A DNA stretch of 64,000 bases, the filler included, from Asterionella formosa (lineage: Eukaryota): assembly GCA_002256025.1 (NCBI GenBank). It is 13 parts of 13 records of this genome, joined end to end, with 100 filler letters (N's around TTAATTAATTAA, not from the genome) between each part and the next. Parts side by side here need not be neighbours in the genome. Positions count along the whole stretch, not along the records: positions 14,904 to 19,765 come from NKIB01013321.1; positions 19,866 to 24,727 come from NKIB01013322.1; positions 24,828 to 29,689 come from NKIB01013323.1; positions 29,790 to 34,649 come from NKIB01013324.1; positions 34,750 to 39,601 come from NKIB01013325.1; positions 39,702 to 44,551 come from NKIB01013327.1; positions 44,652 to 49,500 come from NKIB01013328.1; 6 more parts are not named here. The stretch is one strand, 5' to 3'. The stretch's first letter is position 1; the number at the start of each line of letters is the position of its first letter. The notes under the pieces were generated by a model. That model was not told the DNA's origin, made no database searches, and saw nothing but the letters and a program-made list of their open reading frames with translations. Positions 1-64,000 of the stretch are shown one piece after another. Made by a program: the position numbers and the translations under genes.

Positions 1-420
1 ACCCACCTTACAACCTACCATTCAACCCACTATTCAACCCACTATTCAACCCACCACACAACCCACCATTCAACTCACCTTACCACCTACCATTCAATCC
101 ACCACACAACCCACAATTCAACTAACCATACAACCCACCACACAACCCACTATTCAACCCACCACACAACCTATTATACAGCCGACAATACAACCCACCA
201 TTCAACCCACCACACAACCCACTATTCCACCCACCACACAACCTATAATACAGCCGACAATACAACCCACCTTACAACCTACCATTCAACCCACTATTCA
301 ACCCACCACACAACCCACCATTCAACTCACCTTACCACCTACCATTCAATCCACCACACAACCCACAATTCAACTAACCATACAACCTACCAAACAACCC
401 ACCATTCAACCCACTGCAAC
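1..420 (+). repeat. 12-bp coding tandem repeat (CAACCCACYATT-like) encoding Q-P-T-x mucin-like stalk
   Basis: Dozens of caacc(c/t)ac(c/t)nnn units with higher-order duplication. Confidence 0.9.
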
Positions 421-1540
421 AACTGAACCGACATCTCCACTTCACTGTGCATGTCAATCTTGTACAGACAAATTTTGGAATGCCATTGCAGATGGGTACA
501 CTTGTGGATCGCGGATTACATGGCTGATGGAGAATTTTAGAAATATTTACCCAACAGAAGCTGCTGCTTGTTCGCGAGTTGCTGGGATTGAGTTTCGGTC
601 TGTTTGTGGACCAGCCTGTGATCCTGCTCGATGTACTCCTGTTGATTTATCGTTGCGGGAATTATACTGCTTTCCACCATATTCCAACAGGAAGCAATAT
701 CATGCAGTTTTATGGAACAAGTCCTACACAGTCCAAGTGAAAGAAAGTGATGCCCTCTGTGGACCTGGGGATAATTGGTTCTCTACAAATGCTGTTTCTA
801 TGACCAACAGCAATATGTTGACTCTGAGCTACATGAAAGTAGGCAGCAAATGGTCAGCCAGTGAAGTAAGAGTGCTGCCCTTGTCAATTAATAACCCCTT
901 TACATATGGGACCTACAGTTTCACTGTCAACAGTGTTTCTGTAATTGACATGACTACTTCCTCCATTGTTTCCAAGGCATTACCAGCGAATTTAGTTCTT
1001 GGAATGTTTACCTGGGATGATACTGATTTGTATTCCATTAAGGAAAATTGGAGTCACGAGGTTGACATTGAAATTTCCCAATGGTCCAATCCAAATGCTC
1101 CTGATGTTCAATTTCTGGTGCAGCCATACACAGATGCACCTGTGTACCGATTCTTTTCTGGGACGCAACCTCAAAAATTAGATCCTGGTGGCAATCATAC
1201 ATATGCCTTTACATGGAATCCTGGACAGATTGATTGGAACACAACAGCGGGAGGTGGAACAAAGTACACATACTCTACAAAATCGAATGTTGTAAATGGA
1301 TTGAATGATTATATTCAATGTCTTCCTGCCAATATGGAAATACGTATCAATTTATGGAATAGCAATGGTGCAGTTGCACCATCTGGATGGGATGACAATT
1401 ACAAAGTGGAAGTAACAATTTCTGATTTCACATATACTCCCTCAGGACTTACCTCTGTTTTGAATGGTGATTATTGCTCGAAATCTTGCATGTGTGATGG
1501 CATGTCAACCTGCATCAATGGTAAATGTGTTAATATGTAA
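2..1540 (+). CDS. GH16-like (ConA-fold) glycoside hydrolase with Pro/Thr/Gln stalk and Cys-rich module; 5' partial
   Basis: The frame of ORF 527..1540 appears open back to the window start: PTIQ/PTTQ repeats, then CACQSCTDKFWNAIADGYTCGSRITWL...EAAACSRVAGIEF...CGPACDPARC, then GPGDNWFS, YGTYSF, NLVLGMFTW and the GH16 catalytic ExDxE motif EVDIE(ISQW). Confidence 0.75.
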   Translation, partial: PTLQPTIQPTIQPTIQPTTQPTIQLTLPPTIQSTTQPTIQLTIQPTTQPTIQPTTQPIIQPTIQPTIQPTTQPTIPPTTQPIIQPTIQPTLQPTIQPTIQPTTQPTIQLTLPPTIQSTTQPTIQLTIQPTKQPTIQPTATTEPTSPLHCACQSCTDKFWNAIADGYTCGSRITWLMENFRNIYPTEAAACSRVAGIEFRSVCGPACDPARCTPVDLSLRELYCFPPYSNRKQYHAVLWNKSYTVQVKESDALCGPGDNWFSTNAVSMTNSNMLTLSYMKVGSKWSASEVRVLPLSINNPFTYGTYSFTVNSVSVIDMTTSSIVSKALPANLVLGMFTWDDTDLYSIKENWSHEVDIEISQWSNPNAPDVQFLVQPYTDAPVYRFFSGTQPQKLDPGGNHTYAFTWNPGQIDWNTTAGGGTKYTYSTKSNVVNGLNDYIQCLPANMEIRINLWNSNGAVAPSGWDDNYKVEVTISDFTYTPSGLTSVLNGDYCSKSCMCDGMSTCINGKCVNM

Positions 1541-1885
1541 CCCGCCATGCAACCTACTGTACAACCCACCTCACTACCCAGAATTCAACCCATTATTCAA
1601 CCCACCACACAACCTATTATACAGCCGACAATACAACCCACCTTACAACCTACCATGCAACCCACTGTTCAACCCACCACACAACCTACCATACAAAATA
1701 CCATTTAACCCACCAAACAGCCTACCATTGCATCATCTAGATGGGATGACAATTACAATGTGGAAGTATCAATCTCTTTTCACATATACTTCCTCACGAT
1801 TTAACTCCATTTTGAATGGTGACTATTGCTCGAAATTTTGCATGTGTGATGGTATATCAACCTGCATCAATGGCAAATGTACTAT
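1541..1885 (+). pseudogene. Decayed in-frame extension: second QPTx array plus duplicate of the GH16 C-terminal Cys-rich tail
   Basis: About 1730-1880 duplicates about 1378-1530 (WDDNY.VEV...LNGDYCSK.CMCDG.STCINGKC) with a frameshift. TAA replaces the expected CAA at 1538 and 1706. Confidence 0.7.
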
Positions 1886-2519
1886 GAGTGGAAAGCTTAA
1901 CCAAATTCAATTGTTTATGAGAAAATGTTAATTTCAAAATGGGTTTTATTAGACATAAGACTTTATGATGATTTTTGGCATGTGATTGATTTAAGCAGAA
2001 CTATCTACAATGGACCACAAGAATTTAGGCTGTGGTCATCATATGGCATGTGAAACTTGAAATTACAAGGGAAAGTCTAACATTGGACACACAAATTTGG
2101 AGAGATCTAACATAGGATGCCCTATGGTTGTCAGGATTTAACAATTAGGTTCTGGGTAATTATGAGCTTAACAATTAGTGTATCTATATTAGCTCCTAGT
2201 CCAAGGGGACTCACATGGGTCTTGATGAGAAGGTAATGTACTAGGTGTCATGTTTTAGCCTAGCATTGCTACACCTATTCTAGAGATTACATCTGTACCA
2301 ATAGTTATCACGTAACATATAGCTGCAGGTACATAATGCAATATCTACTACGAGCTACATACTAGTAACTGTGTGTATAGCATCACGTACAAATCATGAT
2401 CACTCTCGGGTACATGTCACTCTCGGGTACATGTATATGATGTTATATAGGACTTATACCATTTAATCATATAGTATATCTAGCGTGGTACATACTGTAC
2501 CATAGGTCATAGGACACTA

Positions 2520-3745
2520 TTAAGTGGCTCTACAGAATAAGGAACCTTCAGAAGGGTACTCAAAAATGATAAATATGCCAGTCTGCTATGGGTTCTCCAA
2601 ATAGATGGCAAAATGTTATGTCAGTAATGTTGGAAAAAGACAGCGGTGATCTAAAGATAAACAGACTCAGGATTATACATTTGTTTGAAGTAGACAATAA
2701 TTTGTTTTTGAAACTGATTTGGGGATGCTGCATCATAGGAAGAGCAGAAAAAATCGGGTTCTTTAGGCAAAGAAATGCAAGGATTGAGGAAAAACAGAAG
2801 TATGTTGGATGTGTTATTTAAGAAAACATTGACGTTTGACATAGCAAGACAACAACGATCAAATCAGGTACTATTTGACAATGACGCTGCAAGCTGCTAT
2901 GATAGAATACTGATGAATCTGGCTATGCTTTGTTCCAGGAGGTTCAGGGTACCCAAGGAGGTTATAATGGCTCACTTGGAGACTCTACGTCTGATGAAAT
3001 ACACGATAAAACTGTATATGGAACCTCCAAGGGCTTTCATGGAAGTAAAGATCAAGAACAGTTAGCAGGAACAGGTCACGGGAGTGGCGCCTCCCCGGTG
3101 GTGTGGCTTTCAACATGCAAATGACGTACTCACTACCAGTGACGAGCATGACCGAATCTCAGTTAGAAGAAATCCAAAAGAAAGCAAAAAGAGCAAGCCT
3201 TGGCAAGATGGACTTTAGTCAGAATTTTCCGAAAGCAGCAGTATATGGATCAATCATCACAGGAGGGCTAAAATGGCGGATTTAACAATTGAACAAGGCC
3301 TACGAGCGACGGAATATATCCTGTATCACAAATATGAACAAGATGAAGTTGCGAAACTGATGGATATCTCACTAAGAATTAGTCAATTGGAATCGGGGAG
3401 AGCAGAACACATTCTATCAAATAGAACGTTGGCCATCACTTAGTACTTGACAGACACATGGCTCATGAACATGAGAAATGTTTTACGGGAACATAAATTT
3501 CAGATTGAAATCAGCAATGCCGGGAGTCCAGGTCTTCAATGTTTTCGAGGCTCAATGATCATGCAAATTTCAGCAGAGAGGGGTTTGAGCACAGACAGAC
3601 TATTCATCTAAATACATGCAGAATGTATCTTCAAGTCTCGTTAGTTGCGGACTTTACAACAGCAGAAGGGAAACAATTTAGACCAGAAATTCTAGTATGC
3701 GAAAGAATCAACAAAATGTGAATGGCCTAACCAATCTAAACCTTG
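2520..3745 (+). mobile_element. Non-LTR (LINE) retrotransposon reverse-transcriptase remnant, Ambal-like, internally deleted
   Basis: Frameshifted pieces RWQNVMSVMLEKDSG..INRLRIIHLFEVDNNL, FDNDAASCYDRIL, GTGHGSGASPVVW, FPKAAVYG...GGL and LNTCRMYLQV. The catalytic F/YxDD block is missing. Confidence 0.8.
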
Positions 3746-3848
3746 TCTGCAAATAAAAACCATCATATTTCCATGATGCATCATAGGATTATGATCGTCT
3801 GATCAAAAATAATTGTGATAAATGCCCTCGTAATTTAAATAGTAACCC

Positions 3849-4871
3849 TTTTGACTATGGAAATTTAATTATTATATGTATTGTTTCTTTTAGGTTCTTT
3901 TATTTAAATTTCTTGGTAGGAGAATGTACTAGTGAAAGTAATGTGGTTTGGCTCATCATCCTCTCCAGTCCTCACTCTGATTCTTGCAACAACGACAAAC
4001 CAGCCTTGTCGAGAGGAACGAGATTTTGTGATAAAATCTTCATTTGTCGTTCAAGTCATCATATGTCTTCGATGAATCATCATCTACATTGCACAGTATG
4101 TTCGTACAATGCAATCCGTTAAGAGCTTGAAAAGAAATCCAATGAAAACGAAATGGCTCATCACACAAGACGAATATTTCCGGTTTGTCACCAGAGCATC
4201 GGTCAGTGTTACAACCTCAATCATAGCTAGTAAACAACATCCATTATAGAACAGCACAATCTGCTTCTCCATAACATCGTCTCTCTAACAAGAACGTAAT
4301 ACATATACAATTGAAACGCAGCATAGCTGGCGATATGCACAAAAAAGCATTAGACTGCGCCGTCTATTTATAGTAACAGAGTGATTCTGGTTTCGTAATT
4401 TTCATATCTCATTAGATTTTCTTTGTCATCCTTCTAGTTCCTTACCTTTGAAGACAGGAGTGTAGCTATTCTTTGATGTATCTGGAATATTTCAATGGAT
4501 GGCAGCAGTTGGATTTCGACACAAACCTCGACAAAAGCACTAGTGCCTTGTCGATGTTCATGAACAGCGAGAAACCGGAAGTCACATTTCATCTAATTAA
4601 GGTTTTCATTAGCTATACTAGCTAGTATTGATTGGTGCGAGAAAGCAATGGTAGGATGGCTGCCAACCTGGCAGGGGCAAACACCGAGAATCCTACAACT
4701 AATTTTTTCTCCCCAATGATCCCAGTCCCTTCTTGAATGTCACTTGCTACAGAAAATGGAGAACAGCCGCCATGATCTGTTGATTGTTGCTTTATGGTGC
4801 CACTGACCAAAACCTCCAGAAATCTCAATGAGTTGCTTGTTTCTTGACTTTAATGCAAAAGGGATCGAAAC
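3849..4871 (+). mobile_element. Repeat family A, copy 1 (decayed DDE transposase-derived element), runs off contig
   Basis: High identity by eye to 34750-35410 (+) and about 46140-47220 (-). Encodes decayed WMAAVGFRHKPRQKH..VDVHE. Confidence 0.8.
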
Positions 4872-4971
4872 NNNNNNNNNNNNNNNNNNNNNNNNNNNNN
4901 NNNNNNNNNNNNNNNTTAATTAATTAANNNNNNNNNNNNNNNNNNNNNNNNNNNNNNNNNNNNNNNNNNNN
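4872..4971. other. Artificial contig-joining spacer (first of 12)
   Basis: N44-TTAATTAATTAA-N44 (stops in all six frames) at 4872-4971, 9839-9938, 14804-14903, 19766-19865, 24728-24827, 29690-29789, 34650-34749, 39602-39701, 44552-44651, 49501-49600, 54447-54546 and 59384-59483. The complete contigs between spacers decrease in length from 4867 to 4837 bp. Confidence 0.98.
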
Positions 4972-6325
4972 GCGGAGTTTTGTGGTGCACTTGCAACATG
5001 AGCAAACATGGACGCCAAAGCAGGGCAACTTGGTGTGCACTACTTTCGCTCAGAAGTGGTCCGCGTTGAGGTACTTATGCTTCTCTGGGCTGTACTGACC
5101 CACCCAAATGCGTCCGCTCTGAAAAACTACGAGATTTTGAAGCAGTATGTTACCAACGAGCTTCGTATTGACCCATTGGGTGGATCGTATCGTGAAACAT
5201 TCCTTGAATCGTGCACAAAATCGCTGGCATTGAATGCGGGACAATTGGCAGGAGGTACACCCGTTGACGAGCGAATGGTGCAATTGACCGTTTTTGTGTT
5301 GGGAAGCATGCCCACCTGAACAGGCGATGGCCATTTGTCAACGTAAATCAAGGAAGTTTGGCGTCCCTTCTTTTCAACGAATTAACGGTTTAATTGTTAA
5401 GAAGGCATAAGGCTGATGTGAAGTCATCACCTATTCCGAAAAGAGTAGGTGTTGAACCTACTTGCCTTGCATTTAGATTTTCCTTGTTCATGTCTCACTT
5501 TTTGGAAGTTGATTTCAATGCAGAGTTCCGTTGGAAGCGTTGATATAAAGGTGGACAACACTGCCGCTCTCTACAAGCGTTTACGAAATCTTCGTTTATG
5601 TTTATGGTGTCTCTGAAACTGATAAGTGAAGTATTGTACAACTTGAACATCTGTGGCAATTGTGTGACATTCCTGCTGATAGGGAGGAGGTAATGGTGTT
5701 TGTTGCACACGCATCATTTATTGGGGACTTCACAGAACTTGAAGCAGCAATAGCGTCTCGCCCTCAGGGTCAGAATGACTCAAGCGTATCCTCTGCTTTG
5801 TCTGATGAGGTAAGGACGTCCGCTTTCCTTGACCTTTTCTGCTCACAAGCAGTAAGTTGGGACGAGTTGGGTGAGGGTGCATACAAGAGTTTCTATCTCA
5901 TGTTCAAGAAACTTTGCCAGTCACCTGCCGCTTCGCTTACAGCCAGCGGTCCCGCTCTTGACGCTCTGTGGCGTATTTGCCTCACGGCCGGCAACGAGAA
6001 TGTTGCAGCTCAATCGATGAAAGATCTCCTTGCTGTTTACGCTGCTATGGCCAGTGGCAACAAGTCTCACAACGCTTGGTCATGTGGACCACTGTCTGCC
6101 GCTTCTGAACAGATGCAGATTGACAAAATAGATGAAAACTTTGGAGACCGAGTTTTTGGATGCCTTGCGGAAGTCAAAAAGGGTCTTGATGCTGGAGATC
6201 CCTCATCAGAGCAAGTGGCAGAACGATGTTTAAGGATCCTGAATGCAGCTGTTGGTCAAAATGGAAGCCATGGTAGGTCTACTATCACACGCTCTACTGT
6301 GTCACTTCTCTCGTCGCTTTCAATT
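4972..6325 (+). pseudogene. Disrupted fragment of a giant ubiquitin C-terminal hydrolase (USP9X/USP24/USP34-like) N-terminal solenoid region
   Basis: Coding-like throughout with frameshifts and stops: RLR.LR.VYGVS..QLEHLWQLC and ALDALWRICLTAGNENVAAQSMKDLLAVY. Cut off at about 6325 by a pogo-like element. No catalytic domain is visible. Confidence 0.55.
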
Positions 6326-6329
6326 AAAA

Positions 6330-7470
6330 AAGAATATTGAGTCATAAATTTGATTTGTTGAAAATAACTGTTGACTTTGTGTAGTTGTTCCAAGAGCTCA
6401 TCAGATCTGCTCCAAATGATCCAGTATCAATGATGAATAATGGGAGAAGTTGTGAAGAAAGAAGACTTGCTGTGACTGCCAGTGTGACTCCCTTTTTGTC
6501 ATTTTCAACTGGAACCAAGGAGCCTACTTGTTTTGTTCCTTTTAGTAAAAGTAGCTTGTCTTTACCAGGGTACTGGTAGACAAGAATGAAAGTCTCATCC
6601 ATGTTGAAAACATTATCCACTTGGAGCTTAATGGTAATGACTGACTCCGGGCAATTTCAGCCCACCATTTAACATGGACCTTTTGTGAAATTATATTTAC
6701 AAATTCAGAAAACTGAGTCCTTGAAATAACTCTTCTAGCCCATTGAAGAATACTTCCAGGATCTTTTAATAACTTATGAAAATCTTCAGAGTAGTTCTGT
6801 TGACCAAACTGCTGTCACAGTAAAACAATTACTAGCTACTTCAAATGAAGCAGCATCACCGACAAGAATCTGCTGGACAAGATAGTTGATTGGATGTCCA
6901 AGGGTGGACCCTAGAGCGGGTCCCTCCTTTGTAGCATGTGGAAAGCGTCAATTAGCGGATCCAATGTATAATGCATAGTTGTTTTTCTTTGCTTGTGATG
7001 CTGCCAATTGTGGAGAGAATTATTTGTATTTTGTAATACAAGTTGCTTCTGGCTTCCACTTCTTTCCAGTTGTTGCACTATTAACAAATACTTTTTCAAA
7101 TGTTCTGATTTGATCAAATCTTGTCTCCTGGTTTTACTATGCATGACAAACAAATATTGCTTCCTCAAAGGAACAATTTTCATTTTGCATACCTTCTGGG
7201 GTTGTGGACTTGGCAATTGAAATCCATTTGTAAATGTTTTCCTTTCTTAACCAGCTCCTCAGAGTTTCTGTTCTTACCATGAACCCAAAATTTGTATCAA
7301 ACATCTTGATAGACGAGAGTTTTGCTAAATCTTGATATAGACTGGAAGATACTCCTATGTTGTATTTTACGACCGGTAAGTAAAGTTCTCACTTTCCACT
7401 TTGTCTTGGAGGCTTTTGTATCAACATTTTGTCGGTACGAGTGGAAAGGGAAAAATTCTCAATCCATTTC
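6330..7470 (-). mobile_element. pogo/Tigger-like (DDE_1) transposase remnant
   Basis: VFNMDETF...KGTKQV...DKKGVTLAVTAS...LLPLFII is the DDE_1 N-terminal half. Upstream HTH-like pieces ETLRSWLRK and LQWARRVISR. Frameshifted and 3' truncated. Confidence 0.75.
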
Positions 7471-7694
7471 CAGAATTTTGCTTAGCAGAATACCGGGTAA
7501 GCTAAAATGACCCTCGGGGTCATTAATCTATGTTAAAAACTAATAAATGTACCTGTTGTACTGATACCAGTGTACCAGTACACTGTTTGTATAAAAAGTG
7601 TAATAAAAACACTTTCTTCACTCGAACAAGAACCAAAAAAAAGAAGTCGCTCTGTTTGTCAACACAAAAGACAACTTCCAAGACGACATTGACA

Positions 7695-8825
7695 ATGGAA
7701 GCAGCAACAGTAGCCGTTTCAGTGGCTTATCTGATTCTCGAATTGATGAGACCAATATTCTGTGATAATCATATAGATGTTTTCCTCATCATTTGGGGGA
7801 AGCCTGTGAGAGACCCCCCCGAATGCCCCAGATGCGAAGCTACTCCTGCTTCGCCGGGAACTCAGCCGGGATCGCAGCCACCGCCTGGACCGCATGGACC
7901 GCCGGGATCACAGCCACCATCGCAGGGATCGCAGCCTCAGCAGCCTCCTTCTTCGTCAGCAACACACAGTCAAAACTCTTTAAATTTGTCTCGGATTGCT
8001 GATATTCTTTCAAAGAATGAAGACATTCTCAAGGATCTCGGCGTATTGGCTTTGAATGACGAAAACAAGATGGCGATTCTTGAAGAAGGAGGGATCACTA
8101 CGATTCTGTCTGCAATGGAGACTCATTCCTCCAATGCCGAATTGCAGCAATTCGGTTGTGGAATACTTTTCATCTTGTCTTACAATAATGACGACAACAA
8201 GGAGGCGATTGTTGAAGCAGGAGGTATCACTACAATTCTGTCTGCAATGAAGACTCATTCCTCAAATGCTAATGTGCAACACTATGGTTGTGGAGCACTT
8301 GCCATCTTGGCTGCAATGAATGACAACAAGGTGACGATTGCTAATGAAGGAGGAATCACTACGATTCTTTCCGCAATGAATAATCATTCCTCCAATGTTG
8401 AAATGCAATACTTGGGTAATGGAGTACTTGGGATCTTGGTTGAGAATCAAGACAACCAGGTAAAGATTGCTGAAGTTGAAGGAATCACTACAATTCTGTC
8501 TGTGATGAAAACATATCATTCCAATTTTGAAGTGCAATACTTGGGTATGGCAGTACTTATGAACTTGGCTGAGAATCAGGACAACCAGGTGAAGATTGCT
8601 GAAGCAGGAGGTATCACATTGATTCTGTCTGCAATGAAGACTCATTCAGACAATGCTAAAGTGCAAGAATATGGTTGTAAAACACTAGAGAACTTGGCTT
8701 TGAATGACAACAACAAGGAAGAAATTGTTAAAGCTGGTGGGATAGGCGTAATTGAGTCTGCTATTCATATTCATGCATCTAATTCAGATGGGAAAGAATG
8801 TGGTAACAGAGTTCTTCTCAAGTAG
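7695..8825 (+). CDS. Armadillo-repeat protein with N-terminal hydrophobic segment, CxxC and Pro/Gln-rich linker
   Basis: About six 42-aa repeats GGITTILSAMxxHSSNxxxQxxGxxxLxxLxxNxDNxxxIxxx. Likely start at ATG 7695 (MEAATVAVSVAYLILEL); the ORF-track start at 7530 adds non-coding-looking sequence. Confidence 0.85.
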   Translation: MEAATVAVSVAYLILELMRPIFCDNHIDVFLIIWGKPVRDPPECPRCEATPASPGTQPGSQPPPGPHGPPGSQPPSQGSQPQQPPSSSATHSQNSLNLSRIADILSKNEDILKDLGVLALNDENKMAILEEGGITTILSAMETHSSNAELQQFGCGILFILSYNNDDNKEAIVEAGGITTILSAMKTHSSNANVQHYGCGALAILAAMNDNKVTIANEGGITTILSAMNNHSSNVEMQYLGNGVLGILVENQDNQVKIAEVEGITTILSVMKTYHSNFEVQYLGMAVLMNLAENQDNQVKIAEAGGITLILSAMKTHSDNAKVQEYGCKTLENLALNDNNKEEIVKAGGIGVIESAIHIHASNSDGKECGNRVLLK

Positions 8826-9940
8826 TACTACCGTGCGTAATAGCAGTGATATCTGTCATGTTGTAAATTCTGTGACAAATCATCATGCAAAATGATTTAC
8901 CAACAAGCAACAATGGTGATCTCAAACAGATCCCAACTTGTGAAAATGATCCCGAATCTTCCAGTCCCACTTCCTGAGAACACATATCGTGTTGTGTTTA
9001 AATGGAGACTTCGAGTACTGCTTGCTGATCAGCACCGTGACCACACTCACTGTATTTTACTTCGGCGTTTACTACAAGGTGATGTCAAAGACACCGTGAA
9101 TGCTTCTTGATAGTTTATTGGACGTCATGTTTTGGAGATTGGAATCAGTTAATCTGTCAACTTTCATTAAAAAGAAGGGTGGAAAGAAGATTGGATGGCA
9201 TGCACTTGTTATTGATCATAGCAATATCAATTTTGCCAGAAGCTTTGTTGATGAGGCTTGGCCTTCGAACCAATGTGACCGCCTTAACCATCTCAAACTT
9301 TTCCTACCAATGTTGCAGACTTGATGAAAATTGTTCATTTGATTATTGATGATGATTTCATGCTACAGATTGAAGGGACTCTATCTTCCAAGATATTTTT
9401 GTTGAATTTGTCTTTCCTTCCAGACCAAGTATGTCCTTTTCTTGACCTGGGCTTTAAACAAATTTTGGGGCAACTCGGAAATGATGAGGCTACCAATTCA
9501 CTCATCAAGAACACATTCGGTTCTAAAACTATACTCTGTTGACGTGATTGCTATAGGCAAATGACAGGCAAGGTACTACTTTCTTTGATTGCCTACGGAG
9601 CATTCACTGAGAAGATGTTGATCTCGAATACATTATTTTCCAACAACATGGACATGTTTTGGAAAACTTTGTCTATGGGTCATTCCTAGTTCTGTCCTGC
9701 AACCACTTGTTAGTGACACAACAGATGTCAGGAAGAGTATGCCCTACATGTAAAGCGGAATTCAAGCAACATGCCATGGAACATGTAAACCAACATGCAA
9801 TGCTTCTTCGCATTCCCTTCAAGTACATCTTCTTAATGNNNNNNNNNNNNNNNNNNNNNNNNNNNNNNNNNNNNNNNNNNNNTTAATTAATTAANNNNNN
9901 NNNNNNNNNNNNNNNNNNNNNNNNNNNNNNNNNNNNNNAC

Positions 9941-12016
9941 GGTTGCAAACAGGTTGAAGATCTAATTGATACTTGTTTCAATGAATCGCAAGCGCATTTT
10001 CCTTCTGTACGAACAACCGATATCAACATAAATCTGGAGAACGAGCCGGCGCTTCCAGTACAAATGCAACAAGAGACCGCTGTGCCGCAAATTCCGCCGA
10101 TTTTGTCTCGTACTCAAAACATCTCTTTCTTGCCACAAAAATTGCCAGCTAACGAAATCACAACCATCAACAAAACGTTGGCTCAACTACTTTTTAAGAA
10201 CTTCACACGTCAAATTAAGTCGTTTATTCTACAACCACCCAAGAAAGGTTACCGAGGCAGTAATCATATATCTGAAAGCGTAACAGATAATGGGCTCGCA
10301 AAACACAAGGATAAGAAGCATGCGAAGGACTGTACAGGACAAGCTTCAGGAAAAGGGGAAACCTGTAGAATCTCAGATAACGTGGCAGATCCTATTTTTC
10401 AAAACTGTTTGTCTCAAAATAATGCGGTATTGGAGAAACAACGAGTCCAATGCATTGAAATCACAACTGTGACATCTGAAAGCTTGTCAGATCCTTTTTT
10501 CAAAGTCCCTGTTACTCCAAATTGTACAGGACCTCTGCCTTCTCAGTCCCGAACTAGTGAAGGCAAATGTTTGTTCGCCGCTATCGCAGCTGCAGATGAT
10601 TTGATCACGGCCCCTGCGATCGTGGCGACATATTCTGTGTTCGCAGCCCCTGTTCCTCAAGGCAATACTGTATTAACTCCGTTACAGAAAGTCTTAGTCA
10701 GAGAAGACACAAATATGATCGCAGAAATCATTGAAGCACATCCTGCACTCACAAACCCCGCATCTCAAGGAAAGGTGGTAACTCCATCATCACAAATAGT
10801 AGCAAAAGAAAATACAGACGTAAACGCGATCGAGAGTCCGCAATTGGGGAAAGTCCTAGCCAGCGAAGGCTCAAATGTGATCGCAGAAATCTTGGTGGCA
10901 GATCCTGTTTACACAACACCTGCATCTATAGGAAAGGCGGTAGCTTTATCCTCACACATCGTAGCTAGCGAATGTGCAGACGTCAAAGGAATCCCGACAG
11001 TTGCTGCGGCCAACTCTGTACTCACAATTCCCGAGCGTCAACATAATGCAATAGTTCCATCACCAAGAGTCCAAGTCAGTGAAGACTCAAACATGATACC
11101 AGGTTACTTCGTAGATCCCATTCTCGCACGACCGGCATCTCTAAAACATGTCCAGTTACCGCCATTAGAGAAAGTCATAGCCAGCGAAAACGCCAATATG
11201 ATCGCAGAAATCATCATGGTGGCACATCCCGTCCTTACAACAGCCATGCACCAGAACAATGCAGTTGGGTGTGCTCCAAATTTAAAACCCCAAAAGAGAG
11301 CATCAAACGATGATGGTGATACTGAAACCGGTGAAAGTGAATATCGGGTAAGCAGCACGAGAGGAAGTATTGATGACGAAGAAATGCTGGACCATGTTGA
11401 ATCAGAGGATGAGATCCATAAATTCTGTGATGAAATGGATGAAACAGACGACGTCAAGAGTATCAATGATTCAGTGGTTTTAATGCCAGAGAAATTCTCG
11501 GCGCCAGAGGTTGATAAAAAGTTCCAATTGGAAGGCATTTTTGAAGTAGAAGCCATTATTGATGACCGTACTATTGGGAATGGTGGTCGAAAATATTGTA
11601 TTAAATGGAAAGGGTTTTCATTGAATGACTGCACTTGGGAACCAGAACGAAACATTTTTGACCCAAATTTTATTCGACAGTATAAAATGGAGAGGTTGTT
11701 GAAGGAAATTGAAGCAACCCCAGAAGCCAAGATCCCTCTCTCACCTTCTGCTAAGGTGGCAGCAGCTCTTGCTGTTGGTCTGAAAAGGGTCTGGAGCATT
11801 CCTCTTAAACGGAAAAGATTAGCCAAGACTTGCAAACGTTTATGCCCATTCTGTTGCCAGTCTTTTAATGATGGAATCGGTGTTCTCTCTCATATGAAAA
11901 TCCACTCTACTCTGTCAAATTTCGCAATAATTAGAGATGCTGCTCGAGTATTGGACATAGCTTGGTATAAAAGCCATGAGCAAGATCATGCAAAATGGAT
12001 CTCAAAGGGTATATGA
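9941..12016 (+). CDS. Chromodomain plus C2H2 zinc-finger protein with internal ~35-aa repeats; 5' partial
   Basis: Chromodomain FEVEAIIDDR...KYCIKWKGFSLNDCTWEPERNI; zinc finger CPFC-x12-HMKIH. The frame is open from the contig edge (9941) to the ATG at 10064. Confidence 0.85.
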   Translation, partial: GCKQVEDLIDTCFNESQAHFPSVRTTDININLENEPALPVQMQQETAVPQIPPILSRTQNISFLPQKLPANEITTINKTLAQLLFKNFTRQIKSFILQPPKKGYRGSNHISESVTDNGLAKHKDKKHAKDCTGQASGKGETCRISDNVADPIFQNCLSQNNAVLEKQRVQCIEITTVTSESLSDPFFKVPVTPNCTGPLPSQSRTSEGKCLFAAIAAADDLITAPAIVATYSVFAAPVPQGNTVLTPLQKVLVREDTNMIAEIIEAHPALTNPASQGKVVTPSSQIVAKENTDVNAIESPQLGKVLASEGSNVIAEILVADPVYTTPASIGKAVALSSHIVASECADVKGIPTVAAANSVLTIPERQHNAIVPSPRVQVSEDSNMIPGYFVDPILARPASLKHVQLPPLEKVIASENANMIAEIIMVAHPVLTTAMHQNNAVGCAPNLKPQKRASNDDGDTETGESEYRVSSTRGSIDDEEMLDHVESEDEIHKFCDEMDETDDVKSINDSVVLMPEKFSAPEVDKKFQLEGIFEVEAIIDDRTIGNGGRKYCIKWKGFSLNDCTWEPERNIFDPNFIRQYKMERLLKEIEATPEAKIPLSPSAKVAAALAVGLKRVWSIPLKRKRLAKTCKRLCPFCCQSFNDGIGVLSHMKIHSTLSNFAIIRDAARVLDIAWYKSHEQDHAKWISKGI

Positions 12017-12599
12017 CATATCAGGCATTATGAACCAATCAGAAATTGGGTGAGATTAGGTCTTCCATGACCGCATCAGCCATCACTGCGGGAAAGCAAA
12101 TTTTAACTTTTGCAAGCCGTGACGCCTTCATAGTGATTCACAAATGGCTGACATGTGGTGGAAAGGGTAGTGTAAGATATTCGGCAGTTTGGCATTGATT
12201 CCTTTATTAATAGGAAAAATTCCCAAATGTTCCAGAGCCAACTTCACAATGTAAAAACTTTTCTTCTGAAACAAATAACCATTTTTCATCAATATGAACC
12301 TGGAAGTAGAAGCTATTGTATTATCCAAACAGTGTGATATCCGCACAGTACAGGATCCAAATCAATTTAAGGGGCGGGGTTCGATCACTGTTGAAAAGCA
12401 AGGACTGAAATGAAAGCTGTTTGTAAATGTTCTAAGTCTAATCGGGATTAGATTGTTTCACTATTTTCATTCATTTCTGAGTATGTTATTTCAAACTCAT
12501 TGTCTAGAAGTGAGGTGGCATGCATCCTTCTTGATTTCTATATTATTTTTTTAACGTTGTGCTATTCCAATAGTAAAACAACTATGACCAGTCTAGTAG

Positions 12600-13723
12600 G
12601 AGAATAATTGAATTCAAGGTAAAGGAGAGGAAGAACAAGCAAAGAACAAAAAGGAGAAGGAAAGAAGCAATTCATAGTACTACTAGTAAATTTAAAATGC
12701 TAAAGGGGTGACTGATGTTTCATCAGAACCAGCTATTGCTCCATTTTACCAATTACTGAGCAACAATAAAATACTTTGGGATCGTATATTTATTGAAAAA
12801 TTGAGTTTCTGATGGGAAACTCTCTTGATTTTGAGGAAAAAGAGACTTTATTGCAGTCAATGGGAAGAGAAATGAGAGTACTTTGTTGAATGAACACCGA
12901 AATGTCACTGTGAAGTGGTTGCAGGAGAGGGAATCGAGTATTCTTGGGGTCGCGCCAAGTTTTTTTACTGTCAGGTTGCTCTGACAAAGAAAAACTGGAA
13001 AAAGAACTTCAGGTCTGCAGTGCAAGCAAGCAAGCATGTCAACTGACAAAGTGTTAACAACAAATAAGCTAAGACATTTTTCAAGGCGAGCAAGGCAATA
13101 TATATGTGCATGCTTCAAGAATTGGGAAGATCTTGAGAAATCTCAAGATGACAGGATGGATGCTGAAGTTGACACAACAGCAAATGAAGCTGACCAAATT
13201 AGTGTTGAGAAGCTTGTCAAACAGTTCTAAACACACTGGCTGCCATGCCTTCGATTTCGACACAACATTCTGCAAGGCAACCTAAGACTTCAATCTAACA
13301 TAGCAAACAATAGAGCAAGAACGAAGCAAAGAAGAAGCAACCAAGCAGCAAAATCAATATACATGAACGTTGAATGAGCGGAGGGCAATATATATCGAAG
13401 AATATGCATCAATTTTTGTGTTCATCACAATTATTTACTCTGAATTGTTAAATGCAAAAGAAAATCTATACTAACGCCTACATATTCTACAATTTTGATC
13501 TTCAGGTTGCAACCAGCCATTATATACTGACAATATAAAGAGTCCTACTTTGTTCGAAGACAGTGTGTGAACATTTGGAAAAGTGTCTATTGGTGAAAGC
13601 GCCATTGAGCGTTATACATATTTATTTTATATGTGAAAAGTACGTGTTTGATTAGTCTGACTCAATTACAAATTTGAACCCTACCGGTATCTTGATTCAG
13701 GGGTTCAAATGCAGCAACCATAA
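12600..13723 (+). mobile_element. Decayed DDE transposase (IS630/Tc1-mariner-related, TPKCHxELAGEGIEYSWG type), C-terminal part, followed by a terminal inverted repeat
   Basis: TPKCHCE..AGEGIEYSWGRAK and VLTTNKLRHFSRRARQYICA. Ends in CAGGGGTTCAAATGCAGCAACCATAA (13698-13723), matching the right TIR of the MITE at 48622-48647. Confidence 0.7.
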
Positions 13724-15313
13724 TTGACGGATGACTGTTTATCTAGCGTAGGAGAAGGAAGGCTATAGAAGAAGCTTAAGAGAGAATGTACGTAGGAATC
13801 TACGTGAAGGAGCACAAGGCTCGGGAAGCAGTACCAGGATACGAAGAATTTAACATACTGTACATAGGAATTCATAACAGAAATTTAGTATATGGCTTGA
13901 GGGAAAGCACTCGTTCCATTTCATGGATTTCAATATTAGGTCCCTAACATGAATTCGTCCACTTCTTATAATAAATAAATATACTGTTATCATTGACGAA
14001 GCACCATAACAGCTAATCTTGGAAGTGTTTCTATACTGTGAATAACGGTTCATGATTTAAAAAATCATGAAGTACACTACCCATAGGTGTATAAAAGTGT
14101 ATATTATTAGCGCTTGTGTGGTGACGGAGTTCAGCACAGTACCTGGCACCATTAACAGAAAGTGCTCGTTTCAATCGTTGCTTTCTTCTGCCTCGACGTT
14201 GGCCTCATCGTCCTGTTATCTCCTTGACCCCAGTCACAAAGCGATCACAATTTAACTCTTTGATAAAAGGTAAGCAGGATGCTTTATGATGTCGAAGTAT
14301 CGTTTCATGAGGGTTCATACTGTATTTACATATTTAGTATGAAAACGTGTATTCACTCCTGGTTGTTACCTGTGCTTACGCATACTTAGATTGTAAGCGG
14401 GGGTTCTCGATGTCCTCGAGTAACGATTCGATTCTTTTCTCCAAGATGCACGGTCTCTGCGGATTAAAAAAATCTCCATCTACACATCTATAGATGACGA
14501 TTTCTCCATGATGAAATAACATACTAGCGGTAATAACCAGCTGGTCCGCCTTTCGATTCAGACGTGATCGTCATCCATGTTAGTTTTTCATCACTGTTTG
14601 TCTTCTCCTTCTAATCCTTCGCGTTATATTTGTCTTGTGATAACAATACTGCTAGTAAGCTGTTGAGCTGCTAGTTCAGCGCGGAAACAAGCAAAATGGA
14701 ACAGGAGAAGCCAACAGTGGGACCCATTGGTGCCACTCCTCCGGTATCGTCAGTAGTAATGCTAACAAAAATACAAGAATGGTCTCCAATTCAGACCCCC
14801 GCCNNNNNNNNNNNNNNNNNNNNNNNNNNNNNNNNNNNNNNNNNNNNTTAATTAATTAANNNNNNNNNNNNNNNNNNNNNNNNNNNNNNNNNNNNNNNNN
14901 NNNTGAATCCTGCATCGGAGGCTCTTCCTCCAGGACCTTGTTCTGTGGGTCGTTTATCGACTACTCGAGGAATGACGAGATTGGACGCCGCTCGGCGGCC
15001 ATGAGCGACCGAAAGGCGACGAGCACAAGAAATCATCGTTCGTTCTGTTGCACGCCGCGGTGTGCTCAATACATAGAGCTCGAATATGAAAGGGTATTGT
15101 GAACAGTCTCCTCTACCTACAGGGTACCTGGTACTACTGTAGGCTGGGAGACAGTCAAAAAAAAAGTGAAGAATTCCGACTGTATGTTTTTATGTATATA
15201 ATAAAGTGGCATGTACTTGATCGTCCCGATTCAACTACAATACAAGGTACCAGGTAACAGGTAACAGGGTACCTGGTAACAGGTAACAGGGTACCTGGTA
15301 GGAGTAGTGGGTG

Positions 15314-15431
15314 AGCGATCTAGCGCATCAATACAGACGTAAATGGGGTTAGTGTTATATTATATATCAGAACTCAATAATGAGAGAACTCGACTAACCC
15401 TTATTGTATACTTTGGTGTCTACTTAGAGAA
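15314..15431 (+). repeat. Short LTR-like direct repeat (copy of 19036-19157)
   Basis: Near-identical ~120-bp copy including GGGTTAG and the TGTT start; the terminal CA is lost. Confidence 0.75.
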
Positions 15432-16948
15432 TGAGTAATACACAAGGATTAACAAATAAGCTCACATATTCAACAAATACTACTACTTCTAGTTAGATAC
15501 TTCACTTTGAATTCAAAAAGAGTCCAATTAGAATTAATAATCATGTTGAAATACTGTCCTCTCAAGGTCCAGTGGTCCCATTGATGAAGGATAACAACAC
15601 ACTAAACATCAAGATTCAGACCTCTTTGTGTATCCCTACCAGGTTGATGTTTGGAGTCTTTCAACAAAGATATGATCAGTGAACACTCAGTGGAAGCAAG
15701 CTTGTTGATTGATTTCAGTAAATCCTGTTATATTGCTAACACATATACCTTCAGTCCAGCAGATTCCTTGCTTGTTCACCTACTGCGACAAAAGATAACT
15801 CACAGATATCGTCTTGTCTGACTGGATGAGCGTTGCAATACACCCAGATGCTCAGTCTCATAATAGTCTCAACAACAACAAAGTCATGGTGATGTGGCTA
15901 GAAGATACCTTCTTCATGATATCTCTGAGAGTCAGCATCAGTGGATGCCATGATAATACTCAATAAAACATTTCAACATGTCTATCATAGATTTCTATGC
16001 CTGTCTCAAGACCTTAAAGAAGTTCCTGAAACTCATGATACCTCATCCAGAAGATCAAGAGGTCCCCGCCAAGGAAGCTTTGAGGTTGATTGTCATTTTG
16101 CTTTATTGAAAATGCGTGGCAGCAAGGGTTTGAACAGAACAATGAAAAGAACACAAAATAATTAATTCGCTTGGTTTTGAATTACTTTGAGAGTCACCAA
16201 TCATTCAACGATCAACTCAAGCACATCCTCAAGCATGAGTTCTACCATAAGCCGAAACCGACTTCGCATCGCTTAAGGCAGTCGTGTTATGTCGAGAAAA
16301 CGCGCGTGCCTGGTATCAATTTTCTACCACAAAAATCGTCTATAAATAGTTGAAGTTGAAGAAATCCCATTATGCATCAAGAAAACAAGCGTGACTTATG
16401 TCAATTTTGACAAAAGATCGTCTTCGCATTGCTGAATGCAGTCGTGTGATGCATCAAGAAAACAACTATTTCAGGCGAAAATTTGTACATGATAATTTTA
16501 TACTAAGTGGCAATGGCAGGGCACTTGCATTTTAATGCAGCCAGCCACGCATGTGATAGTGAAACAAAGGTCAAAAAGAAGGCCCATCGAAGTTAATATA
16601 ACTAACACTACTAACCCTGTTCCTGTTCCTCTGGCGAGGAAATTCCACGTGGAGCGAATTATCATACTGACACAGCTAACCCTATTCATGTTTTTTTCTT
16701 CCGTGCATGTTTTATACAAGCAAATCCATGGGTTAACCCTAGTATGATGATGTCTGGTTAGGGTACTGTGGCTGCTGAGGGCCATACCTCCCGACTTTTA
16801 TGAATCTGCCCAGGAAATTTTAGTGGTCATGAACCCTCCTGTTGGTCAGCTAATGGCCTATGTGCCTAATGAGCAAAAACCATCAGAATGCTGAACAGAT
16901 CGCCTTAACAGAAGTGTGTGCGATAATAGCAATGCTATGATTTTAATA

Positions 16949-16951
<3 letters not shown>

Positions 16952-16995
<44 letters not shown>
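16952..16995. repeat. (TA)22 microsatellite
   Basis: Perfect dinucleotide run. Confidence 0.95.
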
Positions 16996-16998
<3 letters not shown>

Positions 16999-17249
16999 TA
17001 TTCATGAGAGACAGCGCATTGATTATGTCTGACATCAATCATTACCTGGATAACATTTGTTATTTACAGGATAATTGCAGGTTGGTTAAAAACGCTATTG
17101 TAACGCGGGATATTTTAAAATACAAAGGTTGATTCAATATATCATTCCATATGCAAATCTCAAGGCCTGAAGCCGGTCTCATTCTTTCCTTGCCTGAGAA
17201 TGCATAAGCTTCATTTCATTTCATACCCATTTCATTACCAACCCAAGGA

Positions 17250-19157
17250 TTGGTGGCTGCTATGTATATACATGACAGAAGATGAATGTTACTTGATCGT
17301 AGTGGGTCCTGATCTTTAACTTATGAATGAATTGTACTTCAGGACATTTCGTTGCCCATCGAGCATTTATACTTGAATTATACCATGCATAGCAGGTATG
17401 ATGTTTTCTTCCTTTGCCAGTACTCTTTCATAAAACATGATGCTCCCAAAATTTAATCCGTCAGCTTGTATGCTGCAAGAGAAGTACCTGGCCTTAGTAC
17501 ATTCTGTGAGTTTGCTCGCTCATTTGTCAAGCTGGTTAATTTTTTTATGATGGATTTTGTACAAAATACTATGATTCCTATAATGATAAAGAACATTTAC
17601 ATGATGGATTGCTCTATTTTGATACACCTATCAAAGATTATGTTAACTCATGAAACATTAAGACTGCTAACTATACAGATACGGAAAACTGCTGTTATGG
17701 CTGAAATAAATTTATTTAACCACAAATCATCAAGCACAATTCCAAATGAAATGATCTGTTGAAGAAACTGACTCATTGGGATATCAATAAAAATTTGGTC
17801 TTCAAAATTAAAAAGGGATTTAAATGGAACTGGTCCATTTTTCTGGTTACCTATGCATACATCAAGAAGCTTTTGAATCAATGAAAGAATTGTAAGTTGC
17901 AGATACACTCATGCGTTATCCTGATCGTAATTTTCCTTTCCATATTTTTTCTGATGTTTCTGATTGTCAATCAAGAAACTTTCAAAGAATTTCGCTCTAT
18001 GTCATTGAATACGGTTCTATATGTTCACACTGAGCATCGTATTTTTATTTATAATACCCTACACATAAACTCAACGTCTTCTCCAGTGGAGGCTTTATAT
18101 TGAAGAATATCTTCTCCTTAATTTTCAAGATGTGAAGGGTACTGATAATGCTAACTTTTACAGATTCTATCTCTCGCCTCCCGAGGCTTGAGTCTTTGGT
18201 GGGGGATGATATTGGGCCGAAATCTTCAGCATCAGCATCCACTTCTACTTTCTCAATTGAATTAGATGATGAACCTCAGTTCACCCGTTTTCTCAATCAT
18301 CCAATCTTGGAAGCCAATTTTCAATATCCTCTGGATTATAAATCATCAAGACATGAAAATTTCTGGAAAAACAATTGATTCAATACAGTCACCAATTTAC
18401 CAGAAATTTCACGTATCAATAATAAGACATCAGAATATTTTGCGATCAAATTTGAAAATGATTTGTTAGACAGATATCTCCGTCCAGAACGTTGTATACA
18501 TGACAATGGAGGTGAATTTACTGGTATTCCTTTCATACACATGTTAGTGTTGAATGGAATTAAAAATGGGACCATTACAGTCAAGAGTCCACAAACAAAT
18601 GCTATCTGTGAACGTTGACATCAATCTATCAGTAACAGTTCACGAATTATGTAAAAGGATCATCCTCCAATCAAGGAATTTCAAGCTCAAAATATCGTGG
18701 ATACCCTGAGCTGTTTGCTGCATCATATGCAGCTCGAGCTACTATTTCTAGCACATTGCCTATTTCACCACCAAGAATATGGCTGGTTTTTCCAACATGA
18801 TAGGATACTAAATATTCCTTTGATTACAGATATGCAATTGATATTGGGATATCAATGTCGATAAGTGATAATTGACAAATCTCTACATAGCGATAGTTTC
18901 TGTCGTCGTTCTTGTGATAACAAAGTTGGTGATGAGATTTAATCCTATTGAATAATCCTAATACCTTGGATGACCATGGACGAGGTCCTTATTCTATTAT
19001 TCAAGTATATGCCAATGCATGGTACAGTTATTTTTAGCGATCTTGCGCATCAATACAGATGTATATAGGGTTAGTGTTCTATTATATACATCAGAACTCA
19101 ATAATGAGAGAACTCGACTAACCCTTATTGTATACTTTGGTGTCGACTTAGAGAACA
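17250..19157 (+). mobile_element. Ty3/gypsy LTR retrotransposon remnant with an 83-bp 3' LTR
   Basis: Protease-like LLD.SGS; RT-RNaseH linker HQEAFESMKEL..ADTLMRYPD; RNaseH ETFKEFRSM..VHTEH..QRLLQWRLYIEEY..KGTDN..DSISRL; integrase CIHDNGGEFTG...SPQTNAICER; GPYSIIQVYANGTV; then TGTTCT...AGAACA at 19075-19157. Confidence 0.85.
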
Positions 19158-19199
19158 ATTTATACAATTAAAAAAATTAAGCAACAAAACATACCTAGC

Positions 19200-19600
19200 T
19201 ACGCAAGACTCTAAGTCTGCGAGAACGTTTTGCACATACAAATTCCGATTCCAATATTTTGGCGACTGTTGAATAAGCCGATCGGGTCGACTTTTTGGAG
19301 GAGGATTGCTCTACATCTGCGGGGTTTCATCAAGATTCAAGTAGATAGCCGTGTACCCTATAACGTCAGGAGTTAACTTCTGGAGAGAAACTGCAGTTAT
19401 GTATCGTAGATATTTAGAAAAGCTTCGCAGCCCCTTTTTTGACTATTTTTGCGATAGTTACAAATCTACGATACATTGCTGCAGTTTCTTTCCAGAAATG
19501 AGGTCCCCACCGTATCCGAAGATAGAACATACCCATAAGTCGACCCATGACTGTATCTAAGCATGTGCCAAGTGGTCGTATTGGTGAAAGCTAATTTCTC
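19200..19600 (+). mobile_element. Diverged relative of the internal right part of the MITE at 47525-48647
   Basis: Colinear similarity to about 48145-48535 (GATTGCTC, AGTTAACTT..GG.GAGAAACTGCAG, TGCAGTTTCT, GTATTGGTGAAAGCT). Confidence 0.6.
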
Positions 19601-22243
19601 CTTTAACTATATTATGTACTTTTAAGTAACATCTAAGCCGCGAAATACGCCACTTTTCGAAATTTCGTCTACGTATGAGTGTTAATTATGTGGTACTTCA
19701 CATGCATTAATGCCACTCTTCACGTAAAAAAGATTACTTTTAACGGTTTCATGTGAAGTTTTAACNNNNNNNNNNNNNNNNNNNNNNNNNNNNNNNNNNN
19801 NNNNNNNNNTTAATTAATTAANNNNNNNNNNNNNNNNNNNNNNNNNNNNNNNNNNNNNNNNNNNNTGGCCATGGAATTTTCATATTTTCTTTCTACTTCT
19901 TGATTGGCCTTCCTCTCTGTCCTCAGTTCCTAGCTATCTATACTAGCTGGTCTACACAAACTCTAAGAGCCTTATTTGGGCTCCTTGCCCTTTTTTGCCA
20001 TCTCTAAGGTTGTTTCCTAGTCTGCAACCCCTAAGAATCCCTCAATGGACTCGCCCTCACTGGTCATTCCTTTGGGGCCCAATTGGGCCCTAGTAGTAGT
20101 TCAGCCGACTCAACGAACTCCATGAGATTTGAGTTTCAATAAAAGCGTACTATAAAAATTTCATATTCCAGTATGTAGAAAAATATAGCAACATACAGGC
20201 TAAATAATTATATACTAGCGTCTACAAGGGCTACGGTATTTCGGGAACATCATATAAATTCAGCCATAGTAGTGCTGGTAAGTGAAATGTGATATGTATG
20301 ATATTGCAAATATAGCGGTACTCCGGTAGGATGTTGCATCAGGCGCAATGATGACTGTGACCATGTCTATAGAAATACCTTTACATACTAGTATGTTCAT
20401 AGTATTGGCAAGGCTATCAGGGAGTGGTGGTCATATGTATTCTTCATAGTAATAGGCATAAGGGTCATTCAGAAAATCTATTCGTACTTGCAAGTTCTAG
20501 CTAGTCCTCGTTGTCAGCAAATCCTAGTCATTTTCCGCAAATTCTAAAAGTAGAAAGAGACGATGATTCCTATTTAAATTCCGAAGCAAGAAGACGGTTT
20601 GCTGAACCGGTTCATCAGTCAGCAACTGATTTTGCAAATCGTCGTCGGTCAATATGAGTAACATTTTCCTAAAATACATAAGGAATATCATTTCCATTGA
20701 AAGCAGGTCTATCTCGTCTGGCAAGTATGGGACGAATCATCGGGAGTGAGTCGAAACTGACAAGGTGTGCTTACAATGTTTAATACCGGACCTTCCTCAG
20801 GAGGATCATGTTCCATCGTAGTATGTACATGTCTTACACACAGTATAATATTAAGTATGACTGCAGAAAAAACAATGGTACCTGTGCTCCCTCTGGGCGA
20901 AAATAGCTGCATCAATTCTTAGAATTTCTCTGCGCCATTTCTTCGACTCCCAAAATTTTCTCGTCTGCTTTCTCAATTGCTTTAATGTTCTAGCTGATCT
21001 AAGCATACTTTATATGCAATAAATTTAAAAATTGGCAACTATGTTTCAAATTTTTTTTGGGCTTTTTCGATTTTCACTCATGGCCATCTCGAGGAAAATG
21101 CAGATGCATCATGAGGATCCTCATTTTCTTCCAACAATTTATTTCTAAATACATTCATATTAAGATATAGCAGTAAAAGAATGGAAGCTTGAGTTTGATT
21201 GCTGAATGTTCATCCGCAAAAGTGGCAAATATGCCAAGGAAGAATACGATGGCATGCTTGCTTTGATCATCGGAAACTTTAAAAATCCGGCTGTATGGTC
21301 AATGTAAATGTAATAACCATAGAAAGTTTATGGAATGACTGTTATTCTCTCCATCGGAACAGCTAAATGTAACAACCGTAGAAAGTGTATGGAACAACTG
21401 TTATTCACTTCATGTTATAAATTAGGCGCGCTTTGATATTAAAATTTTTTATTTTATCATGTGTGTATTTTAACACAAAATATTTTTGCGATTTGATTCC
21501 TAATAACGTTGTCGCCCTGTGGTAATCAAGATATTTTAGATTAGTCATCTGACATTTTATATAAATTTAACTTTATTTTATAACAGTTATAGTTTCATAC
21601 TAGCAATGCATCCTCTTGCGTGTTATGCGGCCTCTTGTTGATTGTCCACATGAGTGATATAATTTCACCAGTGTCAGTCACTGACCTGCATGTCAGCTTA
21701 CCTCTCAACTCCTGATGAAAAGGATGATGCCATGAGTGAATTGTGTGATTCTTTTTCCTGAAAATATTTTATCATTGGCAGACCGATGTGAAAGGGCATT
21801 TGGCGATATGTAGATGTACCAAACGGATAGACCGGTATGTTTGTTAAATTGATTTCGAACAATTCATGTAGATGATAATTATTTGATTAATGATTGCACG
21901 TTTTTCCACATGCCTAAAAAACTAGCTAAAATGCATATTTTCGAGTAAGCCGACCCTCAGATTGAAAGATAGTATGTTGTACATGTAATCAGGTACCGTA
22001 GATGTGTACATTTAGACTGATGCTGGTAGTCTACTAATAACATACCCCTATGCATATACCGGCAAATCCCGCTCCAGCTATCGTCTTGCCATTCGGGTAC
22101 TTCTAAAAAATTTTAAGGTTCTAAGCAATTTCTTAAGTAATTTTTATTTAGGGGCAATATGTGGTGATAAAATATATGGAATCCAACGAATCGAGAATCA
22201 ATATTCTTAGTAGTGATTAGAAACCAAGACCCAAAACATCTCG

Positions 22244-22432
22244 ACATTTATTGACAAATGACTTGAGATGTTTACTTATTGACAAATGACTGGACTGGAG
22301 ATGTTTACTTATTGACAAATGACTGGAGATGTTACTTATTGACAAGTGAATCAGATGCTCACTTATTAACAAAAGAATAAGTGCTGCTCACTTATTGTCA
22401 AATGAATAAGCTTACTTATTGTCAAAGTAAGC
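22244..22432. repeat. Degenerate ~27-bp minisatellite (ACTTATTGACAAATGACTGGAGATGTTT)
   Basis: About seven units sharing ACTTATTG(A/T)CAA, decaying rightwards. Confidence 0.8.
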
Positions 22433-24190
22433 AAGATCATTTTGACGGGATCAAGGAAAGTGTGAGAAGTCTTGTTCGGGATTACATGAGGAATCAGGCA
22501 AGAACAAGACTAGATAGACTATTAACAGAAAGCTCACAATATTACAAAGTGTAAAGTGAAAATACGTTTTCAGCTTTAGAGATCTTAAAAGTAAGATCTG
22601 CGATATTTCAACTAGACAATTTAACAATGTGGCACATCGAAATTTTCGGCAACAAAATTGCCGATTTTAGCATGACAACCAGAATAACGGTATTATGCAT
22701 AGAGATGGTACACCAAGCGAAAAACACACGAGAATGATTGTAACAACATGCAACATCAATGAAAATTGAACATGATGTTTGGAGCAACCAAAGTATGAAA
22801 TGCGATGTAATAAGTAGCATCAAATGAGAAATAGAAAAAATTGTTTTGGGTTAGAAATGATGTAAAAAGGAAGAGTTCCAATGGAGACGTATGCATTATG
22901 ACATTGTAGTACTTACACACCAGACAACATTGACTTTCCATCACCACATAATCGAAGACCGAAAGAAGAAGATCAAAAACTGAACCCAATGTAGACCTGC
23001 ATCGTTATATAGCGTAAATGGTCTGGTTTCTGCAACCATGCGCATCGCTGTAGTAGCCTGACACCAGTAGCAGTATTTCCGCCACAGTCATTCCTCTCTG
23101 CCGCCCACCAAACAAGCAACCCTGATCATTCCATTCTGAGCAAGCGTGATCGCCACGCTGCTCCAGCACTATTGACTCTCTCTAGCTGAGTATTCATGTA
23201 GCTTCTGATACGAACTCGTAGTAGAAATGTAGCAAAGCGCGTTAGCAGAAGAAAAGCATTGCTTGGCGGCAATATTGACATCATTGTCAATGATACAAAT
23301 CAACAAATACGATTAACAACGGCACAATACCACATCTTCAATGAGTAGTCATTGATAAATGCATTGGTTCTTATGTAGGTATATACAATCGAAATAAAAC
23401 AACAGTGCGTAATGACAAACAACGATGAAAGTGATCAAAACAAACCACGGAAGCAATCAAATCGGAAAGTCGATAAATACAATCTACAATCCACATTCAG
23501 TATTTCACTGTTGTACTCACCGATCCGCTTCAACTAGCATAACAAGCAGCAGACAATGGGATAAAGGAAAGACGAACGTTGCCTATTGCAAGCCCGAATA
23601 GAGTCAAGGCAGGCAAGATAGAGTGAGAACTATATTTGTGAGGACGAAATCGGGCATTTGGTGCGTAAAATCAATGAATATGTGAACGATATAATTCAAC
23701 ATTTCAGGTCTCGTAAAAATAATACCGAGTCTACAGAGATAATATTATAACGTGTTCAAAGTAAGCGTTAAAGCAAAGCTTAAACCATGCATGGTTGTTT
23801 TTAGTACCACGTACGGCCATAAGTAGACTAGATGACTGCCGGTACCGGTAGAATATCCGTGAATCATCATCACACGCATGACCGGAGCAAAAACTTGCCA
23901 CCAACATCAGATGTATCGATATCATCGTTTGTCCGACGAAATATGGACGATGCGACTCCATGAATGCCTCGAGACGACAAGCAATCCAACTACAATCCGT
24001 ATCCATTAGGCAAAGAATCGCTACTGGCGTCATCGCGGAACTGATTTCACTTCAAACCGGTCATGATGGACGACGATTGGCATGGTGAAAGGTGAATTGC
24101 CGGAGTCCACTTTTCAGGAGACGAACAAAAAACGATGTGAATTATAGATATAAATTAAAAAAAATCTGTAAAGTATATAAAATGGTTTCC

Positions 24191-24545
24191 TTAAGGTTCC
24201 TGCATTTGAACCCCTAGGCAAAAATTAATATATTGCTTAGGGTTGCCGAAACTCCCTGGAACTAAGAACTTTTATGTGCTAATTTGAATATCAATGATTC
24301 CGTTTGAAATATTCAAATGAGTGGAAATTTACGCGTACTTATGTAGATTCCATTTCAAATGCATTAAACATCGATTGATAGATTCTTCATCGCTGAATGT
24401 TTTACATTGCTACTCTACCGATAGTATACCTACTCGTATCAAAAAATATGTATCACATGCACGAGCCGGCGGCTCCGAAAAACATTTGAATGAGCATACT
24501 AACGGAACTATCGTACTGGTAAGCGTGCACTACATCTAAGCCGCG
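24191..24545 (+). mobile_element. Left end of the TIR MITE family (partial copy)
   Basis: TTAAGGTTCCTGCATTTGAACCCCTAGGCAAAAAT..., aligning with 47525-47870 over about 350 bp. Confidence 0.85.
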
Positions 24546-25158
24546 TATTACGTGAAGTGACCATCACATAAATAAGCCTAGTTGATTTTGAATGCATCAC
24601 ATGAATTAGTTGAATACATCAAAATACGTAGTTGAATATATCTATATATTATCTGAATACATCACGTTAAATATTTGATCAAAGTATCATGCATGCATTC
24701 CTGATCATCACTATATTATGTGATCACNNNNNNNNNNNNNNNNNNNNNNNNNNNNNNNNNNNNNNNNNNNNTTAATTAATTAANNNNNNNNNNNNNNNNN
24801 NNNNNNNNNNNNNNNNNNNNNNNNNNNGTAGTCGGAAGACGAGATTACACATGGCTGATATTTACTGGTATGATTCAAACCACGAAGCACTGCCATCGTC
24901 ATCACGCCTTAGCTACAACAGTGATCCACTAATACACAGTATGTACGACACGACCCAACAGCCAAAATTGATGTCTGATGTGGTATAATACCGGTAGCAG
25001 GTACCAGTACATGAAAACGACTTTTTGCTCCGCCCCTTGTCGTCATTTGTTGATCTCAAGCCGTGCTAACCGCCCGTTGGCTTGCCATTTGTTGAGCCTG
25101 CCCAACAATACATTCACTTACTTGCTCCTTCCATCACTGCGCTAAAGTGTCAATCTCA

Positions 25159-27933
25159 ATGCCTACCGACAACAGAGGAACAGCGGCTGGTGCTTCCGCT
25201 GGAGTCCTAGGCTCCATCGCTGGAAGCGCTGACCATCAAGGGAGGATATCTGATGTGACAACGACTGGATCATTTGACGATGCCAACAGCAACAAGAGCC
25301 CGTTGGCGGCACGCTCAACATCTCCCCCTCACAAATCCAGGCTCTATGATGCAGCCGACGCTGAGATTCGCACAGCCAAAGCCATGGCCTTGGCCATCCA
25401 GGCCAATCCCACTCTGACTCCGGAACAAGTACGGGCGCTGGTTGGAGCACAAGACAACCAGCAGCTCGAGCTCATCCGGGATAGTCCCCCAAAGCCAAAG
25501 GAAACGATGGGGAGCTTGCTGATTCCAGGAAGACTCGCTAGTGCCTTTGCCACATCAGTCAAGAACCTTCACGTGGACGTGACGAATGCCCATGTCAAGA
25601 CAACAGCAACGACGACGACGACGACTCTGTCTGCGTCGAGCGTGCTCCGATCAAACAAAACGAACTCGCCCCTTTCGGCCCTACCGGTGTCCCCGTCGTC
25701 ACCTAGAGCCAAGGACCGAGTCAAGGCTAGTTTACGAGGCCTGACAGAGAGGAAAAACCTGAAAAAGTCGGCGAAGCTACCTCCCGACGAACAACAGGTC
25801 CGACTGACCGCCATTGTGTGGAAACGACGATCAGGATTGGGAAAACTCTCTTTGCATGCATGGGAGCGCCGAAGAGTAGTTCTACGCGGATCCATTGTGG
25901 AGTATTACAAAACGGAAAAGGAGGAGCAGCGAGTGGATGATCCATTGGGATTGTTGCTGGACGATGGAGGAAAACCAGATTCGGAAAGCAAAAATACAAA
26001 GATTTCATGGCTTGAAACAGCCGCAGCCAATTTGGAAAAAGCAAAGGCCAATGTAAATTCGAGCCTGGCCATGTTGAAGAACCCTAATGACAATCTTGAT
26101 CCCAATGCGCCCAGAGGGGTTTTGGATTTGGTCAAGGAACGAGCGACCGTCGCTGCAGCGACGGGACATTCAGGAGCACCGACGCCCTTTGCCATTTCCA
26201 TTAAAGTGCGGGGAGAAACGAAATGGAAGTTTTGTCATGACTCTCACTCCGAGCAGATGGAATGGCTGGCGGCGCTGACAGATGTAGTGGTCATGTGCAG
26301 CGTGGATTCATATAATGCACAATTGCTCCTTATCGCAGATCCCACTCATGTCGACACTAGTGTTTTTGGCAATACGGTTCATAGACCGCCGGAGGAGACA
26401 GATGGGACGGCGGCTGCTGGAGGGCATAGACTTTGGGAGCTTCAAGAATATGCTGTGTCGTCGCGAAAAGTCCAAGTGGAAGATGACGAAGGCGAGAGTG
26501 AAGTGGAAGAGAGTGAGGTGGATGAAAGTGAGGTGAACGAGGATGATATGATCGTTGGAGCCATCAAGTCGCGAAATTTAATAAACTTGGAACTCATTAC
26601 GCCTACGGCATCGTCCGCTTCTGAAACCTTGGTGGCGCCTGCCGCCGAAGTGAATATTGGTCCAACGGTTACTATTCGAGAAAATGATCTTTACATTTGT
26701 GTTGTGATTATCAACGTGGCAATGGTATATTCTCATGCTTCCTCGACCACAGCGTCAAATTTTTGGTACATTGTTACCTTCGCTAATCTTGGTCTTTGGG
26801 TACTCATAGCAAAAGAAGGCAAAAAGAAGGCAGTTGAGCAAGTGCCAAGTCAAGGCATTGATACTGCGACAGCGACAACACCGGCTAAGGCACCCACACC
26901 GAGCGCCGCAACTGTCACCAGAAGAACGACTAAACGAGAAGCGTTCAGTGTAGCAGTTCCGCCATCCAAACCCTCTCAAAATACGGCTGTCGCTTCCACC
27001 TTTAAACCTAATGCTGGAAGTACAACTGTCGAGATTCATAACCCCACTGATGTTCCTGAAAAAGATGGCCACATATTCGCCGCATGGAGGAAGCCAACCC
27101 CTGACTTAATGATTCGATCCCATGGATACATGACCAATGGAAAGAAGAAGGTTCCCTCGCCGGGTACTTTGTATACTGTTCTTTGTTCCGATATTTTTGA
27201 ATCTCAGAATCGCTATCCGGACATGGCTCCTCGGGTTCATCTTCCCACAGTGACGTTTGACGACGATGATCAACCAAAGACGTGGCGAGCACCAGATATA
27301 TTTGTCATTTCTGTCTCTCTCCCCACAGATCCACCCAAGCTAACAAAAGCAACTGACGATGGTGGCGGTTACACTATTACCATCTATATGGGCATGGCAC
27401 CAGAGACACGTAACATTCTGAGGAGAATCACTGCAGATGACTATGATCCATCAAAGGAACCTTCCAATGGCGATATTCAAAAGTCGAAGATCAATGCTGT
27501 CAAGTTATTCGAAGAATGGTGTCGTCGTGCACCCAATGATTCGAAATTCATGTCTCGCTTTAAGCTAGTTCCCAACGCGCAGAATCTTAAGGAGATTGGG
27601 ATGCCAGCTTGGATCACCAAGTACAACGGAAAGCCTGTTCTTATTAAGCGCCCTGGTCAAACCGGATTTCTTTATCAACATCCCGAACTCTCGTGTATTG
27701 AGTTTGATATTTCCCTTCACCCTTTTCCTTATTTGGCCAAGCAAGCGATTTGCTACATGAAGGAAAACTTTTTCAAAAAGGTCCTTGTTACTTTCGGATT
27801 TGTGATTGAAGGCCGAGCTGACGATGAACTTCCCGAATGCCTGATTGGACTGATGCAATTGTGCTATCCAGATCCACTCTATGCCATTCAAGCAGAAGAT
27901 GTCTTTGCTGGAACTAGCGTCCGATCATGTTGA
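25159..27933 (+). CDS. PH domain plus transmembrane hairpin plus EDR2 C-terminal (DUF1336) protein
   Basis: PH: VWKRRSGLG..AWERRRVVLRGSIVEYYK...WKFCHDSHSEQMEWLAAL. Two hydrophobic helices. EDR2_C motifs MIRSHGY..KKKVPS, RFKLVP, YNGKPVLI, EFDISLH and GFVIEGRADDELPECLIG. First ATG at 25159. Confidence 0.85.
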   Translation: MPTDNRGTAAGASAGVLGSIAGSADHQGRISDVTTTGSFDDANSNKSPLAARSTSPPHKSRLYDAADAEIRTAKAMALAIQANPTLTPEQVRALVGAQDNQQLELIRDSPPKPKETMGSLLIPGRLASAFATSVKNLHVDVTNAHVKTTATTTTTTLSASSVLRSNKTNSPLSALPVSPSSPRAKDRVKASLRGLTERKNLKKSAKLPPDEQQVRLTAIVWKRRSGLGKLSLHAWERRRVVLRGSIVEYYKTEKEEQRVDDPLGLLLDDGGKPDSESKNTKISWLETAAANLEKAKANVNSSLAMLKNPNDNLDPNAPRGVLDLVKERATVAAATGHSGAPTPFAISIKVRGETKWKFCHDSHSEQMEWLAALTDVVVMCSVDSYNAQLLLIADPTHVDTSVFGNTVHRPPEETDGTAAAGGHRLWELQEYAVSSRKVQVEDDEGESEVEESEVDESEVNEDDMIVGAIKSRNLINLELITPTASSASETLVAPAAEVNIGPTVTIRENDLYICVVIINVAMVYSHASSTTASNFWYIVTFANLGLWVLIAKEGKKKAVEQVPSQGIDTATATTPAKAPTPSAATVTRRTTKREAFSVAVPPSKPSQNTAVASTFKPNAGSTTVEIHNPTDVPEKDGHIFAAWRKPTPDLMIRSHGYMTNGKKKVPSPGTLYTVLCSDIFESQNRYPDMAPRVHLPTVTFDDDDQPKTWRAPDIFVISVSLPTDPPKLTKATDDGGGYTITIYMGMAPETRNILRRITADDYDPSKEPSNGDIQKSKINAVKLFEEWCRRAPNDSKFMSRFKLVPNAQNLKEIGMPAWITKYNGKPVLIKRPGQTGFLYQHPELSCIEFDISLHPFPYLAKQAICYMKENFFKKVLVTFGFVIEGRADDELPECLIGLMQLCYPDPLYAIQAEDVFAGTSVRSC

Positions 27934-27978
27934 AGTAATAAAGTAAAATCTGATTATTTTTACATTTCAAGATTTCCC

Positions 27979-28944
27979 TTACTCTTCATCTTCATACAGC
28001 CGAAACCAGTTGGTTGCTATCCATTTTTCTTGATTCGTTGGCATACCTGCATGCAATGATCTCCAGTTTGTGACTGGACTTGAAGATCCATCAATAATCA
28101 TGTTTTCGTAATTGTAGAAAGCTACTGCATCGCCAGGATTTACTCGAATGACATGCGGACCCTCTCGCATTTCGGAATTCTCCGTTCCAACAATCCACAC
28201 ACCATCTTTTCCAAGTCTCTTTGTTTTAATCATATTCATTTGATCTATAATCGTTTCTGGTGGCTTGTTGTTGTTGTTGTTGTTGTCATCCTCCATGGTG
28301 CCCTGAACGTGACAAAAAGGAAACCATGTACCTGCAACTCCGTTCAAGTAGTGAAGGACAGTTACAATACGACCAAAGCCATCATGATGTAGATCAAATT
28401 TTCCACCCTTTTCATATCGCACAACTTGAACATGTTCCGAAAATATTTCATCATGACTTACAAAGAGGTCACGGTTGAGATTCGTCATGAATTGCGCCAC
28501 AAGGTTACCTCGATTATTAGCATCATCCTTTCGTCCTTCCTCCTCCGGCGACACCCATGCCATATATGACCCACTTCGATGAGAAACAGCTCCCGACTTG
28601 GTTTCTGCAAGCTCCATGCCAGCATGTAAACTCGATTCAATGAGGCCCTGTCGGTCTTCGTTGTGACACAATATGCCTCGAAAGATGTACATTGGTGGAT
28701 TCATGGCTACTCGTTTGATGGAAAGAAAAGGTAATCCTTCTATAGGGTTTAATGATTCACCAACTTGTAGGTTCTGGAGTTGGTGCGGTGGAGAAAACAG
28801 GGTGGGAGTGAGAATTTCCGAGGGCAAGGTATTGGGTATGTTGATTTTTCCAACTCGAAGAGTAAGACCATGGACACAAAGGAAACAATGGGCTAGAAGG
28901 ATCATGATGGCGCCCAAGTTGATTACTGATGATATTGAGAGCAT
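27979..28944 (-). CDS. Prolyl 4-hydroxylase-like 2OG-Fe(II) dioxygenase with signal peptide
   Basis: EHVQVVRYEKGGKFDLHHD, RIVTVLHYLN, PGDAVAFYN and SLHAGMP..EKWIATNWF give HxD...H plus the 2OG-binding Lys. Hydrophobic N-terminus from ATG 28944. Confidence 0.85.
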   Translation of the reverse strand: MLSISSVINLGAIMILLAHCFLCVHGLTLRVGKINIPNTLPSEILTPTLFSPPHQLQNLQVGESLNPIEGLPFLSIKRVAMNPPMYIFRGILCHNEDRQGLIESSLHAGMELAETKSGAVSHRSGSYMAWVSPEEEGRKDDANNRGNLVAQFMTNLNRDLFVSHDEIFSEHVQVVRYEKGGKFDLHHDGFGRIVTVLHYLNGVAGTWFPFCHVQGTMEDDNNNNNNKPPETIIDQMNMIKTKRLGKDGVWIVGTENSEMREGPHVIRVNPGDAVAFYNYENMIIDGSSSPVTNWRSLHAGMPTNQEKWIATNWFRLYEDEE

Positions 28945-30359
28945 TTTCTTCGTCGAGAAACAAAACGATGGGAAAAGGAGAGGCAAGCCGAACGGTTACT
29001 GTGCAAGACCAGCTTAGAGGAAAGGTAATTAGCAATACAGGCTGCAAAAGAACAACAAAGGAGAGTTACCGATATGACTTTTGGCGTTGCTTGATGCTTA
29101 CGCAAGCAATCGAAGAGTGAAACATCCTACCAAAAAATGAGCTAGCTTGTTCTGCTCATAATGGGCGATGCTATTATCACGTTTCTTTTAATAGCCCTCA
29201 AAAGAATATATCGAACAAAAATATTTTTAGACTCTGTAATATATATTTAAAAAAAAATCAATTGCTAAATATGGATGACAATTGAAAACGTCAAGTCGGA
29301 CATTCGCTTTTTTTACATGAATATCTTTGTATATAAATTCTGTCATCCGGGGAAACCGAATACAGCAATCCGTGCTGTCATTGATATAACAAAATCTTTG
29401 GGCGGAAAACAGTCGTGAGAATTGCTTTATGATAGTTGGAGTACTGGTACCGGTACCGGTAGTAAAGAGCGATAGTAAGTAGTCTACTGTATTCTCGATC
29501 CTCTGCATGATCAACCCCAGCAAAGAACAAAAATTGACGACAAGCAATCGGGCGATGTATCACAGCTGCATGCAGACATCATGCGTACTACCTGGTACCG
29601 GTAGCTATTAATACCGGTATAAAATAAGAACTCAGAATATGCAAGTCGGCAAGAACGAATGAGAATTGACTCCATTACATTACTTGTTANNNNNNNNNNN
29701 NNNNNNNNNNNNNNNNNNNNNNNNNNNNNNNNNTTAATTAATTAANNNNNNNNNNNNNNNNNNNNNNNNNNNNNNNNNNNNNNNNNNNNTTTCTCGTGAT
29801 CTACTTCTAGATCTTTAGTAAACGTCAGAAACTCACTTTCTGCTTTACTTTATTGTGAGCTTTCTACTACTTAGAATAAGCTTCTTCCTAAGATCCATTT
29901 TCGATCTTTCAACTTCTACTTCAATCATCTCATCATCGTCTTTACCAAAACAATTCTGTGGTCCCTGGGAGCCACATCTACTATAAGACATAGTTGGAGC
30001 ATGATCATAGTTCGAGTCACTTTTGTGACTCGACTCAAATGATCCCTTCACTATTTGTCAACAGTTATGCTGGTGTAGGTGTATCAATCTGGGGTGTTGA
30101 TTTCTTTCTTCAGCGACACACCTACAACCTTAGCCTCTCCATCACTGTAATATATTGCGTGTTGAGCTTTGGCTGTTGGCATCATTCTGTATCAAAAGAA
30201 AACAAGCATACCTCAAAATCCGTCGACACGACGAAGCGGAAGCAAAAGGGGATAAACGGACGGAACAGTAGTTGTTGTCATTGTACTGAGTAGTACCGGT
30301 ATTGGCTGAGTGCTTGTTCAATCATCACGCCGAATTGAGGGACACAAGAAGCAACATCC

Positions 30360-32000
30360 ATGGCATCGTCCAACACAATGGAGCGCGTCTTGTACAACGT
30401 TCACGCTCGCATCACCACGTTGATTCTCCGCAAGACATCAGCTCGCTTTCGATCATGTTTGGAACAATTGATTCTGGTACTGACACTTTGCGGCTTTGCT
30501 GTACTATTCATCAGTCATGTCACCTTTCTCTATCGAGGACCGTCCCCCAGGCTACTATCGAGCGCAAGCATAGCCAGTCAATGCCTAGCGCAGTTTGCTC
30601 CGAAGTCAGCGAATCTAACGCACATTGTGCTAGCAACGGATGGAGAATTGTCAAGCACGTTTAAATTGGCGCCAGATGCGTGCCTAAATAGCAAGATTTT
30701 GTTTTCCTATTCCGAAACGAAAGGATTCCTGCTCTTGGACCGACACACTTCCAGTAGACATCAAATATCCACACAATACATTTCGATTTCACAACAAGAT
30801 CCAGCATGCTTTGGAGAGCCCTTTCTGCAGTCCATATCGCAGAAATTTCTTGGAAAAGATACAATTATGCTCAACTGGCTTCTCCCGCTAGAAACTGGCT
30901 ATGTTTACAACCCGCGAAGCAATCAAATGATTCATCTCGATATGACCGAGACGCTCCATCATTTGTCTCTTTTCCAACTTCCCCTTGCTGTTCAACAACT
31001 ATGGGTCAAAGTAGGCGTGGTGGTTACGTCAATTTTTCTATTTTTTATCACTTCCACCCTTGTGTCGTTCACGCTCAGAACTACGCAAGAGCGCATGTTG
31101 GACTTTACATTACAGCTGCAAGCGCACGTACGTCAAGAACGCCCACTTGGTCTCTTGGTAACAACGCATGTATTGGAAAGTCTTGTATTCGTACCCATTA
31201 TGCTCGGAATGATGTTCTTTCTCATTGAATTCTATGGAGGAGACTCGCTCTTGGCGATTGTGATCATGTCGGTTGTTTGGTTGTCAGAAGTATTTTCAGT
31301 CGTATCCTTACGAAGCCGAGAGGGAATGCATTTCTTTCCAAGAGTCTTCTTTCTTTTGTTTTTTGTCTTTCATGTCTACCATTTCTCTTGTCCATTTGGG
31401 TTTACTTACATGTCACTTGGAGTGACAGTGAGTTTTATGGTCCATTCGATGTGGTTCTTTTTGTGTAGATATGAATTGCCTGCTATGGCACGCGGATTAG
31501 TATCACTCGAACGACCAAGAATGAATGGCCTAAGTGGTTCAACCTCGATAGTTATTAGGGGTTTTGTTCCCTTTGATCAATCAGAAGAGGCAGGTCATGC
31601 AGTTCTGGCTCCCCGTAATTTGGCACGAAATTTCCCCAGCATGTCGAGTTTAGGTCGAACGTCTCAAATGTCTCAACCATCATCATCAGCGGGACTCTTT
31701 CACGATGACGATGACGATGACGGCGAAGGTTCTTATATGTATTATATGAACGGAGAAGTGGTCGTGCATCGTGCACAATCATCGGGGATGTCTGTTGGTA
31801 GCGATGGGCAGACACTACAGCGGAATATGTCGTCGAGTAGTTTACTTGGGCATGAAATTGCTGCGAATTCGCCACTGCAAGAATCTCGAGAATTTTCAAT
31901 GCAAGACGTGACGCCAAGAATGGGATCCGCACAATCAATCGCAGGCACAACAAATGATGAACTAATTCAAACAGCACCATCCTTTCCATTGTTCGGTTAG
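30360..32000 (+). CDS. TMEM259: Membralin (ER membrane protein, ERAD-associated)
   Basis: ERVLYNVHARI...LEQLILV...HVTF, FSYSETKGFLLL, CFGEPF, SFTLRTTQERM, LVFVPIMLGMMFFLIEFY and FFPRVFFLLF..FHVYHF..PFGF...RYELPA. Confidence 0.88.
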   Translation: MASSNTMERVLYNVHARITTLILRKTSARFRSCLEQLILVLTLCGFAVLFISHVTFLYRGPSPRLLSSASIASQCLAQFAPKSANLTHIVLATDGELSSTFKLAPDACLNSKILFSYSETKGFLLLDRHTSSRHQISTQYISISQQDPACFGEPFLQSISQKFLGKDTIMLNWLLPLETGYVYNPRSNQMIHLDMTETLHHLSLFQLPLAVQQLWVKVGVVVTSIFLFFITSTLVSFTLRTTQERMLDFTLQLQAHVRQERPLGLLVTTHVLESLVFVPIMLGMMFFLIEFYGGDSLLAIVIMSVVWLSEVFSVVSLRSREGMHFFPRVFFLLFFVFHVYHFSCPFGFTYMSLGVTVSFMVHSMWFFLCRYELPAMARGLVSLERPRMNGLSGSTSIVIRGFVPFDQSEEAGHAVLAPRNLARNFPSMSSLGRTSQMSQPSSSAGLFHDDDDDDGEGSYMYYMNGEVVVHRAQSSGMSVGSDGQTLQRNMSSSSLLGHEIAANSPLQESREFSMQDVTPRMGSAQSIAGTTNDELIQTAPSFPLFG

Positions 32001-32226
32001 AAATAATATCGATTCTTGATTAGCTACTTATTCTTATTCCTGTCGATATCCAGGATGCATTTGTCGCAATTACCCAAAGGGAAAGCGACAGATGGACACC
32101 AGAATACAAGAACTTCTATCCCATGGTTATCGATCAATTATGATAGGTTAGCATCGAATGTTGAATGTTACAGCGGGGCCCTGCTTCATTCCAATCCGAA
32201 AGTAGTTCATCATTTTTTCATATCAA

Positions 32227-33792
32227 TCATTCCGTAAATACTTCAAATCTCTGCGAATTCACAAAGTGTGGCCCTTCCTGAAGGATTTTATCCAGAGCAT
32301 TTACTATCTTGTCTGCCAATAAACCTCTTGCGTCGCTTTCCATGACAGCTTGAACAATTGCATACTTGGCCTCTTTTCCTTCTTTCGTGGGTTCGCCTTC
32401 TCTGGAAACGAGAAAGTCGTAGAAGCCACCGTGAGAAAGGAGGACTTGAGCGCCTGTACCTCTCTTGGAAAATGCGGCGAGAAGGGCATACGCACCTAGT
32501 CTTGCTTCAATAAATGGTGATTTTCCAATTGTTAGCACTATATTCGTGGCGTCGCCACCGTTGGTATGACCAATAGTAGAGAATAGCCGCAAGGAAAGCG
32601 CATTTGATGGGACATTCACATTCATTACTGAATCACCGCTGATTGTCTTTTCTAAAGGCGGATCCATCACCATGGCAACCGAGTAAAGGATCACTGACTT
32701 GAGCTTAGGCTGTGCAACTGCCAAGGAGAGCCATGCATCTCGTGTCATGGGATCGTCGATCACTCCTTCTAGCGCTTCTGGGGACGCAGACGCGAAACTA
32801 GATATTGCATCTACCAGAGCAAGCCTATCGAGCTCACCACTACCTCCCTCAAAGTTCCGAAGCGCTTTTTTAAAACCATTCAAAAGGCCAGTTCCTCCAA
32901 TTACAAACAAAGAAGCATCCCGTTGACTCAAACGGCAAAAAGTAGCAAGCAAGCGCAATGCCGGACCACCAAGGATTGGATCGGGATATTCCATGCTTTC
33001 ATTGCCACCCGCCATTTGCAAGAGTGGCTGTAGAACATTCGCAGAAAATAGCCATCTCGCGCGAGGACCATGCATAGGGATCGAGGTAGCCAACTTCTCA
33101 ACAAGATCAAGGATCGACAGCTGCAAAAGGGGATCCGACTCGTCCGACAACATAATAAGGAGCAAATCCATAGACCCAGACGTGATTGCAGCTTCCATAG
33201 CCGAATCAGATAAATTTGCCAAATCAATGACTGCACTTCCACATCGAACACAAATGGTGGTCGCCGCATTTCGATCGGTGTCGACCTGATCCCACGCAAA
33301 TTTCCAAGTCCTCACCAACGCTGCCATTGCTCGTTCCGACAAGGGTGGTCCCATGCACCTACCACAAGCAACCAGTGCAGCTGTTGCATTGCTGGCCACT
33401 TCGACATCATTTCCACCCAGTTGTGCCACCAAGACTCGCAGTACGTCGTCGGACACCATCACTTCCCTATGGATGGAACTCGGTAGCTGCTGAGCAACTT
33501 TCTTCACAGCCCTCGATATAGGCTTCAGGAAAGTCGCAGGATCGGCCGTTGCCAAATAAGTCATTAGAGTCAAGGCCTCCTGGCTATCTAGCTGGAGCGA
33601 GTCCGACTTTCCCAGAAACAGGCAAGGAGCGATAAAATCTGCTGTGAATTGTGGATTTGAATCAAGAGAGAGCGTCGCCAAGACCTCCTCCGCTCCCTTG
33701 ACATTTTCCTCTCCTAGTTTATGTTTCAAATCGTATAGAATCTTTCTGACAGCTTCTGAGTCGGGAGATTTGCTCGGGGTGCTCATTTGCAT
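32227..33792 (-). CDS. PSMD5: 26S proteasome non-ATPase regulatory subunit 5 (S5b/Hsm3 base-assembly chaperone)
   Basis: ARM/HEAT solenoid with SDPLLQLSILDLVEKL, SPFIEARLGAYALL and C-terminal GFYDFLVSREGEPTKEGKEAKYAIVQAV...EGPHF. Confidence 0.8.
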   Translation of the reverse strand: MQMSTPSKSPDSEAVRKILYDLKHKLGEENVKGAEEVLATLSLDSNPQFTADFIAPCLFLGKSDSLQLDSQEALTLMTYLATADPATFLKPISRAVKKVAQQLPSSIHREVMVSDDVLRVLVAQLGGNDVEVASNATAALVACGRCMGPPLSERAMAALVRTWKFAWDQVDTDRNAATTICVRCGSAVIDLANLSDSAMEAAITSGSMDLLLIMLSDESDPLLQLSILDLVEKLATSIPMHGPRARWLFSANVLQPLLQMAGGNESMEYPDPILGGPALRLLATFCRLSQRDASLFVIGGTGLLNGFKKALRNFEGGSGELDRLALVDAISSFASASPEALEGVIDDPMTRDAWLSLAVAQPKLKSVILYSVAMVMDPPLEKTISGDSVMNVNVPSNALSLRLFSTIGHTNGGDATNIVLTIGKSPFIEARLGAYALLAAFSKRGTGAQVLLSHGGFYDFLVSREGEPTKEGKEAKYAIVQAVMESDARGLLADKIVNALDKILQEGPHFVNSQRFEVFTE

Positions 33793-34749
33793 GCCTTTTC
33801 TTTTTTTAAGTTTGGTTTATGATATTGAATTGCAATCATTACAATTTTTGTTTTGTGGGATTGTTCGATAGAAGTTCCATGGAGTCGGGTTGGTTCCTTA
33901 GCATAACCATCACATGACGATGATATGTGTAAAAATACATGCAGGTGAAGCACAGAGATTCCTGATTCCACTCTAGGTGTTGCGCGACAGCACATAGTTT
34001 TCCCTATGTCTGTAGTCTGCATGACGTGGTGGTAGATGGATCCTTAAGGATGAACTCCATTACTGGTAATGAGAGAAGTCTACGAACAGTCAGGAACAAC
34101 TAGCTATAAGTAGGTGAGGGCATATTGTCATGGATTTATCTGATTTTGTCAAGAAGTAATCTACAGCAGCTAGGCCTGACAGTCTTAAAGGCTTAGATGC
34201 ATAAATATGTTGTAAGTAGGACGACCAGGATGTGATCCTCTACCAACTCAAGTTAGGAAACCTCTAATGCTCTTGCCTCCAAAATAATTCACTTCTGAAA
34301 CAATCATGAGTGTAAATGTTTCAAATCAAAATACATTTAATTATTTAGTTACGCCCATTCTTTTACTCGCTTTTACAAAGGAAGCATTGCTCAAGCATGT
34401 GTCAAAATGAAGACCCACAAGCCTTCATGCAGTGAAAAAATATTCTTGTTGAACAGTGCAATACTGTCTATCCACTCAACAAAGGGATGCGCCACTGATT
34501 TTGGATACATATGTAGATCTCCGTTCAATTTTGAAGATAGATGTTCTCTGTATATTATTGATAGCTGAACAAAAGTTTTAGAATTAAATGTTCATCTAGC
34601 TGTCAATCAGAAGTCGTTTCTCAGGGCCATGATGTTGGACAAAACATTGNNNNNNNNNNNNNNNNNNNNNNNNNNNNNNNNNNNNNNNNNNNNTTAATTA
34701 ATTAANNNNNNNNNNNNNNNNNNNNNNNNNNNNNNNNNNNNNNNNNNNN

Positions 34750-36846
34750 AATTGAAACGCAGCATAGCAGGCGATATGCACAAAGAAGCATGAGACCACT
34801 GTCTATTTATAGTAACAGAGTGATTCTGGTTTCGTAATTTTCATGTCTCATTACATTTCCTTTGTCATTGTACTAGTTCCTTACCTTTGAAGACAGGAGC
34901 GTATTCTTTGATGTATCTGGAATATTTTAATGGATGGCAGAAGTTGGATTTAGACACAAACCTCGACAAAAGCACTAGTACTTTGTAGATGTTCATGAAA
35001 ACAAGCGAGACACTTCGGCCTATCGAACACCAGCCAGTCTATACTGCAAAAATGCAAGAAGCACAAGTTGAATGCCCATTTATGGATTCAAGTTTCAGTA
35101 GTGCAACAATGTAAAATATTAGAAACCGGAAGTCACATTTCATCTAATTACAGTTTTCATTAGCTATACTAGCTAGTATGCATTGATTGGTAAGAGGAAG
35201 CAATGGTAGAATGGCTGCCACACGGGTGGGGGCAAACACAGAGATTCCTACTAATGTTTCTCCCCAATGATCCCAGACCCTTCTTGAATGTCACTTGCTA
35301 CCGAAAATGGAGAACAGCCGTCATGATCTGTTGATTGTTGCTTTATGGTGCCACAGAAATCTTAATGAGTTGCTTGTTTTCTTGACTTGAATGCAAAAGG
35401 GATCGAAACGAATGGAAAAATCAGAAGGGAACTAAAAATTCTCTGCAAACATCAGAGCAATTGTGAAAGAGAAAGGAAGGTTGGGAGGGGAAGTAAAGGG
35501 ATTATTGCTTGTCTTGCGGGAACAAGGATGGATTGACCCAAACAATGTTGACAAATAGGTACCTACTGGAAAAGGAATCAATGCTTTCGGCATCATCAAT
35601 CTATACACAAGCCTGCAACATCTGATGTCGTCAATGTAGCTACCTCGACTTCATCAATGAAGGAGTCAATGGGTGGATCATGTGAGGAAAGTCGGGGTTG
35701 AGGTTTTATTGACGCCAATGTGGGCCTGCTTGGCGAACTCCTTGCAGATGAAGGCATTGAGTAACCTGGACCTGTGAAGCCAAAGGATAAAGAAAAATCT
35801 ATGACAAGGGTGGTGAGATAGTGTTTAGGAAGGGGGAGCAAAAGTTATCATAGCTGAATGCATTCGAAACTTGTATAGACAATAAATGGTGGCATACCAT
35901 GGCTGCTCTTGGCTGACAGTTGCCAAGTCAAGTACAAACACAATAAGGGTGCACAAAAGAGAGTCAAATTTTAATCGACTGGCTGATACTTATTTGTGAG
36001 AATCACCATTCTGCAATGGGGTGGACTTTGATCATTGCTTCGTTCGAAGCAGAATCAATTCGAATGCTGTCCATTGAAACAGCCAATGAAAACAATTGTG
36101 GCGAAAAAGCGCAGAACAGATCAAGGGATTTCAAAGGAATTAAAATAACAGGGCATATATGATGGACTGCTCCTTTTATAAAATATATTTGATCATTTCC
36201 ATATTTCATACGATGACTCCTCTCGCCCATCCATTAGCTAGATATGCAGCCATGTTGCGATAATTCTACAGGACCTATAGGATTGGTAGTCTGGTGGTCA
36301 TCATTTCCGCATTGTATATACCAGTAGGAGTCATGTATTCATGCATGCTGCAATATTTCTTACAAGACATAAAAATTTGGTAGCTGGGGGCTATCACTTC
36401 CATACTGTATACATGGGGGAAGGGGTTGCATGCATAAGCAACTACTCTGGAAAAAACTATGATTTTTTATCAATAAATTTTGATTTGTTTATCCTATACC
36501 TTTGATCATAACATATTGATCATATGACAAATGGTGTTGTCGATGAGAAATTGAAAGATCAAAATTTATTTTCAAGAATCAGCCAGAATTAATTGATCTT
36601 AAAAATATGATCAAATAATCCTAAAGAACACATGAGCATATTCAGTTTTCCGCTGCACTATTGTGGTATTTCCATGATGGGAGTAATTACCAGCAATTAT
36701 ACAGTACTACCGGTAGGCCATATGAATTTTGGTCAATATGTCTATATACATAAATGTATGATTTCGACCATTTGAAAATTTGGTGATGACTCCCGTTTAT
36801 TAAGGGGCTTAATTGAATCAGCCACTGACTTGTAGGTACAAGAATT
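34750..36846 (+). mobile_element. Repeat family A, copy 2
   Basis: Reverse complement of 44652-46800. Decayed translation EGWEGK..GLLLVLREQGWIDPNNVDK..AFGIINLYTSLQHLM..DFINE..VGVEVLLTP..ADEGIE. Confidence 0.85.
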
Positions 36847-37075
36847 GACACACAAAAAATTGAAAAAATTCAACAGGTTGTGGAAAACTATGAACTCATC
36901 ATGCATTGTATATATTTGAATTATGCATGATCAAAATTGATATTAGTATACACAGGATGTGCCGTATAATGAGCGTGCTTAAAACTATGCAAATGCTCAA
37001 CTATATATACATTTAAAACTCTTACAAATCTTTATATATATGTATTCATGGCTGAAACATTTGAAATCATGTTTT

Positions 37076-37379
37076 CATGTTCCTTGTCATGCATACACTT
37101 TGCTCCTGAAATGAAGGATCATCACACATGATGATGCGGAAAACGAAAGTGATAATACAGCACAATGAGCGATACTTGCGGCTTAGAAGAGAAGGGCGGA
37201 GTCAATTGATGGTAACAAGTCAAGAGCAAATGCCTTTCATGTTCCTTGTCATGCATCCACTTCCTGAAATGAAGGATCTGAAGCAACACATGATGCGAAA
37301 AACTGAAGTGACAATACAGCACGATGATACACCATGCGGCTAAGAATGAGTGAATATGATGGAGAAAGGGCGGAATCAA
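37076..37379. repeat. Diverged tandem duplication, ~160-bp unit
   Basis: CATGTTCCTTGTCATGCAT...CCTGAAATGAAGGATC...AATACAGCAC...GGGCGG occurs twice. Confidence 0.75.
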
Positions 37380-37429
37380 CAAGCTGTGCATAGCATCATG
37401 GTTTGTCAAGAGCAAATGTCAGGATGATC

Positions 37430-38520
37430 AATTGCTGGGATTAAAAATACGGAATGACTTGTCCCCTTTCAATGATTCAATAGCTCCTTTTCGATTTGGT
37501 GGCTGGCCAACCATCAATTTTTGTCAAGAAACTTGTTTAAAAACATTTTAACATCTGACACTTTACGACGTTCACATCCAATATCAGGATTATCAGCATC
37601 CTCAGTTGAAACCAGGCAATCACGACAAACATATCGTCGATATAATCCATTACCACCCCTGAAGCCACAAATTTTATTCTGTTCTTCTGTATCACCAATG
37701 ATCATTCCAACTTGGAAATAAACTTTTGTCATACCAAAACCATGAACCCAAATATCGTATGACTTGTTTGGATCGCTCTTCGAAAGGCAACAATAGAAAT
37801 CCTGTAACAGAATGATATAATTTGAGTCTACATAAGGACAAGTTGTCACCAGATAACTTATTGTTCATTTGTTTCTCCAGATCACTGACTTTAATGTCTG
37901 GCAAAAGAAATACTAATTGCCATCCATCAACTTTTTTCTTCCTTCTAACGTTAAGTTTAACATTGTCAGCAAAAACGGATGCTCGGAATGTTTCATTTGT
38001 TTATCAATAGGTGAACCATCACTGAAAACTGCTAAGGCAACAAATAAATACCTTGTCTTGACTTCAACACTCCATTTTCTGATGCAGGAGAATTGTTGAA
38101 TGCATTTTCAAACCAAGTCGCAGAAGTTACTTCGTCATATATGCATGAGTTCTCCACAAGTTGTAAGTTTCACTTGTGGGTGACATACAAAATGTTGCAT
38201 GATATCGGAATCACGTGCATAGCAATCCTGCCATGAGCTGTACTGGTTCGAAATAATAGAGTGTGCGTGGGATGATCATATTTGAATTGATATCAATCTT
38301 TATTCGTTTGGTCAACAGTTGAACACCAGCTAATGTTGGTGGAAATGAAATATCCATGCGTTTTTTCAAAGTCTGGTAGGATGGAGCGAGCTTGATACCT
38401 TCCATCAAAATATTTCATTGCTTTTGCCTTGAACAGCCATTTCATTAGATGATCAAAGTAAACTGGTGGAAGATAATTCTTGTTGAGGAATAACATGAGT
38501 TCTCATTCGATTGGATGTGC
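37430..38520 (-). mobile_element. Plavaka/CACTA-like transposase remnant
   Basis: IYDEVTSATWFENA, LAVFSDGSPIDK...HPFLLTMLNL..GWQLVFLLPDI and MIIGDTEEQNKICG...CRDCLVSTEDADNPDIGC, spread over several frames. Confidence 0.6.
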
Positions 38521-40005
38521 GCATGTTCAGAGAATGTTTACTTGGAAGTTGAAATTGAGGAGGAAGGGGCATTCCATTGCATTTTCAGGGAGAAAGCCGG
38601 TGTGATCTTGGAAATCTGAATATTGCATGGTCTCTTAGTAATTCAATCCTTGGAGAGTTTTAGTCTCAATTTTTCATCTTGTTGTGACTGAATATTGTTA
38701 TAAATTGAATTGTCGCTGTCATCATTAAATGGATGATTGTGGCCACTTGATTCAAGGAAAGGACACATAATCTCTTCTTGTTGTCTACTTCGTCCCTAAA
38801 TGCTGCAGCAGTTACGCTGCCATTAACTTCTTTCCTTGAATGATTCGATGCGCGCACTACCGCAATACATAGTTTCATTATGTATTCCAGGAACTCGATG
38901 TTCTTGCATGCAATGTCAACAATGACCATATGCATAAAGAACACGGTTGCTACAATTTCGATTGTGAGACTCAGATGGGGATTTGTTCTTCCGAAATTTG
39001 TAGTTACACAGATAACACCATTGCAATTTGCGCAAAGACATTGCAAATTGCAAATGATGACCAAGTCAGGATATGAACAGGATAGAATGAAAATGAATTA
39101 ATATTTAATAATAAATTGAGCACCACTTCGAACATACTGTGCTGGAAAATACAGAGTCGTGAAATTATCACTCCACCAGCATAGTAGTGAAAATGGAGGT
39201 ATACCGCTACATGTAGTACAGGCGGCACTAATAGTAATAGTAGCATAGAGCAGAATCAATGTTTTCCTATCATCTATGATATGGTTTGTGCATTGTAGAA
39301 GTCTCACACTAACTATAATTATTATGTAACTACTAAGTATGCATTGGATTCTATTAGATCCATTCAAAATCAATGTCGTCATCAATGTCCCGTTGATTAA
39401 TGCGTTCATTATAATCAATAGTCTTCTCAGGAACATTTGGTTCAAGTGATTCAACATATTGATGTATATACTCTTCACTTACGCTGGGAAATGAGAAGTA
39501 TGAGTGTGGGTAGATGATATTTGCGGTGGGAGTAGCAATTCCACTAGGATTCCTTCCATATTCAGATCGATTCTTTTGTGAAAGTCCAGTGTAGATTTCC
39601 TNNNNNNNNNNNNNNNNNNNNNNNNNNNNNNNNNNNNNNNNNNNNTTAATTAATTAANNNNNNNNNNNNNNNNNNNNNNNNNNNNNNNNNNNNNNNNNNN
39701 NCGCAACGGGAGGATCTAAGTCGTCATTCTTTCGTTTCTTGCGACCCATGCTTGTTACCAGGAATTCAATGCGACTAGAGTTCAATGAATAGAATAGAAT
39801 CGAACTACCGGTAGAATATAGCAGAAGCCGGATCAAAGCGAATGTGTGCCAAGCATGAACAAAATCATAGCTGGCCACACTAAGTTGGAGCTAGGGTGAC
39901 AACGTGTAAGTAGAAATAATCACATACTTCATATTACGTATTTAGTGAATATACCAGGACGTATTACGCATATATTATAACTGGGTAGGTCATGACATCC
40001 TGACC

Positions 40006-41220
40006 ATGAATACTCAACAATATGATGCCAAAGAAAACTTGGAAACCCTTTCCATTGAGATGCTTTCAGAATATATACATGACAAGGCCATACCAGCACT
40101 GGTCCATTCGAAATTCAATGAACCTGTTGAGGAGGAAGAGGAGCAGAGTGTTAGTGCTGCACTTGAATTGGACTCTGAGGAGTTAAAGTCAAAATTGGAA
40201 CAAATTCTAATTGCACATGGAGCAAAAGGTACTAAGAAACTAGCAAAACAGTCAAAGGCACAAGAACACAACTTACAAATGGAAGAAACTAAAGCAAAAG
40301 TTATCAAAGTATGGGAAAATAAACCAAAGGATCTGTTGCAGATACTTTGGGAGCATAGATTTATTGATGAAATGAGATTGGATAGTAGCCTAGCTACACA
40401 TGGAATGGAAAGCAGGATGCATTTGGATTTTTCCAGAAATAATTTTGGTTGAAGTTGTTGATGAGAAAATGTCGTGATTTTGAGGAAGAGGAGACACTAT
40501 AGCAGTCAATGGGAAGGAAATCTGAGTACTTGTTGACCAAACACTGAATGTCACTGTGAACATGCGAGAGAGAATCAAGTAGCTATTCTTGGGGTTGTGC
40601 CAAGAGTTTTTCATGTCTGGTTGCTCTGAGGAGGAAAGGGAAAAGGGAAATTCAGGTAGTATGTTGTGTGAGAGAGTACATGTCAAGGGACAAAGTGTTA
40701 ACAACAAAAAGTGAGAAATTCTCAAGGCAAGCAAGACAAGATATATGTGCATACTTCAAGATTTGGAAAGATCTTGATGAAGCAACGAAGCAAAAGATGA
40801 CAGGATGGACACTGAAGTTGACACAACAATCCATGAAGCGGACCCAATCAGTGTTTAGAAGCTTTTCAAAAAAGATTCAAAACACACTGCTGTGCCCTTG
40901 ATTTCGACAAAACTTTCTACAAGGCAAAACATGTCTAGTATGATCTGACATTCCAAACAACAAACCAATGAAGTAAATAAGAAACAAGCAAAAAATCAAC
41001 AAACATGAATGACAACAACAGATTGATGTTACATTGTACCTTTTGTGGGGAAATGAGCGAAGGGCAACATTTAAAAAACAAATATTGCATCAATTTTGTG
41101 TGCATGTCACAATATTTCACTCTTACTTATTAAATTAAATCCATTCTAAGGCCTTTGTATCAAACTAAATTGATCTTCAGGTTGTAAACAGCTATAGATT
41201 TTGCAAGTTGCGGTAATTTT
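40006..41220 (+). mobile_element. Decayed DDE transposase remnant (same subfamily as 12600-13723), internally deleted
   Basis: ENLETLSIEMLSEYIHD joined to WENKPKDLLQILWEHRFID, ECHCE..SWGCAK and KFSRQARQDICAY. The 3' non-coding region aligns with about 13370-13520. Confidence 0.7.
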
Positions 41221-44200
41221 GCTTCTTCATGTAAACATCCCCAAAATCCCAAAACCGACAAAAAATGTTTCTGGACTTGTTGGCAGCTGCTAGTAAGAAA
41301 TCAAATGTATGAAACTTCTTACAGTTTGTGCCCACCGGCCATATAAAGACGACAGGAAAAAATAAGGGACAAAACAGGTGTTCATGAATTGTAATTTTGG
41401 GTTGAAGTACTTTGGGACTATGTTAGTTTAAGTAAATGGACTCTTCTTTAAGCAAACATACATAAAGTAAAATATTGCTTAAACTGGACAAACATGACAT
41501 AGTAGTAGTCTTTTTAATTCATTTGTACATGCTGCCAATTTCACTACATACAGAAGGTCATCAAGTTACCGGTACTCTCCCATCGGCACATGATTGCCAA
41601 GTACCGATATGGTACACAGTAGACCGGTTTTCATATGTGGCGGTATATAGGAATGGGCTGCTGCACATTACTACTACTATAGGGCATTACTGGTAGTTTT
41701 GACGACATCATACCAGAGCATAAGCGTCACATTCTTTGTCGGCTTCCACAAGGACTATCTACAAATTGCCTATTCGTAATCAATCAATTCTCAGTAGGTA
41801 ATAGCCTTACTTTCACATCTTTTGCTTCGATTATTCATGTTACTGGTTGCTGTAGTCGTAGCCTTATTTGTTGCGTAGCTACAGTAAAAGTGTTGTATCT
41901 GCTCGTAGCATCATTGTTTCAAAATTGCGCATCTCTAAATTACATGAAAAATTTGCAGCGACTTCAATTTTCGTTGTCTATATAAGTGTTATTAAGATTA
42001 TCCTTTTACGATTGTATTTTCTATGTAGTGTTTGATATATGTATCAAATAGGATGATAGTGTCATTCTCATTTTTCGTCGAGATATTCGCTATTTTCATC
42101 ATGGTCAACGCTGTGACGACATGATGATGAAGGATTCTCCAGCCGCTTGCAACTATGACTACTGCTATTCTATAGCGTATTCTAGTATATGCAAAAGAAT
42201 AGCATTTTTTCAGCTAAATAATTATATTCCAGAGCAAATGCATTCTACCTCGGGCACTACATACCCAGTGCATGAATCCAGCCATACTTGTAATATATAC
42301 CGGTATGAAATGTAGATTGTTCACTTCATCTTTCATTTATTAACAGATATTCAATATTGTTAGCTACAGTATGATTACATAGGTCGAAGGTGGGTGTGAC
42401 AGCAGCTATGTTGAAATGATGACATCACAATGAGCAAAATTGCTCCTTAAAACGGTCATTACCAATGGAAGCAAATGGCAGAATAAGCAAAACAGATTGG
42501 TCTCAATATTTCTGGCTAAATCAGATTGAAGCTAAAAATATATTGGAACACCAAGCCGACAAGTTTGGTTCATTAAACGGATACCAAGAAGAGACACATG
42601 TATCAATCGGGAATTCGAATCAGTATTGCCGGTACAAAGTCATACATGGCCTAGAACTAGATATAGGAATATTACCGCAACTTGCTGAGCGCATGATTTA
42701 TCTGTACTGGTAGTCTCAACGCATTTTTACCAGTGAAAGAACATTTACCAGTAGACAACTGTTATTCTTTAACAAATGATACAGTTTCACACCAAATCAT
42801 CAATTAAGCACCAATGTCAATGTAAATCATGAATATCCATGTAATGCTATCAAGCATCCTAGTGGGGAGAATGATGGCTTAGTGCTGGTTTTCATATCTT
42901 GTGCGGCGGCGGGTTAGATTCCTGCATTCTCCACCTGTCTTTTTCATGTAGTCACTAGGGTTCCGGGGTGTGTGGCTGACGAAAAGACTCGTCCCATTTT
43001 ACCATATGGATGAATAAAACCGGTACTAATTGTGTCCATTTATTTGGGCCTAAGTGCGATTATTTAAAATGAATTGACATTATATCATGCATCCTAGTGA
43101 ATTTAGTAAAATTATCTATATACAGAGTAGTAACACTAGGAGTTGATTCCTACAACATTCATTAGGATCAAGTTCACTAGTAACCAGAGCTTCGTTTTCA
43201 GTTTCATGGATTGGTCGGATTCGATTGAAGGTCGATGGGCTCTCGCTTCAATTTCAACCCTTTGATTATTCAAGAATTTTTATATCACTTGAAATATACA
43301 GCTTCATGGTGGGGCTTTGACTTGTCTTGGCTTCCAGTGATGATGCTCTATTGGTTCTCGCCTCCCCTTTGAGACTACAGCCCGCCCGCCTCTCAACTGA
43401 ATATTTATTCTTCCCAGCTGTCATGAATTTACTTCTTTTGATGCATTGCTTGTTACAACAAGATAGACTTAGCTCTTTGTGTAGAAAGATCATCCTGGCT
43501 CAGTCAAGAAGCAAGGCCAGACTCTGCCAACACTATTGATGTATTGTTCCAGGGTGCACCTGGTATGTGTTACTGCACTCCGGAGCACCAGGTAACTCGA
43601 AATGATATGTTAGGTCGTCATGCTGCATCACAGTATACACCAGTAGGTAGCTACATCCGCCATTTGTTTGGCTGGGCAGGTTCACCTCATCTATTGGACG
43701 ACATGTCGCTCCCAATAGATATACATGTTTTGACTAGAACCTGGGACTCCGGAGTGCCAGGGTGAGTATCAGTTACACAGAATATACTTGGCTACCAGTA
43801 ATAGTCTACTGGTAATAAATCCATGTTCCATGTTTAAAGCTACCACATTAGGGACATCACTATTACCTGTACTCGTGCATCCATTAAACATTCAACAACA
43901 TGCAATAACGATATAGTGGGTTATCCATCGTGTTCTAGCTACCCCAAGCATTACCTATGAAAAATACGAAATGCTCTAGAACCGGTAGGCGCATTTACCA
44001 AGACAAATGTGCCTTTTGAATAACTAATACATTGTCTCATGGACACAGTCGGTTACTGGTACCTGGTAGTCAACTCTACGATACAAAAAGGAAAAATTGC
44101 TGGCAACTAGTATTCTGTTAAATTACAAAGCCCCGGTATATACCTATTTGTAGCGCGTCGTTCATGTTTTTTACTTTGCGAGTCTGGAACACAGGTAGGC

Positions 44201-44651
44201 ATTCCAAAATACGGAAATAATGTTGCTAAACAAAACTCTGAGATTTTCAGGTACATAGGCAAAGTTACACCAATTGGTAATGGGCCAAATGTAATATTGG
44301 GTAACAACGACATTGTAAATCTCGGCTTTGCATTTGGCATGTGCAATCGCCATGGCAGGAACTATTTATGAAAAGAAGAAGTTTGTGTGTGAGAGAGTTT
44401 GAGTTGGTTGGAGAGGAATACCTTGATATATTATCGATCGATCCAAATATGAAGCCCAGGGGCCTTGGCCTCTGAACCAACGTACCTCGCCAAGAACTAA
44501 GGGCATCCGCTAATTCAAAAACATAAAAATAAAGCGGAAAAAAGATAGCCANNNNNNNNNNNNNNNNNNNNNNNNNNNNNNNNNNNNNNNNNNNNTTAAT
44601 TAATTAANNNNNNNNNNNNNNNNNNNNNNNNNNNNNNNNNNNNNNNNNNNN

Positions 44652-47220
44652 AATTCTTGTACCTACAAGTCAGTGGCTGATTTAATTAAGCCCCTTAATA
44701 AACGGGAGTCATCACCAATTTTTCAAATGGTCGAAATCATACATTTATGTATATAGACATATTGACCAAAATTCATATGGCCTACCGGTAGTACTGTATA
44801 CTTGCTGGGAATTATTTCTATCTCGGAAATGCTACAATAGTGCAGCGGAAAACTGAATATGCTCATTTGTTTAGGATCATTTGATCATATTTTTAAGATC
44901 AATTAATCCTGATTCTTGAAAATAAATGTTGATCTTTCATTTTCTCATCAACGACACCGTTCATCATATGATCAATATGTTATGATCAAAGGTATAGGAG
45001 AAACGAATCAAAATTGATTGATTAACAAAGATCATAGTTTATACCGGAGTAGTTGCTCATGCATGCAACCCCTTCCTCCCCTGTATACAGTATGGAAGTG
45101 ATAACCCCCAAGCTACCAAATTTTTATGTCTTGTAAGAATTATCGCAGCATGCATGCATATGTACATGACTCCTACTGGTATATACAATGCGAAAATGAT
45201 GACCACCAGACTACCGGTAGTACCAATCCTATAGGTCCTGTAGAATTATGCATCGCAACATGGCTGCATATCTAATGAAAGGGCGGGAGGAGTCATCCAT
45301 GCTGCACCTGTATAGTATGAAATATGGAAATGATCAAATATAGTCTACACAAGGAGCAGTGCATCATATATGCCCTGCTGTTGTTATTTTAATTCCTATG
45401 AAATCTCTTGATCTGTTCTGCGCTTTTTCGCCGCCACACTTGTTTTCATTGGCTGTTTCACTGGACAGCATTCGAATTGATTGTGCTTTGAACAAAGCAA
45501 TGATCAAAGTCCACCCCATTGCAGAATGGTGAGTCTCACAACTAAGTATCAGCCAGTCGATTAAAATGGGACTGCCTTTTGTGCACCCTGCCTTGCTTGT
45601 TGTGTTTGTACATTGACTTGGCAACTGTCAGCCAAGAGCAGCCATGGTATGCCATCATTTATTGTCTATACGAGTTTCGAATGCGTTCAGCTATGATAAC
45701 TTTTGCTCCCCCCTTCCTAAACACTACGTCACCACCCTTGTCATAGATTTTTCTTTATCCTTTGGCTTCACAGGCCCAGGTTACTCAATGCCTTCATCTG
45801 CAAGTTCAGCCAAGCACGTTGGCATCAAGAAAACCTCAACCCCGATTTTCCTCACATGCTCCACCCATTGACTTCTTCATTGATGAAGTCGAGGTAGCTA
45901 TATTGACGACGTCAGGTGGCGCAGGCTTGTGTATAGATTGATGATGCCGAAAGCATTGCTTCTTTTTCCCGTAGGTACCTCGCTATTTGTCAACATTGTT
46001 TGGGTCAATCCATTCTTGTTCCCGCAAGTCCAGAAGCAATTATCCCTTTACTTCTTCTCCCAAGAACCTTTTTTTCTCTTTCACAATTGTCCTGATGTTT
46101 GCAGAGCATTTTAGTTCCCTTTTGATTTTTCCACTGGTTTCGATCCCTTTTGCATTCAAGTCAAGAAACAAGCAACTCATTGAGATTTCTGGAGGTTTTG
46201 GTCAGTGGCACCATACAGCAACCAACAATCAACAGATCATGGCGGCTGTTCTTCATTTTCTGTAGCAAGTGACATTCAAGAAGGGTCTGGGATCATTGGG
46301 GAGAAAACTTAGTAGGATTCTCTGTGTTTGTCCCCGCCTGTTTGGCAGCCATTCTACCATTGCTTCCTCTCAATCAATACTACTAGCTGGTATAGCTAAT
46401 GAAAACCGTAATTAGATGAAATGTGACTTCCGGTTTCTAATATTTTACATTGTTGCACTACTGAAACTTGAATCCATAAATGGGCATTCAACTTGTGCTT
46501 CTTGTATTTTTGCAGTATAGACTGGCTGGTGTTCGATAGGCCAAAGTGTCTCGCTTTTCATGAACATCTACAAAATACTAGTGCTTTTGTCGAGGTTTGT
46601 GTCTAAATCCAACTGCTGCCATCCATTGAAATATTCCAGATACATCAAAGAATACGCTCCTGTCTTCAAAGGTAAGGAACCAGTACGATGACAAAGGAAA
46701 TCTGATGAGACATGAAAATTACGAAACCAGAATCACTCTGTTACTATAAATATACAGTCTCATGCTTCTTTGTGCATATCGCCTGCTATACTGCGTTTCA
46801 ATTCTAGATGTATAACGTTCTTGTTAGAGAGACGATGTTACTACAGAGAAGTTGGTTGTGCTCTTCTATAATGGATGCTGTTTAGCTATGATTGAGGTTG
46901 TAACACTGATTGATGCTCTGGTGACGTTTTCATTGGATTTCTTTTCAAGCTCTTAACGGATTGCATATGAACCAGTAATGTAGATGATGATTCATCAAAG
47001 ACATATGATGACTTGAACGACAAATGAAGATTTTATCACAAACACTCATTCCTCTCCTCGACATGGCTGCTTTGTCGTTGTTGCAAGAATCAGAATGAGG
47101 ACTGGCAAGGATGACAAGCCAAACCACATTACTTTAACTGGTACATTATTCTACCAAAAATTTAAATAAAGGAACCTAAAAGAAACAATACATAAAATAA
47201 TTAAATTTCCATAGTCAAAA
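44652..47220 (-). mobile_element. Repeat family A, copy 3 (longest, at least 2.5 kb)
   Basis: Overlaps copies 1, 2 and 4 colinearly. Confidence 0.85.
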
Positions 47221-47524
47221 GAGTAAGCCGATCCTTACGTAGAATGATGGTATGTTGGCTACGTAATCCTTCATATGCGAACAGTAACGACACCAGTGGT
47301 GCCGGTAATTCGACGCAATTATTTTCAACCAGAAGGTGTCGTACCATGGTACACCAGGTACCTGGTACTATTTGGTGATGGGGCAGCACAGCTCTACGTA
47401 TGGAAATTTGCGTGTACGAGAATACAGGAGTCGATCCCGCAATCTCATGAGGTGTGCGTGCTAACCCATTAAGTCATTCCCCTGCAATCAGAACTCTAAT
47501 ATAATAACATAACTTTATACCGCC

Positions 47525-48647
47525 TTAAGCTTCCTGCATTTGAACCCCTAGGCAAAAATCAAAATATTGCTTATGGTCGCCGAAATTCCCTGAAACTAAG
47601 AACTTTTATGCGCTAATTTTGAATATCAATGATTCCGTTTGAAATATTCAAATGAGTGGAAATTTGCGCGTACGTGTATAGATTCCATTTCAAATGCATT
47701 AAATATGTATGAATAGATTATACATCGCTGAATGTCCATAAAGCTACCAGGTACTCTACCAATAGTATACCTACTCGGATGAACAAATATGTATCACATG
47801 CAAGACCCAGCGGCTCTCCGAAAAATATTTGAATGTGCATACCGGTACTACCGGTAAGCGTACACTACATGCCTGGTACTATCACCAATGATGATCAGCT
47901 ACCTGGTACCGGTAGGTCTACCCGGTATTCCTACTCCGTAGGGATACCAGTATACGGGTAGCTAGGATCGGCTAACACACAAGAAAATGCTTCATGTGCA
48001 TCCAGTGTGGCCGGCGTGGGATTGCAAGACCTCGCAAACCGTGCCAATCGAACGGATATAAGGATAACCAATCAGAAAATGAACAATACAGCGGGCAATT
48101 ACAAAGGAACATTTTGTACACGAGATTTTAGAACTAAAAATTTTAGCACAAGACTACCATACCGATGATGACGTTTCGGCGATTTGTGATTCTGATTCCG
48201 ACATTTTGATGACCGTTGAAAAGGCTGATATTATCGAATTTTTGGACAACGATTGCTCAACGTTGGTAGGGTTTGAAGAAGAGCAAAGTACATGGGTAAT
48301 CTTCATATAGCCCCAGAAGTTAACTTTCGGTGAGAAACTGCAGCAAGGAAGCCCAAATAAACGAGTTGGCCCGGTAAAATTCACTATTTTCAGCATAGTT
48401 AAAAAACTGAAGTTCCTTTTTGCAGTTTCTCGCCAGATCCTATATCCTGATGATGTATAGTGTTGACCTATAACCCTACCTTGATAAATGGCTGTATTTA
48501 AGCATATAGAAAGGGTGTGTATTGGTGAAAGCTCCGTTTAGCGATATACATTTACGTTTTTGTCGTATGAAGTGTATGTTTGACTACTCTGACTTGATAT
48601 TTTTTTAACCCTACCTCGAGCCAGGGGTTCAAATGCAGGAACCTTAA
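47525..48647. mobile_element. Complete ~1.12-kb non-autonomous TIR element (MITE)
   Basis: Left TTAAGCTTCCTGCATTTGAACCCCT and right AGGGGTTCAAATGCAGGAACCTTAA form a 25-bp inverted repeat with one mismatch. No coding capacity. Other ends at 24191, 13723 and 63209. Confidence 0.88.
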
Positions 48648-49734
48648 AAATCGCTCAGTCAAATTCAGAAATGGCAGTGTGTACATTTGGGGGTTCAGGA
48701 AGGTCTGGTTGTGCACGTTTTATGCGCACTTCGTCAGTTTCGACTCACTTCCAATGATTCGTCCCATGCCTCCCAGAAGGGTTAGGCTGACTTTCTGTTC
48801 CAAACTTTCTTAAGTAACTTTCTTCTATGCGGTTAAATTATGATTCATTTAATCCAAGTCGTCTTCTGATCATCGAAATCGTGTTCAACTACTTCTACAT
48901 GTGATGGTATCCAGGAACTGGAAGACGGTTTGGTAATCGAGATATTTAGCTTTATCTTTTCTTAAGTTAAAAACGTGTTTTATTTGACCTTCCAAGACAA
49001 CGAAATTTTTGTATTGAGCCGTAGATTGTAGGTGTCAAAATGGCCCCAGAATTTTGAAAAATCTATGCAAAAGTTTCCAGACAGAAGGAGTACCAATACC
49101 GTAAAACCCTGTGTCTTCTATACCCCCATAGTCCTGTACCCACGATACTGGTATCAATACCGGAAGGCTTGTTTGCTTTCAGGTGGGTGTTGGCAACCAA
49201 GTACAGACCTAGTAATGGAATGTTGAAAAGGTCCGTACTCCTTCCCGCAGGCTGGGTATCTTCACATAGGCTCTTAAGTGCTACTAGTGGTACTACCTAG
49301 TACCTCTTAATTTCTCTCTGCTTTGCTTCAACTAGCCTTCCTGATAGATAAACTAATTGACCTTCCTGTCAAATTAACACACTTTTTCCTCAATTGATAA
49401 TCTAAACTTAAATTAAATTATCAGCCAAACTAAATGTTTCCTTTCCATGCATCTTTGCTTCCAACATATTCGTTTTCAGACTCTCATCGAATTTCCACTT
49501 NNNNNNNNNNNNNNNNNNNNNNNNNNNNNNNNNNNNNNNNNNNNTTAATTAATTAANNNNNNNNNNNNNNNNNNNNNNNNNNNNNNNNNNNNNNNNNNNN
49601 ATTGAGATTCAGCATAGAAGGAGATACGAAAATGTGCGTAACAGACTACTGTCCACATAGCTATAGTTATAGAATGATTCTGATTAGAACGCATTTCATT
49701 TTCATATCGCTCGCTCGTTTCTGCATTCAGCATA

Positions 49735-50195
49735 CTGTACTTGAATTAACTATTGAACTTGTCCGCATCTTTGATACCATCAAGAGAGCGAAAGCAAGTG
49801 GCTCTTTTCACTGTTGTTTGCTCGTAGGAAGAATTTGATATCTGTATCGTCATTTGCTTGTTGGAATTGTCCGTTGCCTCAAACTTGCTTGCCGTGTGCG
49901 TGCACACAGCACTGTCGACTGGTTTTCAATGGTATGTTGTTCTTGTATTCACTGTTGAACTTGTCCGCATCTTTGTTACCATCAATAAAGCGATGCAAAC
50001 GAAGTGGGTCTCTTTATTGTTGTTTGCTCCTGGAAAAGTCGGTGTCCGTGTCATCCTCATCAATAGAGGGACAAGTGTCCTTCATCATTGCGGTTTGCCG
50101 CTGGAAAAATTGGTACCCGTGGTATCGTCATTCGCTCGTTGGAACCAGCACTGTCCGTTGCCTCAAACCTGATTAGCGTGTGTGTATGTGCACTG
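49735..50195. repeat. Diverged tandem duplication (~200-300-bp units)
   Basis: TTGAACTTGTCCGCATCTTTG.TACCATCAA and GTATCGTCATT.GCT.GTTGGAA..TGTCCGTTGCCTCAAAC each occur twice. Confidence 0.75.
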
Positions 50196-53100
50196 TTGAC
50201 TTGTGTACATTACAGGAGTGACTTAGCTACTAAAGTGCGTATTATAATATCATACTCCGTAGTACAATGCAGAATACAGTTCCCAATCATCTCATCATGA
50301 TTGATGAGATGATAAAGTGATATCACGATAGGGTTACATCGATGCATACATCACCAAAGTATGAAACTTAAGAAAAATAAAGTATATCACATAGCTATGA
50401 TACATTGTTTATAGAACTGTGATGATTTCTTAAAATGTTTATGATACAATTTTGATCAAAATATGATCATGTTAAAATAATGCAATGATAATAAAATACG
50501 ATAAAATATGTACGCAAATTTTATCAATACAAAATAGAAAATAAATCAATCAATCATAAAGTATGCTACTTAATATATAAATTCGACTTAAAATGTATAC
50601 AGTAAAAGCCAACAGTTAATATAAGAGTATTATATGGTGGATAGGATCTAAGTATACGGATGCATTGATATGTACATCACTATAATATGATTTGTGATAT
50701 CACATACCGGTATCCTCAACAACCAGCCAGCACGTTCATTGTCGTGTCGTTTTTCTTTGTTATAGCTATATATACGTGCATATGTATTGTGGAAACACTA
50801 TGCTGGCGGAACATGCATATTAAACTGTGCTATGTTCAAGAATTACTACACTCGGTTACCATCACACCAGCTGCACCTCCACAAGCGCCGCAAAAAGCTC
50901 CGCGTTTCATTTCCACTGTTTTACATCATAGTCTTCTGGCCCTTTGACAACTTGCTTTCCAAATGGCATTTCAAGGATTTCATGCAAAGGATCAGTCAAA
51001 CAAGAAAAGTGACTTACTTCCATTGTTTACACAACTCGACTTCATGTTTTCGGAAAAGAAGATGAAGAAACTTATGAAATCAATCGAAGATTCCTTTGAA
51101 TACACTCAAATAACAGATGAATTTGAGCAGATTCATAATACTCCAGAAAGAATAATGAAGTATGCCGATACAATAGTGGCAGAGATTGAAAAGAAGGAAA
51201 GATTGCTTTCGAAGAGCCAAGGAAACCCAAACAGTTGTTCTTTGCGGATGAAGACTGTATTCCTACAGAGTCACGACAGTTCCATCCAGTGTCATATTTG
51301 CTCCTCATTCTCCTGAAATCGCTGATAATGAAGAAGAACTCAGTGATTCTCATTCATTTGATGAACAAATTCATGCGATGAATGAACATACCGGCGGAAA
51401 TGTGGGAGACATCCATCACTTCTGAAGTAGAAATGGTTGAAAAGTTGCAAAGCCAAGAAATATGCTCTCACTATTCGTCCAGAACATCAAGATGAACATC
51501 ATGAAAGCAGAGAAACTATTGCATTTCTAAAAGAAAAGCAATAAATTCAAGAAAAAGTACGAGCTAGATCAAGACCTCGAATTCAAGAAGATCAATGCAG
51601 ACAGAGATGTGATGTTGGCTAAGGCAGTCCAACGGACGTAGAAAATATTGATGCAAACAAATTTAAAAAAAAACAGAACCGGTACACTAAGTTGTGGAAA
51701 ACAATGAACATATAGTGCATTGAATATTTTCGAATTATCTAAATGCAAATATGATCATCTCAACAATACCAGACGTTCCATATTGAGAGTGCCTTTGATT
51801 TTTATATATGTACGACACTTGACATATTTATGTATTTACGAATTTTATAACTATATACATGGCATAAATATATATATTTGAAATCGTTCTGTCATGTTAA
51901 CAAATAATGCCTGCTTCATCAAAAGAAATATCGGAGTAAAGCACATGACGAGAAAGGAAAAGTTTACGCAATAACGAAAAATATTGTGGCTTCGACACAT
52001 TGCGCCTTCGAAAGATTGAGTATGTTTAAGGTAATGAAGCCATCAATGTGGGACTTGGATGACAATTGTTGGGAGGCAGGACAACAGCAAATTGTAAACT
52101 AAACGCACATTTCCATTTTTCTCAGTTGATTCAACAGCTCGTTTCGCTTGTTGGGGAGCACCAATGTAAAACAAAACAAAATTGTTGAGTGCTCTTGTCG
52201 TTGGACCTATTCACTTCTGATGGAACATAACTGACGGACACGCCATATTTACCTTCTCTCAAAGTTCAAAGTTAAGCTAACGAAAATGAATCGGTGAGTT
52301 TTATTCGACAACATTGGAAACCTGAAACTTACTTATTCAAGAATTTACTGACAATTTACTATTACAGACTTATGCATCACTTGCTTTGATTTGGCTGTGG
52401 CAAGTGAAGGAAGCAAGAGGATACGATGGAATGGCGTGATGTTGTTTCAGTGTAACATGTCTACCTAACAAGTCATTCATTCTCATGATTGCTTGTTACT
52501 GTAACTGCATAGGACAATAAAACCGATTGATCAACGGAATAGTCGGCGAGTTCAGAATGACACTAACATCAGGGAGAGAGACACAACATTAGTAAGGCAT
52601 TGCTTGGCACAAGATTCAGAAAAGAGGAAGAAAAGGGCGATACAGGAACAATATACATTGAGACGAGTGGAGAGGAGAGAAACTTTCCTTGGGTAGCTGT
52701 CGAAACAGAAATATCATTGTTAAATTTGTTAATTAAATTACGATCCATTCCAATCCTTTTCGAACAATACTTGTGATTAGAATTATGATCATGTTTAAGA
52801 TAGATTTACGATGAAACAATTCACATGATAGCATAGAGTTGAGCTTATTTTAGGATGCGTTGAAGTAATAATTTACATCCGGCGATCACGAGAATTGAAA
52901 ATAATATGAGAAGGTTTATGATATTGATGAGAAATGTTGTTGATCAGCTGATATACATTGTGTGATGATAATGTTCTTATTATCATTATACTTCAAGGTC
53001 GGTAAAATATTAATAAATCATCATAGTGATAGGATACCTTGATCATAGTTTTGATCCAAAAATTATCATGTATTCGAAAATCCTGTGCCACTTAGCGTAT

Positions 53101-53772
53101 GATACCCTTGATCCTATATGCATGATACTTTTAATTTGCAGACGATGTGTTTTGCTTCTTTCAGGATAATGGTAGACAAAAAGTTTTTGTAAGTTACAAA
53201 CAACAGCAGCATTGGAGCCCATTTATTGATCGATACTTTCTTATTCAATCTTCAACTGACACATTATTCTTTTACACAAATATGCATCAGTTACTTCCTC
53301 AATTTGTGTTAAGTGAAGATAGAAGCGAAATGCATGCTGTTGTGTAAGCAAAACATGAACAGCTAACAATGAATTGCTTCTTTTTGTTGCTTCTCATAGT
53401 TAGTATGGCTGATTGGAACAACGAAACGGATTAAATAGTAATGGGAAAATGCGTGAATGTAAACTCAGATCCGTCAGGAGAAAATGAAACCAAGCAGGGG
53501 AACAACAGCAAGGCAACCAGTACTACTACAACAACCTTCAGAATTGGATTGGGGGGAAGGTGGAATTGAAAGCAGCTGAAGCACCAATCATTGCGATGAG
53601 AGCATTGTAGAACATTCTGTAGCCACTCAAGCTATAGAAACATAGAACCATTCTTAAATATAGTTGCAAATTTCGAACCATTTCATCCTATTTTAGACAG
53701 TGAAATCGATGAGAATTACGATCATGCTAATATAGATGCATGACAAAAGAATACACATCCGATGTGTATTCT

Positions 53773-54446
53773 TTTATTGTCTATACCAGTTTCGAATGCG
53801 TTCAGCTATGATATCTTTTGCTCCCCCCTCCTAAACACTATCTCACTGCCCTTGTAATAGATTTTTCTTTATCCTTGCTTTGGCTTCACAGGCCCAGGTT
53901 ACTCAATGCCTTCATCTGCAAGGAGTTCAGCCAAGCAGGTCCACGTTGGCGTCAAGAAAACCTCAACCCCGATTTTCCTCCCATGCTCCACCCATTGACT
54001 TCTTCATTGATGAAGTCGAGGTAGCTATACTGACGACATCAGGTGGCGCAGGCTTGTGTATAGATTGATGATGCTGAATGCATTGCTTCCTTTTCCCGTA
54101 GGTACCTATTTGTCAACATTGTTTGGGTCGATCTATTCTTGTTCCCTCAAGACCAGCAGAAGCAATTATCCCTTTACTTCTCCTCCCAAGAACCTTCATT
54201 TCTCTTTCACAATTGTCCTGATGATGTTTGTAGAGCATTTTTAGTTCCCTTGTTTTGATTTTTCCACTGGTTTCGATCCCTTTTGCATTCAAGTCAAGAA
54301 ACAAGCAACTCATTGAGATTTCTGGAGGTCTCGGTCAGTGGCACCATAAAGCAACAATCAACAGATCATGGCGGCTGTTCTACATTTTCTGTAGCAAGTA
54401 ACATTCAAAAAGGGTCTGGAATCATTGGGGAGAAAAATTAGTAGGA
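53773..54446 (-). mobile_element. Repeat family A, copy 4, runs off contig
   Basis: Same orientation as, and highly similar to, 45658-46317. Confidence 0.85.
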
Positions 54447-55061
54447 NNNNNNNNNNNNNNNNNNNNNNNNNNNNNNNNNNNNNNNNNNNNTTAATTAATT
54501 AANNNNNNNNNNNNNNNNNNNNNNNNNNNNNNNNNNNNNNNNNNNNGGCATTACTTTGTTTGTTGCAAGTTTGTTTTCTTGCCATCATGGTGTGTCTAGG
54601 ATCTAGACTACATAGAAGTATTGCAGATTGAAACTGTACCAGGTCAATGCAGGCATATGGCGTGGTAAACGTCACATCATTTTAGAGATAACTGCCGCAT
54701 CTTTTCGCTGTCACAACATGACAATGGGTTTACTGATGAATAATGATTGAAAGAACCAACTCAGCCGCTTCAGCAATCTGCTTTGAGAAATCTTCAAAGA
54801 CAGGAAAATTGATAACAGGGATAAAGGGTCATCCTGTAATTGTATGATCCATAGCGGGTCAGTTTTTTTCGTAGTACGGGTCCATTCATGCATGACACAC
54901 ACACTCTCTCTCTCTTGACATTGACTTGTTCATATCGTCGGGATATCGTCCACGGAACCCCTCTATGTCCTGTACTTTTGTTTTTTCTTGATAACTATTG
55001 AAATACTGTGCTCCTTTATGGATCGGGCGCAATTCTATCCTGTCGACATAAACCAAACATA

Positions 55062-56681
55062 CTATTCAAGATAAACTGCCAAAGACAAGGACACGGCTGA
55101 TGTTGCCGCACAAGCTGTCAAGATACAAAAGGTCGGAATCCACGCCTTTGGCGAAGAATGTGCAATACCGGCCGCATATCCGTTAAAAAATGCCAAGAGA
55201 GCAAAGCCCCCAATATCAAAAACGTCGGCAATTGTTGCCGATGAATCCGTCCCTCCTCGATTCAACGAGTACATGGACGGTGGAATGTAAAATGGAATTG
55301 CAAAACAAAATCCCCAAAGGAACAACGAACAGGTCGATATCAATGTTGTCATGGTGTGAATCCCCGTCATGTGGGCCAACTGCGCCAGCGCACAAATAGT
55401 TGCTGTTCCCATTAAGGATGCAATTGCAACAACCTTCCTTCGTCGTGACAAGTTCGAATAAATTTGTGATCCCGTGGTGACGGAAAGTAAACATCCCAGT
55501 GCAAAGAGTGACCCGACCTTGGCAGCTTGGGAACTGGTGGCACCGTACGCCTGCGTCATTAACGTTGGAATAAATAATAGAAACGACCCAAATACCATGA
55601 GAGCCGATCGTGACAGTAAATGTAACCAAAAGGCTGGAATCTGTGTTTCTCGTCTAAGGGTGGCAAGGGATTTAGCAATGGATGGCTTCGTTTTCTTTTC
55701 ATTGATAACTCCCAAATTAGGCTGCATGGTACCGAAGTACGACAATAGCGCAATGGGGACTAACTGCAAGGCAGCACTGCATCCGAATACAATTCGCCAG
55801 GAACGTTCATACCGTCCAAGGCAAAAGTCTAGGATGGCACTAAAGAAGAAAAATGCGCATGCGTTTCCCATCCGCGCAGCAGCTGCCAGCATGGCAATTC
55901 GTTTCGCCCATTCGTCCGACGGAAATGATTGGTGGACTGCGTGAATGCAAGCAGCCCAACACGAAGAAAACATAAAATCAATAAGTATCCAACAAAATGC
56001 AAAGCTTGTGAAGGAAGAGGCAACTGATATTCTGCTTAGACACAGCAAAAGGCCACATAGACATGTTATCAAGGATGCGACACCCCCATATCGATCAATA
56101 ACTGGTCCTAACAGCAACTTGCCCGAGGCGATGGCAACCGTGGCCAAGGTCAATTGCCTGGCCATGAGCGACTGAGGCGTAGCCGCCCAACCGCTAAAAT
56201 CCAACCCCAGCTCGGATGTTAGCTGCGCCAATACACTAGGCAGAGCACATTTGGCACCCATGACGGCGAAGTAAGTCATAAACAAAGCAGCTGTCATCCC
56301 TCGACGTCGAAAGATTTCATTCTTGGAGGGTGTGTACTTCTCCATAGAAGTGCAATTGCTGTTATCGTCGTCATTGGAGTTAGTTGCCGTCACTGCGACA
56401 TTGTCAGCGCCGCTTCGAAGGAGCATCGCTTTTCGTGTGTGACCCCCGAAGTTTGAAGAGCGTGGTTGTCGTTTTCCATAAGTCGCTGTGTCGTTTTCAG
56501 GAGTCGTTCTTCCATGACACTGGCCGTGATGGGAAAGATGGAGCACGCCATTGGGTGCAAAGGCAATAGCGGCGTTGACCAAAGCACATGCAGTAACTAG
56601 CGCAATCAAGAGATTGACATGTGGACGCGATGCCGATGCGATTCGTCGTGGTTGATGACTCCGCAACATGCGTTCCGGCAT
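55062..56681 (-). CDS. MFS transporter with bipartite plastid-targeting presequence
   Basis: About 12 TM helices, MFS motif A-like GPVIDRYGG. N-terminal LLIALVTACALVNAAIA/FAP is an ASAFAP-type cleavage motif. Start at ATG 56681 or 56669. Confidence 0.85.
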   Translation of the reverse strand: MPERMLRSHQPRRIASASRPHVNLLIALVTACALVNAAIAFAPNGVLHLSHHGQCHGRTTPENDTATYGKRQPRSSNFGGHTRKAMLLRSGADNVAVTATNSNDDDNSNCTSMEKYTPSKNEIFRRRGMTAALFMTYFAVMGAKCALPSVLAQLTSELGLDFSGWAATPQSLMARQLTLATVAIASGKLLLGPVIDRYGGVASLITCLCGLLLCLSRISVASSFTSFAFCWILIDFMFSSCWAACIHAVHQSFPSDEWAKRIAMLAAAARMGNACAFFFFSAILDFCLGRYERSWRIVFGCSAALQLVPIALLSYFGTMQPNLGVINEKKTKPSIAKSLATLRRETQIPAFWLHLLSRSALMVFGSFLLFIPTLMTQAYGATSSQAAKVGSLFALGCLLSVTTGSQIYSNLSRRRKVVAIASLMGTATICALAQLAHMTGIHTMTTLISTCSLFLWGFCFAIPFYIPPSMYSLNRGGTDSSATIADVFDIGGFALLAFFNGYAAGIAHSSPKAWIPTFCILTACAATSAVSLSLAVYLE

Positions 56682-57736
56682 TTCTCTGCTTTTATTCACA
56701 AGGACAAGTGTGATCTGGAGACGACGAAAGGTTTCATCGACACATTAATCTCAAATGTTGGAAGCTGTCGTCAATAGCGTTGAACCAGGTACCCATCAAT
56801 TCTAAATGATGCTTATTGAGGAGTGATGAGCGTCGAATCGATCACCGATGACATAAATAGTCGATTGGGAGGCGATATCACACGACAGGCTAACATAAAA
56901 AGAGGATCATCACAGTCGAGAAGGATTTTGAAAAGTCAGGATGGCTGATGGATGATGTTACGGTAGATGATTGTGGCTACCGGTACCAGGTACCCTGGTA
57001 CTAGCTACGTGGTACCGGTACCAGGCAATAACAAGCAGGCAATCGAGCAATTGAATAGTATGGGTTTTATGTACCCTGGGACAATACCTTAAGTACTGCC
57101 AGTTATGTGGCTTGATAGCTACGGTATTCTACTCGCATTCGCGCTCACGTGTCAGCATCATTTTTAATATATCAATCACACGACAAGAAGAGCACGAGGA
57201 GACCAAAAAAAAAGAAAAATTGGCTACTAAAACAAGACCAAAGTAGTACTGCCTCATATGATATACCAGTAGTTTATTTTTAGTTACAACAAAAGTTCAT
57301 GGGCAAGCAACAAGGCAGATGCCAAATTTTTATGGATCTCCGATTGCCAACAAGTCGTAGAGTTAATCTTAATACAGCACCGAAGCAGATGGATATTGAT
57401 TGCTCACCATGGTACCAGGTATCTAACTTTGCATGTCACAAAACTTGGCGGATAGATAGCACTGTTGAACTCTATCGTTTGGCTGACAAGTGCTTTTAAA
57501 ATCATCTATTTAACATTGCCAATCGTGTATTAGGGGACAAAAATTTCCCCCCATTAACAATAGCCCCATTTTATAAGGTGGGAAACGTGCCGGCATTTCG
57601 CTTGTTTCCCATTAATACATACCTGTATGAAGCAGGAGATCACCGGTTATTTCACTGCCATCTATACATATTTATGGCAACCAGTTCTGGAGTTGTTCCA
57701 GTGACACTTGAACGTCATCACCAAATGTTTGCGTAG

Positions 57737-59176
57737 CTATTCAAAATAAACCGCCAATGATAAAGTCACGGCTGATGTTGCTGCACAAGCTGTCAAGATA
57801 CAAAAGGTAGGAATCCATGCCTCACGAGAACCATGGGCAATGCCGGCCACATATCCGTTAAAAAATGCCAAGAGGGCAAAGCCTCCAATATCAAAAACGT
57901 CGGCAATCGTTGCTGATGAATCTGTCCCACCTCGATTCAAAGAGTACATGGACGGTGGAATGTAAAACGGAATAGTATAGCAAAATCCCCAGATGAAAAA
58001 GGAACATGATGATATCCAAGCTGTCATGGCGTGTATCCTCATCATATGTGCCAGCTGAGCCAGAGCACAAATGGTTGCTGTCCCCATTAAGGATGCTACG
58101 GTAACAATCTTGCTTCGTCGTGACAATTTCGAATAGATACGTGAGCCCATGGTGACGGAGAGTAGACACCCGAGAGCGAAGAATGACCCAACGTTGGCAG
58201 CTTGTGAAGGAGTGGTTTCATAAGCATGAATCATCAGCGTTGGAATAAATAACAAAAACGAACCAAAGACCATAAGAGCCGACCGTGATAGTAAATGCAA
58301 CCAAAATTCAGGAGTTCTAGCTTCCCTTCGTAAGGTTGAAAGGGACTTTGAAATAGATGGCCTTCTTTTCATATGATGTGATACATCTAGATCTGGTAGC
58401 ATATTCCCGAAATACCACAAGAGAGCAATAGGAATTAACTGTAATGCCGCACTGCATCCAAAGACAACTTGCCAAGGGCGTTCGTAACGCCCCTGACAGT
58501 AGTTCAAGACAGCGCTGTAAACGACAAACGCCATTGCATTTCCTGCTCGTGTAGCAGCAGCCAAAATGGCGATGAGATCGGCCCATTCGTCTGGTGGAAA
58601 CGACTGATGGACGGCATGAAGACAGGCAGCCCAACAAGAAGAAAACATGAAATCAATAAATATCCAGCAGATAGCAAAGTTGGTGAAGGACGTAGTTGAA
58701 GATAGTCTGCTTGTGCATAGTAGAAGACCACATAAACAGAATCTCAAGGACATTACTCCTCCATATCGATCGATAACTGGTCCTAGTAGCAATTTTCCCA
58801 GCGCAACGGCAAATGCCGCCATGATCAATTGCCTAGCTAACAGCGTCTGCGGGGTAGCTGTCCAACCTCCAAAATCCAGTCCCTGTGCGGAGGTCAACTG
58901 AGAAAATACACTCGGGAGAGCACTCTTGATACCCATAACTGAAAAGTACGTCATAAACAAAGCTGCTGTCATTCCCCGACGTCGAAAAATTTCGTTCCTG
59001 GATGGTTTGTGTTTCCCACTAAACGTGCCATTCCTGCTGATGCCATCGACAGAATCAGTCATTACCAAAGCTTCGTTCGTTCTATTACCAAGCAGCATGA
59101 TTTTCTCCGAGAACTTCTCGGCAGTCATAGCAGAGGATTTCCTCCTCCATTGCCACTCTTGGTCAATCTCTGTCAT
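57737..59176 (-). CDS. MFS transporter, tandem paralogue of 55062-56681; probably has an upstream exon
   Basis: Highly similar core from PSRNEIFRRRGMTAALFMTYF to LSLAVYFE. Candidate 86-nt intron at 59180-59265 just upstream of the ATG. Confidence 0.85.
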   Translation of the reverse strand: MTEIDQEWQWRRKSSAMTAEKFSEKIMLLGNRTNEALVMTDSVDGISRNGTFSGKHKPSRNEIFRRRGMTAALFMTYFSVMGIKSALPSVFSQLTSAQGLDFGGWTATPQTLLARQLIMAAFAVALGKLLLGPVIDRYGGVMSLRFCLCGLLLCTSRLSSTTSFTNFAICWIFIDFMFSSCWAACLHAVHQSFPPDEWADLIAILAAATRAGNAMAFVVYSAVLNYCQGRYERPWQVVFGCSAALQLIPIALLWYFGNMLPDLDVSHHMKRRPSISKSLSTLRREARTPEFWLHLLSRSALMVFGSFLLFIPTLMIHAYETTPSQAANVGSFFALGCLLSVTMGSRIYSKLSRRSKIVTVASLMGTATICALAQLAHMMRIHAMTAWISSCSFFIWGFCYTIPFYIPPSMYSLNRGGTDSSATIADVFDIGGFALLAFFNGYVAGIAHGSREAWIPTFCILTACAATSAVTLSLAVYFE

Positions 59177-59502
59177 TTTCTGTATTGAGTAGAGTGAGCA
59201 GATTTTGACTCCTTCACTTCAATCGAAGGCAGAAATTATGGACAAGGGCTCTCAGTGGATATTACGCTTGAGAACCAATATTCGCTGCAGTAAGTGCTGA
59301 TGAAGGATCGAGGAAGGAAAGCAATGCATGCGAGCCATGTTACTCAACATCATCGAAATTTACTAGTAACGAGAAATTTTGCTNNNNNNNNNNNNNNNNN
59401 NNNNNNNNNNNNNNNNNNNNNNNNNNNTTAATTAATTAANNNNNNNNNNNNNNNNNNNNNNNNNNNNNNNNNNNNNNNNNNNNAATCCTACCATTCTAAA
59501 TT

Positions 59503-59577
59503 TAGAACTTGCTGACATTTACTAAATTGCTGACTATGACAACTAGAACTTGCTGACTATGACTACTAGAACTTGCA
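59503..59577. repeat. 23-bp minisatellite (TAGAACTTGCTGACTATGACWAC)
   Basis: Three to four degenerate units. Confidence 0.75.
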
Positions 59578-60608
59578 AATGAGAATAGATCTTCTTCTGA
59601 ATGACCCTTATGCCTACATGAAAGTGTTGATAGACGTTTTTGGACACATTAGCGGTTTACCACGACCTCAAAGTATACAGGCATATGTACACATACATGA
59701 AATAGATAAACCTTAATATCACATATTTATTTAGATCGCAAATAGATTTGTTTAGCAGCACAGTAGAAATCATACCAAGTGTATATAGTGCCGAAAATTG
59801 ATGGCAAATATGCATTTTGAAAAATTGTAATCCTTCTTCACTGTAGAACATAAATTAATTCTACAGTATGCAGATATTTTTATTTACCGATTTGAACCTC
59901 TATAATGGATAAATGCATCATTATAAACAATCATATCTTCCGTTGTTGAAGGAATCTGGTTGAGTCGTTTGTTCAATCATAATCCCCCACCTCTCATGAA
60001 CATCTGCAAGTTGCGGTAATTTTTCTGAACTAAGGATATAGCTGTCTTTATCCAATATTAAATTGTTTATTTAAGCAAAATGACCGCATCTGGTTGTTGT
60101 ACCTGCAAGTTGCGGTCATTTTCCTGAAACGGTCAAGGTGTTACCGGACAGCGACATATTTTATCATTTATAAAGATTATCTTCTATTCATAGCACGATT
60201 CAGCGAGAAATTCCTATGAATTTCAGGAAATGACTATGACTTTCAGGAAACTTAAGGAAATTTCAGGAAACTTCAAGAAACATACCGGTAGTAAGGAAAT
60301 GCATGGAATTTCCTTGAGGCTCCAAAATTATTATTTTTCTGGCCAAAGTGAAAAACGGGACATCCTTTGTTCTGGATTTAAAGTATCGTACAAGTTTCCC
60401 TATTGGTAAAAGTTAGGAATATTTGAAATACTAAAGGGTGGTGTTATTAACTATTACATATAAATACCGGTATACCCATATGTAGTCACAAGACTTTTTC
60501 CAGCAATAAGAAGAAAATCAAAAGGATTATAGTAAATCGCTGTACAGCAAATCAAGCAGAAAACCAAAAATAACAAACCTTACCATCCGCATTTTAGTTT
60601 TGCGTGAT

Positions 60609-62801
60609 CTAGCTCATGCGGGATCGTTGACTCTTTGGTTTGAAATAGCCTTTAATCTTTCCAGAACGATCACCAATCTCAGAGAAAAGGGCATCAGCCT
60701 TTCTCTGCTCCTCCTGTAAAACGCGATCTTCGTCTTCCATCCTGCGCTGCAATTCAGTCTCTTTTGGGAGCACGGAACGAAGCTGAATTCGAGTCAAGTG
60801 TTTCCCCCGAATCACAGAGTTCTTTTGGAATCTTGAAAAATTCTTCCCATTTTCCTTGAATTTTGTGTTATATGCTGGAATGATGCACTTGTCAACAATC
60901 AAACCCTTGACAGGGCATGTGGGAGCACATGTAACAATTTTCTGGCCTTCTCCCAAGGTAGCCTCCAAATCCTCGTTGGAATTCTTATAGGCTTTGCGTT
61001 CATTGCCCTGAGGAGCGGCAGTGAACCAGCCTTGCTCGTCCTTGCCCTTGAGCCTCTTGCGACCTGATTCGGCAATTTCTTCGTTGTGAATTTCTAGCCA
61101 GCGTAACCGCTGCATTCGTCTCAAAGCCGCATCACCTTCGATGGGTTCCTCATCTGTTTCTGGGTGACTACGCTTCTTGCTGCGCTGCGAAGATGATACG
61201 CCTTTCTGTACCAAAAATCCTTCATCCGGTTTTTGGTGTCCAAGCTGCCTGATTTGAGAACTATGCAGGGGAGCAATGATAGGCTCGTCCTCACGATATG
61301 ACATATCTCGCTTGCTCCCAATTTTCTTCTCTTGGTCAACTCTAATTCGCTTTGATGTCGTATGAGCTGAATACTGCTGAGGAGAAGGAGCGTGCGTCAC
61401 CTCGTGCGTTTCACTGGTAACTGAATGCTGTTTGGTTTGCGGATAGTTTGGAATTTCTTGGGTTGTTACCGTTTCATGGCGACGTTTCTGTGAGCGACTT
61501 TCTGGTGCGGTTTCTTCCATTAGCTCAACTGATTGATCCCGCTGGTCAACTCTATTCTTGGGGAACGCGTTTCTCTGCTTGGGTTGACCTGGTTCGATAG
61601 TTATCATACGATGATCGTCACCATTCATATCCTGAGACTTGTTGAACATTGTTGGAGTGACTTCCTTATCTATTGGAACCCCAATGACATTGCCTTCCGT
61701 ATCTGACAAGGGAAGTTGTTCCGAGGCGCAGCTTGCAATACATTTTTGAATCACATATGGAACTGTCATCTTCTTCAACTCTGCGATTAGCTTCCCATAT
61801 TTGGAGGCGGATGAGTTGACAAAGAAAGCTCCTTCACAGGTCGAGTCTCTAATGAGCTGGATAGCCGCTTTACCAGTAACCTTGTAAAGAGGAATAATAT
61901 TGGCCCCAGCAGCACGAACGAGAGATTCCATATCGTCATCAACCAAACTTAGCAGAGTTAGGTGAGACCATAGTCTGGGGTTGGGCTTAATGTTCCAGAA
62001 TTCAAACTTGTCCCCTGACGGGATATAATCAGACTCATTTGGCATAGGATCTGATGGATGTTTCCGAGAAAGCATAGCTTGGACAAATTCACTCGTCACC
62101 ATGGGAGTTTCCGTCAACCATGCAACAAGGTTCTTGGCGTTTGAGATCCGATCCTTGGCAACAAGATGGGTAGTTAATTTATCGAAGACTTCCGCAGACT
62201 TGGCGCCAATTTCATGTATTCGATTGGCGAGATCATCCTTTGTCGCTTTGTCGAGACGCGAAAAGATGAATTTAAGTGGTACTCGAGTAATCACCATTGT
62301 CGAGCCATTTTGACCGCACTGAACAATCACTCGTCCATTATTTTCGTGCAACAATGGATTAAGCAGCACAGGTGCATCAGGTTCAACCTTTTTCAGAGTT
62401 GCTTTGCTGCAATCCGTCACAATCCTTTTCGTGATTTCTGACAAGGTTTTGAAGACCGTTTGGGAGGGTTCACCTTCATTGTCAGTTTCGTCGTTTCCGG
62501 TTTCGGAATCGTCGCCAGTCTTGGCTGCATTCTGCTGACTCTCTTCGATCACAATAAAATTACCAAACTTGCTTTGATCCTTGAGCATAATATTCCCCGC
62601 AGCATCGAGGGTCAACTCCAAGTGCTCACGAGAAACAGACTTGTCAGAGAAAACGACATCGCCATCCTTACGGCCAACTTTGATTAGAACGCCATCCTTG
62701 GTAGTATTAGGTGCCGCAAAAAGCGGCGCTATCGGTGATTTCAGCTTGTTCCCAGGGAGAGGTACATAGTCATGAGGGTATGCGTCAACTTTAAGGAGCA
62801 T
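60609..62801 (-). CDS. NBS1: Nibrin / NBS1 homologue (FHA-BRCT-BRCT...Mre11-binding motif)
   Basis: FHA: VGRKDGDVVFSDKSVSREH...LKDQSKFG. BRCT: TTHLV...AKNLVAWLTETPMVTSEFV...PNESDYIP. Long disordered region, then KNFSRFQK (NFKxFxK-like) and a terminal ADALF motif. Likely ATG at 62801. Confidence 0.8.
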   Translation of the reverse strand: MLLKVDAYPHDYVPLPGNKLKSPIAPLFAAPNTTKDGVLIKVGRKDGDVVFSDKSVSREHLELTLDAAGNIMLKDQSKFGNFIVIEESQQNAAKTGDDSETGNDETDNEGEPSQTVFKTLSEITKRIVTDCSKATLKKVEPDAPVLLNPLLHENNGRVIVQCGQNGSTMVITRVPLKFIFSRLDKATKDDLANRIHEIGAKSAEVFDKLTTHLVAKDRISNAKNLVAWLTETPMVTSEFVQAMLSRKHPSDPMPNESDYIPSGDKFEFWNIKPNPRLWSHLTLLSLVDDDMESLVRAAGANIIPLYKVTGKAAIQLIRDSTCEGAFFVNSSASKYGKLIAELKKMTVPYVIQKCIASCASEQLPLSDTEGNVIGVPIDKEVTPTMFNKSQDMNGDDHRMITIEPGQPKQRNAFPKNRVDQRDQSVELMEETAPESRSQKRRHETVTTQEIPNYPQTKQHSVTSETHEVTHAPSPQQYSAHTTSKRIRVDQEKKIGSKRDMSYREDEPIIAPLHSSQIRQLGHQKPDEGFLVQKGVSSSQRSKKRSHPETDEEPIEGDAALRRMQRLRWLEIHNEEIAESGRKRLKGKDEQGWFTAAPQGNERKAYKNSNEDLEATLGEGQKIVTCAPTCPVKGLIVDKCIIPAYNTKFKENGKNFSRFQKNSVIRGKHLTRIQLRSVLPKETELQRRMEDEDRVLQEEQRKADALFSEIGDRSGKIKGYFKPKSQRSRMS

Positions 62802-63208
62802 CGCAAGTAGAGACGCATTGAGTATGGCGTCATGTAGTATGGATGAAAGTCTAATTCTACCACATAAAGGCAGACTGTTGGAAGCAGAATCTTGGATATA
62901 CAGTATGTAGCTATCCAAGAGGAAGAGTAACGATTGAAGACTTTAGGGTAATCTCCCTCGTAGTTCAAACCGTCCTCTGTACTGGATCTTCGAGATGCCG
63001 ACACCCTGTTAGGGTCCGTCCCGATCAATCATACCTGCAAGGTCACCAGGTAATCGACATATTTGCTTACCGTTCATCAGCGTTTCCGATAGTTCCAACC
63101 GTCTTTTCCGGAGATTTAGCTAGGTTTCCTTCAAAGTACCAACTGCCCTTACTACTATGTACGGCTTGCTACATATGATTATTTGGGAATACCAACGAAG
63201 GCCGAATC

Positions 63209-63275
63209 TTCAGGTTCCTGCATTTCAACCCTAAATTAGAGGTAGGGTTTTAAAAACAATACCGGTATTGAGTCT
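63209..63275 (-). mobile_element. Isolated right end of the TIR MITE family
   Basis: TTCAGGTTCCTGCATTTCAACCCT...GAGGTAGGGTT is the reverse complement of about 48590-48647. Confidence 0.7.
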
Positions 63276-64000
63276 CAGCACAGTTATCATGGAAGCCAAA
63301 CAAGTGTTTAATTGGTGCCTTGGATGATTCAGCAAATTCTATAAAGGATAGATTCCTGTTCTTTAAAATCCAAGCACCATAATAAATTTTCAATTGGAGT
63401 CAATCAGCTTTTGGATTGTTGTTCGAGAGAGACTGGGCTATTGGATTTCAGGAAAGCAGCAGGACATACTAGAAGAACGCGGATCCTGTGAGATGGATTG
63501 GACAGAAATCTAGGTTCTGGAACATGCAGTGGAAGGCACCCTTTGTCGGCTTTTTAAATCCTTTCTATGTTCTTGACCATTGAAACTCAGGGTAGATGTC
63601 ATTTGTTGCTGCCTGTTGTGGCGCTTGTGATAGCATCTGATGCTTTGGTGGTAATCGAAATCATGAGAACCCCAATTATCCTTTCTTTGCTGGCTTGTTT
63701 TTACCACTTCCACCATCATGCGAACCACCACGAGGCGTGGGTGTTTGGGGGTAGGGCGGAACATTTCCGAGGTGCCGCGTTACCTTGTATGGTATTTGTA
63801 CATAGATTTGTAGTAGCCTACCGGTAATCAATAACATATGGCTCCGGGTCCCCTGGTATGTATTTACATATTCATACCGGGAACGTAGTCGTAAAAAATT
63901 AAACTCCCAGTTAAACCCGTAGTGGAAGCTAGCACTAGTAGTTTACTACTACTCCAGGACAGTGCACAAAGCTATTCTTGGCGACAATACCGGTTGTGGT

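Follow-up and report, generated by a model that had tools for sequence, protein, structure and literature searches.

Non-coding DNA of the diatom Asterionella formosa is interspersed with short insertions such as TA-CCGG-TA and TA-CC(A/T)GG-TA, which were probably left behind when a cut-and-paste transposon of Tc1/mariner type excised. The window, i.e. the whole stretch of 64 kb that was analysed, consists of 13 unrelated contigs of ~4.85 kb each, which represent several loci and were joined artificially by linkers of the form N44-TTAATTAATTAA-N44; distances spanning several pieces are therefore meaningless. Since the units are present in 12 of the 13 contigs, the feature looks genome-wide. 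All strings quoted in an earlier sequence-only reading were recovered at their positions. The sites are given below; no strand is assigned unless stated, X1, X2, X6 and X8 denote the runs used for the strain comparison, and A, B and C the copies of a repeat.

3441..3445, plus strand: TA-G-TA, in-frame TAG in a retroelement ORF; extra codon relative to 14/14 homologues
4463..4468: TA-GC-TA, copy C; bare TA in copies A and B
6563..6578: array TA-CCAGGG-TA-CTGG-TA
7573..7580: TA-CCAG-TA, within stop-to-stop ORF 7527-8825
13682..13689: TA-CCGG-TA; bare TA in the repeat copy at 48460
15125..15136: array TA-CCTGG-TA-C-TA
15248..15300: cluster TA-CCAGG-TA ... TA-CCTGG-TA ... TA-CCTGG-TA, partly a 22-nt tandem duplication
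18519..18526: TA-CTGG-TA
23843..23850: TA-CCGG-TA, preceded by a CCGG without left TA
24514..24521: TA-CTGG-TA
24863..24870: TA-CTGG-TA
24989..25009: TA-CCGG-TA gcagg TA-CCAG-TA; X2 and X8 as in the window
24989..25009 in one X1 contig: GGTACC added behind 24999, giving TA-CCGG-TA-CCAG-TA
24989..25009 in two short contigs: CGGTACAT after 25010, giving TA-CCAG-TA-CCGG-TA
29442..29464: array TA-CTGG-TA-CCGG-TA-CCGG-TA-G-TA; bare TA in X2, X6 and X8, 18 bases missing
29586..29607: array TA-C-TA-CCTGG-TA-CCGG-TA-GC-TA; same in X2 and X8, X6 without 5 + 4 bases
29612..29619: TA-CCGG-TA, in all compared strains
30291..30301: array TA-G-TA-CCGG-TA
34061..34068: TA-CTGG-TA
36319..36326: TA-CCAG-TA, copy A; ancestral site shared with 45174
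36705..36715: array TA-C-TA-CCGG-TA, copy A; ancestral site shared with 44783
39806..39813: TA-CCGG-TA
41567..41574: TA-CCGG-TA
41688..41695: TA-CTGG-TA
42298..42305: TA-CCGG-TA
42705..42753: TA-CTGG-TA (42705) and TA-CCAG-TA (42746)
43793..43814: TA-CCAG-TA (43793) and TA-CTGG-TA (43807)
44054..44068: array TA-CTGG-TA-CCTGG-TA
44783..44793: array TA-CCGG-TA-G-TA, copy B; duplicate of 36705-36715
45174..45181: TA-CTGG-TA, copy B; duplicate of 36319
45212..45222: array TA-CCGG-TA-G-TA, 9-base insertion; bare TA in copy A (36287)
47342..47370: TA-CCATGG-TA (sole 3+3 unit), then TA-CCTGG-TA-C-TA
47745..47753: TA-CCAGG-TA; bare TA in the repeat copy at 24411
47840..47856: array TA-CCGG-TA-C-TA-CCGG-TA
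47900..47914: array TA-CCTGG-TA-CCGG-TA
47945..47952: TA-CCAG-TA
49146..49153: TA-CTGG-TA
50705..50712: TA-CCGG-TA
56978..57020: longest array TA-CCGG-TA-CCAGG-TA-CCCTGG-TA-C-TA-GC-TA-CGTGG-TA-CCGG-TA
57264..57271: TA-CCAG-TA
57413..57421: TA-CCAGG-TA
60283..60293: array TA-CCGG-TA-G-TA
60465..60472: TA-CCGG-TA
61871..61878: TA-CCAG-TA, within ORF 60609-62942; may be a chance match
63260..63267: TA-CCGG-TA; filled/empty comparison weak
63819..63826: TA-CCGG-TA

The palindrome TACCGGTA is the top over-represented 8-mer in the window. It occurs 24 times, compared to a mean of 0.20 and a maximum of 1 in 100 dinucleotide-preserving shuffles, and Markov models of order 1, 2 and 3 predict 0.26, 0.45 and 0.97 occurrences. 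TACCWGGTA is found 11 times (0.23 expected). The claim that TA-N-TA words exceed background is borne out by these two counts within the window (for TACCGGTA, against 0.2-1 expected). Relative to expectation E2, TACTGGTA (12 vs 1.0), TACCAGTA (8 vs 1.0), TAGCTA (39 vs 11), TAGTA (88 vs 52) and TACTA (78 vs 57) are also in excess in the window. The insertions are specific for TA: 24 of the 96 CCGG in the window have TA on either side and 11 other dinucleotide frames give only 0 to 3 each, so the inserted bases are indeed, as had been proposed, a fixed set at TA and not copies of the local flank. Enriched cores are limited to CCGG, CTGG, CCAG, CCWGG and one CCATGG. The insert is symmetric, a left part being followed by its own reverse complement (CC+GG, CCA+GG, CC+TGG, CCA+TGG). 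Flanks are unique from unit to unit, ~40 units being dispersed singles, and the string is fixed irrespective of the flanks, which implies a fixed template.

The units avoid coding sequence, which is taken as a sign of selection: long ORFs contain none of the 47 TACCGGTA, TACCWGGTA and TACTGGTA sites, compared to 20% of all TA. Many units lie 50 to 600 nt from ORF ends. Approximately half are located in gene-poor, repeat-rich contigs, and units occur both 5' and 3' of genes. In Phytophthora infestans, another stramenopile, the palindromes M93 (TACATGTA, 4150 occurrences in promoters) and M94 (TACCGGTA) are listed as over-represented in promoters and were proposed to be transcription factor sites (PMC3597505). 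The identical 8-mer TACCGGTA is thus over-represented in intergenic DNA of both organisms; insertion polarity and TA duplication were analysed for A. formosa only. That TACCGGTA is, like M94, a palindromic transcription factor site kept by selection in intergenic DNA would agree with this listing and with the proximity of many units to ORF ends, but is very improbable, as selection does not create TA-duplicating insertions, and filled/empty polymorphism and insertions inside repeat copies show a mutational origin. The share of units in gene-poor contigs and on both sides of genes also speaks against it. Furthermore, TACATGTA itself has the form TA-CA+TG-TA, which CA...TG termini with 2-nt overhangs would give, and the oomycete motifs may be scars too.

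Repeat copies, strains and homologues agree that the indels polarise as insertions and not as deletions, as had been claimed. Three of the four filled/empty pairs put forward previously are clean (24411 vs 47745, 36287 vs 45212, and 13682 vs the copy at 48460), whereas homology is weak for the fourth (63260); the filled sites have two TA copies where the empty sites have one. TA-GC-TA at 4463 in copy C also polarises as an insertion, its GCTA being absent from copies A and B, where the TA is bare. At 3441, the TAG is an extra codon, since 14/14 aligned homologues are one residue shorter exactly there; the sequence-only reading had stated that its removal restores the LINE protein. The same reading assigned a second interrupted frame, at 34976, to a transposase; however, this frame is full of stops and matches no Pfam family, and its TAGTA, taken to be an insertion, is not polarisable because it is present in all three copies. 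The members of the pairs 36708/44783 and 36319/45174 lie in different copies of a repeat and go back to one ancestral site per pair. Among 41 non-tandem indels of at least 3 nt in old repeat copies, seven (6 distinct events) are TA-flanked, compared to up to 5 for other dinucleotides, which gives only moderate support to the view that the insertions are a major mutagenic force. The very high rates assumed with it are not required: by our own rough estimate, modest excision rates could suffice for the density seen in non-coding DNA, which is ~1.2 units per kb. Two candidate features of the repeats were rejected: the A/B inverted repeat does not represent long TIRs of a big element, as the copies lie on different contigs, and CAACCC words taken for MITE ends are coding repeats of a PT-repeat protein.

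For the strain comparison, contigs of four runs (X1, X2, X6 and X8) were aligned with one window contig of 4.86 kb, X6 being the most distant run (90-95% likeness); this contig was picked for its unit richness, so that the fraction of its indels that look like scars (4 of 10 rows, at three places) is biased upward. The 18-base triple unit after 29441 is missing from the X2, X6 and X8 contigs, which show a bare TA, and an extra GGTACC (one more CCGGTA) is found behind 24999 in a single X1 contig only. Strain and allele polymorphism, which had been anticipated, is thus present on the one contig compared. The differences between strains at some scars indicate that the process is recent, whereas the presence of TA-CCGG-TA at 29612 in all compared strains marks an older event. 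No occupied site was seen, as the contigs of the four runs showed neither joints nor large insertions over the 4.86 kb.

The comparison also bears on the origin of the strings. An artefact of sequencing, assembly or contig concatenation is extremely improbable. It is true that the window is a concatenation and that its linkers cause a spurious excess of TAATTAATTA and TAATTA in the word counts; the units, however, lie inside contigs, away from linkers, and the older units recur in contigs of independent runs from other studies (at 29612 in X2, X8 and X6, at 29589-29603 in X2 and X8). It is only in the young units that these runs depart from the window, which contradicts such a reading. TAATTAATTA was discarded as a further scar type, 12 of 12 occurrences being contig linkers.

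Ordinary slippage indels are common in the repeat-copy and strain data. It is quite unlikely that slippage of a 6-nt microsatellite-like (TACCGG)n, starting from a few founder motifs, gave rise to the arrays and to some of the polymorphism between strains. Identical neighbour units such as TACCGGTACCGGTA at 29448-29461 would be expected from it, as would a strain difference of 18 bases, a multiple of 6, and the frequency of ordinary slippage indels and a TACGAC array at locus L005 of another diatom also fit. However, slippage explains neither the ~40 dispersed single units with unique flanks nor the change from TA to TACCGGTA at single-copy TA sites nor the mixed arrays (CCGG, CCAGG, CCCTGG, C, GC), and three strains have a bare TA instead of a shorter array. 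In a microsatellite, identical units follow each other in tandem and slippage alters their number; most units here are single and the arrays are mixed.

The inserts fall into size classes. With CTGG and CCAG counted as decayed CCGG, the classes 2+2, 2+3/3+2 and 3+3 stand at 44:11:1; independent ends, of which 11.6% keep 3 nt, predict 43.8:11.5:0.75 (hand calculation). Without three non-independent sites (44783, 45174 and 15292), the ratio is 42:10:1 compared to a predicted 41.7:10.6:0.7. The ratio of 44:11:1 fits CCA...TGG termini, each end of which keeps 2 nt (~88%) or 3 nt (~12%). The series had been described as any 0-3 bases per end, but comprises 2-3 nt per end: the 0, 1+1, 1+2 and 2+0 classes are not enriched in the window, nor are TACGTA, TACCGTA, TACGGTA, TACCTA, TAGGTA, TACCATA and TATGGTA. 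CpG is hypermutable in these sequences, since 19 CpG columns changed between CG and TG/CA in repeat copies A and B and 27 are conserved, compared to 10 changed and 79 conserved GC control columns. For CTGG and CCAG, origin from CCGG by CpG decay is the better reading; that a young strain-specific array already holds CTGG strains this reading. An orientation rule for single C/G units beside CCGG units (nested palindrome) was ruled out, as about five cases fit and four do not.

Scars of this kind could arise as follows. The element would insert at TA and duplicate it; at excision, the transposase would cleave precisely at the junction for the 3' ends and 2 or 3 nt within the element for the 5' ends, so that each flank would retain TA and a 3' overhang of CC or CCA. 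End joining of the flanks by the host without loss would yield TA-CC+GG-TA as the major product, TA-CCA+GG-TA and TA-CC+TGG-TA as minor ones and TA-CCA+TGG-TA rarely, and decay of the central CpG would then turn CCGG into CTGG or CCAG. Termini of the form 5'-CCA...TGG-3', like those of mariner Mos1, are predicted for the donor, which need be neither abundant nor extant. The same element, or others with C...G ends, may have left TA-G-TA and TA-C-TA as minimal scars; TA-GC-TA cannot derive from C...G termini and needs another source.

Excision of Tc1/mariner elements leaves 3' overhangs of 2-3 nt, and the footprint consists of the overhang sequence between the target duplications (PMC3878927, PMC2642840); the footprint of Sleeping Beauty and Frog Prince is C(A/T)GTA (PMC3878927). 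As in these two systems, the TA duplication in A. formosa brackets a few putative terminal bases from 2-3 nt 3' overhangs, and the odd form is symmetric with a central A/T ambiguity, CC(A/T)GG here and C(A/T)G there; in contrast, the diatom insert is CCGG or CCWGG and adds 6-7 bp instead of 5. The 5' break of Mos1 lies 2-3 nt inside the element (PMC2642840), and its 5' ITR starts with CCAGGTGTACAAGT and thus opens with CCAGGT (PMC3419177, Table 1). Mos1 thereby resembles the predicted donor in its CCA...TGG termini and in the probable retention of 2 or 3 nt per end, whereas no mariner ITR or transposase was found in the window and the donor is only a putative mariner. Unlike canonical Tc1/mariner scars, those of A. 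formosa provide the top 8-mer of the sample, form arrays sharing TA and have a donor that is only predicted. The idea that small insertions, left by repair once TA-targeting Mariner/Stowaway elements have excised, make up a sizeable share of natural variation is shared with work on DNA-transposon excision as a mutagenic force in rice and other grasses (PMC4423477, PMC5023962, PMC4561436); footprints of rice mariner elements are described as messy or complex, and perfect ones as rare (PMC4423477). The diatom scars, in contrast, are stereotyped and no elements are seen in the window, while those of rice exist in tens of thousands of copies.

The strings agree with a Tc1/mariner footprint, as proposed by the sequence-only reading, in the TA duplication, in the symmetry of the insert and, with CTGG and CCAG taken as decayed CCGG, in the 2-3 nt per end; a matching element and transposase are predicted. 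No TA-flanked TIR element with CC... ends was found in the 64-kb window with its 13 contigs; a relaxed TIR scan returned 34 candidates, each of which was a repeat copy or a scar pair, and its control on the reversed sequence returned 30. Likewise, no DDE transposase (IS630/Tc1/mariner) was detected with Pfam among 12 long ORFs and another 118 of at least 70 aa or in the six frames of 34000-39600. This absence is weak evidence, as 64 kb in 13 short contigs were searched and short-read assemblies break at repeats. As neither donor element nor transposase is present in the window, we infer the footprint model from the strings; this applies to the transposon and its termini, to where the cuts are made and to how the break is repaired. 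Several observations argue against it. The units cluster and one strain-specific event holds three of them, so that the model has to be extended by multiple rounds of insertion at one site, by preferred targeting of old scars or by slippage. The array clustering and the TAGCTA excess (39 vs 11) are unaccounted for, and the scars are highly stereotyped, unlike rice mariner footprints. The low share of TA-flanked events among the indels of old repeat copies (7 of 41) and the lack of an occupied site in the strain contigs also count against the model.

If the strings are mariner-type scars, one small cut-and-paste family wrote ~1 recognisable mutation per kb into diatom non-coding DNA, in a process that still produces strain and allele differences. 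They would form a countable record of transposon activity, even with the element rare or gone, and a ready strain-typing marker for freshwater diatom populations, and they would place new palindromes close to genes, open to co-option as regulatory motifs. No description of such insertions in diatoms was found in the literature, subscription journals lying outside the coverage. If no donor exists, the strings point to a novel insertion mechanism.

One such mechanism, which is unlikely, would involve a nuclease, e.g. a domesticated transposase, that makes a 2-nt staggered cut at TA, followed by fill-in and addition of CC or CCA to each 3' end by a polymerase or a small fixed template, with stutter leading to arrays. 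It would account for the lack of donor element and transposase in the window, for several-unit events at one TA within a single lineage, for the six pairs of adjoining units that share one TA (0.94 expected by chance, P = 0.00025) and for the very stereotyped products. However, we know of no repair pathway that puts a fixed CC(A) on both ends, mariner chemistry explains the 2-or-3-nt pattern and the CCA termini without extra assumptions, and the donor absence concerns 64 kb of a fragmented assembly. Stated more broadly, there is a small chance that, instead of a conventional resident transposon, a domesticated enzyme of the host that cuts at TA, or a very small templated insertion system, places CC(A)/(T)GG between the two copies of a duplicated TA and acts repeatedly at one site, as a lineage-specific new mutational process with counterparts in other diatoms (TAGCTA) and perhaps in oomycetes (TACATGTA, TACCGGTA).

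Other, distant diatoms were included for comparison of k-mers, and not for polarising sites, by means of 80 kb from 14 loci of JGI metagenomes, which were obtained via a PSMD5 alignment (37-58% aa identity); a 945-aa protein used as query retrieved no relative from the JGI metagenomes. In this set, TACCGGTA is not enriched (1 vs 0.34 expected). The different strings of other diatoms fit differing element termini better than a shared repair enzyme, and lineage-specific transposon termini would give such differences under the Tc1/mariner scar model. TAGCTA, TAGTA and TACTA are enriched in the 80 kb, and at one locus (L009) TAGCTA occurs 17 times compared to 1.1 expected.

The window samples the genome at scattered places: it consists of 13 unrelated draft-assembly contigs glued together rather than of a single locus, so that distances and neighbourhoods across pieces are meaningless. 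The pieces are of descending length (4871, 4867, 4865 ... 4837 nt, the last one truncated at the window end) and are separated by linkers; the 24 N runs form 12 pairs, and between the members of each pair lies the 12-mer TTAATTAATTAA, a six-frame stop linker. The excess of TAATTAATTA (12 vs 0.23 expected) is a linker artefact and not a scar type, and part of the TAATTA excess has the same origin.

4872-4971, linker (N44 + TTAATTAATTAA + N44); also at 9839, 14804, 19766, 24728, 29690, 34650, 39602, 44552, 49501, 54447 and 59384
2-1931, long ORF of degenerate 12-nt repeats (CAACCCACC...), Pfam PT repeat match

The PT-repeat ORF accounts for words of the CAACCCAC type in k-mer lists. The best named relatives of the PSMD5-like protein of the window are from pennate diatoms (Asterionellopsis, 56%; Seminavis, 50%; Amphora and Fragilaria, 45%), and near-identical DNA is found in sequencing runs from 15 studies, which are labelled as algae, freshwater or lake-water metagenomes; the assignment to a diatom by the sequence-only reading is thus correct.

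The occurrence of short fixed inserts between two TA dinucleotides (units, mainly TA-CCGG-TA, which form arrays where they share TAs) is real, strong and recent. All strings quoted by the sequence-only reading, which had interpreted them as transposon excision footprints, are located where it had placed them, and the comparison with background that it had proposed revealed a clear enrichment. TACCGGTA is the top over-represented 8-mer of the window, with 24 copies compared to a mean of 0.20 and a maximum of 1 in 100 dinucleotide-preserving shuffles, and to 0.26-0.97 expected from Markov models of order 1-3. TACCWGGTA occurs 11 times (0.23 expected), TACTGGTA 12 times and TACCAGTA eight times (around 1 expected for each). 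TAGCTA is found 39 times vs 11 expected, ranking fifth among the enriched non-coding 6-mers, and TAGTA and TACTA are enriched only 1.4-1.7-fold. In the window, 24 of 96 CCGG cores have TA on both sides, whereas the same core lies between each of 11 other repeated dinucleotides 0-3 times. The flanks of the units are unique, except for two sites doubled in repeat copies (36708/44783, 36319/45174) and one tandem duplication (15270/15292). Of the 13 contigs, 10 contain TACCGGTA, and 12 contain a core unit of some kind. Long ORFs, used as a stand-in for coding sequence, contain 812 of the 4027 TA dinucleotides, none of the 47 TACCGGTA, TACCWGGTA and TACTGGTA sites, and two of the eight TACCAGTA sites. 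That the units represent a selected motif is considered highly unlikely.

Copies of repeats and homologous proteins were used to determine the polarity of the events.

3845-4871 (copy C), 34750-36900 (copy A), 44652-47224 (copy B) and 53700-54446, four copies of a repeat of at least 2.6 kb, 84-95% alike, no Pfam match
2739-3560, decayed retroelement

Three of the four filled and empty repeat pairs put forward by the sequence-only reading hold: a bare TA is opposed to TACCAGGTA at 24411/47745, to TA-C-TA-CCGG-TA at 36287/45212 and to TACCGGTA in the 48460 copy compared with 13682; the pair at 63260 suffers from weak homology. TA-GC-TA at 4463 is found in copy C and missing in copies A and B, which identifies it as an insertion. 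The retroelement has a weak RVT_1 match (E 0.0015) at 2739-3062, followed downstream by a conserved domain (3219-3560), for which the protein library contains 79 relatives (best identity 87%). Its 114-codon frame is open except for an in-frame TAG at 3441, and all 14 homologues aligned with it, which were obtained by searching 1.84 billion proteins, lack one residue at precisely this position; TA was thus converted to TAGTA by insertion, confirming the extra codon that had been proposed for this LINE. The corresponding proposal for a transposase at 34976 fails: TAGTA is common to all three copies, the frame is filled with stops and the four-copy repeat, which had been thought to encode the enzyme, lacks a Pfam match. 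Three of its four copies are adjacent to contig ends, in line with the interruption of short-read assemblies at repeats.

Contigs of four sequencing runs from other samples or strains (X1, X2, X6 and X8) were compared over one whole contig, 24828-29689, and polymorphism at the sites was indeed seen as array differences at 29441 and 24999/25010. The 18 bases following 29441, comprising the three units CTGGTA, CCGGTA and CCGGTA, are missing in X2, X6 and X8, which show a bare TA. Since X6 is the most distant run, with both of its aligned contigs in the 90-95% class, this array is derived in the lineage of the window. X1 carries GGTACC behind 24999 in one contig, reading TA-CCGG-TA-CCAG-TA, and CGGTACAT after 25010 in two short contigs, corresponding to TA-CCAG-TA-CCGG-TA; X2 and X8 agree with the window at 24989-25010. 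X1 appears to contain two differing two-unit alleles where the window, X2 and X8 have one unit, and either its sample contains more than two haplotypes or the window allele comes from another strain. The units at 29589-29603 are common to the window, X2 and X8, and the unit at 29612 is shared by all runs and is therefore older. Four of the 10 indel rows fall in unit arrays, at three places, a share biased upward because the contig was chosen for its richness in units; the remaining six are changes in homopolymers or tandem repeats or are unclassified. The independent runs exclude an artefact as the source of the units, the chance of which is negligible.

The sequence-only reading had assumed 0-3 bases from each element end; the grammar found is narrower. 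In a grid combining a left part (none, C, CC or CCA) with a right part (none, G, GG or TGG) between TAs, only CCGG, CTGG, CCAG, CCAGG, CCTGG and a single CCATGG stand out, and TACGTA (8 vs 9), TACCGTA, TACGGTA, TACCTA, TAGGTA, TACCATA and TATGGTA are at expectation in the window. CpG sites are hypermutable here: in the alignment of copies A and B, CG<->TG/CA changes affect 19 CpG columns, while 27 are conserved and five differ otherwise, compared to 10 vs 79 in GC control columns, and CpG observed/expected is 0.75. The simplest reading of CTGG and CCAG is therefore decayed CCGG. Alternatively, they could be primary products of a mismatched overlap of CCA overhangs. A CTGG is present even in the strain-specific array. 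When CTGG and CCAG are pooled with CCGG, the ratio of 2+2, 2+3 or 3+2, and 3+3 inserts is 44 : 11 : 1; a hand calculation with independent ends, contributing 3 nt with a probability of 0.116 and otherwise 2 nt, gives 43.8 : 11.5 : 0.75. Without three non-independent sites, 42 : 10 : 1 compares with 41.7 : 10.6 : 0.7.

A fixed string that is independent of its flanks needs a fixed template, and symmetric inserts that consist of a string and its reverse complement, flanked by TA on either side, are characteristic of Tc1/mariner excision. As described in PMC3878927, excision of Tc1/mariner elements produces 3' overhangs of 2 or 3 nt, whose sequence between the target duplications forms the footprint, C(A/T)GTA in the case of Sleeping Beauty; the Mos1 ITR starts with CCAGGTGTACAAGT (PMC3419177). 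A mariner with CCA...TGG ends, whose excision sites the host joins without nibbling, would produce the scars seen here. Such a footprint is the best available reading and reasonably probable, with the donor missing: strict and relaxed window scans for TA-flanked inverted repeats with CC... ends returned only repeat copies and scar pairs (34 inverted-repeat candidates vs 30 in a reversed-sequence control), and no DDE transposase was detected in 12 long ORFs, 118 further ORFs of at least 70 aa and the six frames of 34000-39600. This absence is weak evidence, as only 64 kb of a fragmented assembly were covered. By a rough estimate, the approximately 54 independent units spread over the 44 kb of non-coding sequence would need an insertion rate of around 1% of the per-base substitution rate, which a few active copies could supply, so that the very high cycling rates originally postulated are not required. 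As far as old DNA is concerned, the designation as a major mutagenic force has only moderate support: in old repeat copies, seven of 41 non-tandem indels of at least 3 nt are TA-flanked (one event being counted twice), and other dinucleotides reach up to 5.

Other observations do not fit excision footprints readily either. There are six unit pairs that share a TA, compared to 0.94 if insertion into non-coding TAs were uniform (P = 0.00025, 20,000 simulations), and the largest array has at least seven units (56978-57020). To account for this, the model has to be extended by local re-insertion, by preferential targeting of old scars or by slippage, the last of which is a rather doubtful explanation for the arrays. 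Furthermore, TAGCTA has G before C and is not derivable from C...G termini, and the low enrichment of TAGTA and TACTA does not fit well. A donor-free insertion process is unlikely, though less so than slippage; strings differing between lineages count against one shared repair quirk.

Such differences were found when 80 kb of DNA from distant diatoms, comprising 14 loci that surround PSMD5 genes, were compared with first-order expectations. TACCGGTA occurs once (0.34 expected), whereas TAGCTA (27 vs 7.3), TAGTA (62 vs 27) and TACTA (76 vs 30) are enriched; the CCGG type is lineage-specific, and the types with G, C and GC occur widely, a distribution that differing element termini among lineages would produce. 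In L009, a microbial-mat metagenome contig, TAGCTA is the top 6-mer (17 vs 1.1 in 20 kb), and arrays such as TAGCTACTAGCTAGTAGCTAGCTA have the same grammar as in the window with a different core.

L009:7720-7770, TAGCTA array
L009:8126-8135, TAGCTA array
L009:18314-18323, TAGCTA array

In a third diatom (L005:4290-4400), a TA-x array lies directly upstream of PSMD5. This array is dominated by TACGAC (8 vs 0.09) and includes one TACCAGGTA; as CGAC is not palindromic, it may be a plain microsatellite.

No description of TA-insertion scars in diatoms was found in the literature searched, with most subscription journals outside its coverage. Within that literature, TACCGGTA appears as a word only in PMC3597505, where it is listed, along with TACATGTA, among the promoter motifs of Phytophthora infestans; TACATGTA has 4150 promoter copies and is enriched at RXLR and Crinkler genes. 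Both are shaped like Tc1/mariner scars: TACATGTA reads TA-CA+TG-TA, as CA...TG termini with 2-nt overhangs would yield, so that, judged by their sequence, the Phytophthora motifs may be scars as well. In rice, excision repair is established as a source of variation (PMC4423477, PMC5023962, PMC4561436); however, the same reports describe messy footprints and abundant elements, unlike the scars described here.

The longest scar array sits between two tandem paralogues on the same contig, whose DNA is 77% identical.

55062-56744, minus strand, MFS transporter paralogue
57737-59218, minus strand, MFS transporter paralogue

Palindromic GC insertion is not restricted to TA and also takes place at AT: two AT to ATGCAT insertions distinguish repeat copies (36260 vs 45253; 4629 vs 35180), and ATGCAT occurs 61 times in non-coding DNA vs 29 expected.

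Follow-up and report, generated by a model that had tools for sequence, protein, structure and literature searches.

Short insertions in which G, C or GC separates two copies of a dinucleotide (XY-G-XY, XY-C-XY and XY-GC-XY) form one genome-wide class in Asterionella formosa, occur at any dinucleotide and are the commonest multi-base insertions in its repeated DNA. Judging from the sites at which they lie, these scars are probably excision footprints of the genome's own Plavaka DNA transposons. The window analysed comprises 64,000 nucleotides and is a string of ~4.9-kb contigs joined by N spacers; an initial annotation had noticed in it a four-base insertion turning AT into AT-GC-AT.

Insertions Observed in the Window

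As the window is joined from such contigs, the four ATGCAT sites of the initial annotation are located on three contigs. The hexamer is present at 17853, 19015, 35178 and 45248, and the sequence at the two empty sites used for comparison, 4627 and 36260, was likewise confirmed. Three of the four proposed insertion events were shown against sister copies; for 17853, it is only the switch of reading frame that suggests an insertion. All scars and empty sites are given without strand.

The AT-GC-AT scar at 35178..35183 lies in a copy of the non-autonomous family A and was found in 2 of 31 distinct covering copies, namely the window copy and one on an independent contig (L002), the other 29 being without it; the homologous empty AT site was read from the sequence at 4627..4628. 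A second family A copy carries AT-GC-AT at 45248..45253, private to this one copy in a 34-copy alignment, and the corresponding empty AT site was read in the same way at 36260..36261. In gypsy-type sequence, the AT-GC-AT scar at 19015..19020, which is also apparent from the frame, is missing from sister copies (e.g., L034, L042, L043, L044, L051, L053 and L054). The ATGCAT at 17853..17858, located at a frame break of a gypsy-type element, is a single old event multiplied by amplification, its four bases being present in all 30 distinct copies retrieved (29 exact, and L059 with one substitution). No empty allele was detected among these 30 copies, a set which is biased to carriers because it is made of best-scoring matches.

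Non-AT sites are likewise affected. TA-GC-TA at 36235..36240 and CA-GC-CA at 36580..36585 are minority alleles of 3 and 2 copies, respectively, and a TA-GC-TA scar at 4463..4468 marks a sub-lineage of family A (8 copies). The family A alignment further revealed AA-C-AA at 35000..35004 and AA-G-AA at 36624..36628, which belong to the three-base class.

Insertion Census in Repeat Copies

Counting distinct indel events in repeat copies on 43 reference tiles yielded 703 insertions versus 295 deletions. Three-base and four-base insertions accounted for 232 and 213 of the 703, respectively. XY-GC-XY was found in 121 of the 213 four-base insertions, where chance would give 0.9% for a random 4-mer or 12.5% for plain tandem duplication, and XY-G-XY or XY-C-XY in 177 of the 232 three-base insertions; together, these events make up 298 of the 703 distinct insertions (42%). 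The 2-base duplication was kept in 194 three-base and 162 four-base insertions. At unambiguous 2-base duplications, the three-base filler was G in 53, C in 37, T in 6 and A in 4 events (n = 100), and of the 75 four-base fillers 54 were GC, those reading CG or derived from it by decay numbering only 8. The three-base class, which is the larger one, had been missed by the initial annotation. Of the apparent "deletions", 7 of the 29 with four bases and 15 of the 30 with three bases obey the same rule; therefore, some events must have been mis-polarised.

Such insertions mimic slippage or assembly error. Perfect tandem duplications, as expected from replication slippage, do constitute 94 of the 232 three-base and 31 of the 213 four-base insertions; C before and G after XY are preferred, however, and many scars therefore look like perfect duplications. 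Moreover, 154 of the 175 unambiguous events require no tandem template, and in 144 of the 175 the filler is G, C or GC. Sequencing or assembly error is countered by the recurrence of the same insertion on independent contigs (53 of the 213 four-base insertions are common to at least two copies) and by the absence of the class from long reading frames. We therefore consider slippage or artefact a very improbable source. Copying of the filler from the flank was rejected as well, since 54 GC events lack both a C before and a G after the duplication.

Dinucleotide Preference and Genomic Distribution

ATGCAT, described as common in non-coding DNA in the initial annotation, is enriched in the window (136 occurrences on both strands versus 74.7 expected, 1.82x), but this is not special to AT: the whole XY-GC-XY class is represented by 714 hexamers versus 407 expected (1.75x), and TAGCTA (3.54x) and CAGCCA (2.12x) both exceed ATGCAT. 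Among the 121 XY-GC-XY insertions, 11 are AT-GC-AT, compared with 10.4% AT in the background (p = 0.72), and AT is found at 14 of 211 scored scars; both are at or below background. A stereotyped four-base insertion with constant GC and a 2-base duplication, breaking the frames of transposon genes and best read as a transposon footprint, is upheld; the insertion class is real, and AT specificity is not.

An AT-specific element of the ISL2EU type, as originally suggested, shares the 2-base duplication, and all four sites in question are AT; DDE_Tnp_4 transposases are present in addition. Nevertheless, this idea fails because AT scars occur at background level. ISL2EU (PHIS) elements also require a strict A|AT|T target (PMC4482050, excerpt), and AATT is found in none of the four empty contexts. 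As a general cause ISL2EU is refuted and hardly credible, adding at most a small AT subset.

With respect to distribution, XY-GC-XY reaches 2.01x the expected number in repeats, 1.54x in non-coding DNA without repeat match and 0.99x in long frames. The hexamer excess amounts to ~2.6 per kb in repeats and ~1.1 per kb in other non-coding DNA, which by rough extrapolation would correspond to tens of thousands of four-base scars in the genome.

Plavaka Transposons of A. formosa

Ends and transposase pieces of a high-copy Plavaka (CMCT) DNA transposon, P1, are contained in the window. The left terminal inverted repeat at 3744..3759 (plus strand) forms the start of a family A copy, and its first base C has decayed to T at a CpG. 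The right terminal inverted repeat at 53129..53144 (minus strand) is followed by an AT target dinucleotide, and 12 empty homologues were found; 745 first-look candidates were obtained for this right end. The body of family A (34750..37516, plus strand), a ~4.3-kb non-autonomous element with P1-type ends, shows the highest scar density. Adjacent to it, 37517..39601 (minus strand) represents a decayed P1 transposase gene, recognised by homology to C8482, C12322 and L097, the stretch on C12322 being enclosed by a P1 element whose target duplication is GT. A second, young family, P2, starts with CATCT; one end at 19630..19765 (plus strand) runs on into intact transposase frames elsewhere, and the other end type, at 24533..24727 (plus strand), is inserted beside a family B copy. 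An intact P2 transposase frame of ~1000 residues is found on L207.

A 2-base duplication was observed in seven of nine paired P1 elements (GT, TT, CA, TA, AT, AA and CA), two of which were checked against 22 and 8 empty copies; the other two elements are without duplication. The terminal dinucleotide of 81 element ends was CG in 49, TG in 14, CA in 14 and different in 4, so that 77 of 81 are CG or its decay products and the elements end in C...G.

The assignment to Plavaka is supported by PF18759 scores of 50.7 bits (L205), 42.2 bits (L206) and, for a P1-family stretch on C8482, 32.3 bits, at a cut-off of 26.3. Taken singly, P1 fragments (window 37517-37864; L097) have no Pfam match, but they match L206 with E ~1e-8. 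The C(2)C and H(3-4)H motifs appear as CREC and HQQMH in L205 and L206, and as CRDC and HGMKH in the P1 frames of L097. PlavakaB of Agaricomycotina has CATCA..TGATG ends and 2- or 3-base duplications (PMC12730594, excerpt). These fungal elements and red-algal Plavaka (bioRxiv 10.1101/2025.02.11.637652, excerpt) resemble ours in the PF18759 transposase with both motifs, in C-initial ends, in the variable 2-base duplication of P1 and in large elements with accessory frames. They differ in their ends, CATCA as opposed to CGTCT for P1 (three of five bases shared) and CATCT for P2 (four of five), with C...G polarity kept, and no excision footprints are described in either excerpt. P1 and P2 thus appear to be PlavakaB-type elements with a terminus variant rather than an exact match. 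Relatives were also sought in metagenomes, where the scan yielded just 3 loci with 91-99% identity.

Relationship between Scars and Plavaka Insertion Sites

Comparison of the XY spectra of 80 element flanks and 211 scars demonstrated no difference (chi-square p = 0.87), while both deviate from background (elements, p = 0.0015; scars, 6e-19), with TA at ~3x. Outside XY, positions -1 to -4 agree between scars and elements (r = 0.87), the common flank bias consisting of C at -1, few T at -2 and -3, and A at -3; the element score was reached by none of 5000 XY-matched random sets. A site model derived from element flanks alone separated 121 scar sites from background with an AUC of 0.74; for the controls, 295 deletions and 80 one-base insertions, the AUC was 0.51 and 0.49, respectively. 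The target bias of the scars is thus equal to that of the resident element, and because they lie at the same kind of site as Plavaka insertions they are likely Plavaka excision footprints. The link is statistical, since no footprint allele was found at 15 element junctions with at least three homologous sites, a set so small that few were expected. A canonical Tc1/mariner footprint does not fit, as the filler is GC in contrast to C...G ends and TA accounts for 50 of the 211 scars.

A host enzyme leaving 2-base 5' overhangs (Spo11/topoisomerase VI type), followed by fill-in, untemplated G addition on one or both 3' ends and end joining, might produce similar scars. Breaks made by SPO11 do have 5' overhangs of two bases, and relative to the dyad the yeast enzyme favours C at position -2 and A at positions -4 and -5 (PMC11922745). 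The C at -1 and the A at -3 found here outside XY are similar; GGC and GCC fillers do occur (5 of 14 five-base events), and scars are apparently enriched in non-coding DNA without repeat match, too. Untemplated addition, however, usually gives far less uniform fillers than those of A. formosa, and plain 2-base duplications are rare (15 of the 703 insertions). As the same bias is found at the element's own insertion sites, no second enzyme is needed. In addition, under a steady host process, scars in family B should have accumulated in step with its substitutions. This family (47525..48647, plus strand), a young 1.1-kb TTAA-flanked miniature element serving as internal control, is almost scar-free: it has 1 scar per 204 private substitutions, whereas older families have 2 to 9 per 100, and a rate of 4 per 100 would already have given ~8 (p = 0.003). 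A host cutter is accordingly judged decidedly unlikely. A point against the Plavaka reading is that scar density differs ~4-fold among families of similar age, a spread for which base composition does not account. Considering the ages of the families, most scars may have arisen while the P1 family, now decayed, was active. Family B itself (GG...CC ends) was rejected as the source, its duplication being four bases long and fixed.

Alternatively, the scars might stem from an unseen element with G...C ends, a 2-base duplication and a 1-base stagger, with a PHIS-type or a sister Plavaka family as candidates. By analogy with Sleeping Beauty (PMC7827188, excerpt), it would explain G, C and GC without extra assumption. 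PHIS transposases abound, with 423 first-look candidates and 150 scored matches, ~40 of the latter being identical 335-residue frames; PHIS ends often start with A or G (PMC4482050, excerpt), and the genome contains at least 43 Plavaka matches of several families. Nevertheless, no recurring G...C terminus with a 2-base duplication was detected among the ends listed from ~855 kb (1.25% of the genome, enriched for the searched families), de novo searches within the same scope gave none that was convincing, and one G-initial candidate proved internal to a tRNA-like repeat head. The recognisable nested ends among those listed belong to P1 (13), P2 (4) and family B (3), the sampling favouring P1. 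The G...C ends predicted in the initial annotation are so far not supported, the only 2-base-duplicating elements found being C...G. Furthermore, the PHIS targets described are sequence-specific (AT, TWA, ANT, CWG and TNA; PMC4482050, excerpt), the PHIS copies with identical frames must have spread very recently, at odds with the near absence of scars from young family B, and a G...C element would have to share the P1 target bias by chance or kinship. Such an element is therefore considered unlikely.

A 10-kb, mostly single-copy stretch (L130) was additionally compared with contigs of four public runs, and 12 of 22 indel rows were examined. They included one TA-TG-TA and one perfect duplication in a repeat, also readable as TT-GC-TT, and no unambiguous GC scar among the 12; the stretch is small and does not contain the four sites.

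Possible Excision Mechanism

Assuming Plavaka origin, insertion would convert XY into XY-element-XY, and later excision would leave both XY copies. Simple retention of the element ends (C...G) would predict CG as filler, the reverse of what is predominantly found. Since the filler is the complement of the element ends, a flank hairpin is suggested. The nick made by the transposase would fall one base within the 5' end of its element, and closure of the flank into a hairpin would place the terminal C at the tip; the host would open the hairpin 5' of the tip, and fill-in would add G to each 3' end. Joining of two filled ends would result in GC, whereas loss of one base or joining across a mismatch would give G or C. 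If the scars are indeed Plavaka footprints, the chances for and against this scheme appear about balanced; it calls for a nick within the element and for hairpin opening on the side opposite to that in Ac/Ds, and no precedent for this was found. A model with a stagger of 3 or 4 bases, in which a 5' flap provides the terminal C, was rejected, as it predicts a target base at about half of the ends, and 77 of 81 are CG-type.

Plavaka groups with Transib and RAG1 (PMC12730594, excerpt), and Transib and RAG hairpin the flank (PMC5499845, excerpt). In Ac/Ds, the tip base is seen as the complement of the flank base adjoining the element (PMC5873905, excerpt). Both Ac/Ds (hAT) and Transib/RAG have in common with our scars that the joint carries a complemented base, for which a flank hairpin is the best explanation; there, however, this base is flank-derived and site-dependent and target bases are lost, whereas in A. 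formosa it does not vary and the two XY copies are complete. Sleeping Beauty and other Tc1/mariner elements likewise leave both target copies around a short constant filler, with two alternative fillers near-equal (here G 53 and C 37), but use a strict TA target and a filler equal to the element end (PMC7827188, excerpt); in A. formosa, any dinucleotide encloses one or two bases complementary to the ends of the candidate.

In its broadest form, our proposal is that cleavage by Plavaka transposases takes place one base within the end of the element and leaves a hairpin on the flank, in a register between mariner and hAT/RAG, writing the complement of the terminus into every donor site, and that in this alga such scar traffic became the leading source of insertions (298/703 in repeats). 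We regard it as possible rather than probable. If true, scars would record enzyme chemistry and past targets genome-wide. No Plavaka excision is reported in PMC9674265, and our literature search found no account of the cleavage step of a Plavaka-type transposase. Should the scars be of Plavaka origin, they would be the first sequence evidence found on cutting in this relative of Transib and RAG1, and an intact P2 would be predicted to leave two target copies separated by G, C or GC. As a rule, only a few revertants document excision footprints; here, target bias by itself can link a whole class of them to an element. Such an origin would also account for the extensive frameshifting of transposon genes, Plavaka's own included.

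A CCWG-ended, TA-flanked miniature family, tried as a source, represents a separate TA-CC(W)GG-TA class with few of the listed insertions. Longer palindromic fillers would be a mark of flank hairpins; five-base events had a palindromic filler in 8 cases versus 5.5 expected, a small sample (n = 14); five of the six non-palindromic fillers were GGC or GCC, which could equally arise by untemplated G addition.

The Four ATGCAT Sites

The assembly comprises 68.4 Mb in 15,436 contigs, of which the window contains ~4.9-kb pieces separated by N spacers. These N runs around TTAATTAATTAA recur every ~4.95 kb (the first at 4872-4971) and link unrelated contigs, so adjoining window pieces are not neighbours in the genome. 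Public runs containing window sequence are chiefly freshwater and algal metagenomes.

The initial annotation described four insertions converting AT into AT-GC-AT. All four hexamers and both empty comparators were found at the positions claimed, and three of the events were confirmed against copies without the extra bases. At 35178, the four bases were present in two of 31 distinct copies (the window copy and the independent contig L002), at 45248 they were private to one of 34 aligned copies, and at 19015 they were missing from the sister copies compared. Each of the 30 distinct copies retrieved for 17853 carried them, these being top-scoring matches and thus a carrier-biased sample; here an insertion would follow from the switch in reading frame only. 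The occurrence of the same extra bases on independent contigs argues against assembly error.

A Genome-Wide Insertion Class

Repeat copies were aligned to natural reference copies in 43 tiles of 1.2 kb, picked from ~855 kb of sampled sequence, and the minority allele of each indel was regarded as derived. Positions with fewer than six copies, alleles at a frequency of 1/3 to 2/3, events without six matching bases on each side, duplicates across tiles, and alignments below 75% or above 99.9% identity were excluded before counting. This yielded 703 insertions and 295 deletions, with insertion lengths peaking at +3 (n = 232) and +4 (n = 213). XY being any dinucleotide, the forms XY-G-XY or XY-C-XY accounted for 177 of the 232 +3 insertions, and XY-GC-XY for 121 of the 213 +4 insertions (both referred to as scars); in simulations, XY-GC-XY arose by chance in 0.9% of random 4-mers and 12.5% of tandem duplications. 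At exact 2-base duplications, the one-base filler was G (53), C (37), T (6), or A (4), and the two-base filler was GC in 54 out of 75 cases, with CG, CA, and TG together contributing eight. The same pattern was already visible in family A alone, a ~4.3-kb non-autonomous element (body 34750..37516), and in a four-family set. Seven of 29 four-base and 15 of 30 three-base "deletions" also obeyed the scar rule, most simply as old scars that are by now the majority allele. Within the window, XY-GC-XY hexamers reached 1.75 times expectation compared to 0.99-1.22 for ten other fillers; the enrichment was 2.01-fold in repeats, 0.99-fold in long frames, and 1.54-fold in non-coding DNA lacking a repeat match in the sample, possibly including unsampled repeats.

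The dinucleotides duplicated in the 121 GC scars were TA (27), AA/TT (24), CA/TG (23), GA/TC (16), AT (11), AG/CT (8), CC/GG (6), AC/GT (5), and GC (1). AT was at background level (p = 0.72), and the AT specificity originally proposed was not borne out; the insertion class is real, unusually abundant, and broader than an AT-only class. An ISL2EU-type source was excluded as well, since such elements require the target A|AT|T (excerpts of PMC4482050) and scars occur at any dinucleotide. A second, TA-specific class was also noticed, TACCGGTA and related words being the most enriched hexamers (47840-47960, 15250-15300, and genome-wide). Miniature elements with TA-CCWG ends are located at 41205 and 60008.

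Plavaka Families P1 and P2

Family A, the host of two of the four ATGCAT sites, starts with a terminal repeat opening CGTCTGCAAATAAAAA, which also closes a second end; a genome search for that end gave 745 first-look candidates. Such ends characterize P1, a Plavaka (CMCT) DNA transposon family. Seven of nine elements with paired P1-type ends were flanked by a 2-base duplication (GT, TT, CA, TA, AT, AA, CA), the flanks of the other two (C2882 and L007) not matching, and two nested P1-type insertions were checked by comparison with 22 and 8 copies lacking the element. Of 81 element ends, 49 started with CG, 14 with TG, 14 with CA, and 4 with other bases. On contig C12322, the longer form, P1, has the decayed transposase gene known from 37517-39601 between its ends; a homologous stretch scores above the cut-off of the Plavaka transposase profile PF18759, and C(2)C and H(3)H motifs were found. 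With a longest open frame of 557 residues among the 150 P1 matches listed, P1 looks largely decayed. The ends of P2, a young Plavaka family, open CATCTAAGCC (19630, 24533) and are near-identical, and transposase frames are intact in L205, L206, and L207 (L207:412-3429), which share this end.

Downstream on L207, frames of 488, 204, 194, and 261 residues represent candidate accessory genes. A third Plavaka-like end, opening CATCTACAACGCC, is nested in P1-type copies (L030:2278, L198:707), and at L093:2333-2628 a P1 copy turns into L206-family transposase sequence (95% identical), as a chimera or a nested insertion. A motif resembling LLxVLxExGWID also occurs in a decayed frame of family A (35400-35900, 39949-40452), and a related frame occurs in another contig; such motifs are found in Tc1-like transposases, though the second frame gave no Pfam match.

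Scars and Plavaka Insertion Sites

Dinucleotide spectra did not differ (p = 0.87) between 211 scars and 80 distinct element flanks, a number that includes both ends of paired elements, and both spectra departed from background, with TA enriched ~3-fold and CG absent. Outer flanks were compared with the 242 half-sites of the 121 GC scars. C at position -1 outside the duplicated pair had a frequency of 0.42 in element flanks and 0.33 in scars (background 0.19), T was scarce at -2 and -3 in both, and log-odds across -1 to -4 correlated with r = 0.87. None of 5000 XY-matched random sets scored as high under the scar model as the element flanks, and a model built from element flanks alone detected scar sites with an AUC of 0.74 (deletions, 0.51; one-base insertions, 0.49). 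We therefore consider it fairly probable that the insertions are Plavaka excision footprints. No footprint allele was found among 15 junctions with at least three homologues. Excision footprints are known for CACTA elements (excerpts of PMC3193017, PMC4015899); neither Plavaka footprints nor this insertion class were described in the literature searched, from which most subscription papers were absent.

Less probably, the source is a G...C-ended element, as postulated initially, which would account for the fillers in the direct way known from Sleeping Beauty footprints (excerpts of PMC7827188). No such element was seen in the ~855 kb of sampled sequence, but PHIS transposases are abundant in the genome, and a PHIS-type family is a candidate. 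About 40 identical copies of a PHIS/Harbinger-type transposase, most of them at the ends of contigs (e.g., C191:6-410), probably reflect a very recent burst.

Proposed Cleavage Mechanism

A C...G-ended element must retain its 3' G to propagate, so end bases left behind directly would read CG, with C at the left and G at the right. Scars show the opposite order (GC), which points to a constant complemented base, as in a flank hairpin with C at the tip. Excision may start with a nick just after the first base at the element's 5' end, by which the first C would end up at the hairpin tip. The flank hairpin would form by attack on the other strand where element and flank meet, and the host would open it 5' of the tip, followed by fill-in. 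Joining of ends mismatched by one base would yield G about as often as C, and filling of both ends before joining would give GC. Among longer fillers, 8 of 14 were palindromic compared to 5.5 expected. hAT, Transib, RAG, and Muta1 are all known to form flank hairpins (excerpts of PMC5499845), and Ac/Ds joints have a complemented base at the centre (parts of PMC5873905); there it comes from the flank, whereas here the constant base would be the complement of the element's first C.

Fungal PlavakaB, whose ends are CATCA..TGATG and whose duplications span 2 or 3 bases, has been placed with EnSpm, Transib, and RAG1 (parts of PMC12730594). In the junction list of PlavakaB-2_SLL (PMC12730594 Fig. 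S2), both clear 3-base duplications start with C, and at one junction the element is preceded by AA-G and followed by AA; this G may be the extra base that scars show, a lead that rests on very few cases.

Timing and Density of Scars

Family A had 9.0-9.1 private scars per 100 private substitutions, the P1 transposase 4.0, the gypsy-type element 2.1-3.4, the P1 right end 1.9, and family B 0.5, predicted site quality being alike in all of them (0.85-1.16). Family B, a miniature element of 1.1-1.2 kb with a TTAA target and GGTTCC...GGAACC ends (47525-48647, 24189-24530), is high-copy (575 first-look candidates) and younger (8 substitutions per kb versus ~15), with CpG still undecayed and scars almost nil. 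That it is nearly free of scars though it does receive P2 insertions suggests that most scars arose while P1 was active. Breaks of the Spo11 type, filled in and extended by a G, would fit the 2-base stagger and, loosely, the bias known from yeast (excerpts of PMC11922745), but they agree poorly with this episodic timing and with how few plain duplications were seen (15 of 703), and leave the match to the Plavaka element unaccounted for. Family A and the P1 right end, equally old Plavaka-type parts, differ ~4.7-fold in scar density, which base composition does not explain; as a guess, local hopping in the vicinity of element ends might have raised the density in family A.

Other Features

A dispersed repeat with a tRNA-like head and a B-box-like word (C11255:28040, C2882, L165:1245) is possibly a SINE, and a ~400-base insertion opening TGTCAAG in several hosts (L081:188-587, L060, L083) is probably a solo LTR. 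The window also carries a long frame (9941-12016) in which a chromo domain (E 7e-14) occurs together with internal repeats and a weak zinc finger, and a tandem pair of major-facilitator-like transporter genes (55062-56744, 57737-59218), 86% alike over the first 300 bases.
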